A stretch of 64,000 bases of DNA from Alphaproteobacteria bacterium (GTDB lineage Bacteria > Pseudomonadota > Alphaproteobacteria > GM7ARS4 > G965262615), in contig OZ253545.1 in the NCBI GenBank assembly GCA_965262615.1, forward strand, positions 1,376,001 to 1,440,000, written 5' to 3'. The notes under the pieces are model-generated. The model ran no database searches. It saw only the letters and a list, made by a program, of their open reading frames with translations, and was not told the DNA's origin. Both the position numbers and the translations under genes were made by a program. Within the stretch, counting starts at the first letter, position 1. Every line of letters starts with the position of its first letter. Positions 1-64,000 of the stretch are shown here, one piece after another.

Positions 1-823
1 CGAGCAACACAGCAATTAGCATGAGTTTCGGCGTGATAATCACTCTCCACCAAAAATTTTCGGTATCATATGAAGTCCCATACCCCTCAATCACATGACG
101 GTATTGCCATGCTTGTTCTAAAGGAACTGCCGCGACACACAAACATATCAATAGTGCGCCATAAGGATAGGGCGTGGTGAGATGAGCTCGCGCCTCTTTG
201 TCCATGAGAATCCACAGTGCCACAGTCACCAGCAGTATAAAAATGTGATACTTCATCCAGATTGGAATTCCCATGACGAAGCCTAACAATAACCACCAGT
301 GGTGCTGTTGTGCCTTTTGTGTGAGGGGACGGGTGGCATAGAAGGTGAGCAATGGAATCAACGCCCAAAACGGATACATCATTATATCCTGATTGGCCCC
401 CACCCGAGTATATCCCTGATACACATGCAGCCCCACCAACAATAAAGTGGCAGCAAGAGCTTGTTCTTTGTTTTTGAACAAAACGACCCCCAAGCGATAG
501 ACGACACCATAGGTCGCAATGACAAAAAATTGTGCCGCGACATAATGAGGCAACGGCAACAACCCCTCACCCATGTTGAGCCAATGATGAACAATATAGA
601 CAAGTGGCGGATGTCTTGGCTCGTAAGCTTCCTCGCCATAGAGTCCCACAAGTGAATTAAAAAGTATATCATGGTGAGGGGCTGCATTAAAAAAGGTCGC
701 CATGACTCCCCATCCCAGCACCTGCAGTCCCATAATCAACGCCAAGCCGCGTGACGGTTTTTCCACAAAAAAATCCAACAAAAGATACACGCGTTTGAGC
801 AATCGTTGTAATGGGCGTTTCAT
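1..823 (-). CDS. GT-C fold glycosyltransferase (GT39/GT83, ArnT/Rgt-like), array copy 7, runs off the window edge
   Basis: Not in the ORF track; translated by hand from ATG at 823: MKRPLQRLLKRVYLLLDFFVEKP...PHHDIL...RHPPL...YPFWALIPLL, open to base 1. Confidence 0.85.
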   Translation of the reverse strand, partial: MKRPLQRLLKRVYLLLDFFVEKPSRGLALIMGLQVLGWGVMATFFNAAPHHDILFNSLVGLYGEEAYEPRHPPLVYIVHHWLNMGEGLLPLPHYVAAQFFVIATYGVVYRLGVVLFKNKEQALAATLLLVGLHVYQGYTRVGANQDIMMYPFWALIPLLTFYATRPLTQKAQQHHWWLLLGFVMGIPIWMKYHIFILLVTVALWILMDKEARAHLTTPYPYGALLICLCVAAVPLEQAWQYRHVIEGYGTSYDTENFWWRVIITPKLMLIAVLL

Positions 824-824
824 G

Positions 825-2303
825 TCATGGCTCGGCGGGCGGCAGAATGGCATAATAAATCACATGAGGATATTCATCAATCTTCATGCTTTGTTCTTTG
901 AGATTAAAGCGCGCTATTTTCTGACGCACTTCATCACTGAACCAATGTTTTCCATCAAAAACAAAGAGCACTCCTTGTTTTTGCAACAGTTCATCATCGG
1001 CTGCCTTGTTGTATTGATGAATGAGCCGCGCCTCATTGCCCGCATAGAGAGCCACCACCCCTGCCAATTGCCCAATATTGCCAAAAACATGATAGAGGGG
1101 CTGATTGGATGTTTGTTGTCTCCAGCGGTCTATAATTTTACCGACAATCACCTGCGAATTATTGAAGCGAGGATAAAACCCCCTCTCGAATGGGTATTGA
1201 TAGACGGGCTTTAATAAGAGAGCCACAGCCAATACTAAAATCACATGAGCACTGTATTTGCGCCACCCCGCTCGCACCAATGCCACCAACACAATCCCCC
1301 ACAAAGGATACATGGGTGATAACCAATGAAAAATCATATTAACAGGGATTATGAGGGTGATGAGAAAAAGGATGATGAACGGCATCAATGCAAAGAGACA
1401 CAAAAAGTGTGTGTCTCGTTTCGTCATGTGATGGAATGGATAGGTGAGACGAGTTCGCCATGAAACCAAGCCCGCCAGCAGTACCGCCAGCAGCATGAGT
1501 TTTGGTTTGTTGATGACATTACTCCACACATTTTCGTCTCTATCCCACCACCGCAGATGGTTCTCAATGGCATGACTGTTTTGCCAAGCTTGTTCTAAAG
1601 GAATTGCCGCGACACACAGAAATATCAACAATGCCCCATAGGGATAGGGTGTGGCAAGATGAGCGCGCGCCTCTTTGTCAATGAGAACCCACAGCCCCAC
1701 GGTTGCCAGCAGCAGAGCGATGGAATATTTCGCCCACAGAGACACCCCCATGACAAACCCCAACAGCAACCACCAGCGATGTTGATGTGCCTTTTGTGTG
1801 AGAGGACGAGTGGCATAAAAGGTGAGCAAAGGAATTAACGCCCAGAACGGATATTGAATCGTATTGTGATTCAATCCAACCAAAGAATATCTGTTATACG
1901 GATCCAACCCCGTGAGCAACAAGGTGGCGACAAGGGCTTGCACTTTGTCTTTGAGAAGCACAACGCCCATGGCGTAGACCGCGCCATAGGTGGCAATCAC
2001 AAATAATTGCGTGATGATATAATGGGCAGGAAATGGCGGCATATCGCCACTGCCCAACAGGTAGTAAACCATATTGACAAGAGGCGGATTGCGCAGTTCA
2101 GCTGCTCCAAATCCAAATTCCCTCACAAAATAAGAGAGTACAACCATGTCAAAGGGAGGAATGGGATTGACAAAAATTCCCATCATCCCCCACCCAAGCA
2201 CCTGCAATCCCATCAGCAACACCAAACCGCGTGACGGCTTTTGCACAAAAAAATCCAACAAAAGATACACGCGTGTGAGCAATTGTTGTAATGGGCGTTT
2301 CAT
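825..2303 (-). CDS. GT-C fold glycosyltransferase, array copy 6 (subtype B)
   Basis: Multi-TM protein; Asp after TM1, RNPPL, NHN..QYPFWAL, WAKY motifs; ends YAILPPAEP. Confidence 0.8.
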   Translation of the reverse strand: MKRPLQQLLTRVYLLLDFFVQKPSRGLVLLMGLQVLGWGMMGIFVNPIPPFDMVVLSYFVREFGFGAAELRNPPLVNMVYYLLGSGDMPPFPAHYIITQLFVIATYGAVYAMGVVLLKDKVQALVATLLLTGLDPYNRYSLVGLNHNTIQYPFWALIPLLTFYATRPLTQKAHQHRWWLLLGFVMGVSLWAKYSIALLLATVGLWVLIDKEARAHLATPYPYGALLIFLCVAAIPLEQAWQNSHAIENHLRWWDRDENVWSNVINKPKLMLLAVLLAGLVSWRTRLTYPFHHMTKRDTHFLCLFALMPFIILFLITLIIPVNMIFHWLSPMYPLWGIVLVALVRAGWRKYSAHVILVLAVALLLKPVYQYPFERGFYPRFNNSQVIVGKIIDRWRQQTSNQPLYHVFGNIGQLAGVVALYAGNEARLIHQYNKAADDELLQKQGVLFVFDGKHWFSDEVRQKIARFNLKEQSMKIDEYPHVIYYAILPPAEP

Positions 2304-2304
2304 G

Positions 2305-3804
2305 TCATGGCTCGGCGGGTGGCAGAATGGCGTAATGAATCACATGAGGATATTCATCAATCTTCATGCTCTGCTCTGGCACTTGCAAATTTTTTATGAC
2401 TTGGCGAAATTGATGACTGTTCATCTCGCCCTCTCGAAAAACAACAAGAGCTCCTCTGTGCCGTTCATTCTCTGCGAGATGCCCGATGGGATAACCGCCA
2501 CCACCATAAAGGGACACCACGCCTCCAAGAATTCCACTCACCCCATACACGACACCAAGGGGCGCATTGTCTGTCTGCCGATTCCATTCACGCATGACTT
2601 TTTCGGCAATCACCCAGTGATTGTCCGTTCTGGGATAAAATCCATGTGCCAACGGATAGTAATACACCGGCTTGAGCAACAACACAACAGCAGCCAATAG
2701 TATCAGATGAGGGCTATAGGCGCGCCATGTGGAACGCATGATTGCCACCAACACAATTCCCCACAAAGCATACATGGGCAGTGTCCAAGAAAAAAGTGGA
2801 AGCACCTGCCGATACACCGACCCCACGACCAAAACTGCAAAAGGCACAAAGGTCACAAACAGGAGAAAGAAACTCGCCCGCCGTGTCATGCGCGTAAAGG
2901 GATACATCAGGCGCGTGTTCATTGATATGCCTCGTGCCACAATCGCCACACCCACCATAGAAGCCAAAATCACCACAATATCAATGGGGTCGTCAAAAGA
3001 CACCACATCAGATGCTCTGTCTAAAACATAATTAGCCGTCCACGCCCAATGATAAAACCCATAATAAATGGGCATTGCCCCAATCAACAGACACAAAATC
3101 ATGGCAAGGTAGGGGTGGGCGGTTTTATAGTGCCCACGCGCGTCGCGATCAATCAGAGTCCATGCCAACAGTGTGCCATACAGGAGCCCAATGGAGATTA
3201 TCGTCCAACATCCCATTCCCAACAACACCCCCAACACCAGCCAAAACCAATGCTGATGAGCTTTTTCACGCAAAGGAAGGGTGGCGTAAAAGGTGACGAG
3301 AGGAATGAAAATCCAAAAAGGATACTGCAACACATTGTGATTGAGCCCTTGCAAATAGCCGTGAGTGAATTCAATAATGGGTGCGCCTTGATACACCCCC
3401 AATGGAATGAGCAACAAAACAGAAACCAAAGCCTGCACTTTGTCTTTGAACAAAGCCAAACCCATGTAATAAACACCAATATATGTGGCAATGACAAAAA
3501 TCTGCGCGGCGATGTTATGAGAATAAACCAACAGTGTTTCGCCGAAATTCAGCCAATGAGCGAGCCAGTAAGCCAAAGGCGAATTACGATACCCATCGCC
3601 CCAAAAATCAGTATCAGGATTGCTTCCAATAAAGGTATGGAGCAAGATATCAAAATACGGGATGGGCATGAAGAATGTGACGAGAATGCCCCATCCCACC
3701 ATTTGCAAAACACAAATGAGCACCAGTCCGTGCACCGGCTTTTGCACAAAAAAATCCAGCCAAAGATACACGCGTGTGAGCAATTGTTGTAATGGGCGTT
3801 TCAT
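2305..3804 (-). CDS. GT-C fold glycosyltransferase, array copy 5 (subtype C)
   Basis: Paralog of neighbours; GYRNSPL, LNHNVLQYPFW; the usual TK(Y/I) Lys is replaced (WTIIS). Confidence 0.8.
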   Translation of the reverse strand: MKRPLQQLLTRVYLWLDFFVQKPVHGLVLICVLQMVGWGILVTFFMPIPYFDILLHTFIGSNPDTDFWGDGYRNSPLAYWLAHWLNFGETLLVYSHNIAAQIFVIATYIGVYYMGLALFKDKVQALVSVLLLIPLGVYQGAPIIEFTHGYLQGLNHNVLQYPFWIFIPLVTFYATLPLREKAHQHWFWLVLGVLLGMGCWTIISIGLLYGTLLAWTLIDRDARGHYKTAHPYLAMILCLLIGAMPIYYGFYHWAWTANYVLDRASDVVSFDDPIDIVVILASMVGVAIVARGISMNTRLMYPFTRMTRRASFFLLFVTFVPFAVLVVGSVYRQVLPLFSWTLPMYALWGIVLVAIMRSTWRAYSPHLILLAAVVLLLKPVYYYPLAHGFYPRTDNHWVIAEKVMREWNRQTDNAPLGVVYGVSGILGGVVSLYGGGGYPIGHLAENERHRGALVVFREGEMNSHQFRQVIKNLQVPEQSMKIDEYPHVIHYAILPPAEP

Positions 3805-3805
3805 G

Positions 3806-5314
3806 TCATGGCTCGGCTGGCGGTAGAATAGCGTAATAAATCACATAAGGATATTCGTCAATCTTCATGCTTTGCTCTGGCACTTGCAGACGCTCTATGG
3901 TTTTGCGCAAATGATTTTTCGTCCAGTCATAATCATGAAAAACAAAAAGCACCCCTCCTCTATGGAGTTCATTGTCCACTTCATAATAGTGAAGCGTATA
4001 AGCCATGTTATACAAGGATACCAGCCCTCCAAGAACAACACTCCCATACACAATGCCAAGGGGAGCGTTTTGCGTCTGCTTGTTCCATTCATCCGTTATT
4101 TTCTCGGCGATCACCCAGTGATTATCCGCTCTGGGATAAAATCCGTGTGCCAACGGATAGTAATAGACAGGCTTGAGCAACAGCACAATGGCAGCCAATA
4201 AAATCAGATGGGGACTATAGTGATGCCATGTGGAACGCATGATTGCCACCAGCACAACGCCCAATAGCCCATACATGGGCAGTGTCCAAGAAAAAGGAGG
4301 AATCACCTGCAGAGACACCGACCCCACCAATATCACCGCAAAAGGCATAAAGGTTAGAACCAAGAGAAAATGGCTCGCGCGCCGTGTCAGACGCGCAAAG
4401 GGATAGCAAAGACTTGTTCGCAGCGATATGCCTCTTGCCACAATCGCCACACCCACCATAGAAGCCAAAATCACCACAATATCAATGGGGTGGTCAAAAT
4501 CTATCAAACGATATGCTCTGCCTAAAGCATGATTAGCATGATTGGCCACATTAGCCCAATGATAAAACCCATAATACAAGGGCATCGCGCCAATCAACAG
4601 ACACAACCCAATGGCAAGATAGGGATAGGCGGTTTTATAGTGCCCACGCGCCTCACGATCAATCAGAGTCCATGCCAACAGTGTGCTGTAGAGCAATCCG
4701 ATGGAGATTTTTGTCCAGCATCCCATTCCCAACAACACGCCCAACACCAGCCACCACAAAGATTGACGCGCCTTTTCCCTCAAAGGACGCGTGGCATAAA
4801 AGGTGACAAGAGGAATCAAAATCCAAAAAGGATACTGCAGCACATTGTGATTAAGACCCTGCAAATAACCATGAGAAAACTCGGTAATGGGCGCGCCTTG
4901 ATACACCCCCAATGGAATGAGCAACAATACACAGACAAGGGCATCGCGTTTATTTTTCAGCAATTCCAAGCCCATGTAATACACCCCAATGTATGTGGCA
5001 ATGACAAACAATTGAGCGGCGATGTGATGTGGATACACCAACAACGGCTCGCCAAAATTCAGCCAATGAGTGAGCCAGTAAGCCAAAGGCGGATGATGAT
5101 ACCCATCGCCCCAAAAATCAGCATCAGGGTTTCTTCCAACAAAGGTATGGAGCAAGATATCATAATACGGGATGGGCATGAAGAATGTGACCAAAATCCC
5201 CCACCCCACCATTTGCAAGCCACAAATGAGCAAAAGCCCCCGCACCGGCTTTTCCACAAAAAAATCCAGCAAAAGATACACGCGTTTGAGCAATTGTTGT
5301 AATGGGCGTTTCAT
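3806..5314 (-). CDS. GT-C fold glycosyltransferase, array copy 4 (subtype C)
   Basis: GYHHPPL, LNHNVLQYPFW, WTKIS; multi-TM. Confidence 0.8.
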   Translation of the reverse strand: MKRPLQQLLKRVYLLLDFFVEKPVRGLLLICGLQMVGWGILVTFFMPIPYYDILLHTFVGRNPDADFWGDGYHHPPLAYWLTHWLNFGEPLLVYPHHIAAQLFVIATYIGVYYMGLELLKNKRDALVCVLLLIPLGVYQGAPITEFSHGYLQGLNHNVLQYPFWILIPLVTFYATRPLREKARQSLWWLVLGVLLGMGCWTKISIGLLYSTLLAWTLIDREARGHYKTAYPYLAIGLCLLIGAMPLYYGFYHWANVANHANHALGRAYRLIDFDHPIDIVVILASMVGVAIVARGISLRTSLCYPFARLTRRASHFLLVLTFMPFAVILVGSVSLQVIPPFSWTLPMYGLLGVVLVAIMRSTWHHYSPHLILLAAIVLLLKPVYYYPLAHGFYPRADNHWVIAEKITDEWNKQTQNAPLGIVYGSVVLGGLVSLYNMAYTLHYYEVDNELHRGGVLFVFHDYDWTKNHLRKTIERLQVPEQSMKIDEYPYVIYYAILPPAEP

Positions 5315-5315
5315 G

Positions 5316-6815
5316 TCATGGCTCGGCTGGCGGCAGAATGGCGTAATAAATCACATGAGGAAATTCATTAATGACCAATTTTTTCTCTTTGAGATTAAAG
5401 CGCGCCATTTCCTGACGCACCTCACCTTTGAACCCATCATTTCCACTATGGAAGACGAATAAAGCCCCTTCTTTTTGCAGCAGCTGACCGTCTTTGACCT
5501 CCTCTCTGTATTGACGGCTGGGATACATATCGTATTGATGAATGAGTTTCACCTCTTTTCCCCCATAGAGACCCAGCAGACCTCCCAATGAACCAATATC
5601 GCCCCAAATATAAGCCATTGGTGCATCGTTGGTTTCTTGCCTCCACCGCTCCACAATTTTTTCAGCCACCACCTGATGATTATTCAAACGAGGATAAAAA
5701 CCCTTGAATGGATGTTGATAGAAAGGCTTTAATAAGAGAGCCAGTGCCAATAGCAAAATCACATGGGCACTGTAGTGCCGCCATCCTGCCCGTAGCAGTG
5801 CCACCAATAAAATTCCCCACAGAGGATACATGGAGGATGTCCAATAAAATCTCAGGGGAATATCCATCACGACTCCTGCCACAAAAAGCACGATGAATGG
5901 CATCAATGCGAAGAAGCAAAGAAAATGAGTCTCTCGTTTTGTCATGGTGTGAAAAGGATAGACAAGACGCGTCTTCAATGAAATGAGCCCAGCAAGCAAC
6001 ACGGCAAGGAGCATGAGTTTCGGAATGATGATGACTCTCAACCAAAAATTTTCTGTGTCATGGTAACCTCCATAACCCTCAATCGCATGACTGTATTGCC
6101 ATGCTTGTTCTAAAGGAACTGCCGCCACACACAAACAGATTAACAATGCGCCATAGGGATAGGGCGTGGCAAGGTGAGCGCGCGCCTCTTTGTCCATGAG
6201 AACCCATAGTCCCATCGTCACCAACAGCACAACAATATAATACTTCGCCCAAATTGGTATTCCCATGACAAAACCCAACAATAGCCACCAGCGGTGCTGC
6301 TGTGCACCTTGATTCAAAGGACGGGTGGCATAAAAAGTGAGCAATGGAATCAATGCCCAAAACGGATACATCATCAAATCATGATTGACCCCCACCCAAG
6401 TATATTTCTGATACAGATACAATCCCACCAACAATAGGGTGGCAGCGAGGGCTTGCACTTTATTTTTCAGCAAAACAATCCCCAATTGATATACGGCAGC
6501 ATAAGTCGCAATGACAAATAATTGTGCCACGACATAATGAGGCAAAAGAAACAACGGCTCATCCATATAAAGCCAATGATTGAGCAGATACGAAAGCGGC
6601 GGATGTCTTTTCTCAGAACCATCCGCGCCATGGAGTCCGACCAGTGAATTCACAAGTATATCATGGTTCGGGATTGCATGAAAAAAAGTCCTCATCACCC
6701 CCCACCCCAGCATCTGCAATCCCATGAGCAACGCCAAGCCGCGTGACGGTTTTTGCACAAAAAAATCCAACCACCGATAGCCGCGTGCTAATAATTTTTG
6801 TAATGGGCGTTTCAT
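5316..6815 (-). CDS. GT-C fold glycosyltransferase, array copy 3 (subtype A)
   Basis: KRHPPL, NHD..MYPFWAL, WAKY; multi-TM. Confidence 0.8.
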   Translation of the reverse strand: MKRPLQKLLARGYRWLDFFVQKPSRGLALLMGLQMLGWGVMRTFFHAIPNHDILVNSLVGLHGADGSEKRHPPLSYLLNHWLYMDEPLFLLPHYVVAQLFVIATYAAVYQLGIVLLKNKVQALAATLLLVGLYLYQKYTWVGVNHDLMMYPFWALIPLLTFYATRPLNQGAQQHRWWLLLGFVMGIPIWAKYYIVVLLVTMGLWVLMDKEARAHLATPYPYGALLICLCVAAVPLEQAWQYSHAIEGYGGYHDTENFWLRVIIIPKLMLLAVLLAGLISLKTRLVYPFHTMTKRETHFLCFFALMPFIVLFVAGVVMDIPLRFYWTSSMYPLWGILLVALLRAGWRHYSAHVILLLALALLLKPFYQHPFKGFYPRLNNHQVVAEKIVERWRQETNDAPMAYIWGDIGSLGGLLGLYGGKEVKLIHQYDMYPSRQYREEVKDGQLLQKEGALFVFHSGNDGFKGEVRQEMARFNLKEKKLVINEFPHVIYYAILPPAEP

Positions 6816-6816
6816 G

Positions 6817-8295
6817 TCATGGCTCGGCTGGCGGCAGAATGGCGTAATAAATCACATGAGGATATTCATCAATCTTCATTTTTTGCTCTTTGAGATTAAA
6901 GCGCGCCATTTCCTGACGCACTTCATCCCTGAACCAATCGCCTTCAAAAGACACAAACAATGCACCCTCTTTTTGCAACAGTTCATCGTCTGCTGCCTCG
7001 TTGCGTTCATTGATGAGCCGCGCCTGATTGCCCGCATAGAGAGCCACCACCCCTCCCAAGAACCCAATATTGCCAAAAACATGATATATGGGTTGATTGG
7101 ATGTTTGTTGTCTCCAATTTTCCATAATTTTTTCGCTAATCACCTGAGGATTATTCAAGCGAGGATAAAAACCTCTCTTGAATGGGGATTGATAGAAGGG
7201 CTTTAATAAGAGAGCCACTGCCAATATTAAAATCACATGGGCACTGTAGTGCCGCCACCCAGCCCGCACCAGTGCCACCAACAAAATCCCCCACAAGGGA
7301 TACATGGAGTATGTCCAATAATACTTTAGCTCAATATGGATCATGAGAGTGAGTAGCCCAAGCATTATGAACGGCATCAGTGCAAAGAGGCACAAAAAGT
7401 GTGTGTCTCGTTTTGTCATGTCATGGAATGGATAGGTGAAACGAGTTCGCAATGAGACCAACCCCGCCAACAGTGCCGCAAGTAGCATGAGTTTTGGCAT
7501 CAATAACACCTTGAGCCACACATTTCTTTCTGCATTTTCCCGTTGAATATGTCCCTCAATAAAATGGCTATATTGCCATGCTTGTTCCAAAGGAATCGCC
7601 GCCACACACAGAAATATCAACAATGCCCCGTAGGGATAGGGTGTGGTGAGATGAGCGCGCGCCTCTTTGTCAATGATAACCCATATTCCCACCGTTGCCA
7701 GCAATAAAACAATGGAATACTTAGTCCAAAGAGCCAGCCCCATGACAAAGCCCAGCAACAACCACCAGCGATGCTGCTGTGCATCTTGACTCAAAGGACG
7801 CGTGGCATAAAAGGTGAGCAAAGGAATCAAAGCCCAAAATGGATATTGAATCACATTGTGATTGACTCCAATCCAAGCCTCTTTGTGATACACCCCCAAC
7901 CCCACCAACAATAAGGTGGCAACAAGGGCTTGCACCTTGTTTTTGAGAAGTGCAATGCCCATGCCGTAGACCGCGCCATAGGTGGCAATCACAAATAATT
8001 GCGTGATGATATAATGGGCAGGAAATGGCGGCATATCGCCACTGCCCAACAGGTAGAATAATATATTGACAAGAGGCGGATGGCGCAGGCTACCTGTTCC
8101 GAATCCAAATTCTCTCACTTGATAAGAGTGTCCGATCATGTCATAGGGAGGGATTGGAAAAACAAAAATTGCCATGACTCCCCACCCCAGCACTTGCAAT
8201 CCCATCAGCAATGCCAAGCCACGCATTGGCTTTTCCACAAAAAAATCCAGCCACCGATAGACGCGTACTAATAATTTTTGTAATGGGCGTTTCAT
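6817..8295 (-). CDS. GT-C fold glycosyltransferase, array copy 2 (subtype B)
   Basis: LRHPPL, NHNVIQYPFWAL, WTKY; multi-TM. Confidence 0.8.
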   Translation of the reverse strand: MKRPLQKLLVRVYRWLDFFVEKPMRGLALLMGLQVLGWGVMAIFVFPIPPYDMIGHSYQVREFGFGTGSLRHPPLVNILFYLLGSGDMPPFPAHYIITQLFVIATYGAVYGMGIALLKNKVQALVATLLLVGLGVYHKEAWIGVNHNVIQYPFWALIPLLTFYATRPLSQDAQQHRWWLLLGFVMGLALWTKYSIVLLLATVGIWVIIDKEARAHLTTPYPYGALLIFLCVAAIPLEQAWQYSHFIEGHIQRENAERNVWLKVLLMPKLMLLAALLAGLVSLRTRFTYPFHDMTKRDTHFLCLFALMPFIMLGLLTLMIHIELKYYWTYSMYPLWGILLVALVRAGWRHYSAHVILILAVALLLKPFYQSPFKRGFYPRLNNPQVISEKIMENWRQQTSNQPIYHVFGNIGFLGGVVALYAGNQARLINERNEAADDELLQKEGALFVSFEGDWFRDEVRQEMARFNLKEQKMKIDEYPHVIYYAILPPAEP

Positions 8296-8296
8296 G

Positions 8297-9808
8297 TCAT
8301 GGCTCGGCGGGTGGCAGAATGGCGTAATAAATCACATGAGGATATTCATCAATCTTCATGCTCTGCTCCTTGAGATTAAAGCGCGCGATTTCCTGACGCA
8401 CTTCATCTTTGAACAAATCATTTCCACTATGGAAAACGAATAAAGCCCCTTCTTTTCGAAGCAGCTGACCGTCTTTAACCTCCTCTTTGTATTGACGGCT
8501 AGGATACACATCGTCGTATTGATGAATGAACTTCACCTCTTTTCCGCCATAAAGACCCAGCACACCTCCCAATGAAGTAATATCACCAAAAATATAAGCC
8601 ATTGGTGCATCATTGGTTTCTTGTCTCCACCGCTCCACAATTTTTTCAGCCACCACCTGCGGATTGTTAAGGGACAAATAGAGGTCTTTTGTGAAGGGAT
8701 ACTTATAGAAAGGCTTCAGCAATAAATACAAAGCCAACAGTAAAATCACATGGGCACTGTATTTCCGCCACCCCGCTCGCACCAGTGCCACCAATAAGAG
8801 ACTCCACAGGGGATACATGGCGGCTGTCCAATAAAATCTCATGCTGGCATCCATCACGCCTGCAACCACAAAAAGAACGATGAATGGCATCAATGCAAAG
8901 AAACAAAGAAAATGAGTCTCTCGTTTTGTCATGGTGTGAAAAGGATAGGTGAGACGCGTCTTCAATGAGATGAGCCCAGCGAACAGCACGGCAAACAGCA
9001 TAAATTTCGGCTTGGTGATGACTTTCAACCAAAAATTTTCGTCATCATGTCCAGACTTTCCCCACCCCTCAATCGCGTGACTGTATTGCCATGCTTGTTC
9101 TAAAGGAACTGCCGCCACACACGCAAATATCAGCAACGCCCCATAGGGATAGGGCGTGGCAAGATGAGCGCGTGCCTCTTTGTCCATGAGAACCCACAGT
9201 CCCACAGTCACCAACAACAAAGCAATCTGATACTTCACCCAGACTGGCACTCCCATGACGAAGCCCAACAACAACCACCATCGGTGCTGCTGTGCATCGT
9301 GACTCAAAGGACGCGTGGCATAAAAAGTGAGCAATGGAATCAACGCCCAAAACGGATACATCATCACATTATGATTGACTCCAACAAACCAAGTAGATTT
9401 ATAATACTCATACAATCCCACCAACAATAAGGTGGCGGCGAGGGCTTGCACTTTATTTTTGAACAAGACGACTCCCAATTGATAGACGACACCATAGGTG
9501 GCAATCACAAATAATTGCGCCACGACATAATGAGGCAAAAGGAACAAAGGCTCACCCATATGAAGCCAATGGTTGACAACATAGGGAAGATGCGGATGTC
9601 TTTTATCGTGAGCATCTTCGCCATGGAGTCCTATCAGTGAATTCAAAAGTATATCAAGGTCAGGGATTGGATTAAAAAAGGTCGCCATCACCCCCAATGC
9701 CAGCACCTGCAATCCCATGAGCAACGCCAAGCCGCGCCACGGCTTCTGCACAAAAAAATCCAAGAAGCGATAAAGAGGCATCCCTAGGCGATACACTCTT
9801 TTTTTCAT
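8297..9808 (-). CDS. GT-C fold glycosyltransferase, array copy 1 (subtype A), overlaps etfA stop
   Basis: KRHPHL, NHNVMMYPFWAL, WVKY; distinct N-terminus MKKRVYRLG. Confidence 0.8.
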   Translation of the reverse strand: MKKRVYRLGMPLYRFLDFFVQKPWRGLALLMGLQVLALGVMATFFNPIPDLDILLNSLIGLHGEDAHDKRHPHLPYVVNHWLHMGEPLFLLPHYVVAQLFVIATYGVVYQLGVVLFKNKVQALAATLLLVGLYEYYKSTWFVGVNHNVMMYPFWALIPLLTFYATRPLSHDAQQHRWWLLLGFVMGVPVWVKYQIALLLVTVGLWVLMDKEARAHLATPYPYGALLIFACVAAVPLEQAWQYSHAIEGWGKSGHDDENFWLKVITKPKFMLFAVLFAGLISLKTRLTYPFHTMTKRETHFLCFFALMPFIVLFVVAGVMDASMRFYWTAAMYPLWSLLLVALVRAGWRKYSAHVILLLALYLLLKPFYKYPFTKDLYLSLNNPQVVAEKIVERWRQETNDAPMAYIFGDITSLGGVLGLYGGKEVKFIHQYDDVYPSRQYKEEVKDGQLLRKEGALFVFHSGNDLFKDEVRQEIARFNLKEQSMKIDEYPHVIYYAILPPAEP

Positions 9809-10740
9809 AATTTTTTCGTTAATTGCGGCAGTGCATCAAAGAGGTCGGCGACCAATCCATAGTCGGCGATTTGAAAAATGGGAGCTTCTTCATCCTTGTT
9901 GATGGCGACAATGACTTTGGCATCCTTGATTCCCGCCAGATGCTGAATAGCTCCCGATATTCCCACGGCAATGTAAAGGTCGGGGGCAACGATTTTTCCC
10001 GTTTGTCCCACCTGCCAATCGTTGGGGACAAATCCCGCATCCACCGCAGCGCGCGATGCGCCGATGGCTGCTCCCAGTTTGTCAGCCAGTTGTTCCAGCA
10101 GTTTGAAGTTGTCGCTGCTGCCCACGCCCCGTCCGCCTGAGATGACAATGCGCGCCGCCGTCAATTCGGGACGATCCCCACCGCTGAGCTGCTGGCTGTG
10201 AAACGCCGACAATTCCCGCTCCCTCTTCCATGAAATGTTTTCAATGGGGGCGATTTTTTTGCTCTCGCCACAGGCATCAAATGCGGTGGCACGCACAGTC
10301 AGCACGATTTTTTTGTCACGGACGCGCAAAGTCTCCAACGCATTGCCGGCATAAATGGGACGCACAAAGACATCTTTGTCCTCAATGGCAATGACATCAG
10401 ACAACGGCTGCACATTCAACAAAGCGGCAAAACGCGGCATGATGTTCTTGCCAAAACTGGTAGCCGCCGCCACGAATCCCTCATAGTCGGACGCCATAGA
10501 CATCATGACATCGGTCACATCCTCCGCCAGAGGATGCTCAAAACACTCATGAGAAACACACACAACGCGGGCAACGCCGTCCAGAGAGGCGGCACTCCGA
10601 GCAACCCGCTCCAACTGCTGATGCCCGAGAAGCAACAAGGTGACATCCCCGCGCTGCCACGAACACGCCGCCGTCACAGCACGGCGACTGGCATCACTGA
10701 GCTCATTGCCCGTTATTTCCCCACAGACGAGAACGCTCAT
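9805..10740 (-). CDS. etfA: Electron transfer flavoprotein alpha subunit
   Basis: [35 protein letters not shown] motifs. Confidence 0.97.
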
Positions 10741-11492
10741 AACACTTTTGCCTTGTTTTTCAATTGGTCAATCAATTCATCCACATCCTTGACCATCATT
10801 CCCGCCGCCCGTGATGATGGCTCACGCACCGCCAACCGCTCCCAGTGTTGCTCAATGGCAACGCCCAATTCCTCACACGACACAGACGCTATGGGTTTTC
10901 GTTTTGCCTGCATGATATGAGGCAACGAGGCATAGCGCGGGGTGTTCAGGCGCAAGTCGGTGGTGACCACCGCAGGCAGAGGGCATTGCAGAGTCTCCAG
11001 TCCGCCATCTATTTCGCGCGTTGCCAAGATGGTTTGGTCTTGCACCTCCAATTGAGAGACGAAGGTTGCCTGTGCCCATTGCAGCAGGGCGGCGAGCATT
11101 TGCCCGCATTGATTGCAGTCATCATCAATGGCTTGCTTGCCCATAACCACCAATTGAACATCTTCCCTGCCCACCACTTCTTTCAGCAAACGCGCCACCT
11201 GCAAAGGCTCGCAATCATTCTCCTGGTCATACACCACATGAACGGCGCGATCGCATCCCATCGCCATTGCCTGACGCAATGTCTCTTGTGCGGCGGCTGT
11301 GCCAATGGTGACGGCAATGACCTCAGAGGCGATGGATTTCTCCTTGAGGCACACGGCTTCCTCAACGGCAATTTCATCAAACGGGTTCATGCTCATTTTG
11401 ACATGGTCGGTCTCAACGCCGCTCTGGTCGGCGCGCACACGAATATGCACATTGTAATCAATGACTCGTTTGACGGGAACAAGAACTTTCAT
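10737..11492 (-). CDS. etfB: Electron transfer flavoprotein beta subunit
   Basis: MKVLVPVKRVIDY, MNPFDEIAVEEA, GKQAIDDD. Confidence 0.97.
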   Translation of the reverse strand: MKVLVPVKRVIDYNVHIRVRADQSGVETDHVKMSMNPFDEIAVEEAVCLKEKSIASEVIAVTIGTAAAQETLRQAMAMGCDRAVHVVYDQENDCEPLQVARLLKEVVGREDVQLVVMGKQAIDDDCNQCGQMLAALLQWAQATFVSQLEVQDQTILATREIDGGLETLQCPLPAVVTTDLRLNTPRYASLPHIMQAKRKPIASVSCEELGVAIEQHWERLAVREPSSRAAGMMVKDVDELIDQLKNKAKVL

Positions 11493-11504
11493 GACATTTA
11501 TTGA

Positions 11505-12074
11505 CTATTGACGGTTTTGCGAGGGTTGCCACAAGATGTCATCGGCTCCCTTGCCATTGAGGAGGCGGGCAAAAACAAAAAGATGGTCCGACAAGCGATT
11601 GAGATAAATAACCGTCTGCTGATTGATGGTGTCATCGGAACGGCGCAATTCATGTGCCAACGATTCGGCTCGTCTGACGATGGTGCGTGCCGAATGAAGC
11701 CATGCCGATGCCTCCGAGCCACCGGGCAAAATGAACGACCGCAAAGGGTGCAGTTGGTCGTTCATGGTGTCTATTTCTTGCTCTAGTCTTTGCACATAGG
11801 ATTCATCAATGCGCGGACAAGTCTCTTGCGATTGGACGGGCGTTGCCAAGTCAGCCCCCACATCAAAGAGGTCATTTTGAATGGCGGCGATGATGTTTTG
11901 TTCCTGAGGCAGATGATTCATAGAGCAACGCGCCAATCCCAGTGTGGCATTGGCTTCATCAATGGCGGCAAAGGTGCGAATGCGAGGGTGATCTTTTGGG
12001 ACGCGCGTGCCATTGGCAAGGGAAGTCTCTCCTCCGTCACCGCCTTTGGTGTAGATTTTATCCAGCTTCACCAT
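11505..12074 (-). CDS. pduO: PduO-type ATP:cob(I)alamin adenosyltransferase
   Basis: IYTKGGDGGETSL, FILPGG, RRAE, YLNRLSD; usual position upstream of etfB. Confidence 0.93.
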   Translation of the reverse strand: MVKLDKIYTKGGDGGETSLANGTRVPKDHPRIRTFAAIDEANATLGLARCSMNHLPQEQNIIAAIQNDLFDVGADLATPVQSQETCPRIDESYVQRLEQEIDTMNDQLHPLRSFILPGGSEASAWLHSARTIVRRAESLAHELRRSDDTINQQTVIYLNRLSDHLFVFARLLNGKGADDILWQPSQNRQ

Positions 12075-12304
12075 GATGTCATCATCATATGAACGGCGAA
12101 AGCAATGATGGCAGCCAGTTGCAAGGCAACACGCCAGCGCATGAATTTCTGGCTATAGGCACGACTCACTTCACCACCCCGCGCCATGACCACCAACCCA
12201 GCCGCGAGCACCATCAGCACGGCGACAGACAACACAAGAGTCAGCCACGATAACGAGGTCACAGGATTTAAGATGTTCCTTTTTTCTGTCCTGATGTCAT
12301 CCAA
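12068..12304 (-). CDS. Twin transmembrane helix small protein (HIG1-like); start uncertain
   Basis: GLVVMARGG...SQKFMRWRVALQ; typical alphaproteobacterial context. Confidence 0.8.
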   Translation of the reverse strand: MDDIRTEKRNILNPVTSLSWLTLVLSVAVLMVLAAGLVVMARGGEVSRAYSQKFMRWRVALQLAAIIAFAVHMMMTSW

Positions 12305-12972
12305 GCGATGGTGCCGCCCGCCATGATGGCAGCAAACAGCTGCACGGCAACATACAGAACGGATGAATCGGGATTAATTCCCGCCATAGACGATGTGAAG
12401 ATGCGTCCAAAAGTCACGGCGGGATTCATAAAGCCTGCCGAAGGGGAGCTGATAATTGCCGCACTCACAAACAGTCCTGCCGCCAACGCCGTGCGGGACG
12501 GATTATTCTGAATGGTGGATACCAGCACCAACATGAACAGATAGGTAAAGACACCCTCCGCGATCAGCACCGCATTGGATGAGCGATCAATGCCTGAGAT
12601 GGACAGCAAGTGAGTCGTTTCAAAGCTGACAAAAGTGGTGAACATCATGTGAGCCAGCAGCACCCCAACCGCCGCACCGGCACATTGTGCCACCAGATAA
12701 AAAGGCAACTCGTAGAACGGCAAGGAGCGTCTGAACACCATCACCACCGACAAGGCGGGATTAAAATGAGCATCCGCTATGGGCGAAAAGATGGCAATCA
12801 AAGCAAAAAGGGCAAAACCCACCGCCATGGCATGCACCAGCAATGCCAAAAGGCTCAGCTGCGGCTCATACTGAACCACCAACAAAGCGGAAGCAACGAT
12901 GGCAATCAAGAGCCCCGCCGTTCCTAAAAATTCAGCGACTGTGCGCTTTATCAACGATAATCTCATGGTCAA
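12268..12972 (-). CDS. MIP/aquaporin family channel
   Basis: AEFLGT, two NPA boxes (HFNPA, MNPAVTFGR). Confidence 0.92.
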   Translation of the reverse strand: MTMRLSLIKRTVAEFLGTAGLLIAIVASALLVVQYEPQLSLLALLVHAMAVGFALFALIAIFSPIADAHFNPALSVVMVFRRSLPFYELPFYLVAQCAGAAVGVLLAHMMFTTFVSFETTHLLSISGIDRSSNAVLIAEGVFTYLFMLVLVSTIQNNPSRTALAAGLFVSAAIISSPSAGFMNPAVTFGRIFTSSMAGINPDSSVLYVAVQLFAAIMAGGTIAWMTSGQKKGTS

Positions 12973-13089
12973 TCTCCTTCACTTCTCGTTCGTTTGAGAC
13001 GATGTTTTATAAAACACTGATGGCATATCGTCAAGGGATATATGACGGTGCAGCTGGACAACACACTTATCCCTTGTCATAGTTTTTCC

Positions 13090-13737
13090 ATGACTCAAGC
13101 GGTTATTCAGGCGGTGATTTTTGACCTAGACGGCACACTGCTGGATTCTGCCGCCGATTTGACGGCGGCATTGAATCATGTGCTGCGGCGTGAGGGCAGG
13201 CAGTCGTTGTCACTGGCACAGACGCGTCCGTTGGTGGGCGGTGGCGCTGAGCCGTTGTTGCGCAAGGCATTGTCGTTGTCTGACGATGAGCCTTGCGATG
13301 ATTTGATCAAGCACTTTCTTGATTATTACGAAGCCCATCTGGTGGATGAATCCACCCTCTATGAGGGCACACTGCCATTGCTTGCGGCATTGCGGTCTCG
13401 TTCCATCAAGGTTGGCTTATGCACCAACAAGCCGCTTCATTTGACCACACGCATCACGGCGGCATTGGGTCTGGATGATTTTCTGGACGGCACTGTCGCT
13501 TATGAGGTGGGTGGCACGCGCAAGCCAGACCCCGCTCATTTGCAAAAAGCTCTGGGTCTTCTGGGCGTGACGGCGGACACCGCCATGCTGGTGGGGGACT
13601 CCATGAGCGATGTGCTCGCCGCCGAGGCATTGGGCGTTGCCATGATTTTTGCCAGCTACGGCTATGGCTCATTGGATGAGGGGGCACGCGTCACCCACAC
13701 CATTGGTCATGTGGGCGAGGTGTGCCATGTGCTTTAG
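13090..13737 (+). CDS. gph: HAD hydrolase, phosphoglycolate phosphatase-like
   Basis: FDLDGTLLDS, TNK, KPDP, VGDS..D motifs. Confidence 0.85.
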   Translation: MTQAVIQAVIFDLDGTLLDSAADLTAALNHVLRREGRQSLSLAQTRPLVGGGAEPLLRKALSLSDDEPCDDLIKHFLDYYEAHLVDESTLYEGTLPLLAALRSRSIKVGLCTNKPLHLTTRITAALGLDDFLDGTVAYEVGGTRKPDPAHLQKALGLLGVTADTAMLVGDSMSDVLAAEALGVAMIFASYGYGSLDEGARVTHTIGHVGEVCHVL

Positions 13738-14312
13738 GCGTGCCCACTGGTGTGGCTCATGTTCATGATGTTGAATCCCGTCTGTTGCAGTGCTTTGTTC
13801 CATTTATCTTTTGCGCCATCGGCAAAGATGAGGTGTTCATCGGCGGGGATGTGAATCCAAGCGATTTGTTCAATTTCGCTTTCCAGCTGCCCGCCGTCCC
13901 AGTGAGCAAAGCCCAAAGCCACCAGCACTTTGGCAGGACCCTTGCCGTGAGCGATATCACGAATGATGTCGGTGTGGGCGGTCATGGAAATGGTTGATTG
14001 GCAGGACACGGTGGATTCAATGGTGTAATCGTTGGTGTGCAGGGCAAATCCGCGATTGGGCTCAAGGGGCCCGCCGTTGTGAATGATGGGTGACGGCGTG
14101 ATGGGCGATGATGCCTCAATGTCCAGTTGCGCCAGCAGTTGAGCAAAGGTGACGCTGTTGCTGGGCTTGTTCACCACCAATCCCATTGCCCCCTTGATGC
14201 CGTGCTCAAGCATGTAAATGAGGCTATGGCGAAAGCGGCGATCGCTCATCTGCGGCGTGGCAATCAGCAGCTGACCTGCCAATCCGTCGGCGATGTCTGG
14301 GCGCGTGGTCAT
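13734..14312 (-). CDS. YqgE/AlgH family protein
   Basis: GQLLIATP..D.RF, GAMGLVVN, GGP, W..GQLESEI. Confidence 0.93.
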   Translation of the reverse strand: MTTRPDIADGLAGQLLIATPQMSDRRFRHSLIYMLEHGIKGAMGLVVNKPSNSVTFAQLLAQLDIEASSPITPSPIIHNGGPLEPNRGFALHTNDYTIESTVSCQSTISMTAHTDIIRDIAHGKGPAKVLVALGFAHWDGGQLESEIEQIAWIHIPADEHLIFADGAKDKWNKALQQTGFNIMNMSHTSGHA

Positions 14313-14367
14313 GGCTCATCTATAGCACGAATGAAGTGCTTCATACAGAGATATTTTTGCGTTTGCG

Positions 14368-14454
14368 ATGTCGGGTTGGCGCGGGGGTGTCTCAAGACCA
14401 CGCGAGCAAGACGAGCCTGCCGTAAGGTTTTGTATTAGGCGAGAAGCCCGACAT
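14368..14454. repeat. Structured repeat E1 (GTCGGG...CCCGAC termini)
   Basis: Terminal inverted repeat atgtcggg/cccgacat; left part closely matches 16359-16396, right part matches ends of E2-E4. Confidence 0.8.
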
Positions 14455-14485
14455 AAAGTCGGTCTCTGTATTTTCTTGCCCTTCT

Positions 14486-14514
14486 ACTTTATGCCAAAAG
14501 ACACCAAAAAACAA
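14486..14514 (-). promoter_or_regulatory. Putative sigma70 promoter reading into E1
   Basis: TTGTTT-17bp-TAAAGT on minus strand; both hexamers conserved in the homologous copy at 16701-16729. Confidence 0.55.
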
Positions 14515-14578
14515 GGCTACTTGCTTCCTAGACATATCATGCTTATTGTTCCATATTGGGTGCAGGAGTTTTGTTATC

Positions 14579-16253
14579 ATGGATTATAGTGACAGAGAAC
14601 AGCTTCAAAGGGCGGCAGATGGCGGTGATGCCAAAGCAATGTTTTGGCTGGGAATCAATCTTCTTAATGAGAATTTCAAGAAGGCATACGCTTGGCTTGA
14701 AAAATCTGCCCAAAAAGGAAATACCAATGCCCTCAATGTTCTTGGAATCATATACGCGCAAGGTTGGCACTTTGCAGTAGATGAGAAAAAAGCTGAAGGA
14801 TTTCTCTTGAAGGCTGCCAACGAAGGGAATGACGCAGCTCAGGTCAATCTCGCCGATATGTATCGTAAAAGCATGGGAGATATGAAAAACACAGCAGAAG
14901 CCGTCCGTTGGTACAAAAAGGCTATTAAACAAGGGTCTTCCGATGCTCTATTTAAACTTGGCGATATGTACCATAAGGGCGATGGCGTTGAGCAAAGTGA
15001 CAAGGAAGCCTGCAAGCTTTTTTCGCAAGCCGCCGAACAGGGGCATGCTCAAGCCCAATTTGAGCTTGGCAACATGTATCTTGAAGGCAAAGTCGTTGAA
15101 GAAGAAAATGCAAATTACTAAAAAAAGTGCAGAAAAAGCCCTCAAATTGCATCGCAAGGCTTATGAAAGTGGCATTGAACAGGCTTTCACAAATTATCTT
15201 GTTTTAGACTCCTTTGATAAAGAGGGTTTGCCACTGGATGATTGTAATGAAGTGATTGACCTTGTGAAAAAGCTAAATGTTAAAGTTTTAGAGATTTTGC
15301 AAAAGCGTCATAATGTTAAAAATAAATTGAACGCAGATGAAGCTCTTGAAGTGTGTCATTACACGAAATACAAACACTTGAAGAATATGTTGAAAGGTGC
15401 GGATGAAAATCATCTGCGAATGTATAATGTGCGCTATTGCAATGATCCCACCGAAGGTAATTATTTCTTTGGCAAGGCAAACCTAAACAGCTCTTTAGGT
15501 TATTTTGCCCAAGAGAGAAAAAATCACACTCAATTATCAGAAAACCCTCTTGCATCAACCTATATTCTGTCTCTGTGCGATATCACTAATAAAGATCAAG
15601 AAAAACGAGAAATACCCAACTTATGGAGTGTGCATGGTGATGGTGCGCGCGGTGTATGCCTCACTTTTGATATTCCCGCAACAAGTCTCAGCGATCCCAG
15701 CACACAAGATACCACTGCAGCGGCAATTGCTGCCGCCACTGCGGCGGCAATTGCCGCGGAAACCTCCACAACTGATAAAACCATTGATTCATCAATGACC
15801 GTCTATCGCATCCTCTACAAAAAGAGTGAGCGTGATCAAACAATGGCTGATTTAGAAGGAGAATTAAAAGACATTGAAGATGTTATTAAACGCAATACGC
15901 AATACAAAGAGGTATTGGTGCAATTGGTTTTGGCGGTTTTGGGCTTGCTTCCCTATCTCTACAAGGATGAATCCTATGCCTATGAGGATGAGTGTCGCAT
16001 CATTCGCAATTTTATTCCCGATGACGACCGACTCAAAACCGATGACAACGACCACCTCTATTGGCAAACGCCGCTGGGATTGCTACGAGAGGTGACCATT
16101 GCTGGCAAGAAAAAAAATCAATGCACCATTATTCTGGGCTATGGCATGGGCGACAACGCAGGAGCAAGAGACTACATCAAAAATCGCCTACGGCGCATCA
16201 GCAAAGAAGACCAGCTTCTGCCATCGGTTGTCTTTTCTCGCCTGCGTTATTGA
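14579..16253 (+). pseudogene. Sel1-repeat + DUF2971-like protein, split by a +1 frameshift near 15119
   Basis: AGGAG RBS, 5 Sel1 repeats, stop at TAC TAA; next frame continues collinear with intact paralog 18170-20320 (HYTKY, NDPTEG, FSRLRY end). Confidence 0.85.
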
Positions 16254-16294
16254 GCGCGCCCTAGCATACGCCATTCCAATGGTGCAAGACTGAT

Positions 16295-16349
16295 TTCATC
16301 ACCGGCGAGACCATGGCAATCAACGGCGGACAATACATGGACTAAGTGA
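16295..16349 (+). repeat. Orphan copy of the phbB 3' end (FITGETMAINGGQYMD*)
   Basis: Matches reverse complement of 20322-20376 with one synonymous change (TTT/TTC). Confidence 0.95.
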
Positions 16350-16358
16350 TTGTGTGCT

Positions 16359-16471
16359 GTCGGGCTGGCGTGGGGGTGTCCCAAGACCACGCGAGCCCCA
16401 ATACAACAAAAGGCTCTCGCTTATTTCCCTATCTCAACGATTCGGGTTTTGTATTGAGCAAGCAACCCGAC
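16359..16471. repeat. Structured repeat E2
   Basis: gtcgggct...aacccgac termini; shares blocks with E1 and E3/E4. Confidence 0.8.
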
Positions 16472-16570
16472 GCGCACCGTCAGCGGTGCGGTGGTGTTTC
16501 GCTTGCTTCTTGATATGTGATGAGTGTCATGATGACCTCCGTTGATTTGTTTCGCTGTGTCCCAGCTCGC

Positions 16571-16653
16571 GCCGGGCTTTGCGAAAGCTGCCAACGGGTC
16601 AGCTCCTGCTTATTTCCCACCAAGTGGGTGTTGTATTTAGCAAGAAGCCCGAC
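16571..16653. repeat. Structured repeat E3
   Basis: cgggctt...aagcccg termini; near-identical to E4. Confidence 0.85.
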
Positions 16654-16700
16654 TCATGCCAAAGCATGAGCCAGACCGTTGGCTGACTTTACGCCTCTCT

Positions 16701-16729
16701 ACTTTATGGCAAAAGGCATCATAAAACAA
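16701..16729 (-). promoter_or_regulatory. Putative sigma70 promoter reading into E3
   Basis: TTGTTT-17bp-TAAAGT on minus strand. Confidence 0.55.
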
Positions 16730-16743
16730 GATTTTTTATAAGC

Positions 16744-16826
16744 ATCGGGCTTTGCGAAAGCTGCCCAATGGTCAGCTCCTGCCTATTTCCCACGAAGTGG
16801 GTGTTGTATTGAGCAGGAAGCCCGAC
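16744..16826. repeat. Structured repeat E4, abuts the purB stop codon
   Basis: tcgggctt...aagcccga termini; near-identical to E3. Confidence 0.85.
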
Positions 16827-18125
16827 TTAGGTGTCATCGAACACCCGCGCCATAATATCATCTATATGGCGCAGGTAGAATGAGGGTTGCAGTTGTTTTT
16901 TGAGGTCAGAGGGCGAGCAGTGCGCGGTGATCTCTTTGTGGGCGAGAACGATGGCGGCAAAGTTGGTTTGGTTTTTGTGGGCATCAAAGGCGCATGATTG
17001 CACGAGGCGATAGGCTTGGTCGCGCTCCATTCCCGCCTCAGTGAGCATGAGCAGCACCACGCCCGATGCCCACAGTCCGTGTGATGCCTCCAGATTGCGC
17101 GCCATCGCCTCCTCGTTCACCTCCAATCCCGCCATGACGCCGTTGAGGCGATGGAGAGCGAAATCCAGCGTGATGGTGGCATCGGGGGCGATGACCCGTT
17201 CCACCGATGAGTGGGAGATATCCCGTTCGTGCCACAGGGCGATGTTTTCCAGCGCCGGAATGGCAAACGAGCGCACCAGACGCGCGAGTCCAGTGAGGTT
17301 TTCGGCAAGCACGGGATTGCGTTTGTGGGGCATGGCGGATGAGCCTTTTTGCTGTTTGCCAAATGGCTCCATGGCTTCCCCCACCTCGCTGCGCTGCCAA
17401 TGACGCACCTCCACCGCCAGTCGCTCCACCGATGAGGCGATGCCCGCCAGCACCGAGAAATAAAAGCCATGACGATCGCGCGCAATCACCTGAGTGGAAA
17501 TGGGCTCACATGCCATGTTCAGTTTTTTTGCCACATGAGCCTCCACCTGTGGCGGCAGATGGGCAAATGTCCCCATCGCGCCCGACAGAGCAATGTGAGC
17601 GATGTCTTTTTTTGCCTGCTCTAATCGTGTCTGCCAGCGTGAGAATTCGGCGTGAGCTTGAGCCATTTTGAAGCCAAAAGAAATGGGCTCGCCGTGAATG
17701 CCGTGGGAGCGTCCCATCATGAGGGTGTTTTTGTGGCTGCGAGCTTGTTTTTTGAGGGTGGCGCGCAGTGTTGTGAGGTCATTCAATAGGATATCGGTGG
17801 CGTTGCACAGCTGCACGGCAAACGCACTGTCTATGATGTCCGATGAGGTCAAGCCGCGATGCACATAGCGCGCCTCATCCCCCAGCGATTCCCCCACGCT
17901 GGTGAGAAAGGCGATGACATCATGATGCACCTCCGCTTCAATGGCTTTGATGCGCTCTTCATCAAAATGAGCGTTGGCGCGAATGCGCCGCGCGGCATCG
18001 TTTGGGATGAGCTGCAGTTCGGCTTGAGCTTCACACGCCAAAATCTCAATCTCCAGCCAGATGGCAAAGCGGCTGGCATCGCTCCAGATGGCGGTCATTT
18101 CCTTGCGGCTGTAACGCTCAATCAT
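16827..18125 (-). CDS. purB: Adenylosuccinate lyase
   Basis: MIERYSR, GSSAMPHKRNP signature, WHERDISHSS. Confidence 0.97.
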   Translation of the reverse strand: MIERYSRKEMTAIWSDASRFAIWLEIEILACEAQAELQLIPNDAARRIRANAHFDEERIKAIEAEVHHDVIAFLTSVGESLGDEARYVHRGLTSSDIIDSAFAVQLCNATDILLNDLTTLRATLKKQARSHKNTLMMGRSHGIHGEPISFGFKMAQAHAEFSRWQTRLEQAKKDIAHIALSGAMGTFAHLPPQVEAHVAKKLNMACEPISTQVIARDRHGFYFSVLAGIASSVERLAVEVRHWQRSEVGEAMEPFGKQQKGSSAMPHKRNPVLAENLTGLARLVRSFAIPALENIALWHERDISHSSVERVIAPDATITLDFALHRLNGVMAGLEVNEEAMARNLEASHGLWASGVVLLMLTEAGMERDQAYRLVQSCAFDAHKNQTNFAAIVLAHKEITAHCSPSDLKKQLQPSFYLRHIDDIMARVFDDT

Positions 18126-18169
18126 GTAATGAGTCTTACATCATTGAGCTGGCGTGTGCTAGGGCGCGC

Positions 18170-20320
18170 TTAATAACGCAAGCGAGAAAAGGTGATGGCG
18201 GGAAGAGGTTGGTCTTTACAGATTTCTCGTAGGCGATGCTCTAGGTAATCGCGCGTGCCTCCTTTGTCTTTCATGTCGTAACCGAGAATGATGGTGCAGG
18301 GGCTTTTTGTTTTGCCGCCACTTTTGACCTTTTTTAGCAATCCCAAATTTGTTTCGTAGTAAAGACGCGGCGGCGCGTGGCGGTCATCTGCTTTGAGGCG
18401 GTGGTCACCAGGAACAAAATTGCGAATGATGCGATATTCCTTATCGTAGCGATAAAAATCATCTTTATAGAGATAAGGTAGCGAACCCAGCACCGCCAAA
18501 ACAATTTGGCTCACCACGCTTTTATATCGCTCATATTTTTCCTCAGCTTCTTTTTTTTCAATAAAATCTCGGATAGCTGCCAATTCGTCTTCCAACTTAC
18601 CGACCGTTGTCTCATACTTCTCTTTCTCTTCCTCTTCCTCATCTTTTTCATCTTTGTAAACAATTCTATAAACCGCCATCTTGGTATCATCATCTTTATT
18701 TTTTTCAGCCGAAATGAGGTCGGCTATTAACTCATCTCCTGCATGGGATTGTTGTATCTTCGTATCACCAAGATCTTCTGCTGGAATGTCAAGAGTGAGG
18801 CAGACACCTTGCCCTTTGTTGCCATGCAAATTCCACAAATTGAGATTATCTTCTTTGTCATTATCGCATAGGGATAAAATATAAGTAGAAACAAGAGGTC
18901 TGTGTGATGAGTGGATGCGGTCTCTCTCTTGAGCGAAATAATGTAAAGCGGTGTCGTCTTTTGCTTGCTTAAAAAAATAACTTCCCTCAGTGGGGTCATT
19001 GCAATAACGCACATTGTACATCCGCAGCAAGCTCTTATCCCCTCCTTTGTCTTCATCTTTATCCTTATCTTCCAGCATATTTTCCAAGTGCTTATATTTC
19101 GTGTAATGACACACTTTAAGGACATCTTGTCCATTGGCTTCTAATATACTTTTAACATTATGACGCTTTTGCAAAATCTCTAAAACTTTTTTGTTCAATT
19201 GATTCAAAAGGCTTTGCACTTTACCGCAATCATCTAGTGGTAAATTCTCTTTAAGAAAAGAGTCCAACACAAGATAACGAACGAAAGCTAGTTCAAAACC
19301 ATTACCATAAGCCTCGCGATACCATTTGAAAGATTCGTTAAAATCTTTATCAACACCTACACCATCTTGATACAGGTGTCCAAGAAAGAATTGAGAAGCG
19401 GCATGCCCCTGTTCAGCAGATTTTCGGTAAAGTTCCGCAGCCTTCTCTTCATTTTTTTCAACACCTAGACCGTGTAGGTGTAAGTATCCAAGAAAGTATT
19501 GAGCATGGTCATTTCCTTGGTTGGCAGCCTGGCGATAAAATTCCACAGCTTTTTCATAACTTTGCTCAACACCCCTGCCATGTTCGTACAAGAATCCAAG
19601 ATAGAATTGAGCGGGGGCATGCCCTTGGTCGGCAGCTTTTTGGTAAAATTCCGCAGCTTTTTCATAACTTTGCTCAACACCTATACCTTCGTGGTACAAG
19701 ACTCCAAGAGAGGCTTGAGCATGGGCATGCCCTTTGTCGGCAGCTTCTTGGTAAAGCTCCGCAGCTTTTTTGTCACTTTGCTCAACACCCATCCCTCGTT
19801 GGTACAAGATACCAAGACGGAATTGAGCATTGACATCCCCTTGTTCGGCAGCTTGGCGATAAAGTTGCACCGCTTTTTTATAATCTATGTCAACGCCTAG
19901 ACCTTGTTGGTAGAGGAAACCAAGAAAAGCTTGAGCATTGGCATGCCCTTTGTCGGCAGCTTCTTGGTAAAATTTTGCAGCTTTTTTGTAATTTTTCTCA
20001 ACAACCTTACCTTCTTGGCACAAGATACCAAGATAGAATTGAGCATTTGCATGACCTTGTTCAGCAGCTTGGTGATAAAGTTCCACAGCTTTTTTGTCAT
20101 TCTTCTCAACAACCCTACCTTCTTGGTAAAAAGATCCAAGACGGAATTGAGCATTGGCATTTCCTTGTGTAGCAGATTTTTCAAACCAAACAAGTGCTTG
20201 AGAATCATCGTGCGGAAAGCCCCCACTGCCCATTGCAAAACAAGAAGCCACCTCACACATCGCATTGGTGTCACCCGCCAGTGCTTGTTTGTAAATGTCG
20301 CTGTCTTTGTAATCCGCCAT
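18170..20320 (-). CDS. Sel1-repeat (9x) + DUF2971-like protein
   Basis: Nine 36-aa A..G...AQF.LG..Y..G.GV repeats; C-terminal HYT, NDP.EG, LW..HG..G.GVC, K...Y..D.EYRI. Confidence 0.85.
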   Translation of the reverse strand: MADYKDSDIYKQALAGDTNAMCEVASCFAMGSGGFPHDDSQALVWFEKSATQGNANAQFRLGSFYQEGRVVEKNDKKAVELYHQAAEQGHANAQFYLGILCQEGKVVEKNYKKAAKFYQEAADKGHANAQAFLGFLYQQGLGVDIDYKKAVQLYRQAAEQGDVNAQFRLGILYQRGMGVEQSDKKAAELYQEAADKGHAHAQASLGVLYHEGIGVEQSYEKAAEFYQKAADQGHAPAQFYLGFLYEHGRGVEQSYEKAVEFYRQAANQGNDHAQYFLGYLHLHGLGVEKNEEKAAELYRKSAEQGHAASQFFLGHLYQDGVGVDKDFNESFKWYREAYGNGFELAFVRYLVLDSFLKENLPLDDCGKVQSLLNQLNKKVLEILQKRHNVKSILEANGQDVLKVCHYTKYKHLENMLEDKDKDEDKGGDKSLLRMYNVRYCNDPTEGSYFFKQAKDDTALHYFAQERDRIHSSHRPLVSTYILSLCDNDKEDNLNLWNLHGNKGQGVCLTLDIPAEDLGDTKIQQSHAGDELIADLISAEKNKDDDTKMAVYRIVYKDEKDEEEEEKEKYETTVGKLEDELAAIRDFIEKKEAEEKYERYKSVVSQIVLAVLGSLPYLYKDDFYRYDKEYRIIRNFVPGDHRLKADDRHAPPRLYYETNLGLLKKVKSGGKTKSPCTIILGYDMKDKGGTRDYLEHRLREICKDQPLPAITFSRLRY

Positions 20321-20325
20321 CTCAC

Positions 20326-21060
20326 TTAGTCCATGTATTGTCCGCCGTTGATTGCCATGGTCTCGCCGGTGATAAAAGATGCATGGTCGGATGCCAAAAA
20401 ACAGGTCGCCGCGGCGATCTCTTCCGCCAAGCCAAAGCGTCCCACGGGAATGCCGCTGCGGATGGCATCGCGCACCTTCTCGGGAACAGCCGCCACCATG
20501 TCGGTATCAATGTAACCGGGGGCGACCACATTCACCGTCACGCCCTTTGCCGCTCCCTCCAGTGCCAATGCCTTGGAAAACCCAATAATGCCCGCCTTTG
20601 AGGTGGCATAGTTCACCTGTCCAAACTGTCCTTTTTGTCCGTTGATGGAGCTCATGCTGATGATGCGTCCCCAGCCGCGCTCCCTCATGCCCGCAAAAAC
20701 CAAACTGCTCATGTGGAAGACAGAATCCAAATTGGCAGACAACACCTCACGCCACGCCTCAACGCTCATTTTATGAAACGCGCCGTCACGGGTAATGCCG
20801 GCATTGTTCACCAGCACATCAACCGCACCCAGTTCTTTTTCCACCTGAGCCACGCCGTGCTGGCAGGCATCATAATCAGAGACATCCCACTTCCACGCCT
20901 GAATTCCTGTCTCTTTGGTGAAGCCTCGCGCTCGCTCCTCATTGCCCACATAGGTCACACCCACCGTGTGACCCTCTTTTTGCAACGCCCGCGCCACCGC
21001 CGCGCCGATGCCGCGCGTGCCGCCCGTCACCAACGCCACTCTTGCCATCTCAGATGCCAT
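20326..21060 (-). CDS. phbB: Acetoacetyl-CoA reductase
   Basis: TGGTRGIG, NNAGITRD, SSINGQKGQFGQVNYATSK, INGGQYM; follows thiolase. Confidence 0.95.
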   Translation of the reverse strand: MASEMARVALVTGGTRGIGAAVARALQKEGHTVGVTYVGNEERARGFTKETGIQAWKWDVSDYDACQHGVAQVEKELGAVDVLVNNAGITRDGAFHKMSVEAWREVLSANLDSVFHMSSLVFAGMRERGWGRIISMSSINGQKGQFGQVNYATSKAGIIGFSKALALEGAAKGVTVNVVAPGYIDTDMVAAVPEKVRDAIRSGIPVGRFGLAEEIAAATCFLASDHASFITGETMAINGGQYMD

Positions 21061-22235
21061 CACAGAGCCTCCACACACATGGCGATGCCCTGTCCGCCGC
21101 CAATGCACAAAGTGGCAAGCCCTTTAGAAGCCCCGCGTTTTTGCAACTCATGAATGAGGGTCACCAAAATGCGCGCCCCCGATGCACCAATGGGATGCCC
21201 CAACGCAATCGCCCCGCCATTGACATTGATTTTCTCCGAATCCCATCCCAAATCCTTTGTCACCGCACATGCTTGTGCCGCAAACGCCTCATTGGCTTCA
21301 ATCAAATCAAGGTCATCCATAGACCAGCCTGCAAGTTCCAACGCTTTGCGACTGGCGGTGATGGGTCCGCTTCCCATCAAAGCGGGTGACACCCCCACGG
21401 TCGCCCACGACACAATGCGCGCCAACGGCTGGCATTTTTGTCGCGTTGCACGCTCACCACTCATGACCACCACCGCCGCCGCGCCATCATTGATGCCAGA
21501 CGCATTGCCCGCCGTGACCGTCCCGTCCTTCTTAAAGGCGGGACGCAGTCTCTCCAGCTGCTCCAGCGTCACGCCATGACGAGGAAACTCATCATCGCTC
21601 ACCTCCACCGTCTCCTTGCGGTGGGTGACAGGAACAGGGATGATTTCATCCTTAAAGCGACCGCTTTTTTGCGCCTTTTCTGCTTTGCGTTGCGATGCCA
21701 AAGAGAGCTCATCTTGCTCCTTGCGGCTCACCTGCCATTTCTCGGCAACATTTTCGGCGGTGATGCCCATATGATAATCATTCATGGCGCACCAAATGCC
21801 GTCCTTGATCATGGTATCGGTGAAGCTCATGTCGCCCATTTTTTTGCCCTGACGCAACAACGCCGCATGGGGAGCAAGGCTCATGTTTTCTTGTCCGCCC
21901 GCCACGATGCAACAGCTGTCACCACAGCGAATAGATTGCGATGCCATCGCCACCGCCCGCAATCCCGAACCGCACACCTGATTGATGGTGACCGCCGTCT
22001 TATCCTCTGAGATGCCCGCCTTGAGAGCCGCCTGGCGAGCAGGATTTTGTCCGCAAGCAGCGGTGAGCACTTGTCCCATCAGCACCTCATCCACCTCGCC
22101 GCCATCAACAGATGACCGCTTCAATGATGACTCAATAACCAGTGCTCCCAAATCGCTCGCCGACACAGAGCTCAAAGCACCGCCCAGTGAGCCAATAGGC
22201 GTGCGCACCGCCGCGGTAATGACAATATCATTCAT
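21060..22235 (-). CDS. phbA: Acetyl-CoA C-acetyltransferase (thiolase)
   Basis: [25 protein letters not shown]. Confidence 0.95.
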
Positions 22236-22280
22236 AACCTCACCTTATATCATATCCTATATCATATCCACTGTGTCATC

Positions 22281-22745
22281 TCAAGCACTGTCAAAAGCGG
22301 TGATGATTTTCTGCACGGCGGCATCATCGGCGGCATCTCGCAAACTGGCGCATCGCTCGCCATCACGAAAAAAGCGTGACACCAGCGACAGCGCATTCAA
22401 ATGATCCCCTCCCGCATCCACAGGAGCAATCAGTGCCATGACCAAATTCACATCCTCCCCATCGGCAGAGGCGAAATCCACAGCCTTTTCCAGCGTCACA
22501 AACGCCCCCATAATGCGGGTGATGCCTTCCAAGCGTCCGTGAGGAATGGCGATTCCTTTGCCCGTGCCAGTGCTGCCCAGTCGTTCGCGCTCAATCAACA
22601 CATCGAAAATGCGTCCATCGGAACAATCGGCATGAGGCGCAAGCAGGCGCGCCATCGTCTCCAGCAAGTCCTTTTTGCCTCCCACAGACACACGAGCCCG
22701 CACGCCATCCTTCACAATGATATCCGCCAAATCCATCGCCGTCAT
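22281..22745 (-). CDS. ptsN: PTS IIA(Ntr) protein
   Basis: RERLGSTG.G.GIAIPHG. Confidence 0.92.
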   Translation of the reverse strand: MTAMDLADIIVKDGVRARVSVGGKKDLLETMARLLAPHADCSDGRIFDVLIERERLGSTGTGKGIAIPHGRLEGITRIMGAFVTLEKAVDFASADGEDVNLVMALIAPVDAGGDHLNALSLVSRFFRDGERCASLRDAADDAAVQKIITAFDSA

Positions 22746-22826
22746 TCTATAGACTCACCACCTAAGCCGCAAGGTTGATTGCCCACACATTGAGCAATAG
22801 TATGGGCAATAGTATTCCTCACTGTC

Positions 22827-23579
22827 ATGAGCACACCGTCTCGCAAAAAATCACCCAGAGTCGAATTGTGGCTCTATGGCATCCATAGCGTCACCGCCGC
22901 CTTGAGCAATGAGGCGCGCATCTGTGATCAATGCCTCATTCAAAAGGATCTCAAAGAACGCCATCAGCACATTCATCGCTTGGCACAAAAAAAATCATGC
23001 GACATCACATTCGTGCCTCGTCAGCAATTGACTCATTACCTTCCGCCGATGGCGGTGCATCAGGGAGTGGCATTGCGATGTCTGGCGTTGCGAGAGCATG
23101 ATGTGAATTCGTTCTTTTCTCATCATCCTCGCGCCCATCGTCTTGTCATGCTGGATCGCGTGACCGATCCTCACAATGTGGGGGCAATCATGCGTTCGGC
23201 ATATCTGTTTGGCTGGCATGGTCTTGTGTGCTGTCGCGCCGATGCCCCGCCGCAAAATGCCATTGTTGCCAAATCATCATCGGGCGCATTGGAACACATC
23301 CCCATCATGCGGGTGACCAAGCTGACCGACATCATCACCCAGCTCCAAAAACGGGATTTCTTTTGTCTCGCTCTGGATGGCAAAAGCCGCCAGCAGCTGC
23401 ATGATGTCCCCGTTCCCTCACACCTTGCCCTGTTGTTGGGAGCTGAGGGACGAGGAATTCATCCGCAGCTGCACAAGCTGTGTGATGCCGCCGCCGCCAT
23501 TGGCACACGCCATCCCACGATGGGACTCAATGTTTCTAATGCCGCCGCCATTGCCTTTTATCAATTGCAGAAAAAGTGA
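22827..23579 (+). CDS. rlmB: TrmH/SpoU family rRNA methyltransferase (RlmB-like)
   Basis: LYGIHSV, HQGV, LDRVTDPHNVGAIMRS, GAEG.G, LNVS. Confidence 0.85.
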   Translation: MSTPSRKKSPRVELWLYGIHSVTAALSNEARICDQCLIQKDLKERHQHIHRLAQKKSCDITFVPRQQLTHYLPPMAVHQGVALRCLALREHDVNSFFSHHPRAHRLVMLDRVTDPHNVGAIMRSAYLFGWHGLVCCRADAPPQNAIVAKSSSGALEHIPIMRVTKLTDIITQLQKRDFFCLALDGKSRQQLHDVPVPSHLALLLGAEGRGIHPQLHKLCDAAAAIGTRHPTMGLNVSNAAAIAFYQLQKK

Positions 23580-23595
23580 TATAGCGTTATGAATT

Positions 23596-23669
23596 CGGAG
23601 TGTAGCTCAGCCTGGTAGAGCACTGCGTTCGGGACGCAGGGGTCGGAGGTTCGAATCCTCTCACTCCGA
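23596..23669 (+). tRNA. tRNA-Pro(CGG), CCA not encoded
   Basis: Cloverleaf; anticodon stem ctgcg/cgcag, loop TTCGGGA; GGTTCGAATCC T-arm. Confidence 0.95.
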
Positions 23670-23693
23670 CACAAAAACCATAGAGAAAACAAC

Positions 23694-25139
23694 ATGAACA
23701 CACATTCTTGGGACATTGTCATTGGATTAGAAGTGCATGCGCAGGTGACTCTTGCCTCTAAATTATTTTCGCCCTGCCGCATAGGTCGTGATGGGGTTGC
23801 CAATCGTCATGTTCATTTTGTGGATGCGGCGATGCCGGGCATGCTGCCCATTCTCAACAAGGATGCCATCACGCAAGCGGTGCGCACGGGACTGGCGTTG
23901 GATGCGGAGATCAATTTGTTTTCTCGCTTTGATCGCAAGCATTATTTTTACGCCGACCTGCCTCAGGGCTATCAAATCTCGCAGTATCATCATCCCATTG
24001 TGGGACGGGGCGCGTTGCCTTTTACCGCTGATGATGGCACAGAAAAAAGCCTTGCGGTGACTCGTCTGCATTTGGAACAAGACGCCGGCAAGAGCATTCA
24101 TGATGCCCATCCCTCCTATTCGCTGATTGACCTCAATCGCTCTGGCGTGACATTGATGGAGATTGTCTTTGAGCCGGAACTTCATTCGGCACAGGATGCG
24201 GGAGCGGCGATGCGAGCACTGCGAGCCTTGCTGCGCGCCATTGGCAGCTGTGATGGCAACATGGAGGAGGGCAATCTGCGGGCGGATGTCAATGTGTCGG
24301 TGCGCCGTTCGGGCGAGCCTTTGGGCACACGCACGGAGACCAAAAATCTCAATTCCATTCGTTTTATTCAACAAGCCATCACCTTTGAGGCAAATCGTCA
24401 GATTGAACTGCTGACCCGCGGCGAATCGGTGGTGCAACAGACGCGCCTGTTTGATTCCAAGAGCGGCGAAACATACGCCATGCGCAGCAAAGAAGAGGCT
24501 CATGACTATCGCTATTTTCCCGACCCCGACCTGCCGCCTTTGCACATCTCGGCTGACTGGGTGGCTGACATGAAGGCATCCTTGCCCGAATTGCCCCATC
24601 ACCGCCGAACGCGTTTTTGTCATGAATATCACCTCACCGCCGAGCAGGCGGCTCTGCTGGCGGATGACCCCGATATTGCTGATTATTTTGAGGCGGTGGC
24701 GAAAAATCACGAAAGCCACGATGTCGCCCGCTGGATGGTGGGCGATGTGTTTGCCTTTCTCAACAAAAATCATCTCACAATTCGCGACTGTCCCGTGACG
24801 CAAAACGATTTGAGCGATTTGCTTGATGAGATTAAAAACGGCACGCTGTCGCAGCGTCTTGCCAAAGAGGTGTTTCATGAGCTCACCCAAACGCCCAGCC
24901 ACACGGTGGCGGATATCATCAAAAGCCAGGGCATGGCGCAAATTTCCGATGATGACACCCTTGCCGCCATTATATCCGATGTGCTGGCGCAGCACGGCGA
25001 CAAGGTGGCGGATTATCAGGGCGGCAAGGACAAACTCTTTGGCTTTTTTGTGGGACAGGTCATGGCAGCCACCAAAGGACAAGCCAATCCGCAAAAGGTG
25101 GGCAATCTGCTGCGTGATGCACTGCAAAAGCCTTTATGA
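23694..25139 (+). CDS. gatB: Asp/Glu-tRNA amidotransferase subunit B
   Basis: IGLEVHAQ, FDRKHYFYADLP.GYQISQ, DYRYFPDPDL. Confidence 0.97.
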   Translation: MNTHSWDIVIGLEVHAQVTLASKLFSPCRIGRDGVANRHVHFVDAAMPGMLPILNKDAITQAVRTGLALDAEINLFSRFDRKHYFYADLPQGYQISQYHHPIVGRGALPFTADDGTEKSLAVTRLHLEQDAGKSIHDAHPSYSLIDLNRSGVTLMEIVFEPELHSAQDAGAAMRALRALLRAIGSCDGNMEEGNLRADVNVSVRRSGEPLGTRTETKNLNSIRFIQQAITFEANRQIELLTRGESVVQQTRLFDSKSGETYAMRSKEEAHDYRYFPDPDLPPLHISADWVADMKASLPELPHHRRTRFCHEYHLTAEQAALLADDPDIADYFEAVAKNHESHDVARWMVGDVFAFLNKNHLTIRDCPVTQNDLSDLLDEIKNGTLSQRLAKEVFHELTQTPSHTVADIIKSQGMAQISDDDTLAAIISDVLAQHGDKVADYQGGKDKLFGFFVGQVMAATKGQANPQKVGNLLRDALQKPL

Positions 25140-26169
25140 TTTTTATCTGCCCGATGACCGCATCGCACTGCGTCCCATGATGCCGCGCGACCGCGCCCGC
25201 CTGCTCACCATTGATCACGCCCATTGCCATCATGGCACAATGCGTCAGCTGGCGATGCGATTCAAACGCGGCGACCACATCGTGCTGAACGATACCCGCG
25301 TGCGCGCCGCGGCATTCACCGTGCATGGCACCGTGCGAGGACAATCAAGAGCGTTTTCGTGTCTGTTGCTGGGATGCAATGAGAATCAGCGCGATGTGTG
25401 GCGAGCATTGATGCGTCCGGCGCGCCATCTTAACGAAGGCATGGAGTTGTCTTTTGGCGATTCACTGACGGCGAATTTTGTCGGGCGCGATGAAACCAAT
25501 CATTGTTTGTTGCGGTTTGCCGATGCGACACATCTTGAAACACGACTGGAGCGGCTGGGTCACATGCCACTGCCGCCTTACATTGTGCGCCATCGCCATG
25601 CCGATGAGCGGGATCGCACCGATTATCAGACGCTGTTTGCTCGTCATGATGGCTCTGTTGCCGCGCCCACGGCGGGGCTGCACATCACGCCTGCTCTCAT
25701 TCGCAGCTGGCGGCGGCGGGGGGTGCGTGTGAGTTATGTGACGCTGCATGTGGGGGTGGGAACTTTCATGCCCATGCGCAATGACATTCATCAGCATCAT
25801 CTTCATGCTGAATGGGGTGAGGTGCGGACTTGCGTGGCGCGCGCCCTCAATGAGACGAGACGGCGCGGCGGGCGCATCATTGCCGTGGGCACGACCGCCC
25901 TGCGATTGCTGGAATCCGCCGCCGATGCAAGTGAACACATCCATCCTTTTTGCGGCAAAACATCACTCTTCATCAAACCCCATCATCGTTTTCGCAGCGC
26001 AAATTATTTATTGACCAATTTTCATCTGCCGTCATCATCGTTGTTTGTGTTGGTGTGTGCCTTTGCGGGAGCAGCCGCCATGCGGCGCGCCTATGCACTG
26101 GCAAAGGTGAATGGCTATCGTTTTTATTCCTATGGCGATGGATGTCTTTTGCAAAGACAGCAAACCTAA
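25117..26169 (+). CDS. queA: SAM:tRNA ribosyltransferase-isomerase
   Basis: YDFYLP...IA, PLPPYI, AAPTAGLH, TNFHLP, YRFYSYGD; true start overlaps gatB end. Confidence 0.95.
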   Translation: MHCKSLYDFYLPDDRIALRPMMPRDRARLLTIDHAHCHHGTMRQLAMRFKRGDHIVLNDTRVRAAAFTVHGTVRGQSRAFSCLLLGCNENQRDVWRALMRPARHLNEGMELSFGDSLTANFVGRDETNHCLLRFADATHLETRLERLGHMPLPPYIVRHRHADERDRTDYQTLFARHDGSVAAPTAGLHITPALIRSWRRRGVRVSYVTLHVGVGTFMPMRNDIHQHHLHAEWGEVRTCVARALNETRRRGGRIIAVGTTALRLLESAADASEHIHPFCGKTSLFIKPHHRFRSANYLLTNFHLPSSSLFVLVCAFAGAAAMRRAYALAKVNGYRFYSYGDGCLLQRQQT

Positions 26170-26173
26170 TGCC

Positions 26174-26202
26174 TTGCGATAAGAAATATAACCCAATATA
26201 AT
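26174..26202 (+). promoter_or_regulatory. Sigma70 promoter of the DUF4145 cargo gene (probably leaderless)
   Basis: TTGCGA-17-TATAAT, ATG 7 nt downstream, 4 bp after the queA stop. Confidence 0.7.
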
Positions 26203-26209
26203 GTTGTTC

Positions 26210-26872
26210 ATGACAGATATAAAAAAAGACATATCACCAAAATTTAGAGCAAAAGCATTTCAGTGTCCCCACTGTCATGCTTTCGCCCAACAAACATGGA
26301 AGAATATAATAGATGAAACTCGTCATAACACGCTAACGATGGAATATGGTAAAACAGTTCGCAGAATTTATGATTCAGCGGAATGTGTCGTATGTAAAAA
26401 ACTGTCCTTTTGGAAAAACAAAGAAATGATTTATCCTGCGACACCCAGCGCGCCCACCCCTACGGATGACATGCCACCAAGCGTCAAAAAGATTTATGAA
26501 GAGGCAAGACTTATTGAACCTCACTCAAAGCGAGCGGCGATGGTTCTTTTGCGAGTATGCCTAGAAAAATTGATGGCTCATTTACAAATGAAAGGAAAAA
26601 CGCTCAATGAAAAAATCAAGAACCTCGCAAAAAAAGGCGTGACAGAGGAAGCCATTCGTTGGCTGCTTGCCGTCAAGGTCATGGGCAATGAAGCCGCTCA
26701 CATCGGCAACATTGACCCAAACGATAAAGAAATCGTAGAAAAATTAAACAAAGTGTTCACCACCATTAATTTGATTGTGACAGTGACCATCACACTGAAA
26801 AACATGGCGGATGACCTCACCAAAAAACAACCCCAAAATAACAACCAGACAAAGCAAAAGAAAAATCCATAA
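26210..26872 (+). CDS. DUF4145 (HEPN-like) domain protein with N-terminal zinc ribbon
   Basis: AFQCPHC...CVVC, DMP..VKKIYEEA, LLR..LEKL, GNEAAH. Confidence 0.85.
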   Translation: MTDIKKDISPKFRAKAFQCPHCHAFAQQTWKNIIDETRHNTLTMEYGKTVRRIYDSAECVVCKKLSFWKNKEMIYPATPSAPTPTDDMPPSVKKIYEEARLIEPHSKRAAMVLLRVCLEKLMAHLQMKGKTLNEKIKNLAKKGVTEEAIRWLLAVKVMGNEAAHIGNIDPNDKEIVEKLNKVFTTINLIVTVTITLKNMADDLTKKQPQNNNQTKQKKNP

Positions 26873-26887
26873 GTTAAGGCATCTTTG

Positions 26888-26920
26888 GATGGCTGTTTGC
26901 TGACACGACAAGACGCGTAA
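26888..26920 (+). repeat. Diverged second copy of the queA 3' end (DGCLLTRQDA*)
   Basis: Aligns ungapped to 26137-26169 (DGCLLQRQQT*), stop in the same register. Confidence 0.8.
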
Positions 26921-26975
26921 TTAATTGCTTGATAAAATCTTTGAGAGTATTATAAACAAAGTAGGAGTTCGATGT

Positions 26976-27341
26976 ATGATTAGTGGCGTTGGTGTATTGG
27001 GTTGGCTTTTGGCTACGATTTTGGCATCCGTGATGGCTGTTCGCGGAACAGTGCATGTTGATGTCAATGAGTGGTTAAAGGGAAGAAGAAATAGAAAAAA
27101 AGAGCGTCTACAAAAACTCATACAAGAAACATGTCCTCATATACTTGTCGTAGACGGAAAGCCCACCTCCCAATTTTTCAAACAACCCGATTTGACATGG
27201 CGGTGCGATGGTTGTGGCACAGAGACGGATGATGAAGACTATATTCACCATGTTACTGAATATTGGATTAGCAATCCGAAAGGGTATGCAAAAGCCTTCG
27301 AAAAAAGAAACAAACTCATACGACAATATAACAGATTGTGA
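26976..27341 (+). CDS. Hypothetical protein, N-terminal TM + CPH...CxxC, paralog 1
   Basis: AGGAG RBS; GVLGWLLATILA TM; CPH and WRCDGC. Confidence 0.7.
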   Translation: MISGVGVLGWLLATILASVMAVRGTVHVDVNEWLKGRRNRKKERLQKLIQETCPHILVVDGKPTSQFFKQPDLTWRCDGCGTETDDEDYIHHVTEYWISNPKGYAKAFEKRNKLIRQYNRL

Positions 27342-27431
27342 TTGAATCACAATTTGGTGCATGGGCGTTAAGGCATGATTAATTGATTGATCAAGTCTTT
27401 GAGGGCTTTGTGAATAAAGCGGGAGGATTGT

Positions 27432-27824
27432 GTGATGAGTGGTTTCGATGCATTGGGCTGGCTTTTAGCTATAATTTTGGCATTCGTGATGCGCATTCGC
27501 GGGACAGTGACAGTGCATTTTGACCTCAATAAAGAGTTGGAATACAGAAGAAACCGAAAACAACGCTCGTTGGAAGAAGAACATCAAATGGTATGTCCAC
27601 ACGCATATCCACCTGAAGAAAGCGGTGCGAATAGTGTAAAAAGTGCATGTGAACATGATCCGTTTTATCTAGGATGGCATTGCAAACTGTGCTATAAGCG
27701 AATGTCTGACCGTGAGATGAAACTTCATAAAAACAAGATGAATTATTGGACTGAAAATGTCAGAGAATTAAGAAAAAAATACAAAAGAGCACAAAACCTC
27801 AAAAGAAAATCAGAAATAATTTGA
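27432..27824 (+). CDS. Hypothetical protein, N-terminal TM + CPH...CxxC, paralog 2
   Basis: GGGAGG RBS; DALGWLLAIILA TM; CPH and WHCKLC; upstream DNA homologous to paralog 1. Confidence 0.7.
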   Translation: MMSGFDALGWLLAIILAFVMRIRGTVTVHFDLNKELEYRRNRKQRSLEEEHQMVCPHAYPPEESGANSVKSACEHDPFYLGWHCKLCYKRMSDREMKLHKNKMNYWTENVRELRKKYKRAQNLKRKSEII

Positions 27825-27848
27825 TGGAAACACAATTAAAACATCTCT

Positions 27849-28943
27849 ATGTTTGAGCTCATCGCCCAGTCTGATGGGGCGCGGGCAGGAATTCTTCGCA
27901 CTGCGCATGGCGATGTTCCCACGCCCGTCTTTATGCCGGTGGGCACACGCGCCGCCGTCAGAGGATTGGAGACTCAGCAACTCAATCAACTGAACATTCC
28001 TATTATTCTTGCCAATTGTTACCATTTGATGGTGACACCGTCCGCGCCCACCATTGAAAAATTAGGCGGACTGCATCGTTTCATGAATTTTCATAAGCCC
28101 ATCCTTACCGATTCGGGGGGCTTTCAGGTGTGGTCGCTGGCACAGCTGCGCTCCACCCATGATGATGGTGTCACCTTTCGCTCCCATCGTGATGGCTCAC
28201 TGCTCACTCTGACGCCCCAATCGGTCATCACGGCACAGCATCAGCTGGGCAGCACCATCTCTATGGTTCTGGATGAGTGTCCCGCATGGACAACGCCTCG
28301 TAGCCAAACGCAAATCTCACTGGAGCGCACCCATCGCTGGGCATGGCGCGCCTTGGATGCCTACACGCCGCGCACAGGCTACGGACTGTTCGCCATCACC
28401 CAAGGGGGCAGCTATGAGGATCTGAGAGTGCAATCGGCACAACATCTCACGCAAGGCGACAGATTTGATGGCTACGCCATCGGCGGCTTATCGGTGGGCG
28501 AGAAAAAAGACACCATGCAAAATATGGTGGCATTGGTGACACAGCACCTCCCCGCCGCCAAGCCACGCTATCTGATGGGGGTGGGTCGTCCGCTGGATTT
28601 GCTGGAGGCGGTGGCACGGGGGGTGGATATGTTTGATTGCGTCCTGCCCACCCGTTGCGGCAGAAACGGCAAAATCTTCACCCATCACGGCGAGATGACG
28701 CTGCGCAACAGTCGCTACCAACACGATGCCCGTCCATTGGATGACCAATGCTCATGCCCCGTGTGCCGAGACTACAGCCGCGCCTATCTCCATCACCTGC
28801 TGCGCAATCACGAAATGAACGCCGCCTCCCTGCTTTCATGGCACAACATCGCCTTTTATCATCAGTTCATGACCGCCATGCGCGAAGCCATCATTGACAA
28901 GCAATTCAAAAGTTTTTACAAAAAATGGCATCATCGGCTATAA
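27849..28943 (+). CDS. tgt: tRNA-guanine transglycosylase
   Basis: TPVFMPVGT, TDSGGFQV, RYLMGVG, DMFDCVLPTR, CxCxxC. Confidence 0.97.
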   Translation: MFELIAQSDGARAGILRTAHGDVPTPVFMPVGTRAAVRGLETQQLNQLNIPIILANCYHLMVTPSAPTIEKLGGLHRFMNFHKPILTDSGGFQVWSLAQLRSTHDDGVTFRSHRDGSLLTLTPQSVITAQHQLGSTISMVLDECPAWTTPRSQTQISLERTHRWAWRALDAYTPRTGYGLFAITQGGSYEDLRVQSAQHLTQGDRFDGYAIGGLSVGEKKDTMQNMVALVTQHLPAAKPRYLMGVGRPLDLLEAVARGVDMFDCVLPTRCGRNGKIFTHHGEMTLRNSRYQHDARPLDDQCSCPVCRDYSRAYLHHLLRNHEMNAASLLSWHNIAFYHQFMTAMREAIIDKQFKSFYKKWHHRL

Positions 28944-29077
28944 TATGCGCGCCGCCATCGTCGCCAATCAATTCAAACAATTTTACAGCGAATGACATCA
29001 TCGGCTATAACATGCGCGCCGCCATCATCGCACATCGCTTCAAACAATTTTACAACGAATGGCATCATCGGCTATAA
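28878..29077 (+). repeat. Three tandem diverged copies (67-bp period) of the last 22 codons of tgt
   Basis: Units 28878-28943, 28945-29010, 29012-29077, each ATGCGC...CATCATCGGCTATAA. Confidence 0.95.
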
Positions 29078-29086
29078 ACAGACATC

Positions 29087-29989
29087 ATGACCCCGTCCAT
29101 TCATCTATACCAAGACGATTGCCTCAAGCACATTCAACACTGCCATCGGTCTTTTGATTTATCCTTCATTGACCCGCCCTTCAATCAAGGAAAAGAGTAT
29201 CGCCTTTTTCATGACTCCCAAGACGATGCCGCATACTGGCAATGGGTCAATGAATATCTCCATGCAATACGACAAAAAACATCATCAGGAGGCGCGATTT
29301 ATTTCATGCAGCGCGAGAAAAATGCCGCTCGCGTGATGCAGTCACTTCTTGACACAGGATGGCACTTTCAAAATCTCATCATTTGGAAAAAGAAAACATC
29401 GGCTGTTCCGTGTCAAAACAGATTCGGCAAGCATTATCAAATCATTGTCTATGCCACCAATGGCGAGCGAGCGCGCATTTTTCATCGTCTGAAAATCAAG
29501 CCGCCCAAACCCCCACACTACAAATACGACTACACCAACGGACGCTTTCTCACCGATGTGTGGGATGACATCAGAGAAATGACCTCAGGTTACTTTGCTG
29601 GCACAGAAGCATTGCGAAACAATCAGGGCAATCGCTGTCATAAGCAACAGTCGCCCCTTGCTTTGCTGACGCGCATAATTCTGTCATCAACAAAAGTGGG
29701 CGATACCATTTTAGACCCGTTCGCGGGAACAGGCACAACGCTCATCGCCGCGCGCCAGCTCACGCGCCACTGTGTGGGCATTGAAATTGACCCCGTCAAT
29801 GCCACCCTCATTCAAAAACGGCTGGATGATCACCGCCCAGCCGATGATATTCAAAAATACCACAACGATTATATTTTTACCGACACACTGGATGAAATCT
29901 GGGGCAGAGCAAATTCCATCAGCACCCGCGCGCCCATAAACAAACCCATCACACACGATGACGAAACACTACCCCTATTTCTCTCATGA
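29087..29989 (+). CDS. Orphan beta-class N4/N6 DNA methyltransferase
   Basis: DPPF near N-terminus, DPFAGTGTT near C-terminus; no adjacent endonuclease. Confidence 0.9.
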   Translation: MTPSIHLYQDDCLKHIQHCHRSFDLSFIDPPFNQGKEYRLFHDSQDDAAYWQWVNEYLHAIRQKTSSGGAIYFMQREKNAARVMQSLLDTGWHFQNLIIWKKKTSAVPCQNRFGKHYQIIVYATNGERARIFHRLKIKPPKPPHYKYDYTNGRFLTDVWDDIREMTSGYFAGTEALRNNQGNRCHKQQSPLALLTRIILSSTKVGDTILDPFAGTGTTLIAARQLTRHCVGIEIDPVNATLIQKRLDDHRPADDIQKYHNDYIFTDTLDEIWGRANSISTRAPINKPITHDDETLPLFLS

Positions 29990-30685
29990 CTCACACACAA
30001 GCATGATTTCATCCAAGCCCTCAATGGTGGCGACAATGACATCCCCCGCCACCACCGAACTCACCCCCGCAGGCGTTCCCGTAAGAATCATGTCGCCCGC
30101 CCGCAGTGTCTGCAGCTGAGACAAAGCGGCAATGGACTCGCTACTGTTCCACAAACGATTCGCCAGCTCATCTCGCTGACGCACCACGCCATTGACGCGC
30201 AGCTCAATGCCGCCGCGCCATTCTCCCGTGTGGCGCGTGATTATGCCGCACGGCGCGGAATGAGGAAAATGCTTTGCCATGTCCCACGGCAATCCTTTGG
30301 GGCGCGCCGCGTGTTGCAAATCACGGCGCGTCATATCCAACGCCACCCCAAAGCCAAAAATAGATCGCGAGGCTTCCTCAATGCTCCATGCATGACCGTC
30401 ACGCCCAATGATGACCGCCAGTTCCACCTCAGGCTGAACATCATGACTGGCACAAGGCAACGGCAACCCACGATGCACAGACGCGTTCATCACACACCCT
30501 CGCCCCTTGCAGAAAAAAACAGGCGGGGTGACGCGATAATCAATCCCCATCTCACTGGCATGGCGCGCATAGTTCTGACCAATGCCATACACCTGACCAA
30601 TCGCCAACGCATCCTCATGAACCACACCATCCTCATCACGATAGTGCAGACGCGGCGCAGGCGACACAGTCCAACGGATTGTCAT
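29984..30685 (-). CDS. Fumarylacetoacetate hydrolase family protein
   Basis: GQNY..H, EVELAV, LDMTRRDLQ, GDMILTGTPAGV. Confidence 0.92.
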   Translation of the reverse strand: MTIRWTVSPAPRLHYRDEDGVVHEDALAIGQVYGIGQNYARHASEMGIDYRVTPPVFFCKGRGCVMNASVHRGLPLPCASHDVQPEVELAVIIGRDGHAWSIEEASRSIFGFGVALDMTRRDLQHAARPKGLPWDMAKHFPHSAPCGIITRHTGEWRGGIELRVNGVVRQRDELANRLWNSSESIAALSQLQTLRAGDMILTGTPAGVSSVVAGDVIVATIEGLDEIMLVCES

Positions 30686-31305
30686 TTCACCCCGAACGGC
30701 GTGCGGTCGGGCACATGATTTTGGATGGCGAAAAAATCATCATCAAATTCGGACACCGTTTCAATGGATAGCAAATCCACTCGCGTGGTGACATCACGGG
30801 CATCGGTCAGCAGCCAGCGCACGAGACGAAAGGGCGAATCCTTGAACACAAGAGTCAAAGACCCCGTCACCGCTTCATCGCCTGAGCTGATCACCCACAC
30901 CATCGTGTCGCCCTCTTGCACGAACGAGGCAATGACATACTCATCGCGCCATGTGATGACATCATCCAACAGCGAGAGCAACGCAATGGTGCTGGCATCG
31001 GCACTGAAGCGATAGTGCGAATTCGCTTCGGCATCATGAAAAAACGCTTCCTCGCGCTCAATGATGATGATATCGGCAAAAGGTTCATCATAATCGGCGC
31101 GAAACAAACCCGGACGCTTCACATACAGCATGCCGGATTTCTCAAATCCCCACTCATCCCACTGCACAAAGGGCGTTTGAAACTGACGCAATCCATTGAG
31201 GTAGGAAAGCGTTTTTTGCAATGCCTCCTGCGGCACAGTCAACGCCCAACAACTGGGGATGGCGAGAAAAAAGACAAATCCCAACAAAAAAAAGCGAGAC
31301 ATCAT
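30682..31305 (-). CDS. lolA: Outer-membrane lipoprotein carrier LolA family
   Basis: Signal peptide, FVQ...G..YVKRPG.FR..Y; downstream of ftsK. Confidence 0.8.
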   Translation of the reverse strand: MMSRFFLLGFVFFLAIPSCWALTVPQEALQKTLSYLNGLRQFQTPFVQWDEWGFEKSGMLYVKRPGLFRADYDEPFADIIIIEREEAFFHDAEANSHYRFSADASTIALLSLLDDVITWRDEYVIASFVQEGDTMVWVISSGDEAVTGSLTLVFKDSPFRLVRWLLTDARDVTTRVDLLSIETVSEFDDDFFAIQNHVPDRTPFGVK

Positions 31306-31309
31306 GAAT

Positions 31310-33520
31310 TCACTCCGATAACAAAATGTTCCGTCTGCCGGCATGGTCGGCGGAACTGACAATGCCATTGCGTTCCAGCAGCTCCATCAGATTGGCGGCG
31401 CGATTATAGCCGATTTGCAATCGTCTTTGCAAAAGGCTGGTGGATGCTTTGCCCTCTGTGCGAATGACCTCCATTGCCTTGATAAACATTGGGTCGCCGG
31501 CCTGCTCGCCTGATTCTTCCTGCACGGCAATGACCTCATGATGAAACTGCGGCTCGCCATACCGCCGCGTCATCCACGCCATGATGCTGTGAATATCCCG
31601 CTCGGTGACAAACGCGCCGTGAATGTGCTCCACCGCTCGCCCAGTGGATGCCAGCAACATGTCCCCTTGTCCCAGCAATTGTTCTGCGCCCTCCACATTG
31701 AGAATGGTGCGCGAATCAATCTTGCTGGCGGTTTGGAAGGAAATCCGCACCGGCAGGTTGGCTTTGATTTTCCCCGTGATGACATCCACCGATGGACGCT
31801 GAGTCGCCAAAATCATGTGAATTCCCGCCGCTCGCGCTTTTTGCGTCAGACGCTGAATAATCTCCTCCATCTCATGTTTGACCGTCAGCATGAGGTCAGC
31901 CAGTTCATCAATGATGACCACGATATAGGGAAGCGGCTCGGCGGGCTCATGAGGTGGGGTGTTTTTGGCAAGCCACAAATTGTAGCCATCAATGTGACGC
32001 ACGCCCGCTTTGGTGGCAGCCATCATGGCATAGCGACGCTCCATCTCTCGCACCGTCCAATGAAGAACCGCTATGGCGTTTTGATGCTGCGTCACCACAG
32101 GAGTCAGGAGGTGTGGCAGATTTTTGTAGTCGGCAAATTCCAGCGTCTTGGGATCAATCATGACAAAGCGACACCGCTCGGGCGGATGATGCATGATGAG
32201 GGATAAAATCATGCCATTGAGAGCCACCGATTTGCCCGACCCAGTCGTCCCCGCAATGAGCAAATGCGGCATGGATTGCAAATCCACCACATGACCACGC
32301 CCCACAATGTCCATTCCCAACACCAACGGCAGGCGCGCCCTGCCGATGGCGGCAATGGAGCGTTCCATCACATCCCCCATGAAGACGCTTTGACGCTGTT
32401 CATTGGCAACCTCAATGCCAATAACATTCTTGCCTTTGATGGTGGTCACACGCACCGATAATGTGCCCATGGTGCGGGCAATATCATTGGTGAGACTCAC
32501 CACACGGGCCATCTTGATGCCGGCGGCGGGTTCAAATTCAAAGAGGGTGACAACGGGACCTTCTTGCACATTCATCATTTGTCCGCCGATGTTGAACTCA
32601 TGCAACACGGCGGCAAGACGCTCGGCGCGCGCCCGAATGGACGAAGACACCACCACAGGCTCTTGCGACCGCTGCAGCAAATGATAGGGCGGAGAAGATG
32701 CCTGTGGTGGTGGAGGCGGAGACGGTCGCACGGGAGGCGGCGGAGAAGATGTCTCCTGCGTTGGTGGTGGAGGTGGAGGCGTTGGCGGAGACGGTCGCAC
32801 AGGAGGCGGCGGAGGTGATGGCTGTGGCAGCGGTGGTTGTGGATGTGGCTGTGGCTGTGGCTGTGCAAAAGATTGCTGTGGCGATGCATATGACTGCTGC
32901 ATAGGGGGCGACTGTGGCATAGGCTTATGTGTCCTTGATGGAAGCACCCTTATCAAAAGGTTCAGCCACCAATAGAAATCATGGCGAGACACCGTCATGG
33001 CATAACACAACAGCCACAGCGTCAGTGCCGCCACCACTCCCCACAACCACACCAGCGATGTGCTGTCATGAGGCAAAAAAGAGTGCGCCAATATCAACAC
33101 ATGCATCAATAAATCGTTCAATTCATGATACAGCTGCCAGCCGAGCCAGCCGCCGCCATAGGGTGATGCCCACCCAATGTCGGCATCATCGCCCCAATCA
33201 TGATGCCACGCCACCCACACCGCCGCGCTGATGCTGGTCGCCATCATGAGAACACCAACGCGCCGCCCACGATGAATCACCGCACCACCGCGAGCATAAC
33301 GCACGCTCCACACCACAAACGGCAAGGGCAGAAGCCACGCCGCCATGCCCCACAATTGAACCATCACATCCGCCAAGTGAGAGCCCACCATGCCAAGCGG
33401 ATGATGGGTGGTGTCGTAGGTGTTGTTCCAAGAGGCATCGTCCTCGTCAAAATGGGCAATCACGGCGAACAACAACGCCGCCGTTGCGAGCCAAAACAGT
33501 GTGCCAAGAAGACGCTTCAT
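31310..33520 (-). CDS. ftsK: DNA translocase FtsK
   Basis: N-terminal TMs, Pro-rich linker, PHLLIAGTTGSGKS, ATQRPSVDVITG, gamma domain LQRRLQIGYNRAA. Confidence 0.97.
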   Translation of the reverse strand: MKRLLGTLFWLATAALLFAVIAHFDEDDASWNNTYDTTHHPLGMVGSHLADVMVQLWGMAAWLLPLPFVVWSVRYARGGAVIHRGRRVGVLMMATSISAAVWVAWHHDWGDDADIGWASPYGGGWLGWQLYHELNDLLMHVLILAHSFLPHDSTSLVWLWGVVAALTLWLLCYAMTVSRHDFYWWLNLLIRVLPSRTHKPMPQSPPMQQSYASPQQSFAQPQPQPHPQPPLPQPSPPPPPVRPSPPTPPPPPPTQETSSPPPPVRPSPPPPPQASSPPYHLLQRSQEPVVVSSSIRARAERLAAVLHEFNIGGQMMNVQEGPVVTLFEFEPAAGIKMARVVSLTNDIARTMGTLSVRVTTIKGKNVIGIEVANEQRQSVFMGDVMERSIAAIGRARLPLVLGMDIVGRGHVVDLQSMPHLLIAGTTGSGKSVALNGMILSLIMHHPPERCRFVMIDPKTLEFADYKNLPHLLTPVVTQHQNAIAVLHWTVREMERRYAMMAATKAGVRHIDGYNLWLAKNTPPHEPAEPLPYIVVIIDELADLMLTVKHEMEEIIQRLTQKARAAGIHMILATQRPSVDVITGKIKANLPVRISFQTASKIDSRTILNVEGAEQLLGQGDMLLASTGRAVEHIHGAFVTERDIHSIMAWMTRRYGEPQFHHEVIAVQEESGEQAGDPMFIKAMEVIRTEGKASTSLLQRRLQIGYNRAANLMELLERNGIVSSADHAGRRNILLSE

Positions 33521-33521
33521 G

Positions 33522-34715
33522 TCAGAAGTGTCCTGTCATGGCAAAACGCATGATGCGTCTTTTGAGAAACGGGCAGTGATTGACCATCTCAAGCCCCACG
33601 CTCAGCAAGGGACGCGCCGAGAGCATTCCATCTCGCACAAACCATTGATGCAAGCCATCGGTGGCTGCGCTCACATAAAAGCGGTCTGAACGGCGCGCCG
33701 CTTCATACTGACGAAGCGACACGCCATCGCCAATGTCCAATCCCAAAGACCGCCGATGCGCCACATGGTCCATGAGGGCACGGGCATCACGCCACCCCAG
33801 ATTCAGCCCCTGCCCGGCGATGGGATGCAAAGACTGTGCCGCGTCTCCAACCAAACACCATCGCTGTCCCACAATGCGATGGGCTTTGGTCAAGGACAAC
33901 GGAATCCATCCGCCCATCTGTTCAAGTCTCATCGCCCCCATGATGCCCGCCGCCTCCTCATTAAGAGCATGAACAAAATGCTCGTGTGACCGCAACGATG
34001 CCGCGATGTCTTTTTTCATGCTCCACACCACACAAGAGCGATGAAGCGAGCCTTCGTCCAACAAAGGGAGCAATGCCAGTATATGATCGCGCCCCAACAG
34101 CTCCCACGCCGCACCATGATGAGGACGCTCATGACTCACAATCGCCGTCAATGCCGCCTGCTGGTAATCGCGCCGCAAAGACTGCCCCCCCGTCACTCGG
34201 CGCAAAAAACTATGCCGCCCGTCCGCCCCCACCAACAAGGATGAAGTCAGGTGCGAGCCGTCCGCTAAGATGAGTGTGCCAAACGCCTTCTGCAACGCCA
34301 CCTGTTTGACTTCTCCCGTGATGAGCTCAACCCCGCGTTTTTGTGCTGCGTGCAAAAGAGCGGTCATCATGTGGTCATAAAAAAGCACATAGCCAAAAGC
34401 ATTCGCGCTCACCTCATGGCTTTTGAACTCCAATTGAGGACGCAGCCGCCGCCCATCACACACCGCAATGGTGACCATGGGTGATGCGTTCACCGCCATC
34501 TCGTTCCACACATTGAGTTTTTGCAAAAAGTTCATACTGCCCGCCGCCACCGCAATGGTGCGCGCCGCAGACTCACGATGATAGCGAGAATCAACCACCG
34601 CCACCGACACATTCACAGAACGCAAAGCCAGTGCCAAACTCAAGCCCACCGCACCACCGCCCACAATCAACACATCGTGAGAAGCAGAATTCTTGGCTAT
34701 ACAATTGGTGTTCAT
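33522..34715 (-). CDS. UbiH/UbiL-family FAD-dependent ubiquinone hydroxylase
   Basis: IVGGGAVG, GADG, GDAA..LHPIAGQGLNLG. Confidence 0.9.
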   Translation of the reverse strand: MNTNCIAKNSASHDVLIVGGGAVGLSLALALRSVNVSVAVVDSRYHRESAARTIAVAAGSMNFLQKLNVWNEMAVNASPMVTIAVCDGRRLRPQLEFKSHEVSANAFGYVLFYDHMMTALLHAAQKRGVELITGEVKQVALQKAFGTLILADGSHLTSSLLVGADGRHSFLRRVTGGQSLRRDYQQAALTAIVSHERPHHGAAWELLGRDHILALLPLLDEGSLHRSCVVWSMKKDIAASLRSHEHFVHALNEEAAGIMGAMRLEQMGGWIPLSLTKAHRIVGQRWCLVGDAAQSLHPIAGQGLNLGWRDARALMDHVAHRRSLGLDIGDGVSLRQYEAARRSDRFYVSAATDGLHQWFVRDGMLSARPLLSVGLEMVNHCPFLKRRIMRFAMTGHF

Positions 34716-34718
34716 GGG

Positions 34719-34887
34719 TCAATGCTCATTATCACAATCTCTTGATGAATACTTATTATCACAATCTCTCAATGCTTATTATCACAATCTCTCAATGCTT
34801 ATTATCACAATCTCTTGATGAACGCTTATTATCACAATCTCTCAATGCTTATTATCACAATCTCTCAATGCTTATTATCACAATCTC
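34719..34887. repeat. Seven-copy tandem repeat, core TTATCACAATCTC, spacing 27/23/23/27/23/23
   Basis: Cores start at 34729, 34756, 34779, 34802, 34829, 34852, 34875. Confidence 0.95.
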
Positions 34888-34916
34888 TTGTCTTTGCCAA
34901 TCTTTGCCCCTATAAT
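34888..34916 (+). promoter_or_regulatory. Sigma70 promoter for the cytochrome c gene
   Basis: TTGTCT-17-TATAAT followed by AGGAGG RBS. Confidence 0.7.
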
Positions 34917-34956
34917 GAGACTTGCAAAACTCAAACGCTACAGGAGGGCTTTGGTT

Positions 34957-35346
34957 ATGAGACAGATTAATGCAATCGCACTGCGATTGACACTGGCATT
35001 TATGGTTTTCATGGTCACGGCGGGTGCGTCTTACGCCGAGGGTGATGTGAAAAAGGGCGAAAAAGTATTCAAAAAATGTGTCGCCTGTCACACGGTCGCC
35101 AAAGACGGAAAAAACAAGGTGGGGCCCAACTTGTGGAACATTGTCGGTGCAAAATCAGCGCAAAAGGAGGGATTCAAATACTCCGATGCCCTCAAAAATG
35201 CCGACATCGTCTGGAGTGAAGAAAATCTTGACCAGTGGCTCACCAAGCCCAAGAAGTTCCTCAAGGGCACAAAGATGGTGTTTGTGGGACTCAAAAAAGA
35301 GAAGGATCGCGTCAACATCATCAGCTATTTGCAAACGCTCAAATAA
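34957..35346 (+). CDS. Class I cytochrome c (c2/c550-like)
   Basis: Signal peptide, CVACH haem motif, GPNL, GTKM. Confidence 0.95.
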   Translation: MRQINAIALRLTLAFMVFMVTAGASYAEGDVKKGEKVFKKCVACHTVAKDGKNKVGPNLWNIVGAKSAQKEGFKYSDALKNADIVWSEENLDQWLTKPKKFLKGTKMVFVGLKKEKDRVNIISYLQTLK

Positions 35347-35356
35347 CCGCGCCTCA

Positions 35357-36757
35357 TCAATCGCCCGTGACGATGCGCTCCATCAACTGCTTGACGGTGG
35401 GGACAAATCCGTTGCTGTAGAAGGGGTCTTGAGCAAAACGAAACGCGTTGTGTCCTGCGAACACCAGTTCGTTCTCAAGATTGTCGGGGTCATGAGCAGC
35501 CCGTTGCAGAGTTTTTTGAATACAAAAAGAGCGCGGATCGGGACGATGCCCGGTGTTGCCCTCTGAGCCTTGTGCCCAATTGCTAAAGCGACACGCCGAC
35601 AAGCACCCCATGCACTCCACTTGATCCCGATGAATGGTGGCGGCTTTTTTCTCATCAACAAAAACCAGCGTGCCATCGGGTGTGCGCAGAGCCTCGCTCC
35701 ATCCCTGTGCCATCCATGAGGTGATGAGGGCTTGGTCTTTCTCACGCACATAAACAGGACGCTTGCGAGGACCCACGCCATAGCGATGAACAAAATCCTC
35801 TTCCGAATGAGTGCGATACGGAACCTGCCGTGCCGCAATGGCTTCCAGTTCCTTGATGAAATCATTACGCAAAGCCGATGAATAAAATCCAGTGGGACTA
35901 AAACGCTGCAGCAAAACATCACCTTTTTTGAGGGTCAGCAGACGCTTTTTCCAAACATCGGGAATGGGGCTTTCTTGCGTCAGCAGAGGGCGGGTGCCAA
36001 ATTGAAAGGCGATGGGAGCGATTTCAGGGTCATCAATCCAGTCCTCCCACTCTCGCAGACACCACACGCCCCCCGCCATAATAATGGGCACGCGCTGCAA
36101 TCCAAACTGATTCATCATGGCGCGCAAAGCGCGCACACGAGGACGCGGATTCTCAGGCTGATGAGGATGCTCACTATTGGACAATCCATTATGTCCGCCC
36201 GCCCGCCATGGATCCTCATACACCACCGCCCCCAGACGCTCCACGAATTTATGATAGGCGCGCTTCCACAAAGCGCGAAAGGCACGAGCCGAAGACACAA
36301 TGGGATAATAATCAACATTGAAGCTGGCACAAATTTGCGCGAGCCGATAAGGCATTCCCGCACCACAGGTCACGCCATGAATCAATCCTTTGGCTTTTTC
36401 CAGCATTCTTTTGAGAACGGTCTCCGCGCCTCCCATCTCCCAGAGAATGTTGGCATGAATTCGTCCTCTGCCACTGGCGGTCTCATGGGCGACTTTGGCT
36501 TGATAGAGCGCGCCTCTGACGGCGAAATCAATGAGTTCTCCATGCCGCTCGCGCCGCGTCCTGCCCTTATAAATCTGCGGAATGAGATTGCCCTGAGCGT
36601 CATAACAATCGGCATTGACGGCGGAAAAAGTTCCAACGCCGCCCGCGCCCGCCCACGCGCCGGCCGAGCCGCCATCGGTGATAGAGATGCCCTTGCCCCC
36701 CTCAATCAAAGGCAAAACCTCTGCACCTGATAAATGAAGCCCCTCCAACGCTCGCAT
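35357..36757 (-). CDS. Nitronate monooxygenase-family flavin oxidoreductase
   Basis: PLIEGGKG, GAGMPY, AGGHNG, FQFGTR. Confidence 0.85.
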   Translation of the reverse strand: MRALEGLHLSGAEVLPLIEGGKGISITDGGSAGAWAGAGGVGTFSAVNADCYDAQGNLIPQIYKGRTRRERHGELIDFAVRGALYQAKVAHETASGRGRIHANILWEMGGAETVLKRMLEKAKGLIHGVTCGAGMPYRLAQICASFNVDYYPIVSSARAFRALWKRAYHKFVERLGAVVYEDPWRAGGHNGLSNSEHPHQPENPRPRVRALRAMMNQFGLQRVPIIMAGGVWCLREWEDWIDDPEIAPIAFQFGTRPLLTQESPIPDVWKKRLLTLKKGDVLLQRFSPTGFYSSALRNDFIKELEAIAARQVPYRTHSEEDFVHRYGVGPRKRPVYVREKDQALITSWMAQGWSEALRTPDGTLVFVDEKKAATIHRDQVECMGCLSACRFSNWAQGSEGNTGHRPDPRSFCIQKTLQRAAHDPDNLENELVFAGHNAFRFAQDPFYSNGFVPTVKQLMERIVTGD

Positions 36758-36759
36758 GA

Positions 36760-38931
36760 TTAAAAGAATCCTCGTTTTCTGCGCGGCGGCGGACCACCTC
36801 GCCCCCCACCGCCTCGTGACGATGGCGGCGGCAGTTCTCCTTCCAAGCGGCGCATGGTGAGACGCACCCGCCCTCTGTCATCAATCTCCAACACCCGCAC
36901 GGTGACCTTATCTCCCTCATTGACCACATCGGTGGTGCGCTCCACCCGTCCGTGAGCCAATTCACTGATGTGCACCAAGCCATCTTTGCCGCCAAGAAAA
37001 TTGACAAACGCGCCAAAATCCACGCAGCGCACCACCGTGCCCTGATAAATCTTGCCCACCTCGGGCACAGCCGTGATGTTCGCCACCATCTCTTTGGCTT
37101 TCGCAATGGCTTGCGAATCAGTGGCGGCAATACGCACCGTGCCATCATCTTCCACCTCAACCTTAGCACCAGAGACCTCGCAAATCTCGCGAATCACCTT
37201 GCCCCCCACACCAATCACCTCACGAATTTTCTCTTTGGCAATGCTCATAGTCTCAATACGAGGCGCAGACGCACTCAGAGACTCCCTTGCCGCAGGCAGA
37301 GCCTTCATCATTTGCGCCAAAATATGCAACCGCCCCTCGCGAGCCTGACGCAACGCCACTTCCATAATCTCACGAGTGATGCTGGTAATCTTAATGTCCA
37401 TTTGCAACGCCGTGACTCCGTGCTCACTGCCCGCCACCTTGAAATCCATGTCGCCCAGATGATCCTCATCGCCCAAAATGTCCGACAAGACCACAAAGTC
37501 TTGATTCCGCTTGATGAGACCCATCGCAATGCCCGCCACAGGACGCTTGAGAGGAATCCCTCCGTCCATCAATGCCAAGGTGCTGCCACACACCGTCGCC
37601 ATAGAACTGGAACCATTGGATTCCAGTATTTCCGACACCAAACGCAAACTGTAAGGAAATTGATCGCGCGCAGGCAAAACACTGCGTATGGCACGCCATG
37701 CCAGCTTGCCGTGTCCCACCTCGCGGCGAGAGACACCTCCCACCCGTTTGACCTCATTGGTGGAAAAGGGAGGAAAATTATAGTGCAACATAAATGGCTC
37801 ACGATATTCACCCGCCAAATCATCAATAATCTGCTCACTTTGACCGGTGCCCAGCGTGGCAATCACAAGAGCTTGCGTCTCACCTCTGGTAAACAGCGCA
37901 CTGCCGTGCGACAGAGGCAACACACCCACCTCACACGCAATGGCACGAATATCACTGAGTCCTCTGCCATCAATGCGCCTTTTGGTTTGCAAAACGGCAT
38001 TGCGCACAACGCCTTTTTCCACATCATGAAACAACGAAGATGCCGCCGCTTTCTTCTCCGATGATGCTCCGTCTGTCAGAGCCCCACTCACAATCTCATC
38101 ACGCAGACGGTTCAAGGCATCCACCCGTGTTTTTTTGTCTGCCAGCTGATACACCTTGCCCAATTTTTCCTCAGAGGCATCGGTGATGCGCTGACGCAAC
38201 TCACCATGCCATGACGGATGCGCCGCCATCTTGCGTTTGGGTTTGCCACAAACTTCTGCCAATTCATTGATCAATTGAATCACAGGTGCACAGTGATTCT
38301 GACCAAACATCACCGCATCCAACATGGCGGATTCGTCCAATTCATCGGCTTCTGATTCCACCATCAGCACGCCCTCGCTGGTGCATGCCATGACAAGATC
38401 CAGCTGCGACTCTTTGACCTGTTGCAGCGTGGGATTAAGCACCAACTTATGATTGATGTATCCCACCCGAGCCGCACCAATGGGGCCCAAAAAAGGCAAG
38501 TCAGAGACAGTCAGCGCAGCCGATGCGCCAATCATCGCCGCCACATCGGCATCATGATGGGAATCATGCGCCAAAACCGTGCACAAGACTTGAGTCTCAC
38601 AACGATACAACGAATCAAACAACGGACGAATGGGACGATCCACCAAGCGAGAGACAAGAATTTCTTTCTCCGTGGGTCTGCCCTCTCTTTTGAAAAATCC
38701 CCCCGGTATTTTTCCCGCCGCATAGCTGCGCTCCATATAATGGACTGTGAGAGGAAAATAATCCAACTCGGTGTTGATTTTGCGCTCGCCAACAGCGGTC
38801 GCGAGAACCTTGGTCTCGCCCATCGTGACCAACACCGCACCATCCGCCTGACGAGCCATGAGACCGCTCTCCAGCGTCAGAGGCACACCTTGCCAATCAA
38901 TCGTTTTTTTCACATGCTCAAACATTCTCAA
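36760..38931 (-). CDS. pnp: Polynucleotide phosphorylase
   Basis: GKIPGGFFKREG, ESNGSSSMA, DHLGDMDFKVAG, KH and S1 domains. Confidence 0.98.
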   Translation of the reverse strand: MRMFEHVKKTIDWQGVPLTLESGLMARQADGAVLVTMGETKVLATAVGERKINTELDYFPLTVHYMERSYAAGKIPGGFFKREGRPTEKEILVSRLVDRPIRPLFDSLYRCETQVLCTVLAHDSHHDADVAAMIGASAALTVSDLPFLGPIGAARVGYINHKLVLNPTLQQVKESQLDLVMACTSEGVLMVESEADELDESAMLDAVMFGQNHCAPVIQLINELAEVCGKPKRKMAAHPSWHGELRQRITDASEEKLGKVYQLADKKTRVDALNRLRDEIVSGALTDGASSEKKAAASSLFHDVEKGVVRNAVLQTKRRIDGRGLSDIRAIACEVGVLPLSHGSALFTRGETQALVIATLGTGQSEQIIDDLAGEYREPFMLHYNFPPFSTNEVKRVGGVSRREVGHGKLAWRAIRSVLPARDQFPYSLRLVSEILESNGSSSMATVCGSTLALMDGGIPLKRPVAGIAMGLIKRNQDFVVLSDILGDEDHLGDMDFKVAGSEHGVTALQMDIKITSITREIMEVALRQAREGRLHILAQMMKALPAARESLSASAPRIETMSIAKEKIREVIGVGGKVIREICEVSGAKVEVEDDGTVRIAATDSQAIAKAKEMVANITAVPEVGKIYQGTVVRCVDFGAFVNFLGGKDGLVHISELAHGRVERTTDVVNEGDKVTVRVLEIDDRGRVRLTMRRLEGELPPPSSRGGGGRGGPPPRRKRGFF

Positions 38932-38939
38932 TTCCCTTC

Positions 38940-39194
38940 CTATCGTCTGATTCCGAGAGAACCGATGAGTGCTTCATATCTCTCCTGACTGCGTTTTTTC
39001 AGATACGCCAACAAGCGGCGCCGTCTTCCCACCATCGCCATGAGTCCATTGCGACTGTGAAAGTCCTTCTTGTGAATCTTCAAATGATTCGTCAGCTCCG
39101 CAATACGAGTCGTGAGCAAAGCCACCTGAACTTCCACCGAACCGGTGTCGTTCTTACCGATTCCGTATTTTTTGATGAGTGCTTTCTTATCCAT
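38940..39194 (-). CDS. rpsO: 30S ribosomal protein S15
   Basis: [26 protein letters not shown]. Confidence 0.97.
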
Positions 39195-39202
39195 AATCCT
39201 TC

Positions 39203-40159
39203 TTATCTCACATCTTTGTCAAAGACACAAACAGTTTTCAGCACATTTTCCTTCCGCCAGCGAAGCAGTGCGATGACGGTGTCTTCATGCTGTGCCACCA
39301 CCATAGAATGTCGTCCATCCGCCGCATCATCCGATTGAGGCACAACACCCAATGAGCGCAACCGCTTTGAGCATCTCAATGACAAAGGCAGACCCTGTTT
39401 GAGCACATCCGCCTCATGAGGTGTTATATCATAACGAGGCGCATCCGCAAGAGCTATGTGTGATGGTAACAATCGTGCCGCAATATTTTCAGGAGAAAGA
39501 GATTCCAGCTGATGCAAATGCCATGCGTGAGTGTCATCAAAGCATCCCACGCGAGTCCGCCGCAATGATGTCACATGACCATAACATCCCAATGCCTCTC
39601 CCAAATCACGCGCCAGTGAGCGAATGTATGTTCCCTGCCCGCAATGACACCGCAGCACCGTCTCATCCGGTGACGGCGATGACACATACTCCAATGAATC
39701 AATGCACACCCGCCGCGGCGACAAAGCAACCGCTTGCTGACGGCGCGCCAGCTCATAGGAGCGTTTGCCATTCACATGAATAGCCGAATAGCGCGGCGGC
39801 ACCTGCCATACCTCGCCACACCAAGCGGACAACTGCTCCTTGATATCCGTCACCGAAGGACGACTGGAAGAGCGTTTAATGACACGCCCATCACTGTCAT
39901 CGGTGTCGGTGGCAATTCCCCAGCGCACCGTAAAAAGATACTGCTTTTTCATTGCCACCACATACGGCATGGTGCGTGTCGCCATCCCCACCGCGATGGG
40001 CAGAATGCCAGTCGCCAACGGGTCTAATGTTCCCGCATGACCTGCCTTGCCTCGTGCCAACAAACGCCGCACCGCGCTCGTCACTTTCATGGAGGTCATG
40101 GCGCGGCTTTTATCAATGACCAACCAGCCATGCCACTTTTGATGTCTCTTGATTGCCAT
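39203..40159 (-). CDS. truB: tRNA pseudouridine-55 synthase
   Basis: [32 protein letters not shown]. Confidence 0.96.
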
Positions 40160-40198
40160 CGCCTCATTGTAACGCAAAAAAGACGGCGGGGTCTATCG

Positions 40199-41065
40199 TC
40201 ATCCCAGCATGGGCGACTCTTTTATCGTGTGTTGCTTTTCTTTTTGCTGATGGCGAATGGTGCGGCGCAATTTGGTAAAGGCGCGTGTCTCAATCTGCCG
40301 CACCCGCTCGCGTGAAATGCCATAGTGATGCCCCAGCGATTCCAATGTGGCGGGCGGCTCACAAAACCATCGCTGCTGCACAATTTCTCGCTCGCGCTCA
40401 TTGAGAGTGGCAAACCCTTTTCGCAAATAGGAGGAGCGGCGATTCATCTCATCCCAATCGGCATAGTCATCCTCCATGACATCCTCCGCCATCAACGAAT
40501 GACCCACCGATCGTCCACCAACGGGCGGCGGGGCATCCAACGACACATCCGATGAACTCATGCGTTCATTCATCTGATGCACCGCCTCAATGGGAACATC
40601 CACCTCATGAGCAATGCGCATGGCATCCTCATCACTCAAAAAATTGCGATGATGAAGACCCAGCCGTGCCTTGATGGAACGCAAATTAAAAAATAACTTC
40701 TTTTGCGATGAAGTCGTGCCAACCTTCACCAATGACCATGAGCGCAAAATGTATTCCTTGATGGCCGCTCCAATCCACCACATGGCATAAGTGGAAAAGC
40801 GATAGCCCAATTCGGGATCAAAATTCTGTGTCGCCTGCAAAACGCCAATATTGCCGTGAGCGATGAGATCCTCCAATGGCAAGCCATAATTGCGATGATT
40901 GCAGGCAATCTTCACCACCAAGCGCAAGTGACACTCCACCAATCGGTTCACGGCGGCGCGATCGCCATCCTTGACCCAACGCCGTGCCAGATCTTGTTCT
41001 TCTGCGCGAGACAAAATGGGAAAATGGCGAATGCGCTTGAGGTAAAATGTCAGACTATCATCCAT
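40199..41065 (-). CDS. rpoH: Sigma-32 family RNA polymerase sigma factor
   Basis: HLRLVVKIA, RFSTYAMWWI, RpoH box QKKLFFNLR, SRERVRQIE; follows rluD as in many alphaproteobacteria. Confidence 0.9.
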   Translation of the reverse strand: MDDSLTFYLKRIRHFPILSRAEEQDLARRWVKDGDRAAVNRLVECHLRLVVKIACNHRNYGLPLEDLIAHGNIGVLQATQNFDPELGYRFSTYAMWWIGAAIKEYILRSWSLVKVGTTSSQKKLFFNLRSIKARLGLHHRNFLSDEDAMRIAHEVDVPIEAVHQMNERMSSSDVSLDAPPPVGGRSVGHSLMAEDVMEDDYADWDEMNRRSSYLRKGFATLNEREREIVQQRWFCEPPATLESLGHHYGISRERVRQIETRAFTKLRRTIRHQQKEKQHTIKESPMLG

Positions 41066-41897
41066 GACTCTTCTCTTGGGATACATATTCCAATGCCCAT
41101 TGCAAAAATCGCATATCCTCGGGCATTTCCATCTCGTAGCGCATGATGCGTCCATCGGCAGGATGGCGAAACTCAAGGCGGGCGGCGTGCAGTGCTTGTC
41201 TTGTGATGGGCATTGCGGGCAATGATTCATAGGGCGAAAAATCGCTACCACTGGCACGGATGCGCCGCCACAATGCATCAAACAAACGGCGCGCCTCATG
41301 ATGGCGACCATACACCCCATCCCCCACCACAGGACACTGATGATGACAACAATGAACTCTGATTTGATGGGTGCGCCCCGTCTTCAATTGAAATCGCACC
41401 TTGCTGGCAAGGGGAAAATCTTTGCCATAAATCTGTTGCACCTCATAGAGTGTGCGCGCCTCTTTTCCGTGTTCTTGCACACTGCGTTTGAGAGCATTGC
41501 TGGAATCACGACCGATGGATTGGGTCATATCGCCACACCGCTCGCCAAGTGCGCCGTAGAGAAATCCCACATAGTGGCGTTCAATGGTTCGTTTTTGCCA
41601 TTGCTGCTGCAAGTCATCGTGAGCGACATTGTTTTTAGCCGCCACCACCAAGCCACTGGTGTCCTGATCCAGCCGATGCACGATGCCGCGCCGATGGTCG
41701 CCGCCGCGTGACGACAAATTCTCACCACAATGGCTGTGCAAAAATGCCGCCACCGATGGACGATTCTTGGGGGACGCTGCGCGCTCCTCATACATGACCC
41801 ACCGTGCCGGTTTCTCCAGCACCAGCAGCCATTCATCCTCGTAGCGACAGACTGGTTTATTGTCTAATCTATTGTTTTGCGTGTGCTGTGCCGTCAT
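41058..41897 (-). CDS. RluA/RluD-family pseudouridine synthase (no obvious S4 domain)
   Basis: GIVHRLDQDTSG, TGRTHQIRVH, RQALHA. Confidence 0.92.
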   Translation of the reverse strand: MTAQHTQNNRLDNKPVCRYEDEWLLVLEKPARWVMYEERAASPKNRPSVAAFLHSHCGENLSSRGGDHRRGIVHRLDQDTSGLVVAAKNNVAHDDLQQQWQKRTIERHYVGFLYGALGERCGDMTQSIGRDSSNALKRSVQEHGKEARTLYEVQQIYGKDFPLASKVRFQLKTGRTHQIRVHCCHHQCPVVGDGVYGRHHEARRLFDALWRRIRASGSDFSPYESLPAMPITRQALHAARLEFRHPADGRIMRYEMEMPEDMRFLQWALEYVSQEKSHG

Positions 41898-41927
41898 GAT
41901 AGAATCCGTTGAACAATAGGATGAGCG

Positions 41928-42236
41928 ATGGAATCATTGATATCCACACGGGCGTTGAAGGTTTTGGTGATTGGCATGGGTGTGCTCATCATCGTGTTTG
42001 CGGCACTGCTCACATGGGGCGTGGTGCGCGGCATGGACACGCCATCATCCCACGATGCCCCCCTTGAGATTATTTTGCAGCAAGGCGAACAACTGCGGGA
42101 ATTCAACAGCGATGACGGCGTGATTTTCATCCGCATTGAGCGCGCCGATGGCAGCCAGCGCATTGTGACTTTTCGTGACCAGCAGTGGCAAGAGCGTGTT
42201 GTCATTCGTCCCTCCATTCGTCCTTCATCTCCCTAA
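41928..42236 (+). CDS. Small membrane-anchored hypothetical protein
   Basis: LKVLVIGMGVLII TM segment; divergent from rluD. Confidence 0.65.
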   Translation: MESLISTRALKVLVIGMGVLIIVFAALLTWGVVRGMDTPSSHDAPLEIILQQGEQLREFNSDDGVIFIRIERADGSQRIVTFRDQQWQERVVIRPSIRPSSP

Positions 42237-42305
42237 AGAAAACATTTGATGAGAACATTGATAGAACATTTTCTTTTTGCTGACAAGTCCTTTTGACAAT
42301 ATTTT

Positions 42306-42334
42306 TTGCTTTTTTTTGCAAAAAAGTTTATAAT
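42306..42334 (+). promoter_or_regulatory. Sigma70 promoter of gloA (probably leaderless), T8/A6 tracts in spacer
   Basis: TTGCTT-17-TATAAT, ATG 6 nt downstream. Confidence 0.7.
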
Positions 42335-42340
42335 GAGGCT

Positions 42341-42760
42341 ATGCGTTATCTTCACACCATGATTCGAGTGCGTGATCTTGAGGCAAGCGTGTCCTTTTTT
42401 GCGGCTTTGGGCTTGCGGGAGGTGTGCCGCAAGGATGTGCCTGAGGGACGCTTCACCCTTGTTTTTCTCGCCGCCGAGGAACAAGAGGGAATCGCCGAGA
42501 TTGAGCTCACCCATAACTATGATGACGAACAGCTCTCGGGCGGGCGCAATTTCGGTCATCTTGCCTTTGAGGTCACGAACATTTATGAGCTCTGTGCTGA
42601 TCTGGCGGCACGGGGCATTGTCATCAATCGTCCGCCCCGTGATGGCTACATGGCGTTTGTGCGCTCGCCGGACGGCATATCGGTGGAACTGTTACAGCAA
42701 GGCGCGCCGTTGCCGCCACAAGAGCCGTGGAAATCTATGCCAAATCAGGGGGAATGGTGA
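42341..42760 (+). CDS. gloA: Lactoylglutathione lyase (VOC family)
   Basis: [37 protein letters not shown]. Confidence 0.92.
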
Positions 42761-42766
42761 GGAGGT

Positions 42767-43933
42767 ATGAAATTAGCACAAAATCTGTACTACATTTGTC
42801 ATTGTGATAATTTGACCTCCATCTTGCAAAGAGGAATTTATTGCCGTCAAAAAGTCAATGAAATGCAATTGGAGCAAAAAGATATTCATGATGAATCTGT
42901 CTTGGCTCGCAGAAATAAGACCGTCCCACTCACAAACAAAAATTTGCAAGATTATGTGAATCTGTATTTTCAACCGCGCAATGCGATGCTTTACCGCCTC
43001 ACACGCAATTATCCTTATGAAGAAATTGTCGTGTTATCCATAAAAAGAACCGTTTTGAATCATCCAGATGCACTCGTTTCTAATCGCAATGCTGCAACCA
43101 GCAATGCCGAATTTTTCTCTGCAAGAAATGGTCTCACAGAGATTAGCGATCAAGACTTAAAAAAAACCTATTGGACGGATAGCGATGATACCAAACAAAA
43201 AATGATGGCTGAAGTTTTAGTGCCTGAACACATCGCGCCCGAATATGTGGATTCAATCTATGTTGGCAATGCAAGGACGAAAGAAAAAATCTCTGAAATC
43301 GTCAATAATTTTTCCAATGATGTCATTGAACAATCCGATATATTCTTTCTGCCAACATGGCAACGAAAGATTGCTGATAATCTCTCTATCAGCAAGGGGG
43401 ATATGTTTTTTTCCAATATGCAAACATTCACCATCAGTGTGAATATTGTGGGTGTCATGGGCAAGGGCTTGGCTTCACGAGCTCGGTATCAATTTCCTCG
43501 TGCTTATGTGCAATATGAGGATGATTGTAAAAGTAAAAAACTAAAAATCGGCAAGCCAACTTTATTCAAACGGACAAAAAGAATAGAGGAAGAGCTCGCC
43601 GATGACCCGAAACTATTGAATGAAGACAGACTCAATGGGGAGCGGTGGTTTTTGTTTTTCCCCACAAAACGCCACTGGCGCGAGAATTCCAGACTGGAAG
43701 ACATTGAAGCATCCTTGCAGTGGCTGGTGAAAAACTACGAAAAGCAAGGGATAGAATCCATTGCCTTGCCCGCACTTGGCTGCGGACTCGGCAATCTGGA
43801 TTGGAGCGATGTGGGTCCCATGATGTGTCACTATCTCACGCAAATGAGTATTCAATCATGCATCTATCTTCCTGTGGAAACGGGAACGCCAGACGAGCAA
43901 CTGACTTCAGATTATTTGTTAGACAGAAAATAA
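42767..43933 (+). CDS. DarT (DUF4433) ADP-ribosyltransferase fused to DarG-type macrodomain
   Basis: YICH.DNL.SIL..GI, YVNLYF.PRN.MLY, AEVLV; then GD.F, VN.VGVMGKGLA, FPTKRHW, ALPALGCGLG. Confidence 0.88.
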   Translation: MKLAQNLYYICHCDNLTSILQRGIYCRQKVNEMQLEQKDIHDESVLARRNKTVPLTNKNLQDYVNLYFQPRNAMLYRLTRNYPYEEIVVLSIKRTVLNHPDALVSNRNAATSNAEFFSARNGLTEISDQDLKKTYWTDSDDTKQKMMAEVLVPEHIAPEYVDSIYVGNARTKEKISEIVNNFSNDVIEQSDIFFLPTWQRKIADNLSISKGDMFFSNMQTFTISVNIVGVMGKGLASRARYQFPRAYVQYEDDCKSKKLKIGKPTLFKRTKRIEEELADDPKLLNEDRLNGERWFLFFPTKRHWRENSRLEDIEASLQWLVKNYEKQGIESIALPALGCGLGNLDWSDVGPMMCHYLTQMSIQSCIYLPVETGTPDEQLTSDYLLDRK

Positions 43934-44000
43934 TTATTAGACACCCTTGCGTTTGATGAGTTGGCTAACTACAATGGGGGGCTGGATGTCGCTGAATGGA

Positions 44001-44051
44001 TTGCCGCCACAGGAGCCGTGGAATTCTATGCCCAATCAGGGGGAGTGGTGA
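44001..44051 (+). repeat. Second copy of the gloA 3' end ([16 protein letters not shown])
   Basis: 47/51 identical to 42710-42760; all four differences at third codon positions. Confidence 0.95.
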
Positions 44052-44103
44052 GGTGAGCGAGGCTCTCGCAAAATCGCTAACAAAATGCTAGATATCTCTT
44101 ACC

Positions 44104-45267
44104 ATGACCGCGAAAAGCATAACGGCATATATCACCCCTTCCGTTTTGCGCTGGGCGCGCGAAAGCATGGGCTATGCCATTGACGATGTGGCAAATCGCC
44201 TCAATAAGAAAAAAGAAACCGTAGAAGATTGGGAGCAAGACGGAACGGAAAGTTTTCCCACCTATAGCCAGCTGGAAAAATTGGCTCAATTTTACAAACG
44301 ACCTATCGCCGTTTTCTACTTCCCCACACCCCCACGGGAAGAGCAAGCAGAAAGCAAATTTCGCACCCTGCCATCCAACTACATTAAAAAATTGACACCA
44401 CCTATGCGCTTTTTGCTCAGAAAAGCGATGGCGAAGCAACTAGATTTGGAGGAGCTGAGAGCTGGTGGATCAATCAATGATGAATTAAAGCAACTCAAGG
44501 GGCGAGACATTAATGCCCAAGATATGGCGGCTCGCGTGAGAAAAATCCTCAACATTCCAATTGGGGAGCAATTTAAGTGGAAAGATTATGACGAAGCTCT
44601 AAAGATTTGGCGCGAAAAACTGGAAGACTGCGGCATCTGGGTTTTCAAAGCTCCTTTTAAGAATGATGATTATTGCGGTTTTTACCTCCCTCATGAGCAA
44701 TTTCCCATCATCTATCTGAACAGCAGCATTGCATCCAAAGCAAGGCAGATATTTACCCTTTTCCATGAATTAGGGCATTTTCTGCTGGACAAAGGCGGGC
44801 TTGACCTCAATGGTAATATAGAAAGCGAGCTGAAAGGAAACTACAAAAAAGAAGAGGTTTTTTGCAATGCCTTCTCTGGAGCTTTTCTTGTGCCACACAT
44901 AGACATTGATTGGAATGATGTGAGTGATGAAAATATTCAGCGCAATGCTGACAAATATAAGGTGAGCCGCGTCGTCATCCTGCGTAAATATTTGGATAGA
45001 GAAGCGATTGATAGCAGCACATACAATGAAAAAATTAGAGAATGGCAACGCGTGTATATGGAAACAAAAGCACGGAAAAATGAAGATAAAAAAGGAAAGA
45101 AAGGTGGTCCCTCTTTCCATGTTGTTCACAGGGATCACTTGGGCAATAAATATCTGACACTAGCATTTACGCGCTATTACCAGAAAACCATCAATGACTA
45201 TCAATTGGCTCAATACCTTGGTGTTCGGCTGGATGGGATACAAAAGATGGAAAATTTCATGAAGTGA
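44104..45267 (+). CDS. XRE-HTH + ImmA/IrrE metallopeptidase
   Basis: LRWARE..G HTH; RQIFTLFHELGH; E.FCN.F...FLVP. Confidence 0.92.
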   Translation: MTAKSITAYITPSVLRWARESMGYAIDDVANRLNKKKETVEDWEQDGTESFPTYSQLEKLAQFYKRPIAVFYFPTPPREEQAESKFRTLPSNYIKKLTPPMRFLLRKAMAKQLDLEELRAGGSINDELKQLKGRDINAQDMAARVRKILNIPIGEQFKWKDYDEALKIWREKLEDCGIWVFKAPFKNDDYCGFYLPHEQFPIIYLNSSIASKARQIFTLFHELGHFLLDKGGLDLNGNIESELKGNYKKEEVFCNAFSGAFLVPHIDIDWNDVSDENIQRNADKYKVSRVVILRKYLDREAIDSSTYNEKIREWQRVYMETKARKNEDKKGKKGGPSFHVVHRDHLGNKYLTLAFTRYYQKTINDYQLAQYLGVRLDGIQKMENFMK

Positions 45268-45277
45268 GAGACGCAAA

Positions 45278-45775
45278 ATGAAAAAGTATGTGTTAGATAC
45301 GAGATTTTTTATTAATGTGCGCACACATTATCCAAGCATTTATGTTTCTTTTTGGGAAGCATTAAACGAGGCTGCAGAAAACGGCTCTCTCTGTTCAGTA
45401 GATGAGGTGAAAAAAGAGATTGAACAATACGGAGGGAAACAAGAACATTTGCTTGAGTGGGTTAAAACCCACAAACATGTATTTACTAAGCCACAAGAAG
45501 ATGAGCAAAAACATGTTGCGAGAATTTTCGGATTGGAAAGTTTCCAAATCCTTGGCAAAAAGCAAATTAATTCTGGTGCTCCTTGGGCAGATCCTTTTAT
45601 AATTGCTAAAGCGATGCAAATAGATGGAACAGTTGTAACTGAAGAATTGCCTGCGAAAAAAGATAACAAAGGCAAGGCACAAGCTTTAATGAAAATTCCT
45701 GATGTCTGCAAAGAATTTGGTGTCCCGTGTGTATCAATTGAACAATTTATGAAAGACCAAGGGTGGCAGTTTTGA
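45278..45775 (+). CDS. DUF4411 (PIN-like) protein
   Basis: YVLDT..FI, FWE.L, ADPFIIA.A, VVT.E, KIPDVC. Confidence 0.9.
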   Translation: MKKYVLDTRFFINVRTHYPSIYVSFWEALNEAAENGSLCSVDEVKKEIEQYGGKQEHLLEWVKTHKHVFTKPQEDEQKHVARIFGLESFQILGKKQINSGAPWADPFIIAKAMQIDGTVVTEELPAKKDNKGKAQALMKIPDVCKEFGVPCVSIEQFMKDQGWQF

Positions 45776-45781
45776 TTCCTC

Positions 45782-45811
45782 TCAATATCTCGTTGAAATC
45801 TTGATGGCGAT
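45782..45811 (-). repeat. Second copy of the coq7 3' end (IAIKISTRY*)
   Basis: 25/30 identical to 46160-46189; all five differences synonymous. Confidence 0.92.
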
Positions 45812-45849
45812 GTGGGGTGTTAAAGTCTTTTGACTTCACACATAACGCC

Positions 45850-46122
45850 TTATTTTTTAACCCAATATTCGGTGAGGTAAATTGTGCGAACAGGCAAATC
45901 AGGCGGCGGTTGCAAAACTGCATATTCGTTTAATCTGCGTAATGCCGCCACATAAAGAATATTGGCATGTTCCACTTGCCAACCATCTTTGCGAAGGTCA
46001 CTAATCATTTCGGTAAATCCCTGAACACCATAAAGAACAATCGCCTCAAGGCGCGTCAGAGGCTTACCCGACAACAAATGCTCCCTAGCCGCAAGACCAT
46101 TGCCAAAATTCAAGCCTCCCAT
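45850..46122 (-). CDS. Small winged-helix-like hypothetical protein
   Basis: HLLSGKPLTRLEA...YG......ISDLRKDG pattern. Confidence 0.65.
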   Translation of the reverse strand: MGGLNFGNGLAAREHLLSGKPLTRLEAIVLYGVQGFTEMISDLRKDGWQVEHANILYVAALRRLNEYAVLQPPPDLPVRTIYLTEYWVKK

Positions 46123-46159
46123 GAGGTCAATCTACCATTATTTTTCTCACCACCTAATT

Positions 46160-46738
46160 TCAATACCTCGTAGAAATCTTAATAGCAATTCGGGAGGCGG
46201 TTTTGATGGCAAGGGAGACGAGGGGATAAAACGGCGCTTTTTCCGCCTCACGGCGCAGAGCCTCATCGTGATGCTCTTGCTCTTCGGCACGAAAATGACT
46301 CACTTTGTCCAGCAGTTTTTTCTCATCGGGTCGCAGTTTGAGTTTTTCCTCTTGTTCTTTGTAGTGGTCGTCAATGACATCCTCCACGGCGACGGTGCAA
46401 GCCATGGCGGTGGGCGCGCCCATCAGAGCCGTCACCAGACCCATCCCCCGAGACGCCACATCCCACAGAGGCAAAAACGCACTGGGACGCACATCACGCG
46501 CCCGCAGGGTCTCCTCAAAAAACGCCAGATGCTCCTTCTCATGGGACAGCATGTCAGCCAAGGCATCGCCATCGGTTGTGTCCCGCAGGATACGCAGCTG
46601 AGCGTCATAAATCCGCACAGCCGCATATTCCCCCGCATGATCCACACGCAGCATGGCGGCGATGTCATCATCGGAGGGCGGGATGTGCTGCTCAGGCTGC
46701 TGGGGTTTGGGGGGGTGTTTTTCGTGTTCTGCTGTCAT
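46160..46738 (-). CDS. coq7: Demethoxyubiquinone hydroxylase
   Basis: RVDHAGE, E..H, AMACTVAVE..I..HY, EE.EH. Confidence 0.95.
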   Translation of the reverse strand: MTAEHEKHPPKPQQPEQHIPPSDDDIAAMLRVDHAGEYAAVRIYDAQLRILRDTTDGDALADMLSHEKEHLAFFEETLRARDVRPSAFLPLWDVASRGMGLVTALMGAPTAMACTVAVEDVIDDHYKEQEEKLKLRPDEKKLLDKVSHFRAEEQEHHDEALRREAEKAPFYPLVSLAIKTASRIAIKISTRY

Positions 46739-47324
46739 GAATCATTCTCCATCCTTGGAAGGCGACCACCACCAACACAAGGGCTTCCCATTCGGCGGGA
46801 GACAAGCCCAGAGGTGCTTTTCTTTTGATGCTGTCATGAATGACGCTCCCTGCATAGACGGTGAGTAACAAGGATACAATGACATTCCAATCGGCAAGAG
46901 ACAAGCTCAAAAATGACCACAATACCTGATCGCACGGCACAATGGGGGTCGCCAGAAGTTGCTGGCGTAGGGACTCAAGGTCCTGCGCGCCGCCCAATGC
47001 CGCACACGATGAGCCAAACCATCCCAGCTCCACGCCGCTATGATACGCCGCCACCCCAGCACCAGCTGTGAGAGATAGCAACGCCAGAATCAAAACAAAA
47101 CGGCGCATGACGAGAGGCACGGATGCTATGAGACTCAAAGCGGCACACATCATGGCACCGCCCCACGCCACCCTCTGCCACACACACAACGGACACGGCG
47201 GAAAACTCGCAAAGTATTGAAGATACAGAATAAAGGCGAAGACGAAAAAACCTGCTGTCAAAACAACAAGAGCAACAGCGTGAGGGGTAGAAAAAAAATC
47301 GCTCTTAATCTTATTTATCCACAA
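46692..47324 (-). CDS. dsbB: Disulfide bond formation protein B; start uncertain
   Basis: PC.LC.WQR, YH.GVE, C...CD, LS...W; TTG start overlaps the DUF262 stop. Confidence 0.88.
   Translation of the reverse strand: MWINKIKSDFFSTPHAVALVVLTAGFFVFAFILYLQYFASFPPCPLCVWQRVAWGGAMMCAALSLIASVPLVMRRFVLILALLSLTAGAGVAAYHSGVELGWFGSSCAALGGAQDLESLRQQLLATPIVPCDQVLWSFLSLSLADWNVIVSLLLTVYAGSVIHDSIKRKAPLGLSPAEWEALVLVVVAFQGWRMIHDSRTRKTPPQTPAA
46713..46910 (-). repeat. In-frame 33-codon tandem duplication of the dsbB C-terminus
   Basis: LSLSLADWNVIVSLLLTVYAGSVIHDSIKRKAP (46812-46910) vs LGLSPAEWEALVLVVVAFQGWRMIHDSRTRKTP (46713-46811), ungapped. Confidence 0.85.
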
Positions 47325-49050
47325 TGTCTAGCCCTTTTCTGTAAGGAACTTTAGCCTTGATAGCTTCGCTCAAAAGTTTTGCTCTTTTATCAATAAAAGT
47401 GTCAAAATCATTTTCCAATATGCCAAAACCAGCCAAAGAATTATCAGTGCCATCGCCAATAAGATGCGTTGCCATTACTTCCCCCATGGAAAGATCATTG
47501 GGAAACTTGTCCATAAAATCTGCCATGTATTCACTCGGAGCTCTATCACTCATCACACCGTTAGCAGACTGAGTGACAAAAGCTGTATTCAAAATATGAT
47601 TGACAAATTCGTTCTTATCCTCATCAATGCCTTGCTGTTTGAGATAATTTTTGGGAAAAACATGATGGTCGTTTAAAGAATTATCTCCACTGCGTTGCTT
47701 GCTTTTAAACACTTCACAACTGCCATCAAAATCAATGGGTTTCAGACTAGCAAGAACACATGCATATGGTTTCGGCGGCTTTTTATTAGAGCCAAACCTG
47801 CCATGTGTTTTAATAAAATCAATTGAGCTATCAACACTCCAGCTGGAATGCTTGTACTCAGGCTCATCCCCTCTAATGATAGCAGATACAACATTCTTTA
47901 TATCCAGAGGAATTCTTGTGCCAGTACTATCAGCATATCTTCTGGATAACACACACCGCCAAAAAAATTCCAAAAGATACTCCCTCTGTTCAGGCGTTAT
48001 ATCTTTCTTCTTCACCCTATTATGAAAAAAAGCGAATGGAATAATAGTCAGCTCAGGGTAAGGCAATAATTTAGAACTGCTAATCCCATAACCATTGTAA
48101 GTGCGAAATTTGTCAATCGTCTTTTTAATTGAGTCACAAACACTCACCCAATTATCGATAAAATCGCCTTTTTTGATCTTTAAAATGCTTTTTTGCCCGT
48201 ACTCCCCCTTCGGCAAAACAGCCGATACATGCAAAACTATTTTCTTATCTAATTGACCATAATCCATTGGTATTAATGTGCTTTTTTCATAGTCCTCATA
48301 TTTTGCCGACAATTCAAAACCCTTATCCTCATCGTAGGTTTTAGCATTCATGATTTCAAATATGTCAAGTGCTTTCCCACCCGTATTAATACGAGTAAAA
48401 ATGTCAGTGGCAACATCCATTAAAGCGTCACTCACTATAACAATTGCAAATTCGTAACCTCCTGACTGCCCCCCGTAACCGACCAGCAAACCTTTGTAAA
48501 GTCCCAATTTCTTCCAGTATTTATGACCATGTATGAAATCATCACTCGCTTTACACAATTCATGGACAGCAATGAAAGAACTTTCATCTCTGTCTCGAAA
48601 GGATGAAGTATCACTAATCCTGTCATCCCTATCTTTTTTTGTGACAACAATCGGCAGCTCATCTTCAATATTAGCAACCAAATCAATGTACATGTCTTTA
48701 AAATCAATTTTTGAAACAGGTTCCCCTCTGATGCAAGCAAACAAGGTAGTAATCCTCTGCTGACCATCCAAAACATTATAGCTGCCGGGCACCAAACGGG
48801 TTGCACTATCAGATTGCCGCTTAGCAATCTCTGTGCCGCCTATCTCTTTGTGATATTTTAATTTTTCGTCTGTAAGCCATACAGTAATAGCTCCTGCGGA
48901 ATAATTCCTCAGAATGCTATCAACAAGACCTGTTGCCTTTTTCTTGCTCCAAACAAAATCTCGTTGAAATTGTGGAATCAAAATTTTGCCATTCTCCACC
49001 ATGCTCATCAAAGTGTGGATTCCCCAAGATGTATTTTCAAGTTTAGGCAT
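47311..49050 (-). CDS. DUF262/GmrSD-like putative modification-dependent restriction nuclease
   Basis: IPQFQRDFVW, LDGQQR, FTRIN, C-terminal HHVFPK...N. Confidence 0.85.
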   Translation of the reverse strand: MPKLENTSWGIHTLMSMVENGKILIPQFQRDFVWSKKKATGLVDSILRNYSAGAITVWLTDEKLKYHKEIGGTEIAKRQSDSATRLVPGSYNVLDGQQRITTLFACIRGEPVSKIDFKDMYIDLVANIEDELPIVVTKKDRDDRISDTSSFRDRDESSFIAVHELCKASDDFIHGHKYWKKLGLYKGLLVGYGGQSGGYEFAIVIVSDALMDVATDIFTRINTGGKALDIFEIMNAKTYDEDKGFELSAKYEDYEKSTLIPMDYGQLDKKIVLHVSAVLPKGEYGQKSILKIKKGDFIDNWVSVCDSIKKTIDKFRTYNGYGISSSKLLPYPELTIIPFAFFHNRVKKKDITPEQREYLLEFFWRCVLSRRYADSTGTRIPLDIKNVVSAIIRGDEPEYKHSSWSVDSSIDFIKTHGRFGSNKKPPKPYACVLASLKPIDFDGSCEVFKSKQRSGDNSLNDHHVFPKNYLKQQGIDEDKNEFVNHILNTAFVTQSANGVMSDRAPSEYMADFMDKFPNDLSMGEVMATHLIGDGTDNSLAGFGILENDFDTFIDKRAKLLSEAIKAKVPYRKGLDIVDK

Positions 49051-49209
49051 ATTCCTTATCCTCGCTTTCAGGCATGAATTCGCTTCTCTTGTATGCCACA
49101 CATCTTGCAGAAATAAAAGAGAGAAATCCAATTAATTTGCCAATGTTTTGGTGAGCAAAAGGAATCCTTGTCCCTTGACTTAGTGGCTTGTCAGCCATAT
49201 CACTACCCA

Positions 49210-50254
49210 ATGCGTTACGCTGTTTGGAATAATAAGGGTGGGGTTGGCAAGAGTTTTTTGTCCTTTGTCATAGCGACCGAGTGGATTAAGTCTTATCCTG
49301 AGCATAATGTTCTTGTTGTGGATATGTGTCCGCAAGCCAATGTGAGTGAGATATTGCTGGGTGGCAATGGGGATGGCTCGGATCATCTTGCAAAGCTCCT
49401 AGAAAACCGTAAAACCATTGGCGGTTATTTTGACAAGAGAATAAACTCACCTCACTCCATGATTAAGCCTGATGATGCCACTGATTACGCGCTTCATGTT
49501 GTGGATAGAAACGACAAAATACCCGACAATGTGTATTTGGTTGCTGATTTTTCTATTTCATCTCTGCGATCCATCGCTGGAACTACAGGTGCAGACCATC
49601 AACAATTTATCGGTGATTCCGTTGCCTGAGGACTCGTGGAAGAATGTCCATTTTTGGGTCAAAGACCTTGTTGAATCCATCATAGAGAATAAATTTAGTG
49701 GAAAAGAAACCCTCTGTATCTTGGATTGCAACCCCAGTTTTGCTTCATACACCGAACAAGCCATTCTTGCCGCCGATAGGCTGATTATTCCCTGTAGCCC
49801 TGATGGGTCAAGCGCGAGAGCCATAGAAAATGTTTCAAGGTTAGTCTATGGATTTAATGTTCCTGAGCAATATAGAGTGGCAAGCTTTCGCGCGCAGGTT
49901 GATAGTCACGCAATTGAATTGCCGCAAATTCACAGTGTTGTTTTTAACCGTTCCACCATTTACAGCAAAAAACCATCGTCTGCGTTTCAGGCAATGTTTG
50001 ACCAAGTCAAAAATGCGGTCACAGAATTCATGATAAAAGAAAAAAATCATTTTTCTCAAGGTGAAGAGGGCACTTTTTGTCATATGCCTGACGCACATAC
50101 GGTGGCTGTTGTGGCATCTTCTCTTGGAATACCTTTGCATAAGCTCAGCGCAGGCAAACACGAACTATACGATGGAAGGGAAACGCAAATAGTCGGGGAA
50201 TTGTTCAAAAGATACATGGGAAAAATGAGAGAAATGATTAATTCTCTCACTTGA
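49210..50254 (+). pseudogene. ParA-family ATPase disrupted by a 19-bp insertion (49547-49565)
   Basis: NNKGGVGKS, VDMCPQAN, DCNPSF; removing the 19 bp restores VYLVAGDPSLEL and a single frame. Confidence 0.82.
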
Positions 50255-50269
50255 TTGGGATGTTCAAGG

Positions 50270-50878
50270 TCACATCAGCTTATAGACAATAATTCCACCA
50301 ATTGCGAGGAATGTAATTGCGATGGCGGTGCGCCATCCGAGCCAATACACGGCGAGATGCCACGCCGCTGCGCCCCATCGGCGCACAAAAAACGCCTCCA
50401 GATAAAAACGCAATCCCCGTGACACCAACGACATCACCACAAACCACACAAAATCCAAGCCCACCGCACCTGAGAAAATCGTGATGACCTTGTAGGGAAT
50501 GGGCGTGAATCCGCCCAGAAACACCATCAGCACGCCGTATTCATGATAGAGCGCGACCGTATCCCCAAACAAACTGGCCTCATCGGTGTCACGGATGGTG
50601 AGGAATCCCTCCAGCAGGAATGCGCCGATGGCATATCCCGCCACGCCGCCCGCCACTGATGTCAGGGTGGTGAGCATCGCCAGACGATAGGCCGCGCGTC
50701 GCTCCGCCAGTGCCATCAGCATCAAAGCGGGATCAGGCGGAATGGGAAAAATGATGCTTTCCAAAAAACTCCAGATGGCAAGACTGGCGCGCGCAAATCG
50801 CCCCCGCACCGCGCGAGCCAAACGAGGCGGCAGGACGATGTCATGATTTTGGTTTATGGTGTTCATGGCGTGTGTCAT
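50270..50878 (-). CDS. YqaA/DedA family membrane protein; start uncertain
   Basis: SFLESIIFPIPPD, SVAGG..GY.IG, TPIPYKV. Confidence 0.92.
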   Translation of the reverse strand: MTHAMNTINQNHDIVLPPRLARAVRGRFARASLAIWSFLESIIFPIPPDPALMLMALAERRAAYRLAMLTTLTSVAGGVAGYAIGAFLLEGFLTIRDTDEASLFGDTVALYHEYGVLMVFLGGFTPIPYKVITIFSGAVGLDFVWFVVMSLVSRGLRFYLEAFFVRRWGAAAWHLAVYWLGWRTAIAITFLAIGGIIVYKLM

Positions 50879-50946
50879 GCTTACCCGTTGTGACATCATT
50901 ACGCTAGCTTGATTTTGGCTTTGAGATAACCGATAGTGACCGCCAA

Positions 50947-51030
50947 GCCCCTGTGGCGGAATTGGTAGACGCGACGGATTCAAAATCCGTTAGCCGCGAG
51001 GCTGTGAGAGTTCGAGTCTCTCTGGGGGCA
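50947..51030 (+). tRNA. tRNA-Leu(CAA)
   Basis: Anticodon stem acgga/tccgt, loop TTCAAAA, long variable arm. Confidence 0.93.
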
Positions 51031-51121
51031 CATTGTGTTGTGGCATATGTGTGTGTTGGTGCATAATTGTGTTGCAGCATATATGTGTGTTGTCGCATAT
51101 TATGTGTTAGCACATTGTGTT
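51028..51121 (+). repeat. About six degenerate 15-18 bp tandem units (GCAYA...TGTGTT) starting at the tRNA-Leu 3' end
   Basis: gcaca-ttgtgttgtg / gcata-tgtgtgtgttggt / gcata-attgtgttgca / gcata-tatgtgtgttgtc / gcata-ttatgtgtta / gcaca-ttgtgtt. Confidence 0.7.
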
Positions 51122-51125
51122 TGAT

Positions 51126-51203
<78 letters not shown>

Positions 51204-51218
51204 TGAGGGGATTTATGA

Positions 51219-51308
<90 letters not shown>

Positions 51309-51394
51309 AAAATGCCTTGCAAGCTTTTATGTCCAATCTTTTGTTCCGCGCTTTACAGTGAGATGGCAATGGTTTAATTGTAACAGCTGGGGAG

Positions 51395-53281
51395 ATGGTG
51401 ATGGAAAAACTGAGAATGCAGAGTGCCAGTGTGACACAAGAAAACATTGAAAAGATTCGCTCTTTGTTTCCTCATTGTGTCACAGAGGTGAGAGATGAGA
51501 ATGGTGACCTTGCCTACAAGATGGATTTTGAACAGCTGCGTCAAGAACTCAGTGAGCATATTGTTGAGGGTGAAAAAGAGCGATATGGCTTGAATTGGGC
51601 AGGCAAGAAGGAGGCGATTCTGGCAGCAAATAGCTCTGTTGCTCAGACACTGCGTCCTGTGCGTGGTGAAAGCGTTAATTTTGATGAGACAAAAAACCTG
51701 TTCATAGAGGGCGATAATCTTGCCGCTCTTAAATTGCTGCGCGACAGTTATTTTGAAAAAATCAAGATGATTTATATTGACCCACCCTATAACACGGGCA
51801 AGGACTTTATTTACAAAGACAATTTTGCCGAGAAAAAAGAAGACTATTTGGAACGCACCGAACAAAAGGATGACAATAGCAATCGTTTGGTGGCAAACAC
51901 TGAGAGCAATGGGCGTTTTCATTCCGATTGGCTCAGCATGATGTATTCGCGTCTTAAACTGGCAAAGCATTTGTTACGGGAGGATGGTGTCATTTTCATT
52001 TCCATTGACGACAATGAACAAGCCAATCTTAAGGCATTATGTGACGACATGTTTGGGGAGGAGAATTTTGAAGGAAATATTCATTGGAGGAGACGACACA
52101 ATCAGCCAAATGACCCTACAAAAATGTTGGCATTGGTAGCTGAGCATATTTTGGTTTACTCAAAAAATAAACAATCACTGAAGGAAGTAGGTGTTGGAAA
52201 AATTGGATTAACAGGTACTTTCAAGAATCCGGATAATGACCCAAGGGGTTCATGGGCATCAAAGCCGTGGAAGGTTGGCTCTGACCAATCAGGCAGTCGC
52301 TATATCATTAAAACTCCTACAGGTGTTGAATATGACGAGGAGTGGATGGGTGATGAAAGCACCTATGAAAGCCTTTTGGGTGACAATAGAATTATTTTTC
52401 CTAATAAAGGCAATGGCACACCAAGAAAAAAATACTTTGAATCAGAAAGAAGAGAAGAAGGACAAAGTGCAACTAATTGGTGGTCGCATAGTGAATTTGG
52501 GCACAATCAAGAAGGAAATGAAGAGATGAAAAATCTTTTTGGCATTAAAAATATCTTTAGTAACCCTAAGCCAAAAAAATTACTCAATGGATTATCTCAA
52601 ATTAGTAATGCAAAAGAAAATGATATCATCCTAGACTTCTTCGCTGGCTCATGCACGACCGCCCATGCGGTGATGCAATTAAACGCCGAAGATGGTGGCA
52701 AGCGGCAATTCATCATGGTGCAATTGCCCGAGCTGTGTGATGAGAAGTCGGAAGCTCACAAGGCGGGCTATCGCACCATTGCCGACATTGGCAGGGAACG
52801 CATCCGCCGCGCTGCCAAGAAAATCAAGAAAGACAATCCCCATTATAAAGGAGACTTGGGATTCAAATCATTCACTCTCGCCCCCTCCAACTTCAAAGTG
52901 TGGGAGAGCGATATGGAAAAAATCACTGATTTAGACCAGCAACTTCTTGACCATATTGACCATGTTGACCCCGCCAGCTCGCCAGAGGATATTCTCTATG
53001 AGCTGCTTCTCAATGCGGGGTTTCCTCTCACCGCCACCATCAACAAGGTCACCATGGCACAAAAAGAGGTGTTTTCCATCAATAATGGTGCTATACTCAT
53101 CTGCTTGGATGAAACCATCACCGCCGATGTGATTGATGCCATGGCGGCGGCGAATCCGCAACAGGTGATTTGTCTGGACAAGGCTTTTCATGGCAATGAC
53201 CAACTGAAGGTGAATGCCGTCCAAACCTTCAAATCGCGCGCTCAACAAAATGAAAGCGAAATTGTCTTTAGAACGGTGTAA
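51395..53281 (+). CDS. mod: Type III RM modification methylase
   Basis: IEGDNL, IYIDPPYNTG, DFFAGS.TTAHA. Confidence 0.95.
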   Translation: MVMEKLRMQSASVTQENIEKIRSLFPHCVTEVRDENGDLAYKMDFEQLRQELSEHIVEGEKERYGLNWAGKKEAILAANSSVAQTLRPVRGESVNFDETKNLFIEGDNLAALKLLRDSYFEKIKMIYIDPPYNTGKDFIYKDNFAEKKEDYLERTEQKDDNSNRLVANTESNGRFHSDWLSMMYSRLKLAKHLLREDGVIFISIDDNEQANLKALCDDMFGEENFEGNIHWRRRHNQPNDPTKMLALVAEHILVYSKNKQSLKEVGVGKIGLTGTFKNPDNDPRGSWASKPWKVGSDQSGSRYIIKTPTGVEYDEEWMGDESTYESLLGDNRIIFPNKGNGTPRKKYFESERREEGQSATNWWSHSEFGHNQEGNEEMKNLFGIKNIFSNPKPKKLLNGLSQISNAKENDIILDFFAGSCTTAHAVMQLNAEDGGKRQFIMVQLPELCDEKSEAHKAGYRTIADIGRERIRRAAKKIKKDNPHYKGDLGFKSFTLAPSNFKVWESDMEKITDLDQQLLDHIDHVDPASSPEDILYELLLNAGFPLTATINKVTMAQKEVFSINNGAILICLDETITADVIDAMAAANPQQVICLDKAFHGNDQLKVNAVQTFKSRAQQNESEIVFRTV

Positions 53282-53283
53282 AG

Positions 53284-53844
53284 ATGGAAATTAATTATAA
53301 TCTCATATTTGCGGCAATAAGTGCAGCGTCAACTGCAATTGCGGTTTGGATTGCTTGGCAAGCGATGAGTACTTGGAAGAAACAAAAGCGTAGCAAAATA
53401 GCCGAAGAAATCATTATGATGGCATATGAATTAAAAGCTATCATCAATACTGTGAGAAATCCTTTCTCATATTCTGGCGAGGGTTCGTCACGAAAGGTAG
53501 AGCAAGGTGAATCAAGTGACGATAAGGATTGGCTCAATTCTCTGTTTATCCCCATAGAAAGATTGAATAAGCATGGGGATAAATTGTCCGAAGCGCGTAT
53601 TACAAAATTAAAGGCACAGCTATATTTTCCGAATATAGGCGGTGAATTTGATAATCTGAGAAAGATAATTGTGGAAATTGAAGTCGCAGCCGTGACGCGT
53701 TACAGAATGCGCGAAAAAATGCCATCAGAAGAGTCTGAAAAGCAAGAGAATATAATCTGGAACATGAGAAGCAAGGATATTCTGAATGCAAGAATTGAAA
53801 AATGCATCAGCAACATTGAAAAAGAATTGAAGAAGTATTTATGA
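53284..53844 (+). CDS. Hypothetical protein with N-terminal TM helix
   Basis: AT-rich 186-aa ORF 2 bp after the mod stop. Confidence 0.7.
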   Translation: MEINYNLIFAAISAASTAIAVWIAWQAMSTWKKQKRSKIAEEIIMMAYELKAIINTVRNPFSYSGEGSSRKVEQGESSDDKDWLNSLFIPIERLNKHGDKLSEARITKLKAQLYFPNIGGEFDNLRKIIVEIEVAAVTRYRMREKMPSEESEKQENIIWNMRSKDILNARIEKCISNIEKELKKYL

Positions 53845-53871
53845 TATAAAAACAGTGTGAAGGAGTAGCAA

Positions 53872-54390
53872 ATGGGCAAGACAACGCGAGTCATCGTATT
53901 TATTGCGTCATATCTGACGACAATCGTTGTGCTTGCCTTCATTTCTGCTATTTTGGTAGAGAATGATTATTATGAAGGTTCAGGGCTGCTTAGGAAATTT
54001 ATGCATGAACATTCAATAAGTGTCATGGTGACGATTACCGCTATTTATCTTTCCTTGGCATTTATCATGTTGGGTAATTCACCAGCAAACCACGACAAAA
54101 AAATCGGAAAAGCTTCACTGAGTCAAAATTTTGAATGGGTTGTCACTGTTCAAGGAATAATCATGGTGCTTCTGCCTATCCTGCAATTAAAATTGTTGTC
54201 GGAAACTTCAGCGCAAGAAATGCCAGAATGTTCACAAAATACTGCAAATTTGCCATGTATCATGTCTTCAAATTTGGAATTAAAAACCTTTAATTTCCTT
54301 TTTAATATTACCTCGCTTTATTTTTTAGTTGCGGCGGGGCTCATAACCACACTAATATCAAAATATCAAAAAAAGGAAGGAAAAAAATGA
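53872..54390 (+). CDS. Hypothetical membrane protein (about 4 TM)
   Basis: AAGGAG RBS; four hydrophobic segments; overlaps the res start. Confidence 0.7.
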   Translation: MGKTTRVIVFIASYLTTIVVLAFISAILVENDYYEGSGLLRKFMHEHSISVMVTITAIYLSLAFIMLGNSPANHDKKIGKASLSQNFEWVVTVQGIIMVLLPILQLKLLSETSAQEMPECSQNTANLPCIMSSNLELKTFNFLFNITSLYFLVAAGLITTLISKYQKKEGKK

Positions 54391-57080
54391 AACTCAAGTT
54401 TGACCCATCTCTGGACTATCAACAGGATGCCATCAATTCCGTGGTGGATGTGTTTGACGGGCAGCCCGTGGCTCAGTCCAATTTTGCCCTCAGTCACACC
54501 GCGGGCGACTTGGGCTTGGCACAAAACGAATTGGGCATTGGGAATAACCTTCTGCTGGATGATGAGCACATGCTCAAGAATGTCCAAGCCATCCAAGAGC
54601 GCAACGATATTGCAAAAGTCACAACCCTGCAAGGAGGGCGCAATTTCTCCATTGAGATGGAGACTGGCACTGGCAAAACTTATGTGTATTTGCGCACCAT
54701 TTTTGAATTGAGCAAAAACTACGGCTTTAAGAAATTCATCATTGTGGTGCCAAGCGTGGCGGTGCGTGAAGGTGTCCTCAAAAGCATAGAAATGACTCGT
54801 CACCACTTCAACGCCCTCTACAACAACACGCCCTTTGATGCCTTTGTCTATGATTCCTCGCGTCTCAATAATGTGCGTCAATTCGCCACCAGCAATCACA
54901 TCCAGATTATGATCATCAACATTCAAGCTTTTCAGCGTGATGTGGAAACACAAACGCGCGCCAATGTGATTAATCGTGAGAACGATAAGATGTCCGGCTA
55001 CAAGCCCATTGAATTTATCAAAGCCACCCGTCCGATGGTCATCATTGACGAGCCGCAAAGCGTGGATAACACAGACAAAGCCAAACACGCCATCGCCAAC
55101 CTCAACGCCACCACAATCTTGCGCTATTCGGCAACGCACCGCAATCCCTATAATCTGCTTTACAAACTTGACCCCATCAAAGCCTACGACCTCAGATTGG
55201 TCAAACGCATTGAAGTGGCTTCCATCCGCTCCGATGATAATTTCAACAATGCCTATGTGAAACTTCTCAAAACCGACAACAAAAAAGGCATCAGAGCACA
55301 GGTGGAAATCCACAAAAAAAGCAAGAGTGGTCTCATCAAACCCACCAAACTCTGGCTAAAAAATACCGATGACGATCTCTACATCAAATCGGCAAAGCAT
55401 GAAATCTATAGAGAGGGCTATGTGGTCAGTGAAATCAATTGTAAGCCGAACGAAGAGTATATTGAATTTAATTCAGGCAGAACGGTTAAGCTCGGTCAAG
55501 AAATAGGCGGGTTGGGTGATGAAATCATGAAAAAACAGGTCTATGAAACCGTCAAAGAGCATCTGGAAAAAGAACGAGGTGCACAAGACAAAGGAATCAA
55601 AGTGTTGTCTTTGTTCTTTATTGATAGGGTGGCGAATTATCGCATCCACAATGATGACGGCTCTACCAGTCTTGGCAAAATAGGAATATGGTTTGAAGAA
55701 GCTTTCAGCGATCTTCGCCAAAAAGCATCTTTCAAAGATTTAGAAATATGTCAATGGACAACCACTCAACTTCACGATGGTTATTTTTCAAAAGACAATA
55801 AAGGGCGCGCGAAAGATACCACAGGAAAAAGTAAAGACGATGGCGATACCTATAGTCTTATTATGAAAGATAAAGAGCGTCTGCTGAATCCAAATGAGCC
55901 ACTACGGTTTATTTTCTCCCATTCGGCTTTGCGCGAGGGGTGGGATAATCCGAATGTGTTTCAAATTTGTACCCTTAATGAGACTCAATCAATTGAGAAA
56001 AAACGGCAGGAAATTGGACGAGGTTTGCGTCTGCCAGTCAATGACAAAGGGGAGCGTGTTCATGACGACAATATAAATCGCCTCACCGTTATCGCCAACG
56101 AATTTTATGAAGATTTCGCTGCAAAGCTGCAAAATGAATTTGAAGAAGATTGTGGAATTCAATTTGGTGAGAATCGTGTGGAGAATGCTCGCGAGCGTCA
56201 AAAGATTCTTCTTAACAAGCAGGTGCAGCTCAGTGATGACTTCAAACAACTCTGGAATCAAATAAAGCACCGAACCCGCTATCGGGTTGAATTCGCAACA
56301 GGTCGTCTTATCCAAGAAGCGGCTAAGGGCATTAAAGGCATTTTGGTGAGCACGCCATCTTTGGTTCATCAAGAAGGGTCAATAGATATTACGAAGTCTG
56401 GCGTTGAATTCGAATGGATAAGAGAAACGAGGCAAAGAATATCGCCACCTGATATTTTTCCAGACATTCTTGCTCATTTGCAAAATGAGACAGAACTCAC
56501 CCGTGATACGCTTGTGAGAATTCTGAAGAAAGCTAATTGCTTGGATAAGTTCCTTCGCAATCCTCATGTCTTCATGATAGCTGCCAGCAAAGAGATTAAG
56601 CGCGTTATGAGTAAATTGATGATAGAAGGCATTCAATATGAGAAGATAGCTCATCGCTATTGGGACATGAAACTTTTTGAAACAAATGGCAAAAACGAAC
56701 TTATGCGTTATCTGAAAAATCTTTATAGGGTTCGTAATGTGCAAAAAAGCATTTATGATTGGGTGGAATTCAATTCTGATATTGAAAAGCGATTTGCCCA
56801 AGCACTCGATAATGATCAAGATGTGAAGTTATTTATCAAGCTTCCCTCTTGGTTTAGGATAGATACACCTATTGGTTCATATAATCCTGATTGGGCATTC
56901 ATTAGGAAGGATAACGATGAAAAGCTCTATTTTGTTTGTGAAACCAAGGGAGGGCTTGACTCGGATGAGCGCAGCGAAAAAGAAAACCAAAAGATTGAAT
57001 GCGGAAAGAGTCACTGCGACACTATCGGTGTTAAGTACGAAGTGGCAAAATCATTGCGTGACATAGTCACTAGGATTTAA
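54387..57080 (+). CDS. res: Type III RM restriction subunit
   Basis: EMETGTGKT, IIDEPQ, SAT, ALREGWDNPNVF, YNPDWA...ETKG. Confidence 0.95.
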   Translation: MKLKFDPSLDYQQDAINSVVDVFDGQPVAQSNFALSHTAGDLGLAQNELGIGNNLLLDDEHMLKNVQAIQERNDIAKVTTLQGGRNFSIEMETGTGKTYVYLRTIFELSKNYGFKKFIIVVPSVAVREGVLKSIEMTRHHFNALYNNTPFDAFVYDSSRLNNVRQFATSNHIQIMIINIQAFQRDVETQTRANVINRENDKMSGYKPIEFIKATRPMVIIDEPQSVDNTDKAKHAIANLNATTILRYSATHRNPYNLLYKLDPIKAYDLRLVKRIEVASIRSDDNFNNAYVKLLKTDNKKGIRAQVEIHKKSKSGLIKPTKLWLKNTDDDLYIKSAKHEIYREGYVVSEINCKPNEEYIEFNSGRTVKLGQEIGGLGDEIMKKQVYETVKEHLEKERGAQDKGIKVLSLFFIDRVANYRIHNDDGSTSLGKIGIWFEEAFSDLRQKASFKDLEICQWTTTQLHDGYFSKDNKGRAKDTTGKSKDDGDTYSLIMKDKERLLNPNEPLRFIFSHSALREGWDNPNVFQICTLNETQSIEKKRQEIGRGLRLPVNDKGERVHDDNINRLTVIANEFYEDFAAKLQNEFEEDCGIQFGENRVENARERQKILLNKQVQLSDDFKQLWNQIKHRTRYRVEFATGRLIQEAAKGIKGILVSTPSLVHQEGSIDITKSGVEFEWIRETRQRISPPDIFPDILAHLQNETELTRDTLVRILKKANCLDKFLRNPHVFMIAASKEIKRVMSKLMIEGIQYEKIAHRYWDMKLFETNGKNELMRYLKNLYRVRNVQKSIYDWVEFNSDIEKRFAQALDNDQDVKLFIKLPSWFRIDTPIGSYNPDWAFIRKDNDEKLYFVCETKGGLDSDERSEKENQKIECGKSHCDTIGVKYEVAKSLRDIVTRI

Positions 57081-57094
57081 ATATTAAATTGTAA

Positions 57095-57278
57095 TCAGTT
57101 CTCTTCTTCAAAATTCTGCTTCTTGCCATTCGTATGTATACGGCTATCAATCCACTGTTGGATGACAGATGTGTGCCAGCCGATGGCGCGTCCGCCTCGT
57201 TGGAGGGGTTTGGGAAAATTCCCCGCGTCCATCCATTTGTATAAGGGTAGCATTAGAGATGCCGATGCTTTTCAGCAC
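57095..57278 (-). pseudogene. AlpA-family excisionase/regulator relic
   Basis: Hand translation with one frameshift: VLKSIGISNATL/YKWMDAGNFPKPLQRGGRAIGWHTSVIQQWIDSR. Confidence 0.8.
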
Positions 57279-57383
57279 GGGAATTTTGTTTGTTCCTGCA
57301 TACCCTGAATGATGTCCGAAAGCCGTGGGCGTGGAAGTCATAGCAGTGATTGCGTGGTCACTTCATGAGGGTGGCATCTGAGA

Positions 57384-57387
<4 letters not shown>
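57278..57387 (-). pseudogene. P4-type tyrosine integrase fragment
   Basis: PLSDATLMK*PRNHCYDFHAHGFRTSFRV/QEQTKFP, the HxxR catalytic box with a stop and a frameshift. Confidence 0.8.
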
Positions 57388-57426
<39 letters not shown>

Positions 57427-57441
57427 TGAGGGGATTTATGA

Positions 57442-57531
<90 letters not shown>

Positions 57532-57632
57532 AAAATGCCTTGCAAAGCGTTGCGACACCTTGCTTTTAGAAGATTGCAAGCTTTTCCGTCCCACGATACG
57601 ATATAAGTGATACCTAAAAAGATGTTTAAGGT

Positions 57633-59954
57633 TTATACAGAATCTTGTAAGTATAGATGTTTTTGAAAGGCGATGAATGTTTTTCTAATTGTTTCAACAT
57701 TACCTAATTTTTCCTTGGCAGAGGAAAGACTGCTATATTTCAACTCAAGAACTTTACTTAATTTGCTGTCATCCAATTCATCAACGCCATCTCTGACATA
57801 ATTGGTTAGTACAAAATCGACAAATTTGCGCTGCTCCCGTTCCAATGGAGCATAAATATTATCTTTAGCAGCTCGTACGCGTTCGGTGCGGCTCACCGGT
57901 GGAGATGCATAAAGGATATATTCAAGCACATCCAACAAATCGCTATTTTCTGCCTGAAATATTTTTTGTAACCCTTCAAGATTACTCCTATCAAATCCCT
58001 TGTCTTCAAGTCTTTTAAGTAACTCCACCCGTTCTGTGGGATTTGCCCACAGAGATTGCAATTCTTGGTGAGTTTTGAATGTATCCGGCAATTGCAATTG
58101 TTTCAAAAGACTTTTTCTATAGTCTTCCTTTTTGATTAGCTTGCCGTCAATCATCAGCTCTTCTGATGAACGGATTACGACTTCTTGCTCTTTACCGTCT
58201 GCCAGTTTTATTTTTATTTTTTCACTTTGAGGCTGAGTCGGTTTTTTGTTTTCTGACGGCGATTTGCGAGATTTTTTCACTTCTTCGCTTGCCGCATTAT
58301 ATTCGATGTCTTCTTCATGTTGTGTTTTGCCGTCCCAGTTTTCGTCGTGGAATTTATGAGATGCGCCGACAAAATCAATAATGGTAAAATAATCCTTGCC
58401 TTCAAAGAGGCGCGTGCCTCGTCCTATGATTTGCTTAAATTCAATCATGTCATTAATAGGGCGCATGAGGACAATATTGCGAATGTTGCGAGCATCAACG
58501 CCAGTGGAAAGTTTGCGGCTGGTGGTGACGATCGTAGGAATGATTTTTTCGTTATCTTGAAAGCTTCTGAGATGATTATCACCAATTGTGCCGTCTGCTG
58601 ATGTCACTCGCACACAGTAATCGGTGGATTTTTTTTGCGCTTCTTGATTTGTTAAATCTCGTATCAGGGCGGCGTGCTCTTGGGTGTGACAAAAGACGAT
58701 TGTCTTTTCATCTCTATTGATATTGGCGAGCATCAAACGCGTCCGTATCCGTTCACGGGATTCTATTTGAATTTTTGTGTTAAATTCATTTTCTGTGTAG
58801 GTATGATTTTCATCCACTTCACCCTGTAACACTGTGTCATCATCTTCGTAGGTGTATTGGTCTAGTGAGGTTTGGATGCGCTTGACTCTAAAAGGTGTCA
58901 AATAACCATCTTGAATTCCCTCTTTGAGGCTGTAGCTGTAGACGGGGTTGCCGAAATATTTGTAGGTGTTCGCATTATCTTTGCGTTTGGGAGTGGCGGT
59001 GAGTCCCAGCTGCACGGCGGATGCAAAATATTCTAAAATTCCTCGCCATTTGCTTTCATTGTTTGCGCCGCCTCTATGGCACTCATCAATGACGATAAAA
59101 TCAAAAAAGTCGGGTTCGTAATCGCCGAAGTATGGTTTTTCGCCACTCATGAAGGTTTGAAAGATGGTAAAAAAGATGCCAGCGTTTTTGGGGACAGAGC
59201 CTCTTTGGCGTATGGCATTGGGGGTGACTCTTTGCAGGGCATCGGGGGGAAACATGCTGAAGGCGAGATAAGCCTGTCCTGCGAGAAAATTGCGATCGGT
59301 GAGAAAGAGGATGCGAGGCTGTCCGCTTTGTCCGTTTTTAGTCCATCGGCTTTTGAATAGTTTCCACGCGATTTGTGCGGCGATGAAGGTTTTTCCTGTG
59401 CCGGTGGCAAGGGTGAGCAGAATGCGCGATTTTCCCGCGGCGATGGCATCCATCACATTTTGAATGGCGAGTTCTTGATAGTAACGAGATTCTTTGCCAA
59501 TGTTCCGTTGGAGAGGGATGACATCAAATTGATCTTGCCATTGTTTTTGTTTGGGGTTTTGTTTTTTGCCATGAAATTGTTGCCAGAGCGTGTCGGGGGA
59601 TGGGAAGGCATCGCAGAGCCCTTCTTTGCCTGTGGTGCGGCAGATTTGATAGATTTCCTTGCCATTGGCGGCGAATGCCATGGGGGCTTTGAGTTTTTCT
59701 GCATAGTTTTTGGCCTGACCAACCCCTTCGCCCACTTCGGTTTCATCAGACTTGGCTTCAATGGCGGCGAGGATGCGGCTTTTGTGGATGAGAACATAAT
59801 CGGCTGATAATTTGCCTTTTCTCATGCCCCCCGCTTTGATCTCACCCGCGCTGATTTTATACTCACGCCTGACGCGACTGCCCGCCACCACGCCCCAGCC
59901 AGCCTCTTTCAGCTGAGGATCAATCAGATTAGCGCGTGTATCAGCTTCATTCAT
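57633..59954 (-). CDS. hsdR: Type I RM restriction subunit (EcoAI-like)
   Basis: MNEADTRA..ID..L..AGW, ADYVL...IEAK, ATGTGKT, DECHRG, TATP, QIIGRGTR. Confidence 0.95.
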   Translation of the reverse strand: MNEADTRANLIDPQLKEAGWGVVAGSRVRREYKISAGEIKAGGMRKGKLSADYVLIHKSRILAAIEAKSDETEVGEGVGQAKNYAEKLKAPMAFAANGKEIYQICRTTGKEGLCDAFPSPDTLWQQFHGKKQNPKQKQWQDQFDVIPLQRNIGKESRYYQELAIQNVMDAIAAGKSRILLTLATGTGKTFIAAQIAWKLFKSRWTKNGQSGQPRILFLTDRNFLAGQAYLAFSMFPPDALQRVTPNAIRQRGSVPKNAGIFFTIFQTFMSGEKPYFGDYEPDFFDFIVIDECHRGGANNESKWRGILEYFASAVQLGLTATPKRKDNANTYKYFGNPVYSYSLKEGIQDGYLTPFRVKRIQTSLDQYTYEDDDTVLQGEVDENHTYTENEFNTKIQIESRERIRTRLMLANINRDEKTIVFCHTQEHAALIRDLTNQEAQKKSTDYCVRVTSADGTIGDNHLRSFQDNEKIIPTIVTTSRKLSTGVDARNIRNIVLMRPINDMIEFKQIIGRGTRLFEGKDYFTIIDFVGASHKFHDENWDGKTQHEEDIEYNAASEEVKKSRKSPSENKKPTQPQSEKIKIKLADGKEQEVVIRSSEELMIDGKLIKKEDYRKSLLKQLQLPDTFKTHQELQSLWANPTERVELLKRLEDKGFDRSNLEGLQKIFQAENSDLLDVLEYILYASPPVSRTERVRAAKDNIYAPLEREQRKFVDFVLTNYVRDGVDELDDSKLSKVLELKYSSLSSAKEKLGNVETIRKTFIAFQKHLYLQDSV

Positions 59955-60006
59955 AATTTTTTTATACCTTTAATCATTAGTCATTGCCACCTTCATTGGT
60001 GTTTTT

Positions 60007-61011
60007 TTACTCATCAGAATTTGCTTGCTTTGATTTTCTGTGTTCAATTTGTTTTTTCCCATCTTTTTTCTGCGTTGCCAAAAATTTTTGCAAACGCTTA
60101 TAATTCAATTGAAAGACACCTTTCTCATCTTGTTCAATAAATTCGGGCGGGTTCAGGGATGGATGAAATTCCGTTCCCTTCTCCATCAGGGCAATCAATT
60201 TCTTAAGCCCCGCCAATAAGCTGGTTTTCATTTCTTGCGGGTTGTTTGGAGTCTTATTTTTCACTTGTTCAATGAGCTCATCAATTTTTTCCCCGATTGT
60301 TATTTTAACCGAGTCGTCAACATGCTCTTCAAAGGTGGGAAATTTCTTTTCACCTTTTGAACTTTCAGCTCTTCTCTTCATCGCCTCATAAGAGAGCCTT
60401 GCTACTTCCGATTCAAACCAAGTTTTCCGCATAGCTATAATTTCATGGGCAATTTTGGCGACACTCATGAAACCATAAAGTGCTATATGCACCGAAATTG
60501 CGATGACATACCATTCTGTCCCTCTATCAAAACCAACAAAGCGAACATCCCCTCGAATCCCTTTTTTCACAACAATAAAATCCAAAATTTCTTGAAGCTC
60601 TGCATTGAATCGGCTCAGGCTCTCAATGTCTTGCGTGTATTCCTGCGGGATTTTTATATTGACAAATTCTTGCTTCTGTTTTTGCGTGACCGATTCAAGC
60701 ATATCATAAAAGATAGGCATATGTTGGTTTATGAAGATAACCACATTATGCAAGGATGCCTGTTCCTTTGAAGAAATCTCAATGTCACGGATATGCCGTT
60801 GTTTGTTGTACCTATTTATTACATTCTGTATGCGCATATCTGTATTATTAACCCAAGGCTGCTTAACGAGCTGCTCAATAGCTGCGATAAAATCACCACA
60901 TTCTGCCAATAAAAAGCGATTGCCGCCGTGAAGTGCTTCAGGGGAATAGGTCAGCACCTTATTTTCATTAACAGCTCGGTCAATGATGCTTTTAAGTTCA
61001 TTGGCTCTCAT
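60007..61011 (-). CDS. Hypothetical protein inside the hsd cluster
   Basis: 334-aa AT-rich ORF, no recognised motif. Confidence 0.7.
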   Translation of the reverse strand: MRANELKSIIDRAVNENKVLTYSPEALHGGNRFLLAECGDFIAAIEQLVKQPWVNNTDMRIQNVINRYNKQRHIRDIEISSKEQASLHNVVIFINQHMPIFYDMLESVTQKQKQEFVNIKIPQEYTQDIESLSRFNAELQEILDFIVVKKGIRGDVRFVGFDRGTEWYVIAISVHIALYGFMSVAKIAHEIIAMRKTWFESEVARLSYEAMKRRAESSKGEKKFPTFEEHVDDSVKITIGEKIDELIEQVKNKTPNNPQEMKTSLLAGLKKLIALMEKGTEFHPSLNPPEFIEQDEKGVFQLNYKRLQKFLATQKKDGKKQIEHRKSKQANSDE

Positions 61012-61108
61012 CAGGCTTTTTACTCGTTGTTCGGATTGACCTCATTGGGTGGCGGGAGCGACAAAGATACAACATGAGGCAGTTGCAAACAAGCCTTTAC
61101 ATTGTGTG

Positions 61109-61723
61109 TCATTGAGCCAAAAGATTGCCTTTGAAGGCTTCATTTAAGATGGAATTTTTGAGGTTGGCAAGTTCCGTTTGTTTTTGTGTGGTGGTGGCGA
61201 GAGCGTGATTGATTTCGTCAAAGATGGCATCCAGCTTGGCGACAATCCGCTCCTGCTCCTCCAGCGGCGGCAGGGGAAGAGTTATAGCTTCTATCTGCTC
61301 TTTGTTAATTGAGTTATAAATTGCACCAGAGCTACCTTTCAAACTATCAGTAAGAGAAAGAAGAATTAGGTAAAGGCAATCTTTGCTTACTCCATCTTTG
61401 GCGCGTATCGCAGCTAGCCCTCTACCAATGCAAATCTCTTCTGTTGCTATATTCAATGCTCCAACGGGGGCGCGAACAGACATTAATATATCGTCCTTAA
61501 TTGCCTTTCTTGTTATTTTAGTTGTCCAAACCGTAGGCGAATTAAGATATTTTTTGCCATAATCTTTTTTCCCCTGATAGAACGGTAATCCGTTACCATT
61601 TTTGTTGTAGTTTTCACCTTTTGGGGCTTGTCCAGCGATAACAATAGCAACATCCCCCAATTTCACCATCTGCCATCCTTTGGGCAGAGGATTGCCATCC
61701 ATGCTCTGTTTGCCATCAGCCAT
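61109..61723 (-). CDS. hsdS: Half-size type I specificity subunit (single TRD)
   Basis: LPKGW..VKLGDV, DILMSVRAPVG, PLPPLEEQERIV, AFKG.L. Confidence 0.88.
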   Translation of the reverse strand: MADGKQSMDGNPLPKGWQMVKLGDVAIVIAGQAPKGENYNKNGNGLPFYQGKKDYGKKYLNSPTVWTTKITRKAIKDDILMSVRAPVGALNIATEEICIGRGLAAIRAKDGVSKDCLYLILLSLTDSLKGSSGAIYNSINKEQIEAITLPLPPLEEQERIVAKLDAIFDEINHALATTTQKQTELANLKNSILNEAFKGNLLAQ

Positions 61724-62135
61724 TCTTTGTCTGATTCCATGTAAAATTTTGCGCTATGGCAGCAAAAGCGGGATAAAATCGCTTGGTGATGTCTTCAGCC
61801 ACTTTTTGTGCGATTCCCTCATCGTAAATATGGTGTGCCTTGCGGCGACCCTCCACGACACCCAGCCAAAGAGCCTTATCCATAATCAAGCCATGAGCAC
61901 AAGCCTCTCTGACCACATCCTCACCCTGAGCAAGCCCCTTAATGCCGAGCTCTCGCAAACAATCCCTGAAAACATTGATGACCAATTCTTCAGACATTTC
62001 AAAATATTTCACCATCACCGTGCGTTCATTCTCAGATAAAGGACGCTTCTCGGCAAGCTCCGCCATCCTCTTTAGATGACGGAGAGATTTCACATAATTA
62101 CTGAATCTTTGTTTCCAGCGCGCATCATTCATCAT
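61716..62135 (-). CDS. HI0074-family nucleotidyltransferase substrate-binding (HEPN) protein
   Basis: RWKQRF.NY..SL, FE...E, W.....GR....H.YDE; GGAGGAG RBS. Confidence 0.85.
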   Translation of the reverse strand: MMNDARWKQRFSNYVKSLRHLKRMAELAEKRPLSENERTVMVKYFEMSEELVINVFRDCLRELGIKGLAQGEDVVREACAHGLIMDKALWLGVVEGRRKAHHIYDEGIAQKVAEDITKRFYPAFAAIAQNFTWNQTKNG

Positions 62136-62187
62136 GCTCTCCTCCCAACAGTTCTTTGATGCGTTCCATTGATTGACGCACCTCATG
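62125..62187 (-). repeat. Diverged second copy of an hsdM 3' end (EVRQSMERIKELLGGEHDE*)
   Basis: Aligns to DAQLSIEKIKTLLGVES* at 62587-62640; overlaps the next start codon in a similar way. Confidence 0.7.
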
Positions 62188-62228
62188 GCGACCCTCTACG
62201 ACACCCAGCCAAAGACGCTTATCTGCAA

Positions 62229-62480
62229 TCAAGAGAAGAAGGTCTGCCCTAACATCATAAGCAAGATGGAAGAACCAAGCCCTAGAAGCCAGTTAAAAAT
62301 CTCAGCTGTCTTTTTATTGATATCTTCTTTCAGTTCGCCTTTGATTTCGGACATACGAAGTTCCACACGGCTTTCGATTCCAGCCACATCTTCCTTAGTC
62401 GCGGCATTTTCTATATGCCTCTCCAAACGCTCGTCCAGACGCGCTACAGTGTGACTGACATCTTCCCAAGGCTGTCCCAT
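62229..62480 (-). CDS. Small coiled-coil + C-terminal TM protein (XhlA/CCDC90-like)
   Basis: ATKEDV..IE motif, C-terminal hydrophobic helix; own TTGACA-17-TACAAA promoter 7 nt upstream of ATG. Confidence 0.65.
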   Translation of the reverse strand: MGQPWEDVSHTVARLDERLERHIENAATKEDVAGIESRVELRMSEIKGELKEDINKKTAEIFNWLLGLGSSILLMMLGQTFFS

Positions 62481-62586
62481 GCCACTATTTGTATGCGGAG
62501 TGATGATTTTTGTCAAGCACTTATTTGTAGGATAAAATCGCTCGGCTATCTTCTCAAAAGCTTCTGCGAATTCTTGTCGGCATCCG

Positions 62587-64000
62587 TCATGATTCAACTC
62601 CCAAAAGCGTTTTTATTTTCTCTATAGAGAGCTGTGCATCTTTATCCAATTTTTCAACCTCTGCCAATATCTCCCCTGGTGTGCGGGTATCTTTCTTCTC
62701 TTTCCGATGGGGATTGCGCGCCGTCAAATCCCATGTGGTTTTTTCAACATCCTTGAAATGAATTGTCCAGCTGTTGTCGCTATTGGCTCTGGTTTTAGCA
62801 CAGATGAGAAAATCCTGCATGTCCGCTTCAGTCAGAGGCGTTGTCTTGCCAAACTTGCGATTGGGATTCATCTGATAATACCAAACACGCTCCGTCGGCT
62901 TGCCTTTCGTGAAAAACAAAACCACCGTTTTGACTCCCGTGCCGGTAAACGGCGTCTGAGGAAAATCCAAAACCGTATGAAGGTCGCAACTCCGCAAAAG
63001 CTCCTTGCGCAACGCAATGCTGGCGTTATCGGTATTGCTGAGAAAGGTGTTCTTAATCACAACGCCGCCACGTCCGCCCGCCTTCAGCATCTTGATAAAA
63101 TGCTGCAAAAACAAATACGCCGTCTCTCCCGTATCAATAGGAAAATTGTTCCTGATCTCCGAGCGTTCATTGCCGCCAAAAGGCGGATTCGCTAGAACAA
63201 TATCAACGCGATCTTTTTCTTCAATCTCGTTAATGTCCTGTGTCAGGGTGTTTTTGTGAATGATGTTGGGAGTCTTAATCCCATGCAAAATCATGTTCAT
63301 GATGCCAATCACATAGGCTAAAGACTTCTTTTCCGCACCACGAAAGGTATTTTTTTGTAACACATCTTCATCCTTTGTCGTCAGCTGGTCTTGGCTCTTG
63401 CGTAGATAGTCGTAAGCTTCACACAAAAAACCCGCACTGCCGCAAGCACCATCATAAATCGTGTCGCCAATCTGCGGAGCAATGACCTTTATGATCGCCT
63501 TGATCAGTGGGCGTGGCGTATAATACTCGCCGCCATTGCGTCCCGCATTGCCCATGCTCTTAATTTTATCCTCATACAGTGCGCTTAACTCATGACGCTC
63601 TTCAGCAATTCGAAAAAACGGCATCTCGTCAATTCTATCAATAACCTCACGCAAACTATAGCCACTTTGCAACTTGTTAGTGAGCTCATTAAAAATCTCA
63701 CCAATTTTATACTCAATGGTGTCGGCACTTTCTGCCTCCGTTTTGAATTTCCGCAAATAAGGGAAAAGCTCACCTTCCACAAAATATTTCAAATCATCGG
63801 CCGTCTTGGCAATATTGTAATCTAGCGTGCCATCGTCTTTTTTCGGAGCCGCCCAAACATCCCACGAAAAATCAGCCTTGAGAATAGGATTATAGTGCTT
63901 GCCATCAAGCTGCGAAGCTTCCAGCATCTCCTGCTCATAATCAGAAAGATACTTCAAAAATAAAATCCAAGAGGTTTGTTCAATATAATCAAGCTCACTG
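62587..64000 (-). CDS. hsdM: Type I RM methylase, 5' end outside window
   Basis: GEYYTPR, YDGACGSAGFL, ANPPFG; frame open to the edge (SELDYIEQTSWILFLKYL). Confidence 0.95.
   Translation of the reverse strand, partial: SELDYIEQTSWILFLKYLSDYEQEMLEASQLDGKHYNPILKADFSWDVWAAPKKDDGTLDYNIAKTADDLKYFVEGELFPYLRKFKTEAESADTIEYKIGEIFNELTNKLQSGYSLREVIDRIDEMPFFRIAEERHELSALYEDKIKSMGNAGRNGGEYYTPRPLIKAIIKVIAPQIGDTIYDGACGSAGFLCEAYDYLRKSQDQLTTKDEDVLQKNTFRGAEKKSLAYVIGIMNMILHGIKTPNIIHKNTLTQDINEIEEKDRVDIVLANPPFGGNERSEIRNNFPIDTGETAYLFLQHFIKMLKAGGRGGVVIKNTFLSNTDNASIALRKELLRSCDLHTVLDFPQTPFTGTGVKTVVLFFTKGKPTERVWYYQMNPNRKFGKTTPLTEADMQDFLICAKTRANSDNSWTIHFKDVEKTTWDLTARNPHRKEKKDTRTPGEILAEVEKLDKDAQLSIEKIKTLLGVES

Follow-up and report, generated by a model that had tools for sequence, protein, structure and literature searches.

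The 3′ ends of many core genes in this bacterial genome recur downstream of themselves, often with a small defence or host-interaction gene between the two copies. Our tentative reading, held at somewhat less than even confidence, is that these junctions are scars left where foreign DNA was added, without an integrase and by way of short homology, to the ends of densely packed core genes. In the window (the whole 64,000-nt stretch of DNA analysed), all seven duplicated tails that an earlier note had described were located, and the tails exceed shuffled controls. At the protein level, with 500 shuffles per tail, the observed score was reached by none for queA, gloA, phbB and tgt, by one for coq7 and by two for hsdM. 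The features are as follows.

14546–16345, plus strand: second Sel1-DUF2971 gene, frameshifted, with a phbB tail copy at its end.
16362–16826, minus strand: three copies of a ~90-nt structured repeat resembling Rfam sRNA-Xcc1.
18170–21108, minus strand: phbB (20326–21108), then its cargo, Sel1-DUF2971 (18170–20320).
25114–26169, plus strand: queA (Pfam Queuosine_synth; start uncertain), attached tail the last 33 nt (26137–26169).
26201–26872, plus strand: first cargo behind queA, a PD-T7-4/DUF4145 defence-like gene.
26888–26920, plus strand: displaced queA tail, from the tail comparison.
26915–27824, plus strand: two paralogous small cassettes (ORFs 26925–27341 and 27432–27824).
27849–28943, plus strand: tgt (Pfam TGT).
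28878–29078, plus strand: three tgt tail units, head-to-tail, 67 nt each.
29087–29989, plus strand: N4/N6 DNA methyltransferase, between the tgt tails and a convergent FAA-hydrolase gene.
42293–42760, plus strand: gloA (Pfam Glyoxalase), attached tail repeat 42710–42762.
42767–43933, plus strand: gloA cargo, DarT and a DarG macro domain fused in a single ORF.
44001–44053, plus strand: displaced gloA tail.
44104–45775, plus strand: HTH-peptidase M78 (RmrA-like) gene and DUF4411 gene, between the displaced gloA and coq7 tails.
45782–45817, minus strand: displaced coq7 tail.
45850–46122, minus strand: coq7 cargo, a 90-aa winged-helix (HTH) gene.
46160–46738, minus strand: coq7 (Pfam COQ7).
46692–47324, minus strand: dsbB, with an in-frame 99-nt tandem.
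47311–50254, no single strand: GmrSD-like gene with a split ParA-like gene, an insertion that separates dsbB from dedA.
51161–57545, plus strand: Type III RM island (RM part 51395–57080), flanked by 162-nt repeats.
57546–64000, minus strand: Type I RM island (hsdR 57633–59954, hsdS 61109–61723, hsdM from 62587).
62125–62597, minus strand: 122-aa ORF (62229–62597), situated between hsdM and its displaced tail-like frame (62184–62125).

The host genome, a small marine or sponge-associated bacterial one, is a single 1.54-Mb contig, 98.3% complete. Using crude, ORF-based gene calls, a genome-wide search found that 53 of 1354 genes have a second copy of the tail alone no more than 6 kb downstream. 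Control segments yielded 4–6 such copies, and a reversed-sequence null, scored in the same way, yielded none for the 1354 genes. The duplicated tails and their excess over controls are thereby confirmed as an observation, and the proposed recurrence is far above chance. Head-only copies occur upstream of 32 of the 1354 genes. The two copies lie at least 300 nt apart in 20 of the 53 pairs (the cargo class), with repeats of 27–162 nt at no fewer than 14–20 different targets. DNA between the copies has a GC content of ≤ 0.47 in 14 of these 20 pairs, and in 12 of those 14 the host gene is at ≥ 0.51.

Cargo is often 0.3–1.3 kb and one small gene. The suggestion that many cassettes are defence-like is borne out: cargo is largely of this kind, as exemplified by DarTG, PD-T7-4, RmrA-like HTH-M78 with DUF4411 and GmrSD in the window, and by RM systems. 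Genome-wide, the cargo families also include SocA/Panacea (two), an FkbM methyltransferase, DUF5131, DUF3644 with a nuclease domain, ankyrin (five) and Sel1 (four). A 10-of-12 promoter-like site precedes the PD-T7-4/DUF4145 gene (26174–26202), but the idea that cassettes often carry a promoter was not upheld, as such sites are no commoner than shuffled expectation.

Comparison with relatives indicates the polarity of these events, and agrees with the earlier view of cargo as an insertion. Because queA and tgt are neighbours in all three same-order genomes and gloA and coq7 are convergent and abutting in two of the three, the DNA now between them is inserted DNA; dsbB and dedA are likewise neighbours in all three. 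The ancestral neighbours abut or stand 15–36 nt apart. The methyltransferase beside tgt was not found in the three same-order genomes. Behind gloA, the DarT-DarG start codon lies only 6 nt past the gloA stop. The small cassettes behind queA have repeated 5′ regions (26915–27101 and 27373–27563), and the second cassette (27354–27857) is absent from strain X1, in whose contig positions 27353 and 27858 are linked by 22 different letters.

Strains also carry different DNA from the coq7 stop, consistent with the proposal of alternative cargo at one gene end. Contigs of strains X1 and X3 part from the window exactly at this stop (46160), and X1 has 1836 other letters in place of 44083–46160; the gloA cargo is common to both. 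The duplications themselves could be artefacts if alleles of co-occurring strains had been strung into one contig by the assembler, which we regard as very improbable. The dsbB/coq7 junction does occur in the sample in more than a single form, as a minor X7 contig shows, and several tandem units differ at strain-like levels. However, a 12-kb contig of X1, from another study and ~ 3.4% different, has the same layout of gloA, DarTG and displaced tail, and contigs of X7, which may be the source sample, match the window without a difference over 42733–44172 and 45192–46211. Single-contig assembly is also shared by G013 and G017, which lack the trait. Joints of attached to displaced tail were absent among the read matches listed, and neither circles nor empty sites nor intermediates of recombination came to light, which weighs against our proposal, although contigs cannot reveal rare forms.

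The tail pairs of the cargo class differ mostly at third codon positions (39/23/76 at the first, second and third positions, in 14 pairs whose displaced tail lies outside a long ORF), with the stop in register in at least five. This coding-type divergence, which the earlier note had recognized at gloA and coq7, fits imported tail alleles. The third-position bias is intermediate (55%), below that of two fully constrained alleles, which means that some of the divergence reflects plain decay. In the window, the queA copies share 21 of 33 nt, with five synonymous and three non-synonymous codon changes and the stop in register. The last 51 nt of gloA (copy at 44001–44051) are identical at 47 positions, all four differences falling at third codon positions, and the last 36 nt of coq7 at 28 (differences 1/1/6 by codon position). 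At hsdM (stop at 62587), the displaced tail-like reading frame is a weaker case: a 10-codon core shares 19 of 30 nt, with differences of 2/2/7. Beside it, 47 nt from the interior of the next gene are duplicated (62187–62233 and 61844–61890).

The cargo-less tandem tails (three units at tgt, two at dsbB) were earlier taken as evidence for the cassette system, a use that has to be withdrawn. They are part of a class of 47 short tandem duplication loci genome-wide, shaped by a reading-frame filter, and as members of this broader class they are no evidence for cargo traffic as such. Periods are divisible by 3 in 15 of 15 tandems inside genes, whereas period remainders in the 32 spanning gene ends are 6/11/15; most units are 0–9 nt apart and several are 97–100% identical. 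The tgt units are 79–89% identical pairwise; the first is attached, the second has an in-frame stop and the third is an intact reading frame.

These tandems would follow if short tandem duplications arose in place at a high rate, through slippage, unequal exchange or staggered-break repair, with both copies resident, cargo captured at or with them, and selection retaining only in-frame or gene-end-spanning duplications. Such an origin is in our judgment unlikely for the junctions as a whole, although the period, spacing and identity data all favour it. The same frame-keeping inside genes is not something an assembly artefact would produce. The trait is also patchy across relatives, as restriction to particular lineages would have it: tail copies were found for 32 of 331 genes in one same-order genome (G002) and 2 of 345 in another, whereas two further genomes, related at class level, gave 1 of 322 and 3 of 331. 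G000 and G002 have the trait; G001, G013 and G017 do not. Most pairs in G002 are tandem, and their differences are spread evenly over the codon positions (31/30/36), which is the prediction of duplication in place followed by decay and counts against our proposal. In contrast, the third-position excess and registered stops of the cargo pairs are at odds with resident copies, and cargo lies exactly at the unit junction, not anywhere in the dispensable copy. Ku and ATP-dependent ligase are absent from all four genomes of the order. RecJ, ExoVII and MutS were all found, which leaves a raised rate without an evident loss of repair to account for it.

The dsbB tandem counts for copies that were born divergent. 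Its units (46714–46810 and 46813–46909) are ~ 70% identical and also hold a second coq7 start region. Strains with the single-copy form (X1, X3 and the minor X7 contig) are only ~ 3–5% diverged, compared with ~ 30% between the units, which duplication in place does not predict. Order relatives have the single-copy form too, with DsbB alignments reaching only residues 152–169 of 210. At least this tandem looks as though a segment of a diverged allele had been added next to the resident one. The tails at coq7, with eight mismatches in 36 nt, and at gloA, with only four in 51 and a cargo common to X1 and X3, belong to the same argument.

Composition is less favourable to our proposal. That the attached tail is the AT-richer one is correct in the window at queA (GC 0.39 versus 0.52), gloA (0.53 versus 0.59) and coq7 (0.36 versus 0.44), and also at the hsdM core (0.30 versus 0.43) and tgt (0.36 versus 0.45 and 0.47), but fails genome-wide, where the attached copy is AT-richer in 14 pairs, the displaced copy in 27 and neither in 12. 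Cargo pairs have 63 differences with AT in the attached and GC in the displaced copy and 76 of the opposite kind. With no AT trend, a tail travelling with its cargo is without genome-wide compositional support, and this absence suits resident copies.

At phbB, the last 51 nt recur on the opposite strand at 16295–16345, identical at 50 positions and directly behind the second Sel1-DUF2971 gene, whose protein is 47% identical to that of the first. This second gene and tail are best interpreted as the distal part of an older array of phbB, cargo and tail, carried off by an inversion that also turned a purB-like gene. A fourth copy of the sRNA-Xcc1-like repeat lies at 14371–14452.

The earlier statement that no intact integrase is present extends from the window to the whole genome, where the only tyrosine recombinases are one XerD-like and one XerC-like, and where Resolvase, rve, DDE_Tnp_1, Y1_Tnp, RVT_1 and TnpB were not found. 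This bears on whether the junctions are relics of site-specific integrative elements at gene 3′ ends or tRNAs, with integrases lost or acting in trans from an element outside the assembly. An attP that replaces a gene or tRNA 3′ end is a textbook outcome, and two islands here look like a family of site-specific elements, which counts against our proposal: three tRNA-Ser copies set three RM modules apart, and the two islands have a conserved end of at least 107 nt in common. The 162-nt repeats of the Type III island (51161–51322 and 57384–57545) are 98% identical and each contains a whole tRNA-Ser; the Type I island is closed by the third just beyond the window end (equivalent to 64299–64388). 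We nevertheless find this origin improbable, given that a near-complete single contig holds only XerC/XerD-like recombinases, and given the number of targets, the variable repeat length and the small, often single-gene cargo. The tRNA repeat comprises the whole tRNA and part of its neighbour, longer than usual att cores. As in genomic islands at such sites, the incoming sequence regenerates the end and the old end is displaced behind cargo, but here neither cargo nor genome has an integrase, the targets are many and unrelated, and no shared core was found among the insertion sites.

The idea has published precedents in minimal mobile elements (PMC3082526) and, closest of all, in insertion with long target duplication (PMC2853133). 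The paper on the latter, by Furuta, Abe and Kobayashi in 2010 (citing Nobusato et al. 2000), describes few-kb inserts of RM types I–IV without mobility genes, mostly in naturally competent species, between direct repeats of variable length and > 30 bp, a cut-off that serves to exclude att cores; the mechanism is given there as unknown. The tRNA-Ser RM islands fit closely, and this record for RM systems also speaks for duplication in place. Elsewhere in our genome, cargo is mostly non-RM (DarTG, PD-T7-4, HTH genes, ankyrin and Sel1 proteins), targets are gene 3′ ends, and density is high. In many pairs the tail copies show coding-type divergence, an argument against both having been derived from the target. 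The minimal mobile elements of Neisseria, as defined in PMC3082526 (citing Saunders and Snyder 2002 and Snyder et al. 2007), likewise lack mobility genes, and their movement is ascribed to homologous recombination in the flanks. Theirs is a double-crossover replacement with no duplicated gene end, whereas here one flank is duplicated, so DNA was added and not swapped. Integron cassettes and attC clusters without an integrase are similarly small, often single-gene and in many cases defence-like, and a repeat related to the integron-cassette sRNA (sRNA-Xcc1) flanks one cassette here. However, there is no integron integrase, the predicted structure of the repeat is a multi-stem RNA and not an attC hairpin, and most cassettes are bounded by gene tails.

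In E. coli, single crossover of a circle duplicated 109–950 bp of homology around the insert (PMC3240628). Campbell-type crossover and homology-facilitated illegitimate recombination resemble the present case in that a short anchor suffices and a circle crossover duplicates homology on both sides of the insert, but they are laboratory outcomes with engineered donors, while the donor here would be a natural one. The latter process was reportedly described by de Vries and Wackernagel in 2002, and we know of neither as a standing genome-wide holder of accessory genes. ComEC and DprA are present but do not establish competence, because they also occur in bacteria without known transformation, and E. 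coli was among the controls that gave hits.

The route suggested earlier, homology-anchored recombination of circles or transforming DNA, is compatible with these data. In our proposal, donor DNA from diverged relatives would bring its own version of the last 30–160 bp of a gene, or a tRNA, next to a small accessory cassette rich in AT. This short homology would allow general (RecA-type) recombination to add the cassette without replacing resident DNA, possibly when a circle or concatemer of the donor undergoes one crossover, or alternatively by one-sided homology-facilitated recombination. One tail allele would then complete the gene and the other stay behind the cargo, and the short tgt and dsbB tandems would have passed the same filter. 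Since the genome is ~ 95% coding and ancestral neighbours abut or nearly so, only insertions that regenerate a gene end would survive, and tails are therefore what is seen.

Second copies of gene 3′ ends, displaced downstream of the gene's own (attached) tail, recur across this genome well beyond chance, as the earlier note had proposed from seven genes of the window. Of 1502 ORF-based genes (crude calls), we scanned the 1354 with a length of at least 300 nt and a distance of more than 6.2 kb to the contig ends. The query, a gene's last 105 nt with 15 nt added, was searched against the 6 kb downstream, and scores of at least 20 counted as matches. Downstream tail matches occur for 138 of these genes, versus none against reversed downstream sequence. 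With whole-gene paralogy excluded, 53 genes have a tail-only copy downstream and 32 a head-only copy upstream, versus four to six genes in the controls (middle/downstream 6, head/downstream 5, tail/upstream 5, middle/upstream 4). The value of 53 is a lower bound, because queA, hsdM, phbB and dsbB were missed by the nucleotide scan, and the window contributes just four of the 53. The copies are at least 300 nt apart in 20 pairs. For 14 of them, the DNA between the copies has a GC content ≤ 0.47, and the cargo of the spaced pairs encodes antitoxin-like, methyltransferase, nuclease-like, ankyrin and Sel1 proteins. Relatives were scanned with the identical pipeline on 400-kb samples.

Tail-only copies per genes scanned
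This genome, four slices: 17/337, 9/358, 14/360, 16/322
G002 (another family within the order): 32/331
G001 (a third family of the order): 2/345
G017 (same class): 1/322
G013 (same class): 3/331

Tail duplication is a trait of certain lineages, and is neither general to bacteria nor a product of complete assemblies.

The host genome is a single contig of 1,542,258 bases (GC 51%, completeness 98.3%, contamination 0.02%), and no other genome in the comparison belongs to its family. Three others belong to its order, with Tgt 50-56% identical; a Tgt search of genome contigs gave proteins just 45-47% identical, and a Coq7 search of metagenome contigs gave identities ≤ 49%. Near-identical DNA does occur in runs labelled marine metagenome, sponge metagenome and 'organism A/B'. 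Contigs of runs X1 (marine) and X3 (sponge) align over kilobases of the window at ~95-97% identity, so both habitats harbour related strains.

Gene map of the window, in order (Pfam, NCBIfam and PADLOC)
2-9808, minus strand: seven tandem PMT_2-like paralogs, 492-503 aa, DNA identity 60-90%, one of which matches the PMT_2 membrane glycosyltransferase family
then ETF genes, aquaporin, HAD hydrolase, algH
then a frameshifted Sel1-DUF2971 gene, purB-like lyase, second Sel1-DUF2971 gene, phbB
then thiolase, ptsN-like, spoU-like, tRNA-Pro, gatB
then queA, PD-T7-4/DUF4145 gene, two small paralogous ORFs, tgt
then DNA methyltransferase, FAA hydrolase, lolA, ftsK and more core genes as far as gloA
then a fused DarT-DarG gene, HTH-M78 and DUF4411, small HTH gene, coq7, dsbB
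then GmrSD, split ParA-like gene, dedA
then tRNAs, type III restriction-modification (RM) system, tRNA-Ser, type I RM system

In G003, a third genome of the order, thiolase-phbB follows the ETF gene in place of the PMT_2-like paralogs. The ParA-like gene is split across two reading frames (49168-50254), adjoins the GmrSD-like gene, and may have been left behind by a plasmid or another element. Upstream of a cytochrome c gene lie tandem repeats of 23-27 nt (34719-34890), and the ftsK interior (~32700-32865) shows a 64-nt contig joint in runs X7 and X10 as well as repeat-like loose ends.

All seven duplicated tails reported for the window are real.

Duplicated tails of the window, with differences at codon positions 1/2/3
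gloA: last 51 nt repeated, 47/51 identical, 0/0/4, cargo DarT-DarG
coq7: last 36 nt repeated, 28/36 identical, 1/1/6, cargo a 90-aa HTH gene
queA: last 33 nt repeated, 21/33 identical, 6/1/5, cargo PD-T7-4/DUF4145
phbB: last 51 nt, copy inverted, 50/51 identical, 0/0/1
hsdM: 10-codon core, 19/30 identical, 2/2/7, cargo a 122-aa ORF
tgt: three 67-nt units, 79-89% identity, attached versus each displaced unit 3/4/6 and 3/4/7, no cargo
dsbB: 99-nt in-frame tandem, ~70% identity, 13/6/10, no cargo

The queA pair differs at five synonymous and three non-synonymous codons, with the stop in register. Among 500 shuffles per 20-residue tail, none scored as high as the real tail for queA, gloA, phbB and tgt, one did for coq7 and two did for hsdM. 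A weak copy of the aquaporin tail also lies in the window (12146-12074). A single 388-aa ORF (42767-43933) combines the toxin domain of DarT with the macro domain of DarG; its start codon lies 6 nt past the gloA stop, and it may therefore be read through from gloA. The hsdM site additionally contains permuted fragments of the neighbouring NTase_sub_bind gene: the start of the 122-aa ORF resembles the C-terminal end of the NTase_sub_bind gene, and an internal 47-nt piece of that gene occurs at 61844-61890 and 62187-62233, the latter just upstream of the displaced hsdM-like tail.

Two points of the earlier note do not generalize. Across tail pairs genome-wide, the attached copy is not, as a rule, the more AT-rich, and promoter-like sites expected to travel with the cassettes are not enriched (7 versus 5.2 expected, and 7 versus 6.5 expected). 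Individual good promoter-like sites lie at 26174-26202 and 28915-28944. The latter, in the AT-rich attached tgt tail, matches the sigma-70 consensus at 11 of 12 positions, ends at the stop codon and is directed toward the downstream methyltransferase gene; weaker versions occur in both displaced units. One 10-nt junction word has two occurrences in the whole genome.

That cargo is inserted DNA, as the note held, fits gene order in the order relatives. There, queA and tgt are spaced by 15-36 nt (G001-G003), gloA and coq7 are convergent and abutting (G001 and G003), dsbB and dedA are neighbours (three of three), and tgt is followed by FAA hydrolase (G001 and G003); the window DNA between these ancestral neighbours is therefore inserted. 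The phbB site is rearranged. Genes algH and purB-like are divergent neighbours in G002 and G003, and in the window the purB-like gene is reversed, with the second Sel1-DUF2971 gene and the phbB tail copy beyond it. One inversion of the purB-like gene, repeats, displaced phbB tail and cargo would account for this layout, so phbB, judging from synteny, may formerly have had the plain gene-cargo-tail arrangement. A ~90-nt structured repeat occurs at 14371-14452, 16362-16471, 16563-16653 and 16736-16826, and in ~19 copies genome-wide. It aligns end to end with the multi-stem Rfam model sRNA-Xcc1, a Xanthomonas integron-cassette sRNA, scoring 30-41 bits, short of the gathering score (53). The copies cluster near accessory cassettes, and flank the Sel1-DUF2971 and phbB-tail block.

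Assembled contigs of the runs were compared with the window. Contigs of X7, possibly the source sample, have zero differences over 42733-44172 and 45192-46211. In X1, gloA, DarT-DarG and the displaced tail are together on one 12-kb contig, and 1836 nt of other sequence replace 44083-46160, ending exactly at the coq7 stop (46160), at which X3 diverges too. X1 joins 27353 to 27858 via 22 other nt, so a small cassette (27354-27857) is absent there. Alternative cargo at one gene end, anticipated in the note, is thus seen at the coq7 stop. An empty gloA site was not seen in contigs of the close strains. In X1, X3 and a minor X7 contig, 46688 is joined to 46830/46833 via 27-30 other nt, and therefore these lack the dsbB tandem. 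Over the methyltransferase region (29002-30335), X1 depth is 6.4 and 3.9 versus 80-114 alongside; at least one listed joint links 30001 to 30682 via 19 other nt, and none of the X1 contigs listed joins across the methyltransferase.

Could the copies simply have arisen in place? Duplication of the target, with capture of cargo, is the strongest rival and, in our judgement, an unlikely one. It draws support from the near-identical tandems and from the 25 tandem pairs of G002, whose differences are spread evenly over codon positions (31/30/36); both point toward the two copies deriving from the target. Differences in this genome number 130/79/186 over all 53 pairs. Where the displaced tail lies outside a long ORF, they number 69/40/83 in 30 tandem pairs and 39/23/76 in 14 cargo pairs, the coding-type divergence that the note had described for single genes. 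Third positions account for 55% of the differences in cargo pairs, above the ~40-45% that we roughly estimate for free decay of one copy with the other constrained, and the excess is absent in G002. The cargo pairs count against duplication in place, as does the dsbB tandem, which is strain-specific but has copies 30% diverged. Because of this divergence and the third-position excess, the analysis supports the view that some pairs probably differed from the outset, as distinct alleles of one tail.

Short tandems are a class of their own. Outside long paralog arrays, this genome has 47 short tandem-repeat loci. The period is divisible by three in 15 of 15 intragenic loci, and the periods of the 32 loci that span gene ends or are intergenic fall 6/11/15 into the three remainder classes. 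Generic duplication combined with a filter on reading frame accounts for this placement. The tgt triplet and dsbB doublet, which the note had grouped with the cargo insertions, are genuine duplications but belong to this tandem class. Since intragenic tandems keep frame, they are real sequence, and we consider it very improbable that misassembly generated the repeats. Microhomology at tandem junctions leaves remainders of 0-8 nt in clean cases, and indels disturbed its extension elsewhere. At locus L086 (G000:C1:18200-18657), three copies of a 153-nt unit extend over two convergent genes; with just one copy, the gene ends would overlap by ~30 nt, and the triplication parts both reading frames.

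The absence of an intact integrase, also claimed in the note, extends to the whole genome in the sense that a dedicated tyrosine or serine recombinase is lacking. Only two PF00589 genes are present, one XerD-like (296 bits versus a cut-off of 279) and one with XerC as best NCBIfam match. Whole-genome family searches detected no Resolvase (PF00239), rve, DDE_Tnp_1, Y1_Tnp, RVT_1 or TnpB domain, and together with Pfam searches of window ORFs they placed no mobility gene in or beside the inserts. The sequence says little about movement by Xer at dif: no site lies within 7 mismatches of a dif consensus, and one weak site with 8 mismatches is inside a gene. ComEC and DprA are present. End joining was dropped as a route, as neither Ku nor an ATP-dependent ligase domain occurs in the four genomes of the order. 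Repair loss as the source of a raised duplication rate is unsupported in a check limited to RecJ-like and ExoVII proteins, present in four of four genomes, and MutS, present in three.

The lack of a dedicated recombinase weighs against the inserts being decayed site-specific elements, an idea we regard as improbable overall and which best fits the tRNA-Ser array. There, the type III RM island is bracketed by 162-nt repeats, each with a whole tRNA-Ser, and the type I RM island ends at a third tRNA-Ser just beyond the window, with a C5-methylase/HATPase pair next. The three whole tRNA-Ser(cga) copies (51161-57545, on to the equivalent of 64402) part the type III RM, type I RM and C5-methylase/HATPase genes. 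A conserved end of at least 107 nt, ahead of the tRNA copy, is common to the type III and type I RM islands.

Among known systems, one report deals with RM systems whose insertion, mostly in competent species, produced target duplications of long and variable length without mobility genes, by a mechanism given as unknown (PMC2853133). Here too, repeats > 30 bp flank the inserts (gloA 53 nt, coq7 36 nt, queA 33 nt, tRNA-Ser 162 nt; 20 pairs genome-wide at least 300 nt apart), the uninterrupted site is single-copy in relatives (gloA/coq7 and queA-tgt in the order, dsbB in X1 and X3), and inserts lack a mobility gene. However, that search required cargo with R and M genes (PMC2853133), which here are found in the tRNA-Ser islands and not in the queA, gloA, coq7 or phbB cargo. 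Minimal mobile elements, described as cassettes that lie between a conserved pair of genes and are swapped through homologous recombination (PMC3082526), are similar in their conserved flanking pairs (queA/tgt, gloA/coq7, dsbB/dedA) and in the different cassettes that strains carry at one site. Campbell-type or homology-facilitated integration likewise duplicates the homologous segment on both sides of the insert, and duplicated homology is reported to remain after single crossover of circles (PMC3240628). The coding-type divergence of the cargo pairs favours copies that may be donor and recipient alleles, or chimeras of the two. Integrase-mediated 3′-end islands differ in requiring a dedicated recombinase, whereas the host has only the XerC/XerD-like pair. 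Integron cassette arrays differ in needing an integron integrase, absent from this genome (both tyrosine recombinases score 123 and 106 bits, far under the cut-off of 265). The case combines long target duplication, minimal mobile elements and the single-crossover outcome. It widens them to non-RM cargo, gene 3′ ends as targets, and a density and lineage specificity for which a limited literature search found no prior description.

We favour, at somewhat under an even chance, a reading of these sequences in which imported DNA would anchor by homology in a gene tail and be added to the genome, either when a circular or concatemeric unit undergoes a single crossover or in a one-sided event. Because of selection in a compact genome, only events that regenerate the tail would remain visible. 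A further step, possible but doubtful, is that gene ends, distributed over the genome, serve as docking sites in a cassette system that is enzyme-free and perpetuates itself. Recombination between the two flanking tail copies would free a unit of tail plus cargo, which general recombination could then integrate at the corresponding gene end of any strain or of a related species.

How recombinase-free cassettes of defence and accessory genes move has been open since long target duplication of RM systems was described. The natural data set available in this lineage is unusually dense: one 1.5-Mb genome holds dozens of junctions, one sister lineage has the trait and another lacks it, and co-occurring strains carry alternative cargo at one stop codon. 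Substitution patterns of tail pairs can separate imported alleles from in-place duplicates, which makes the mechanism testable. For annotation, short tail-like fragments behind genes of compact symbiont genomes flag inserted DNA. Should gene ends indeed act as docking sites, this would be the lineage's main route for gaining and exchanging defence genes and eukaryote-like repeat proteins, and would replace integrases and transposases in a marine or sponge-associated lineage.
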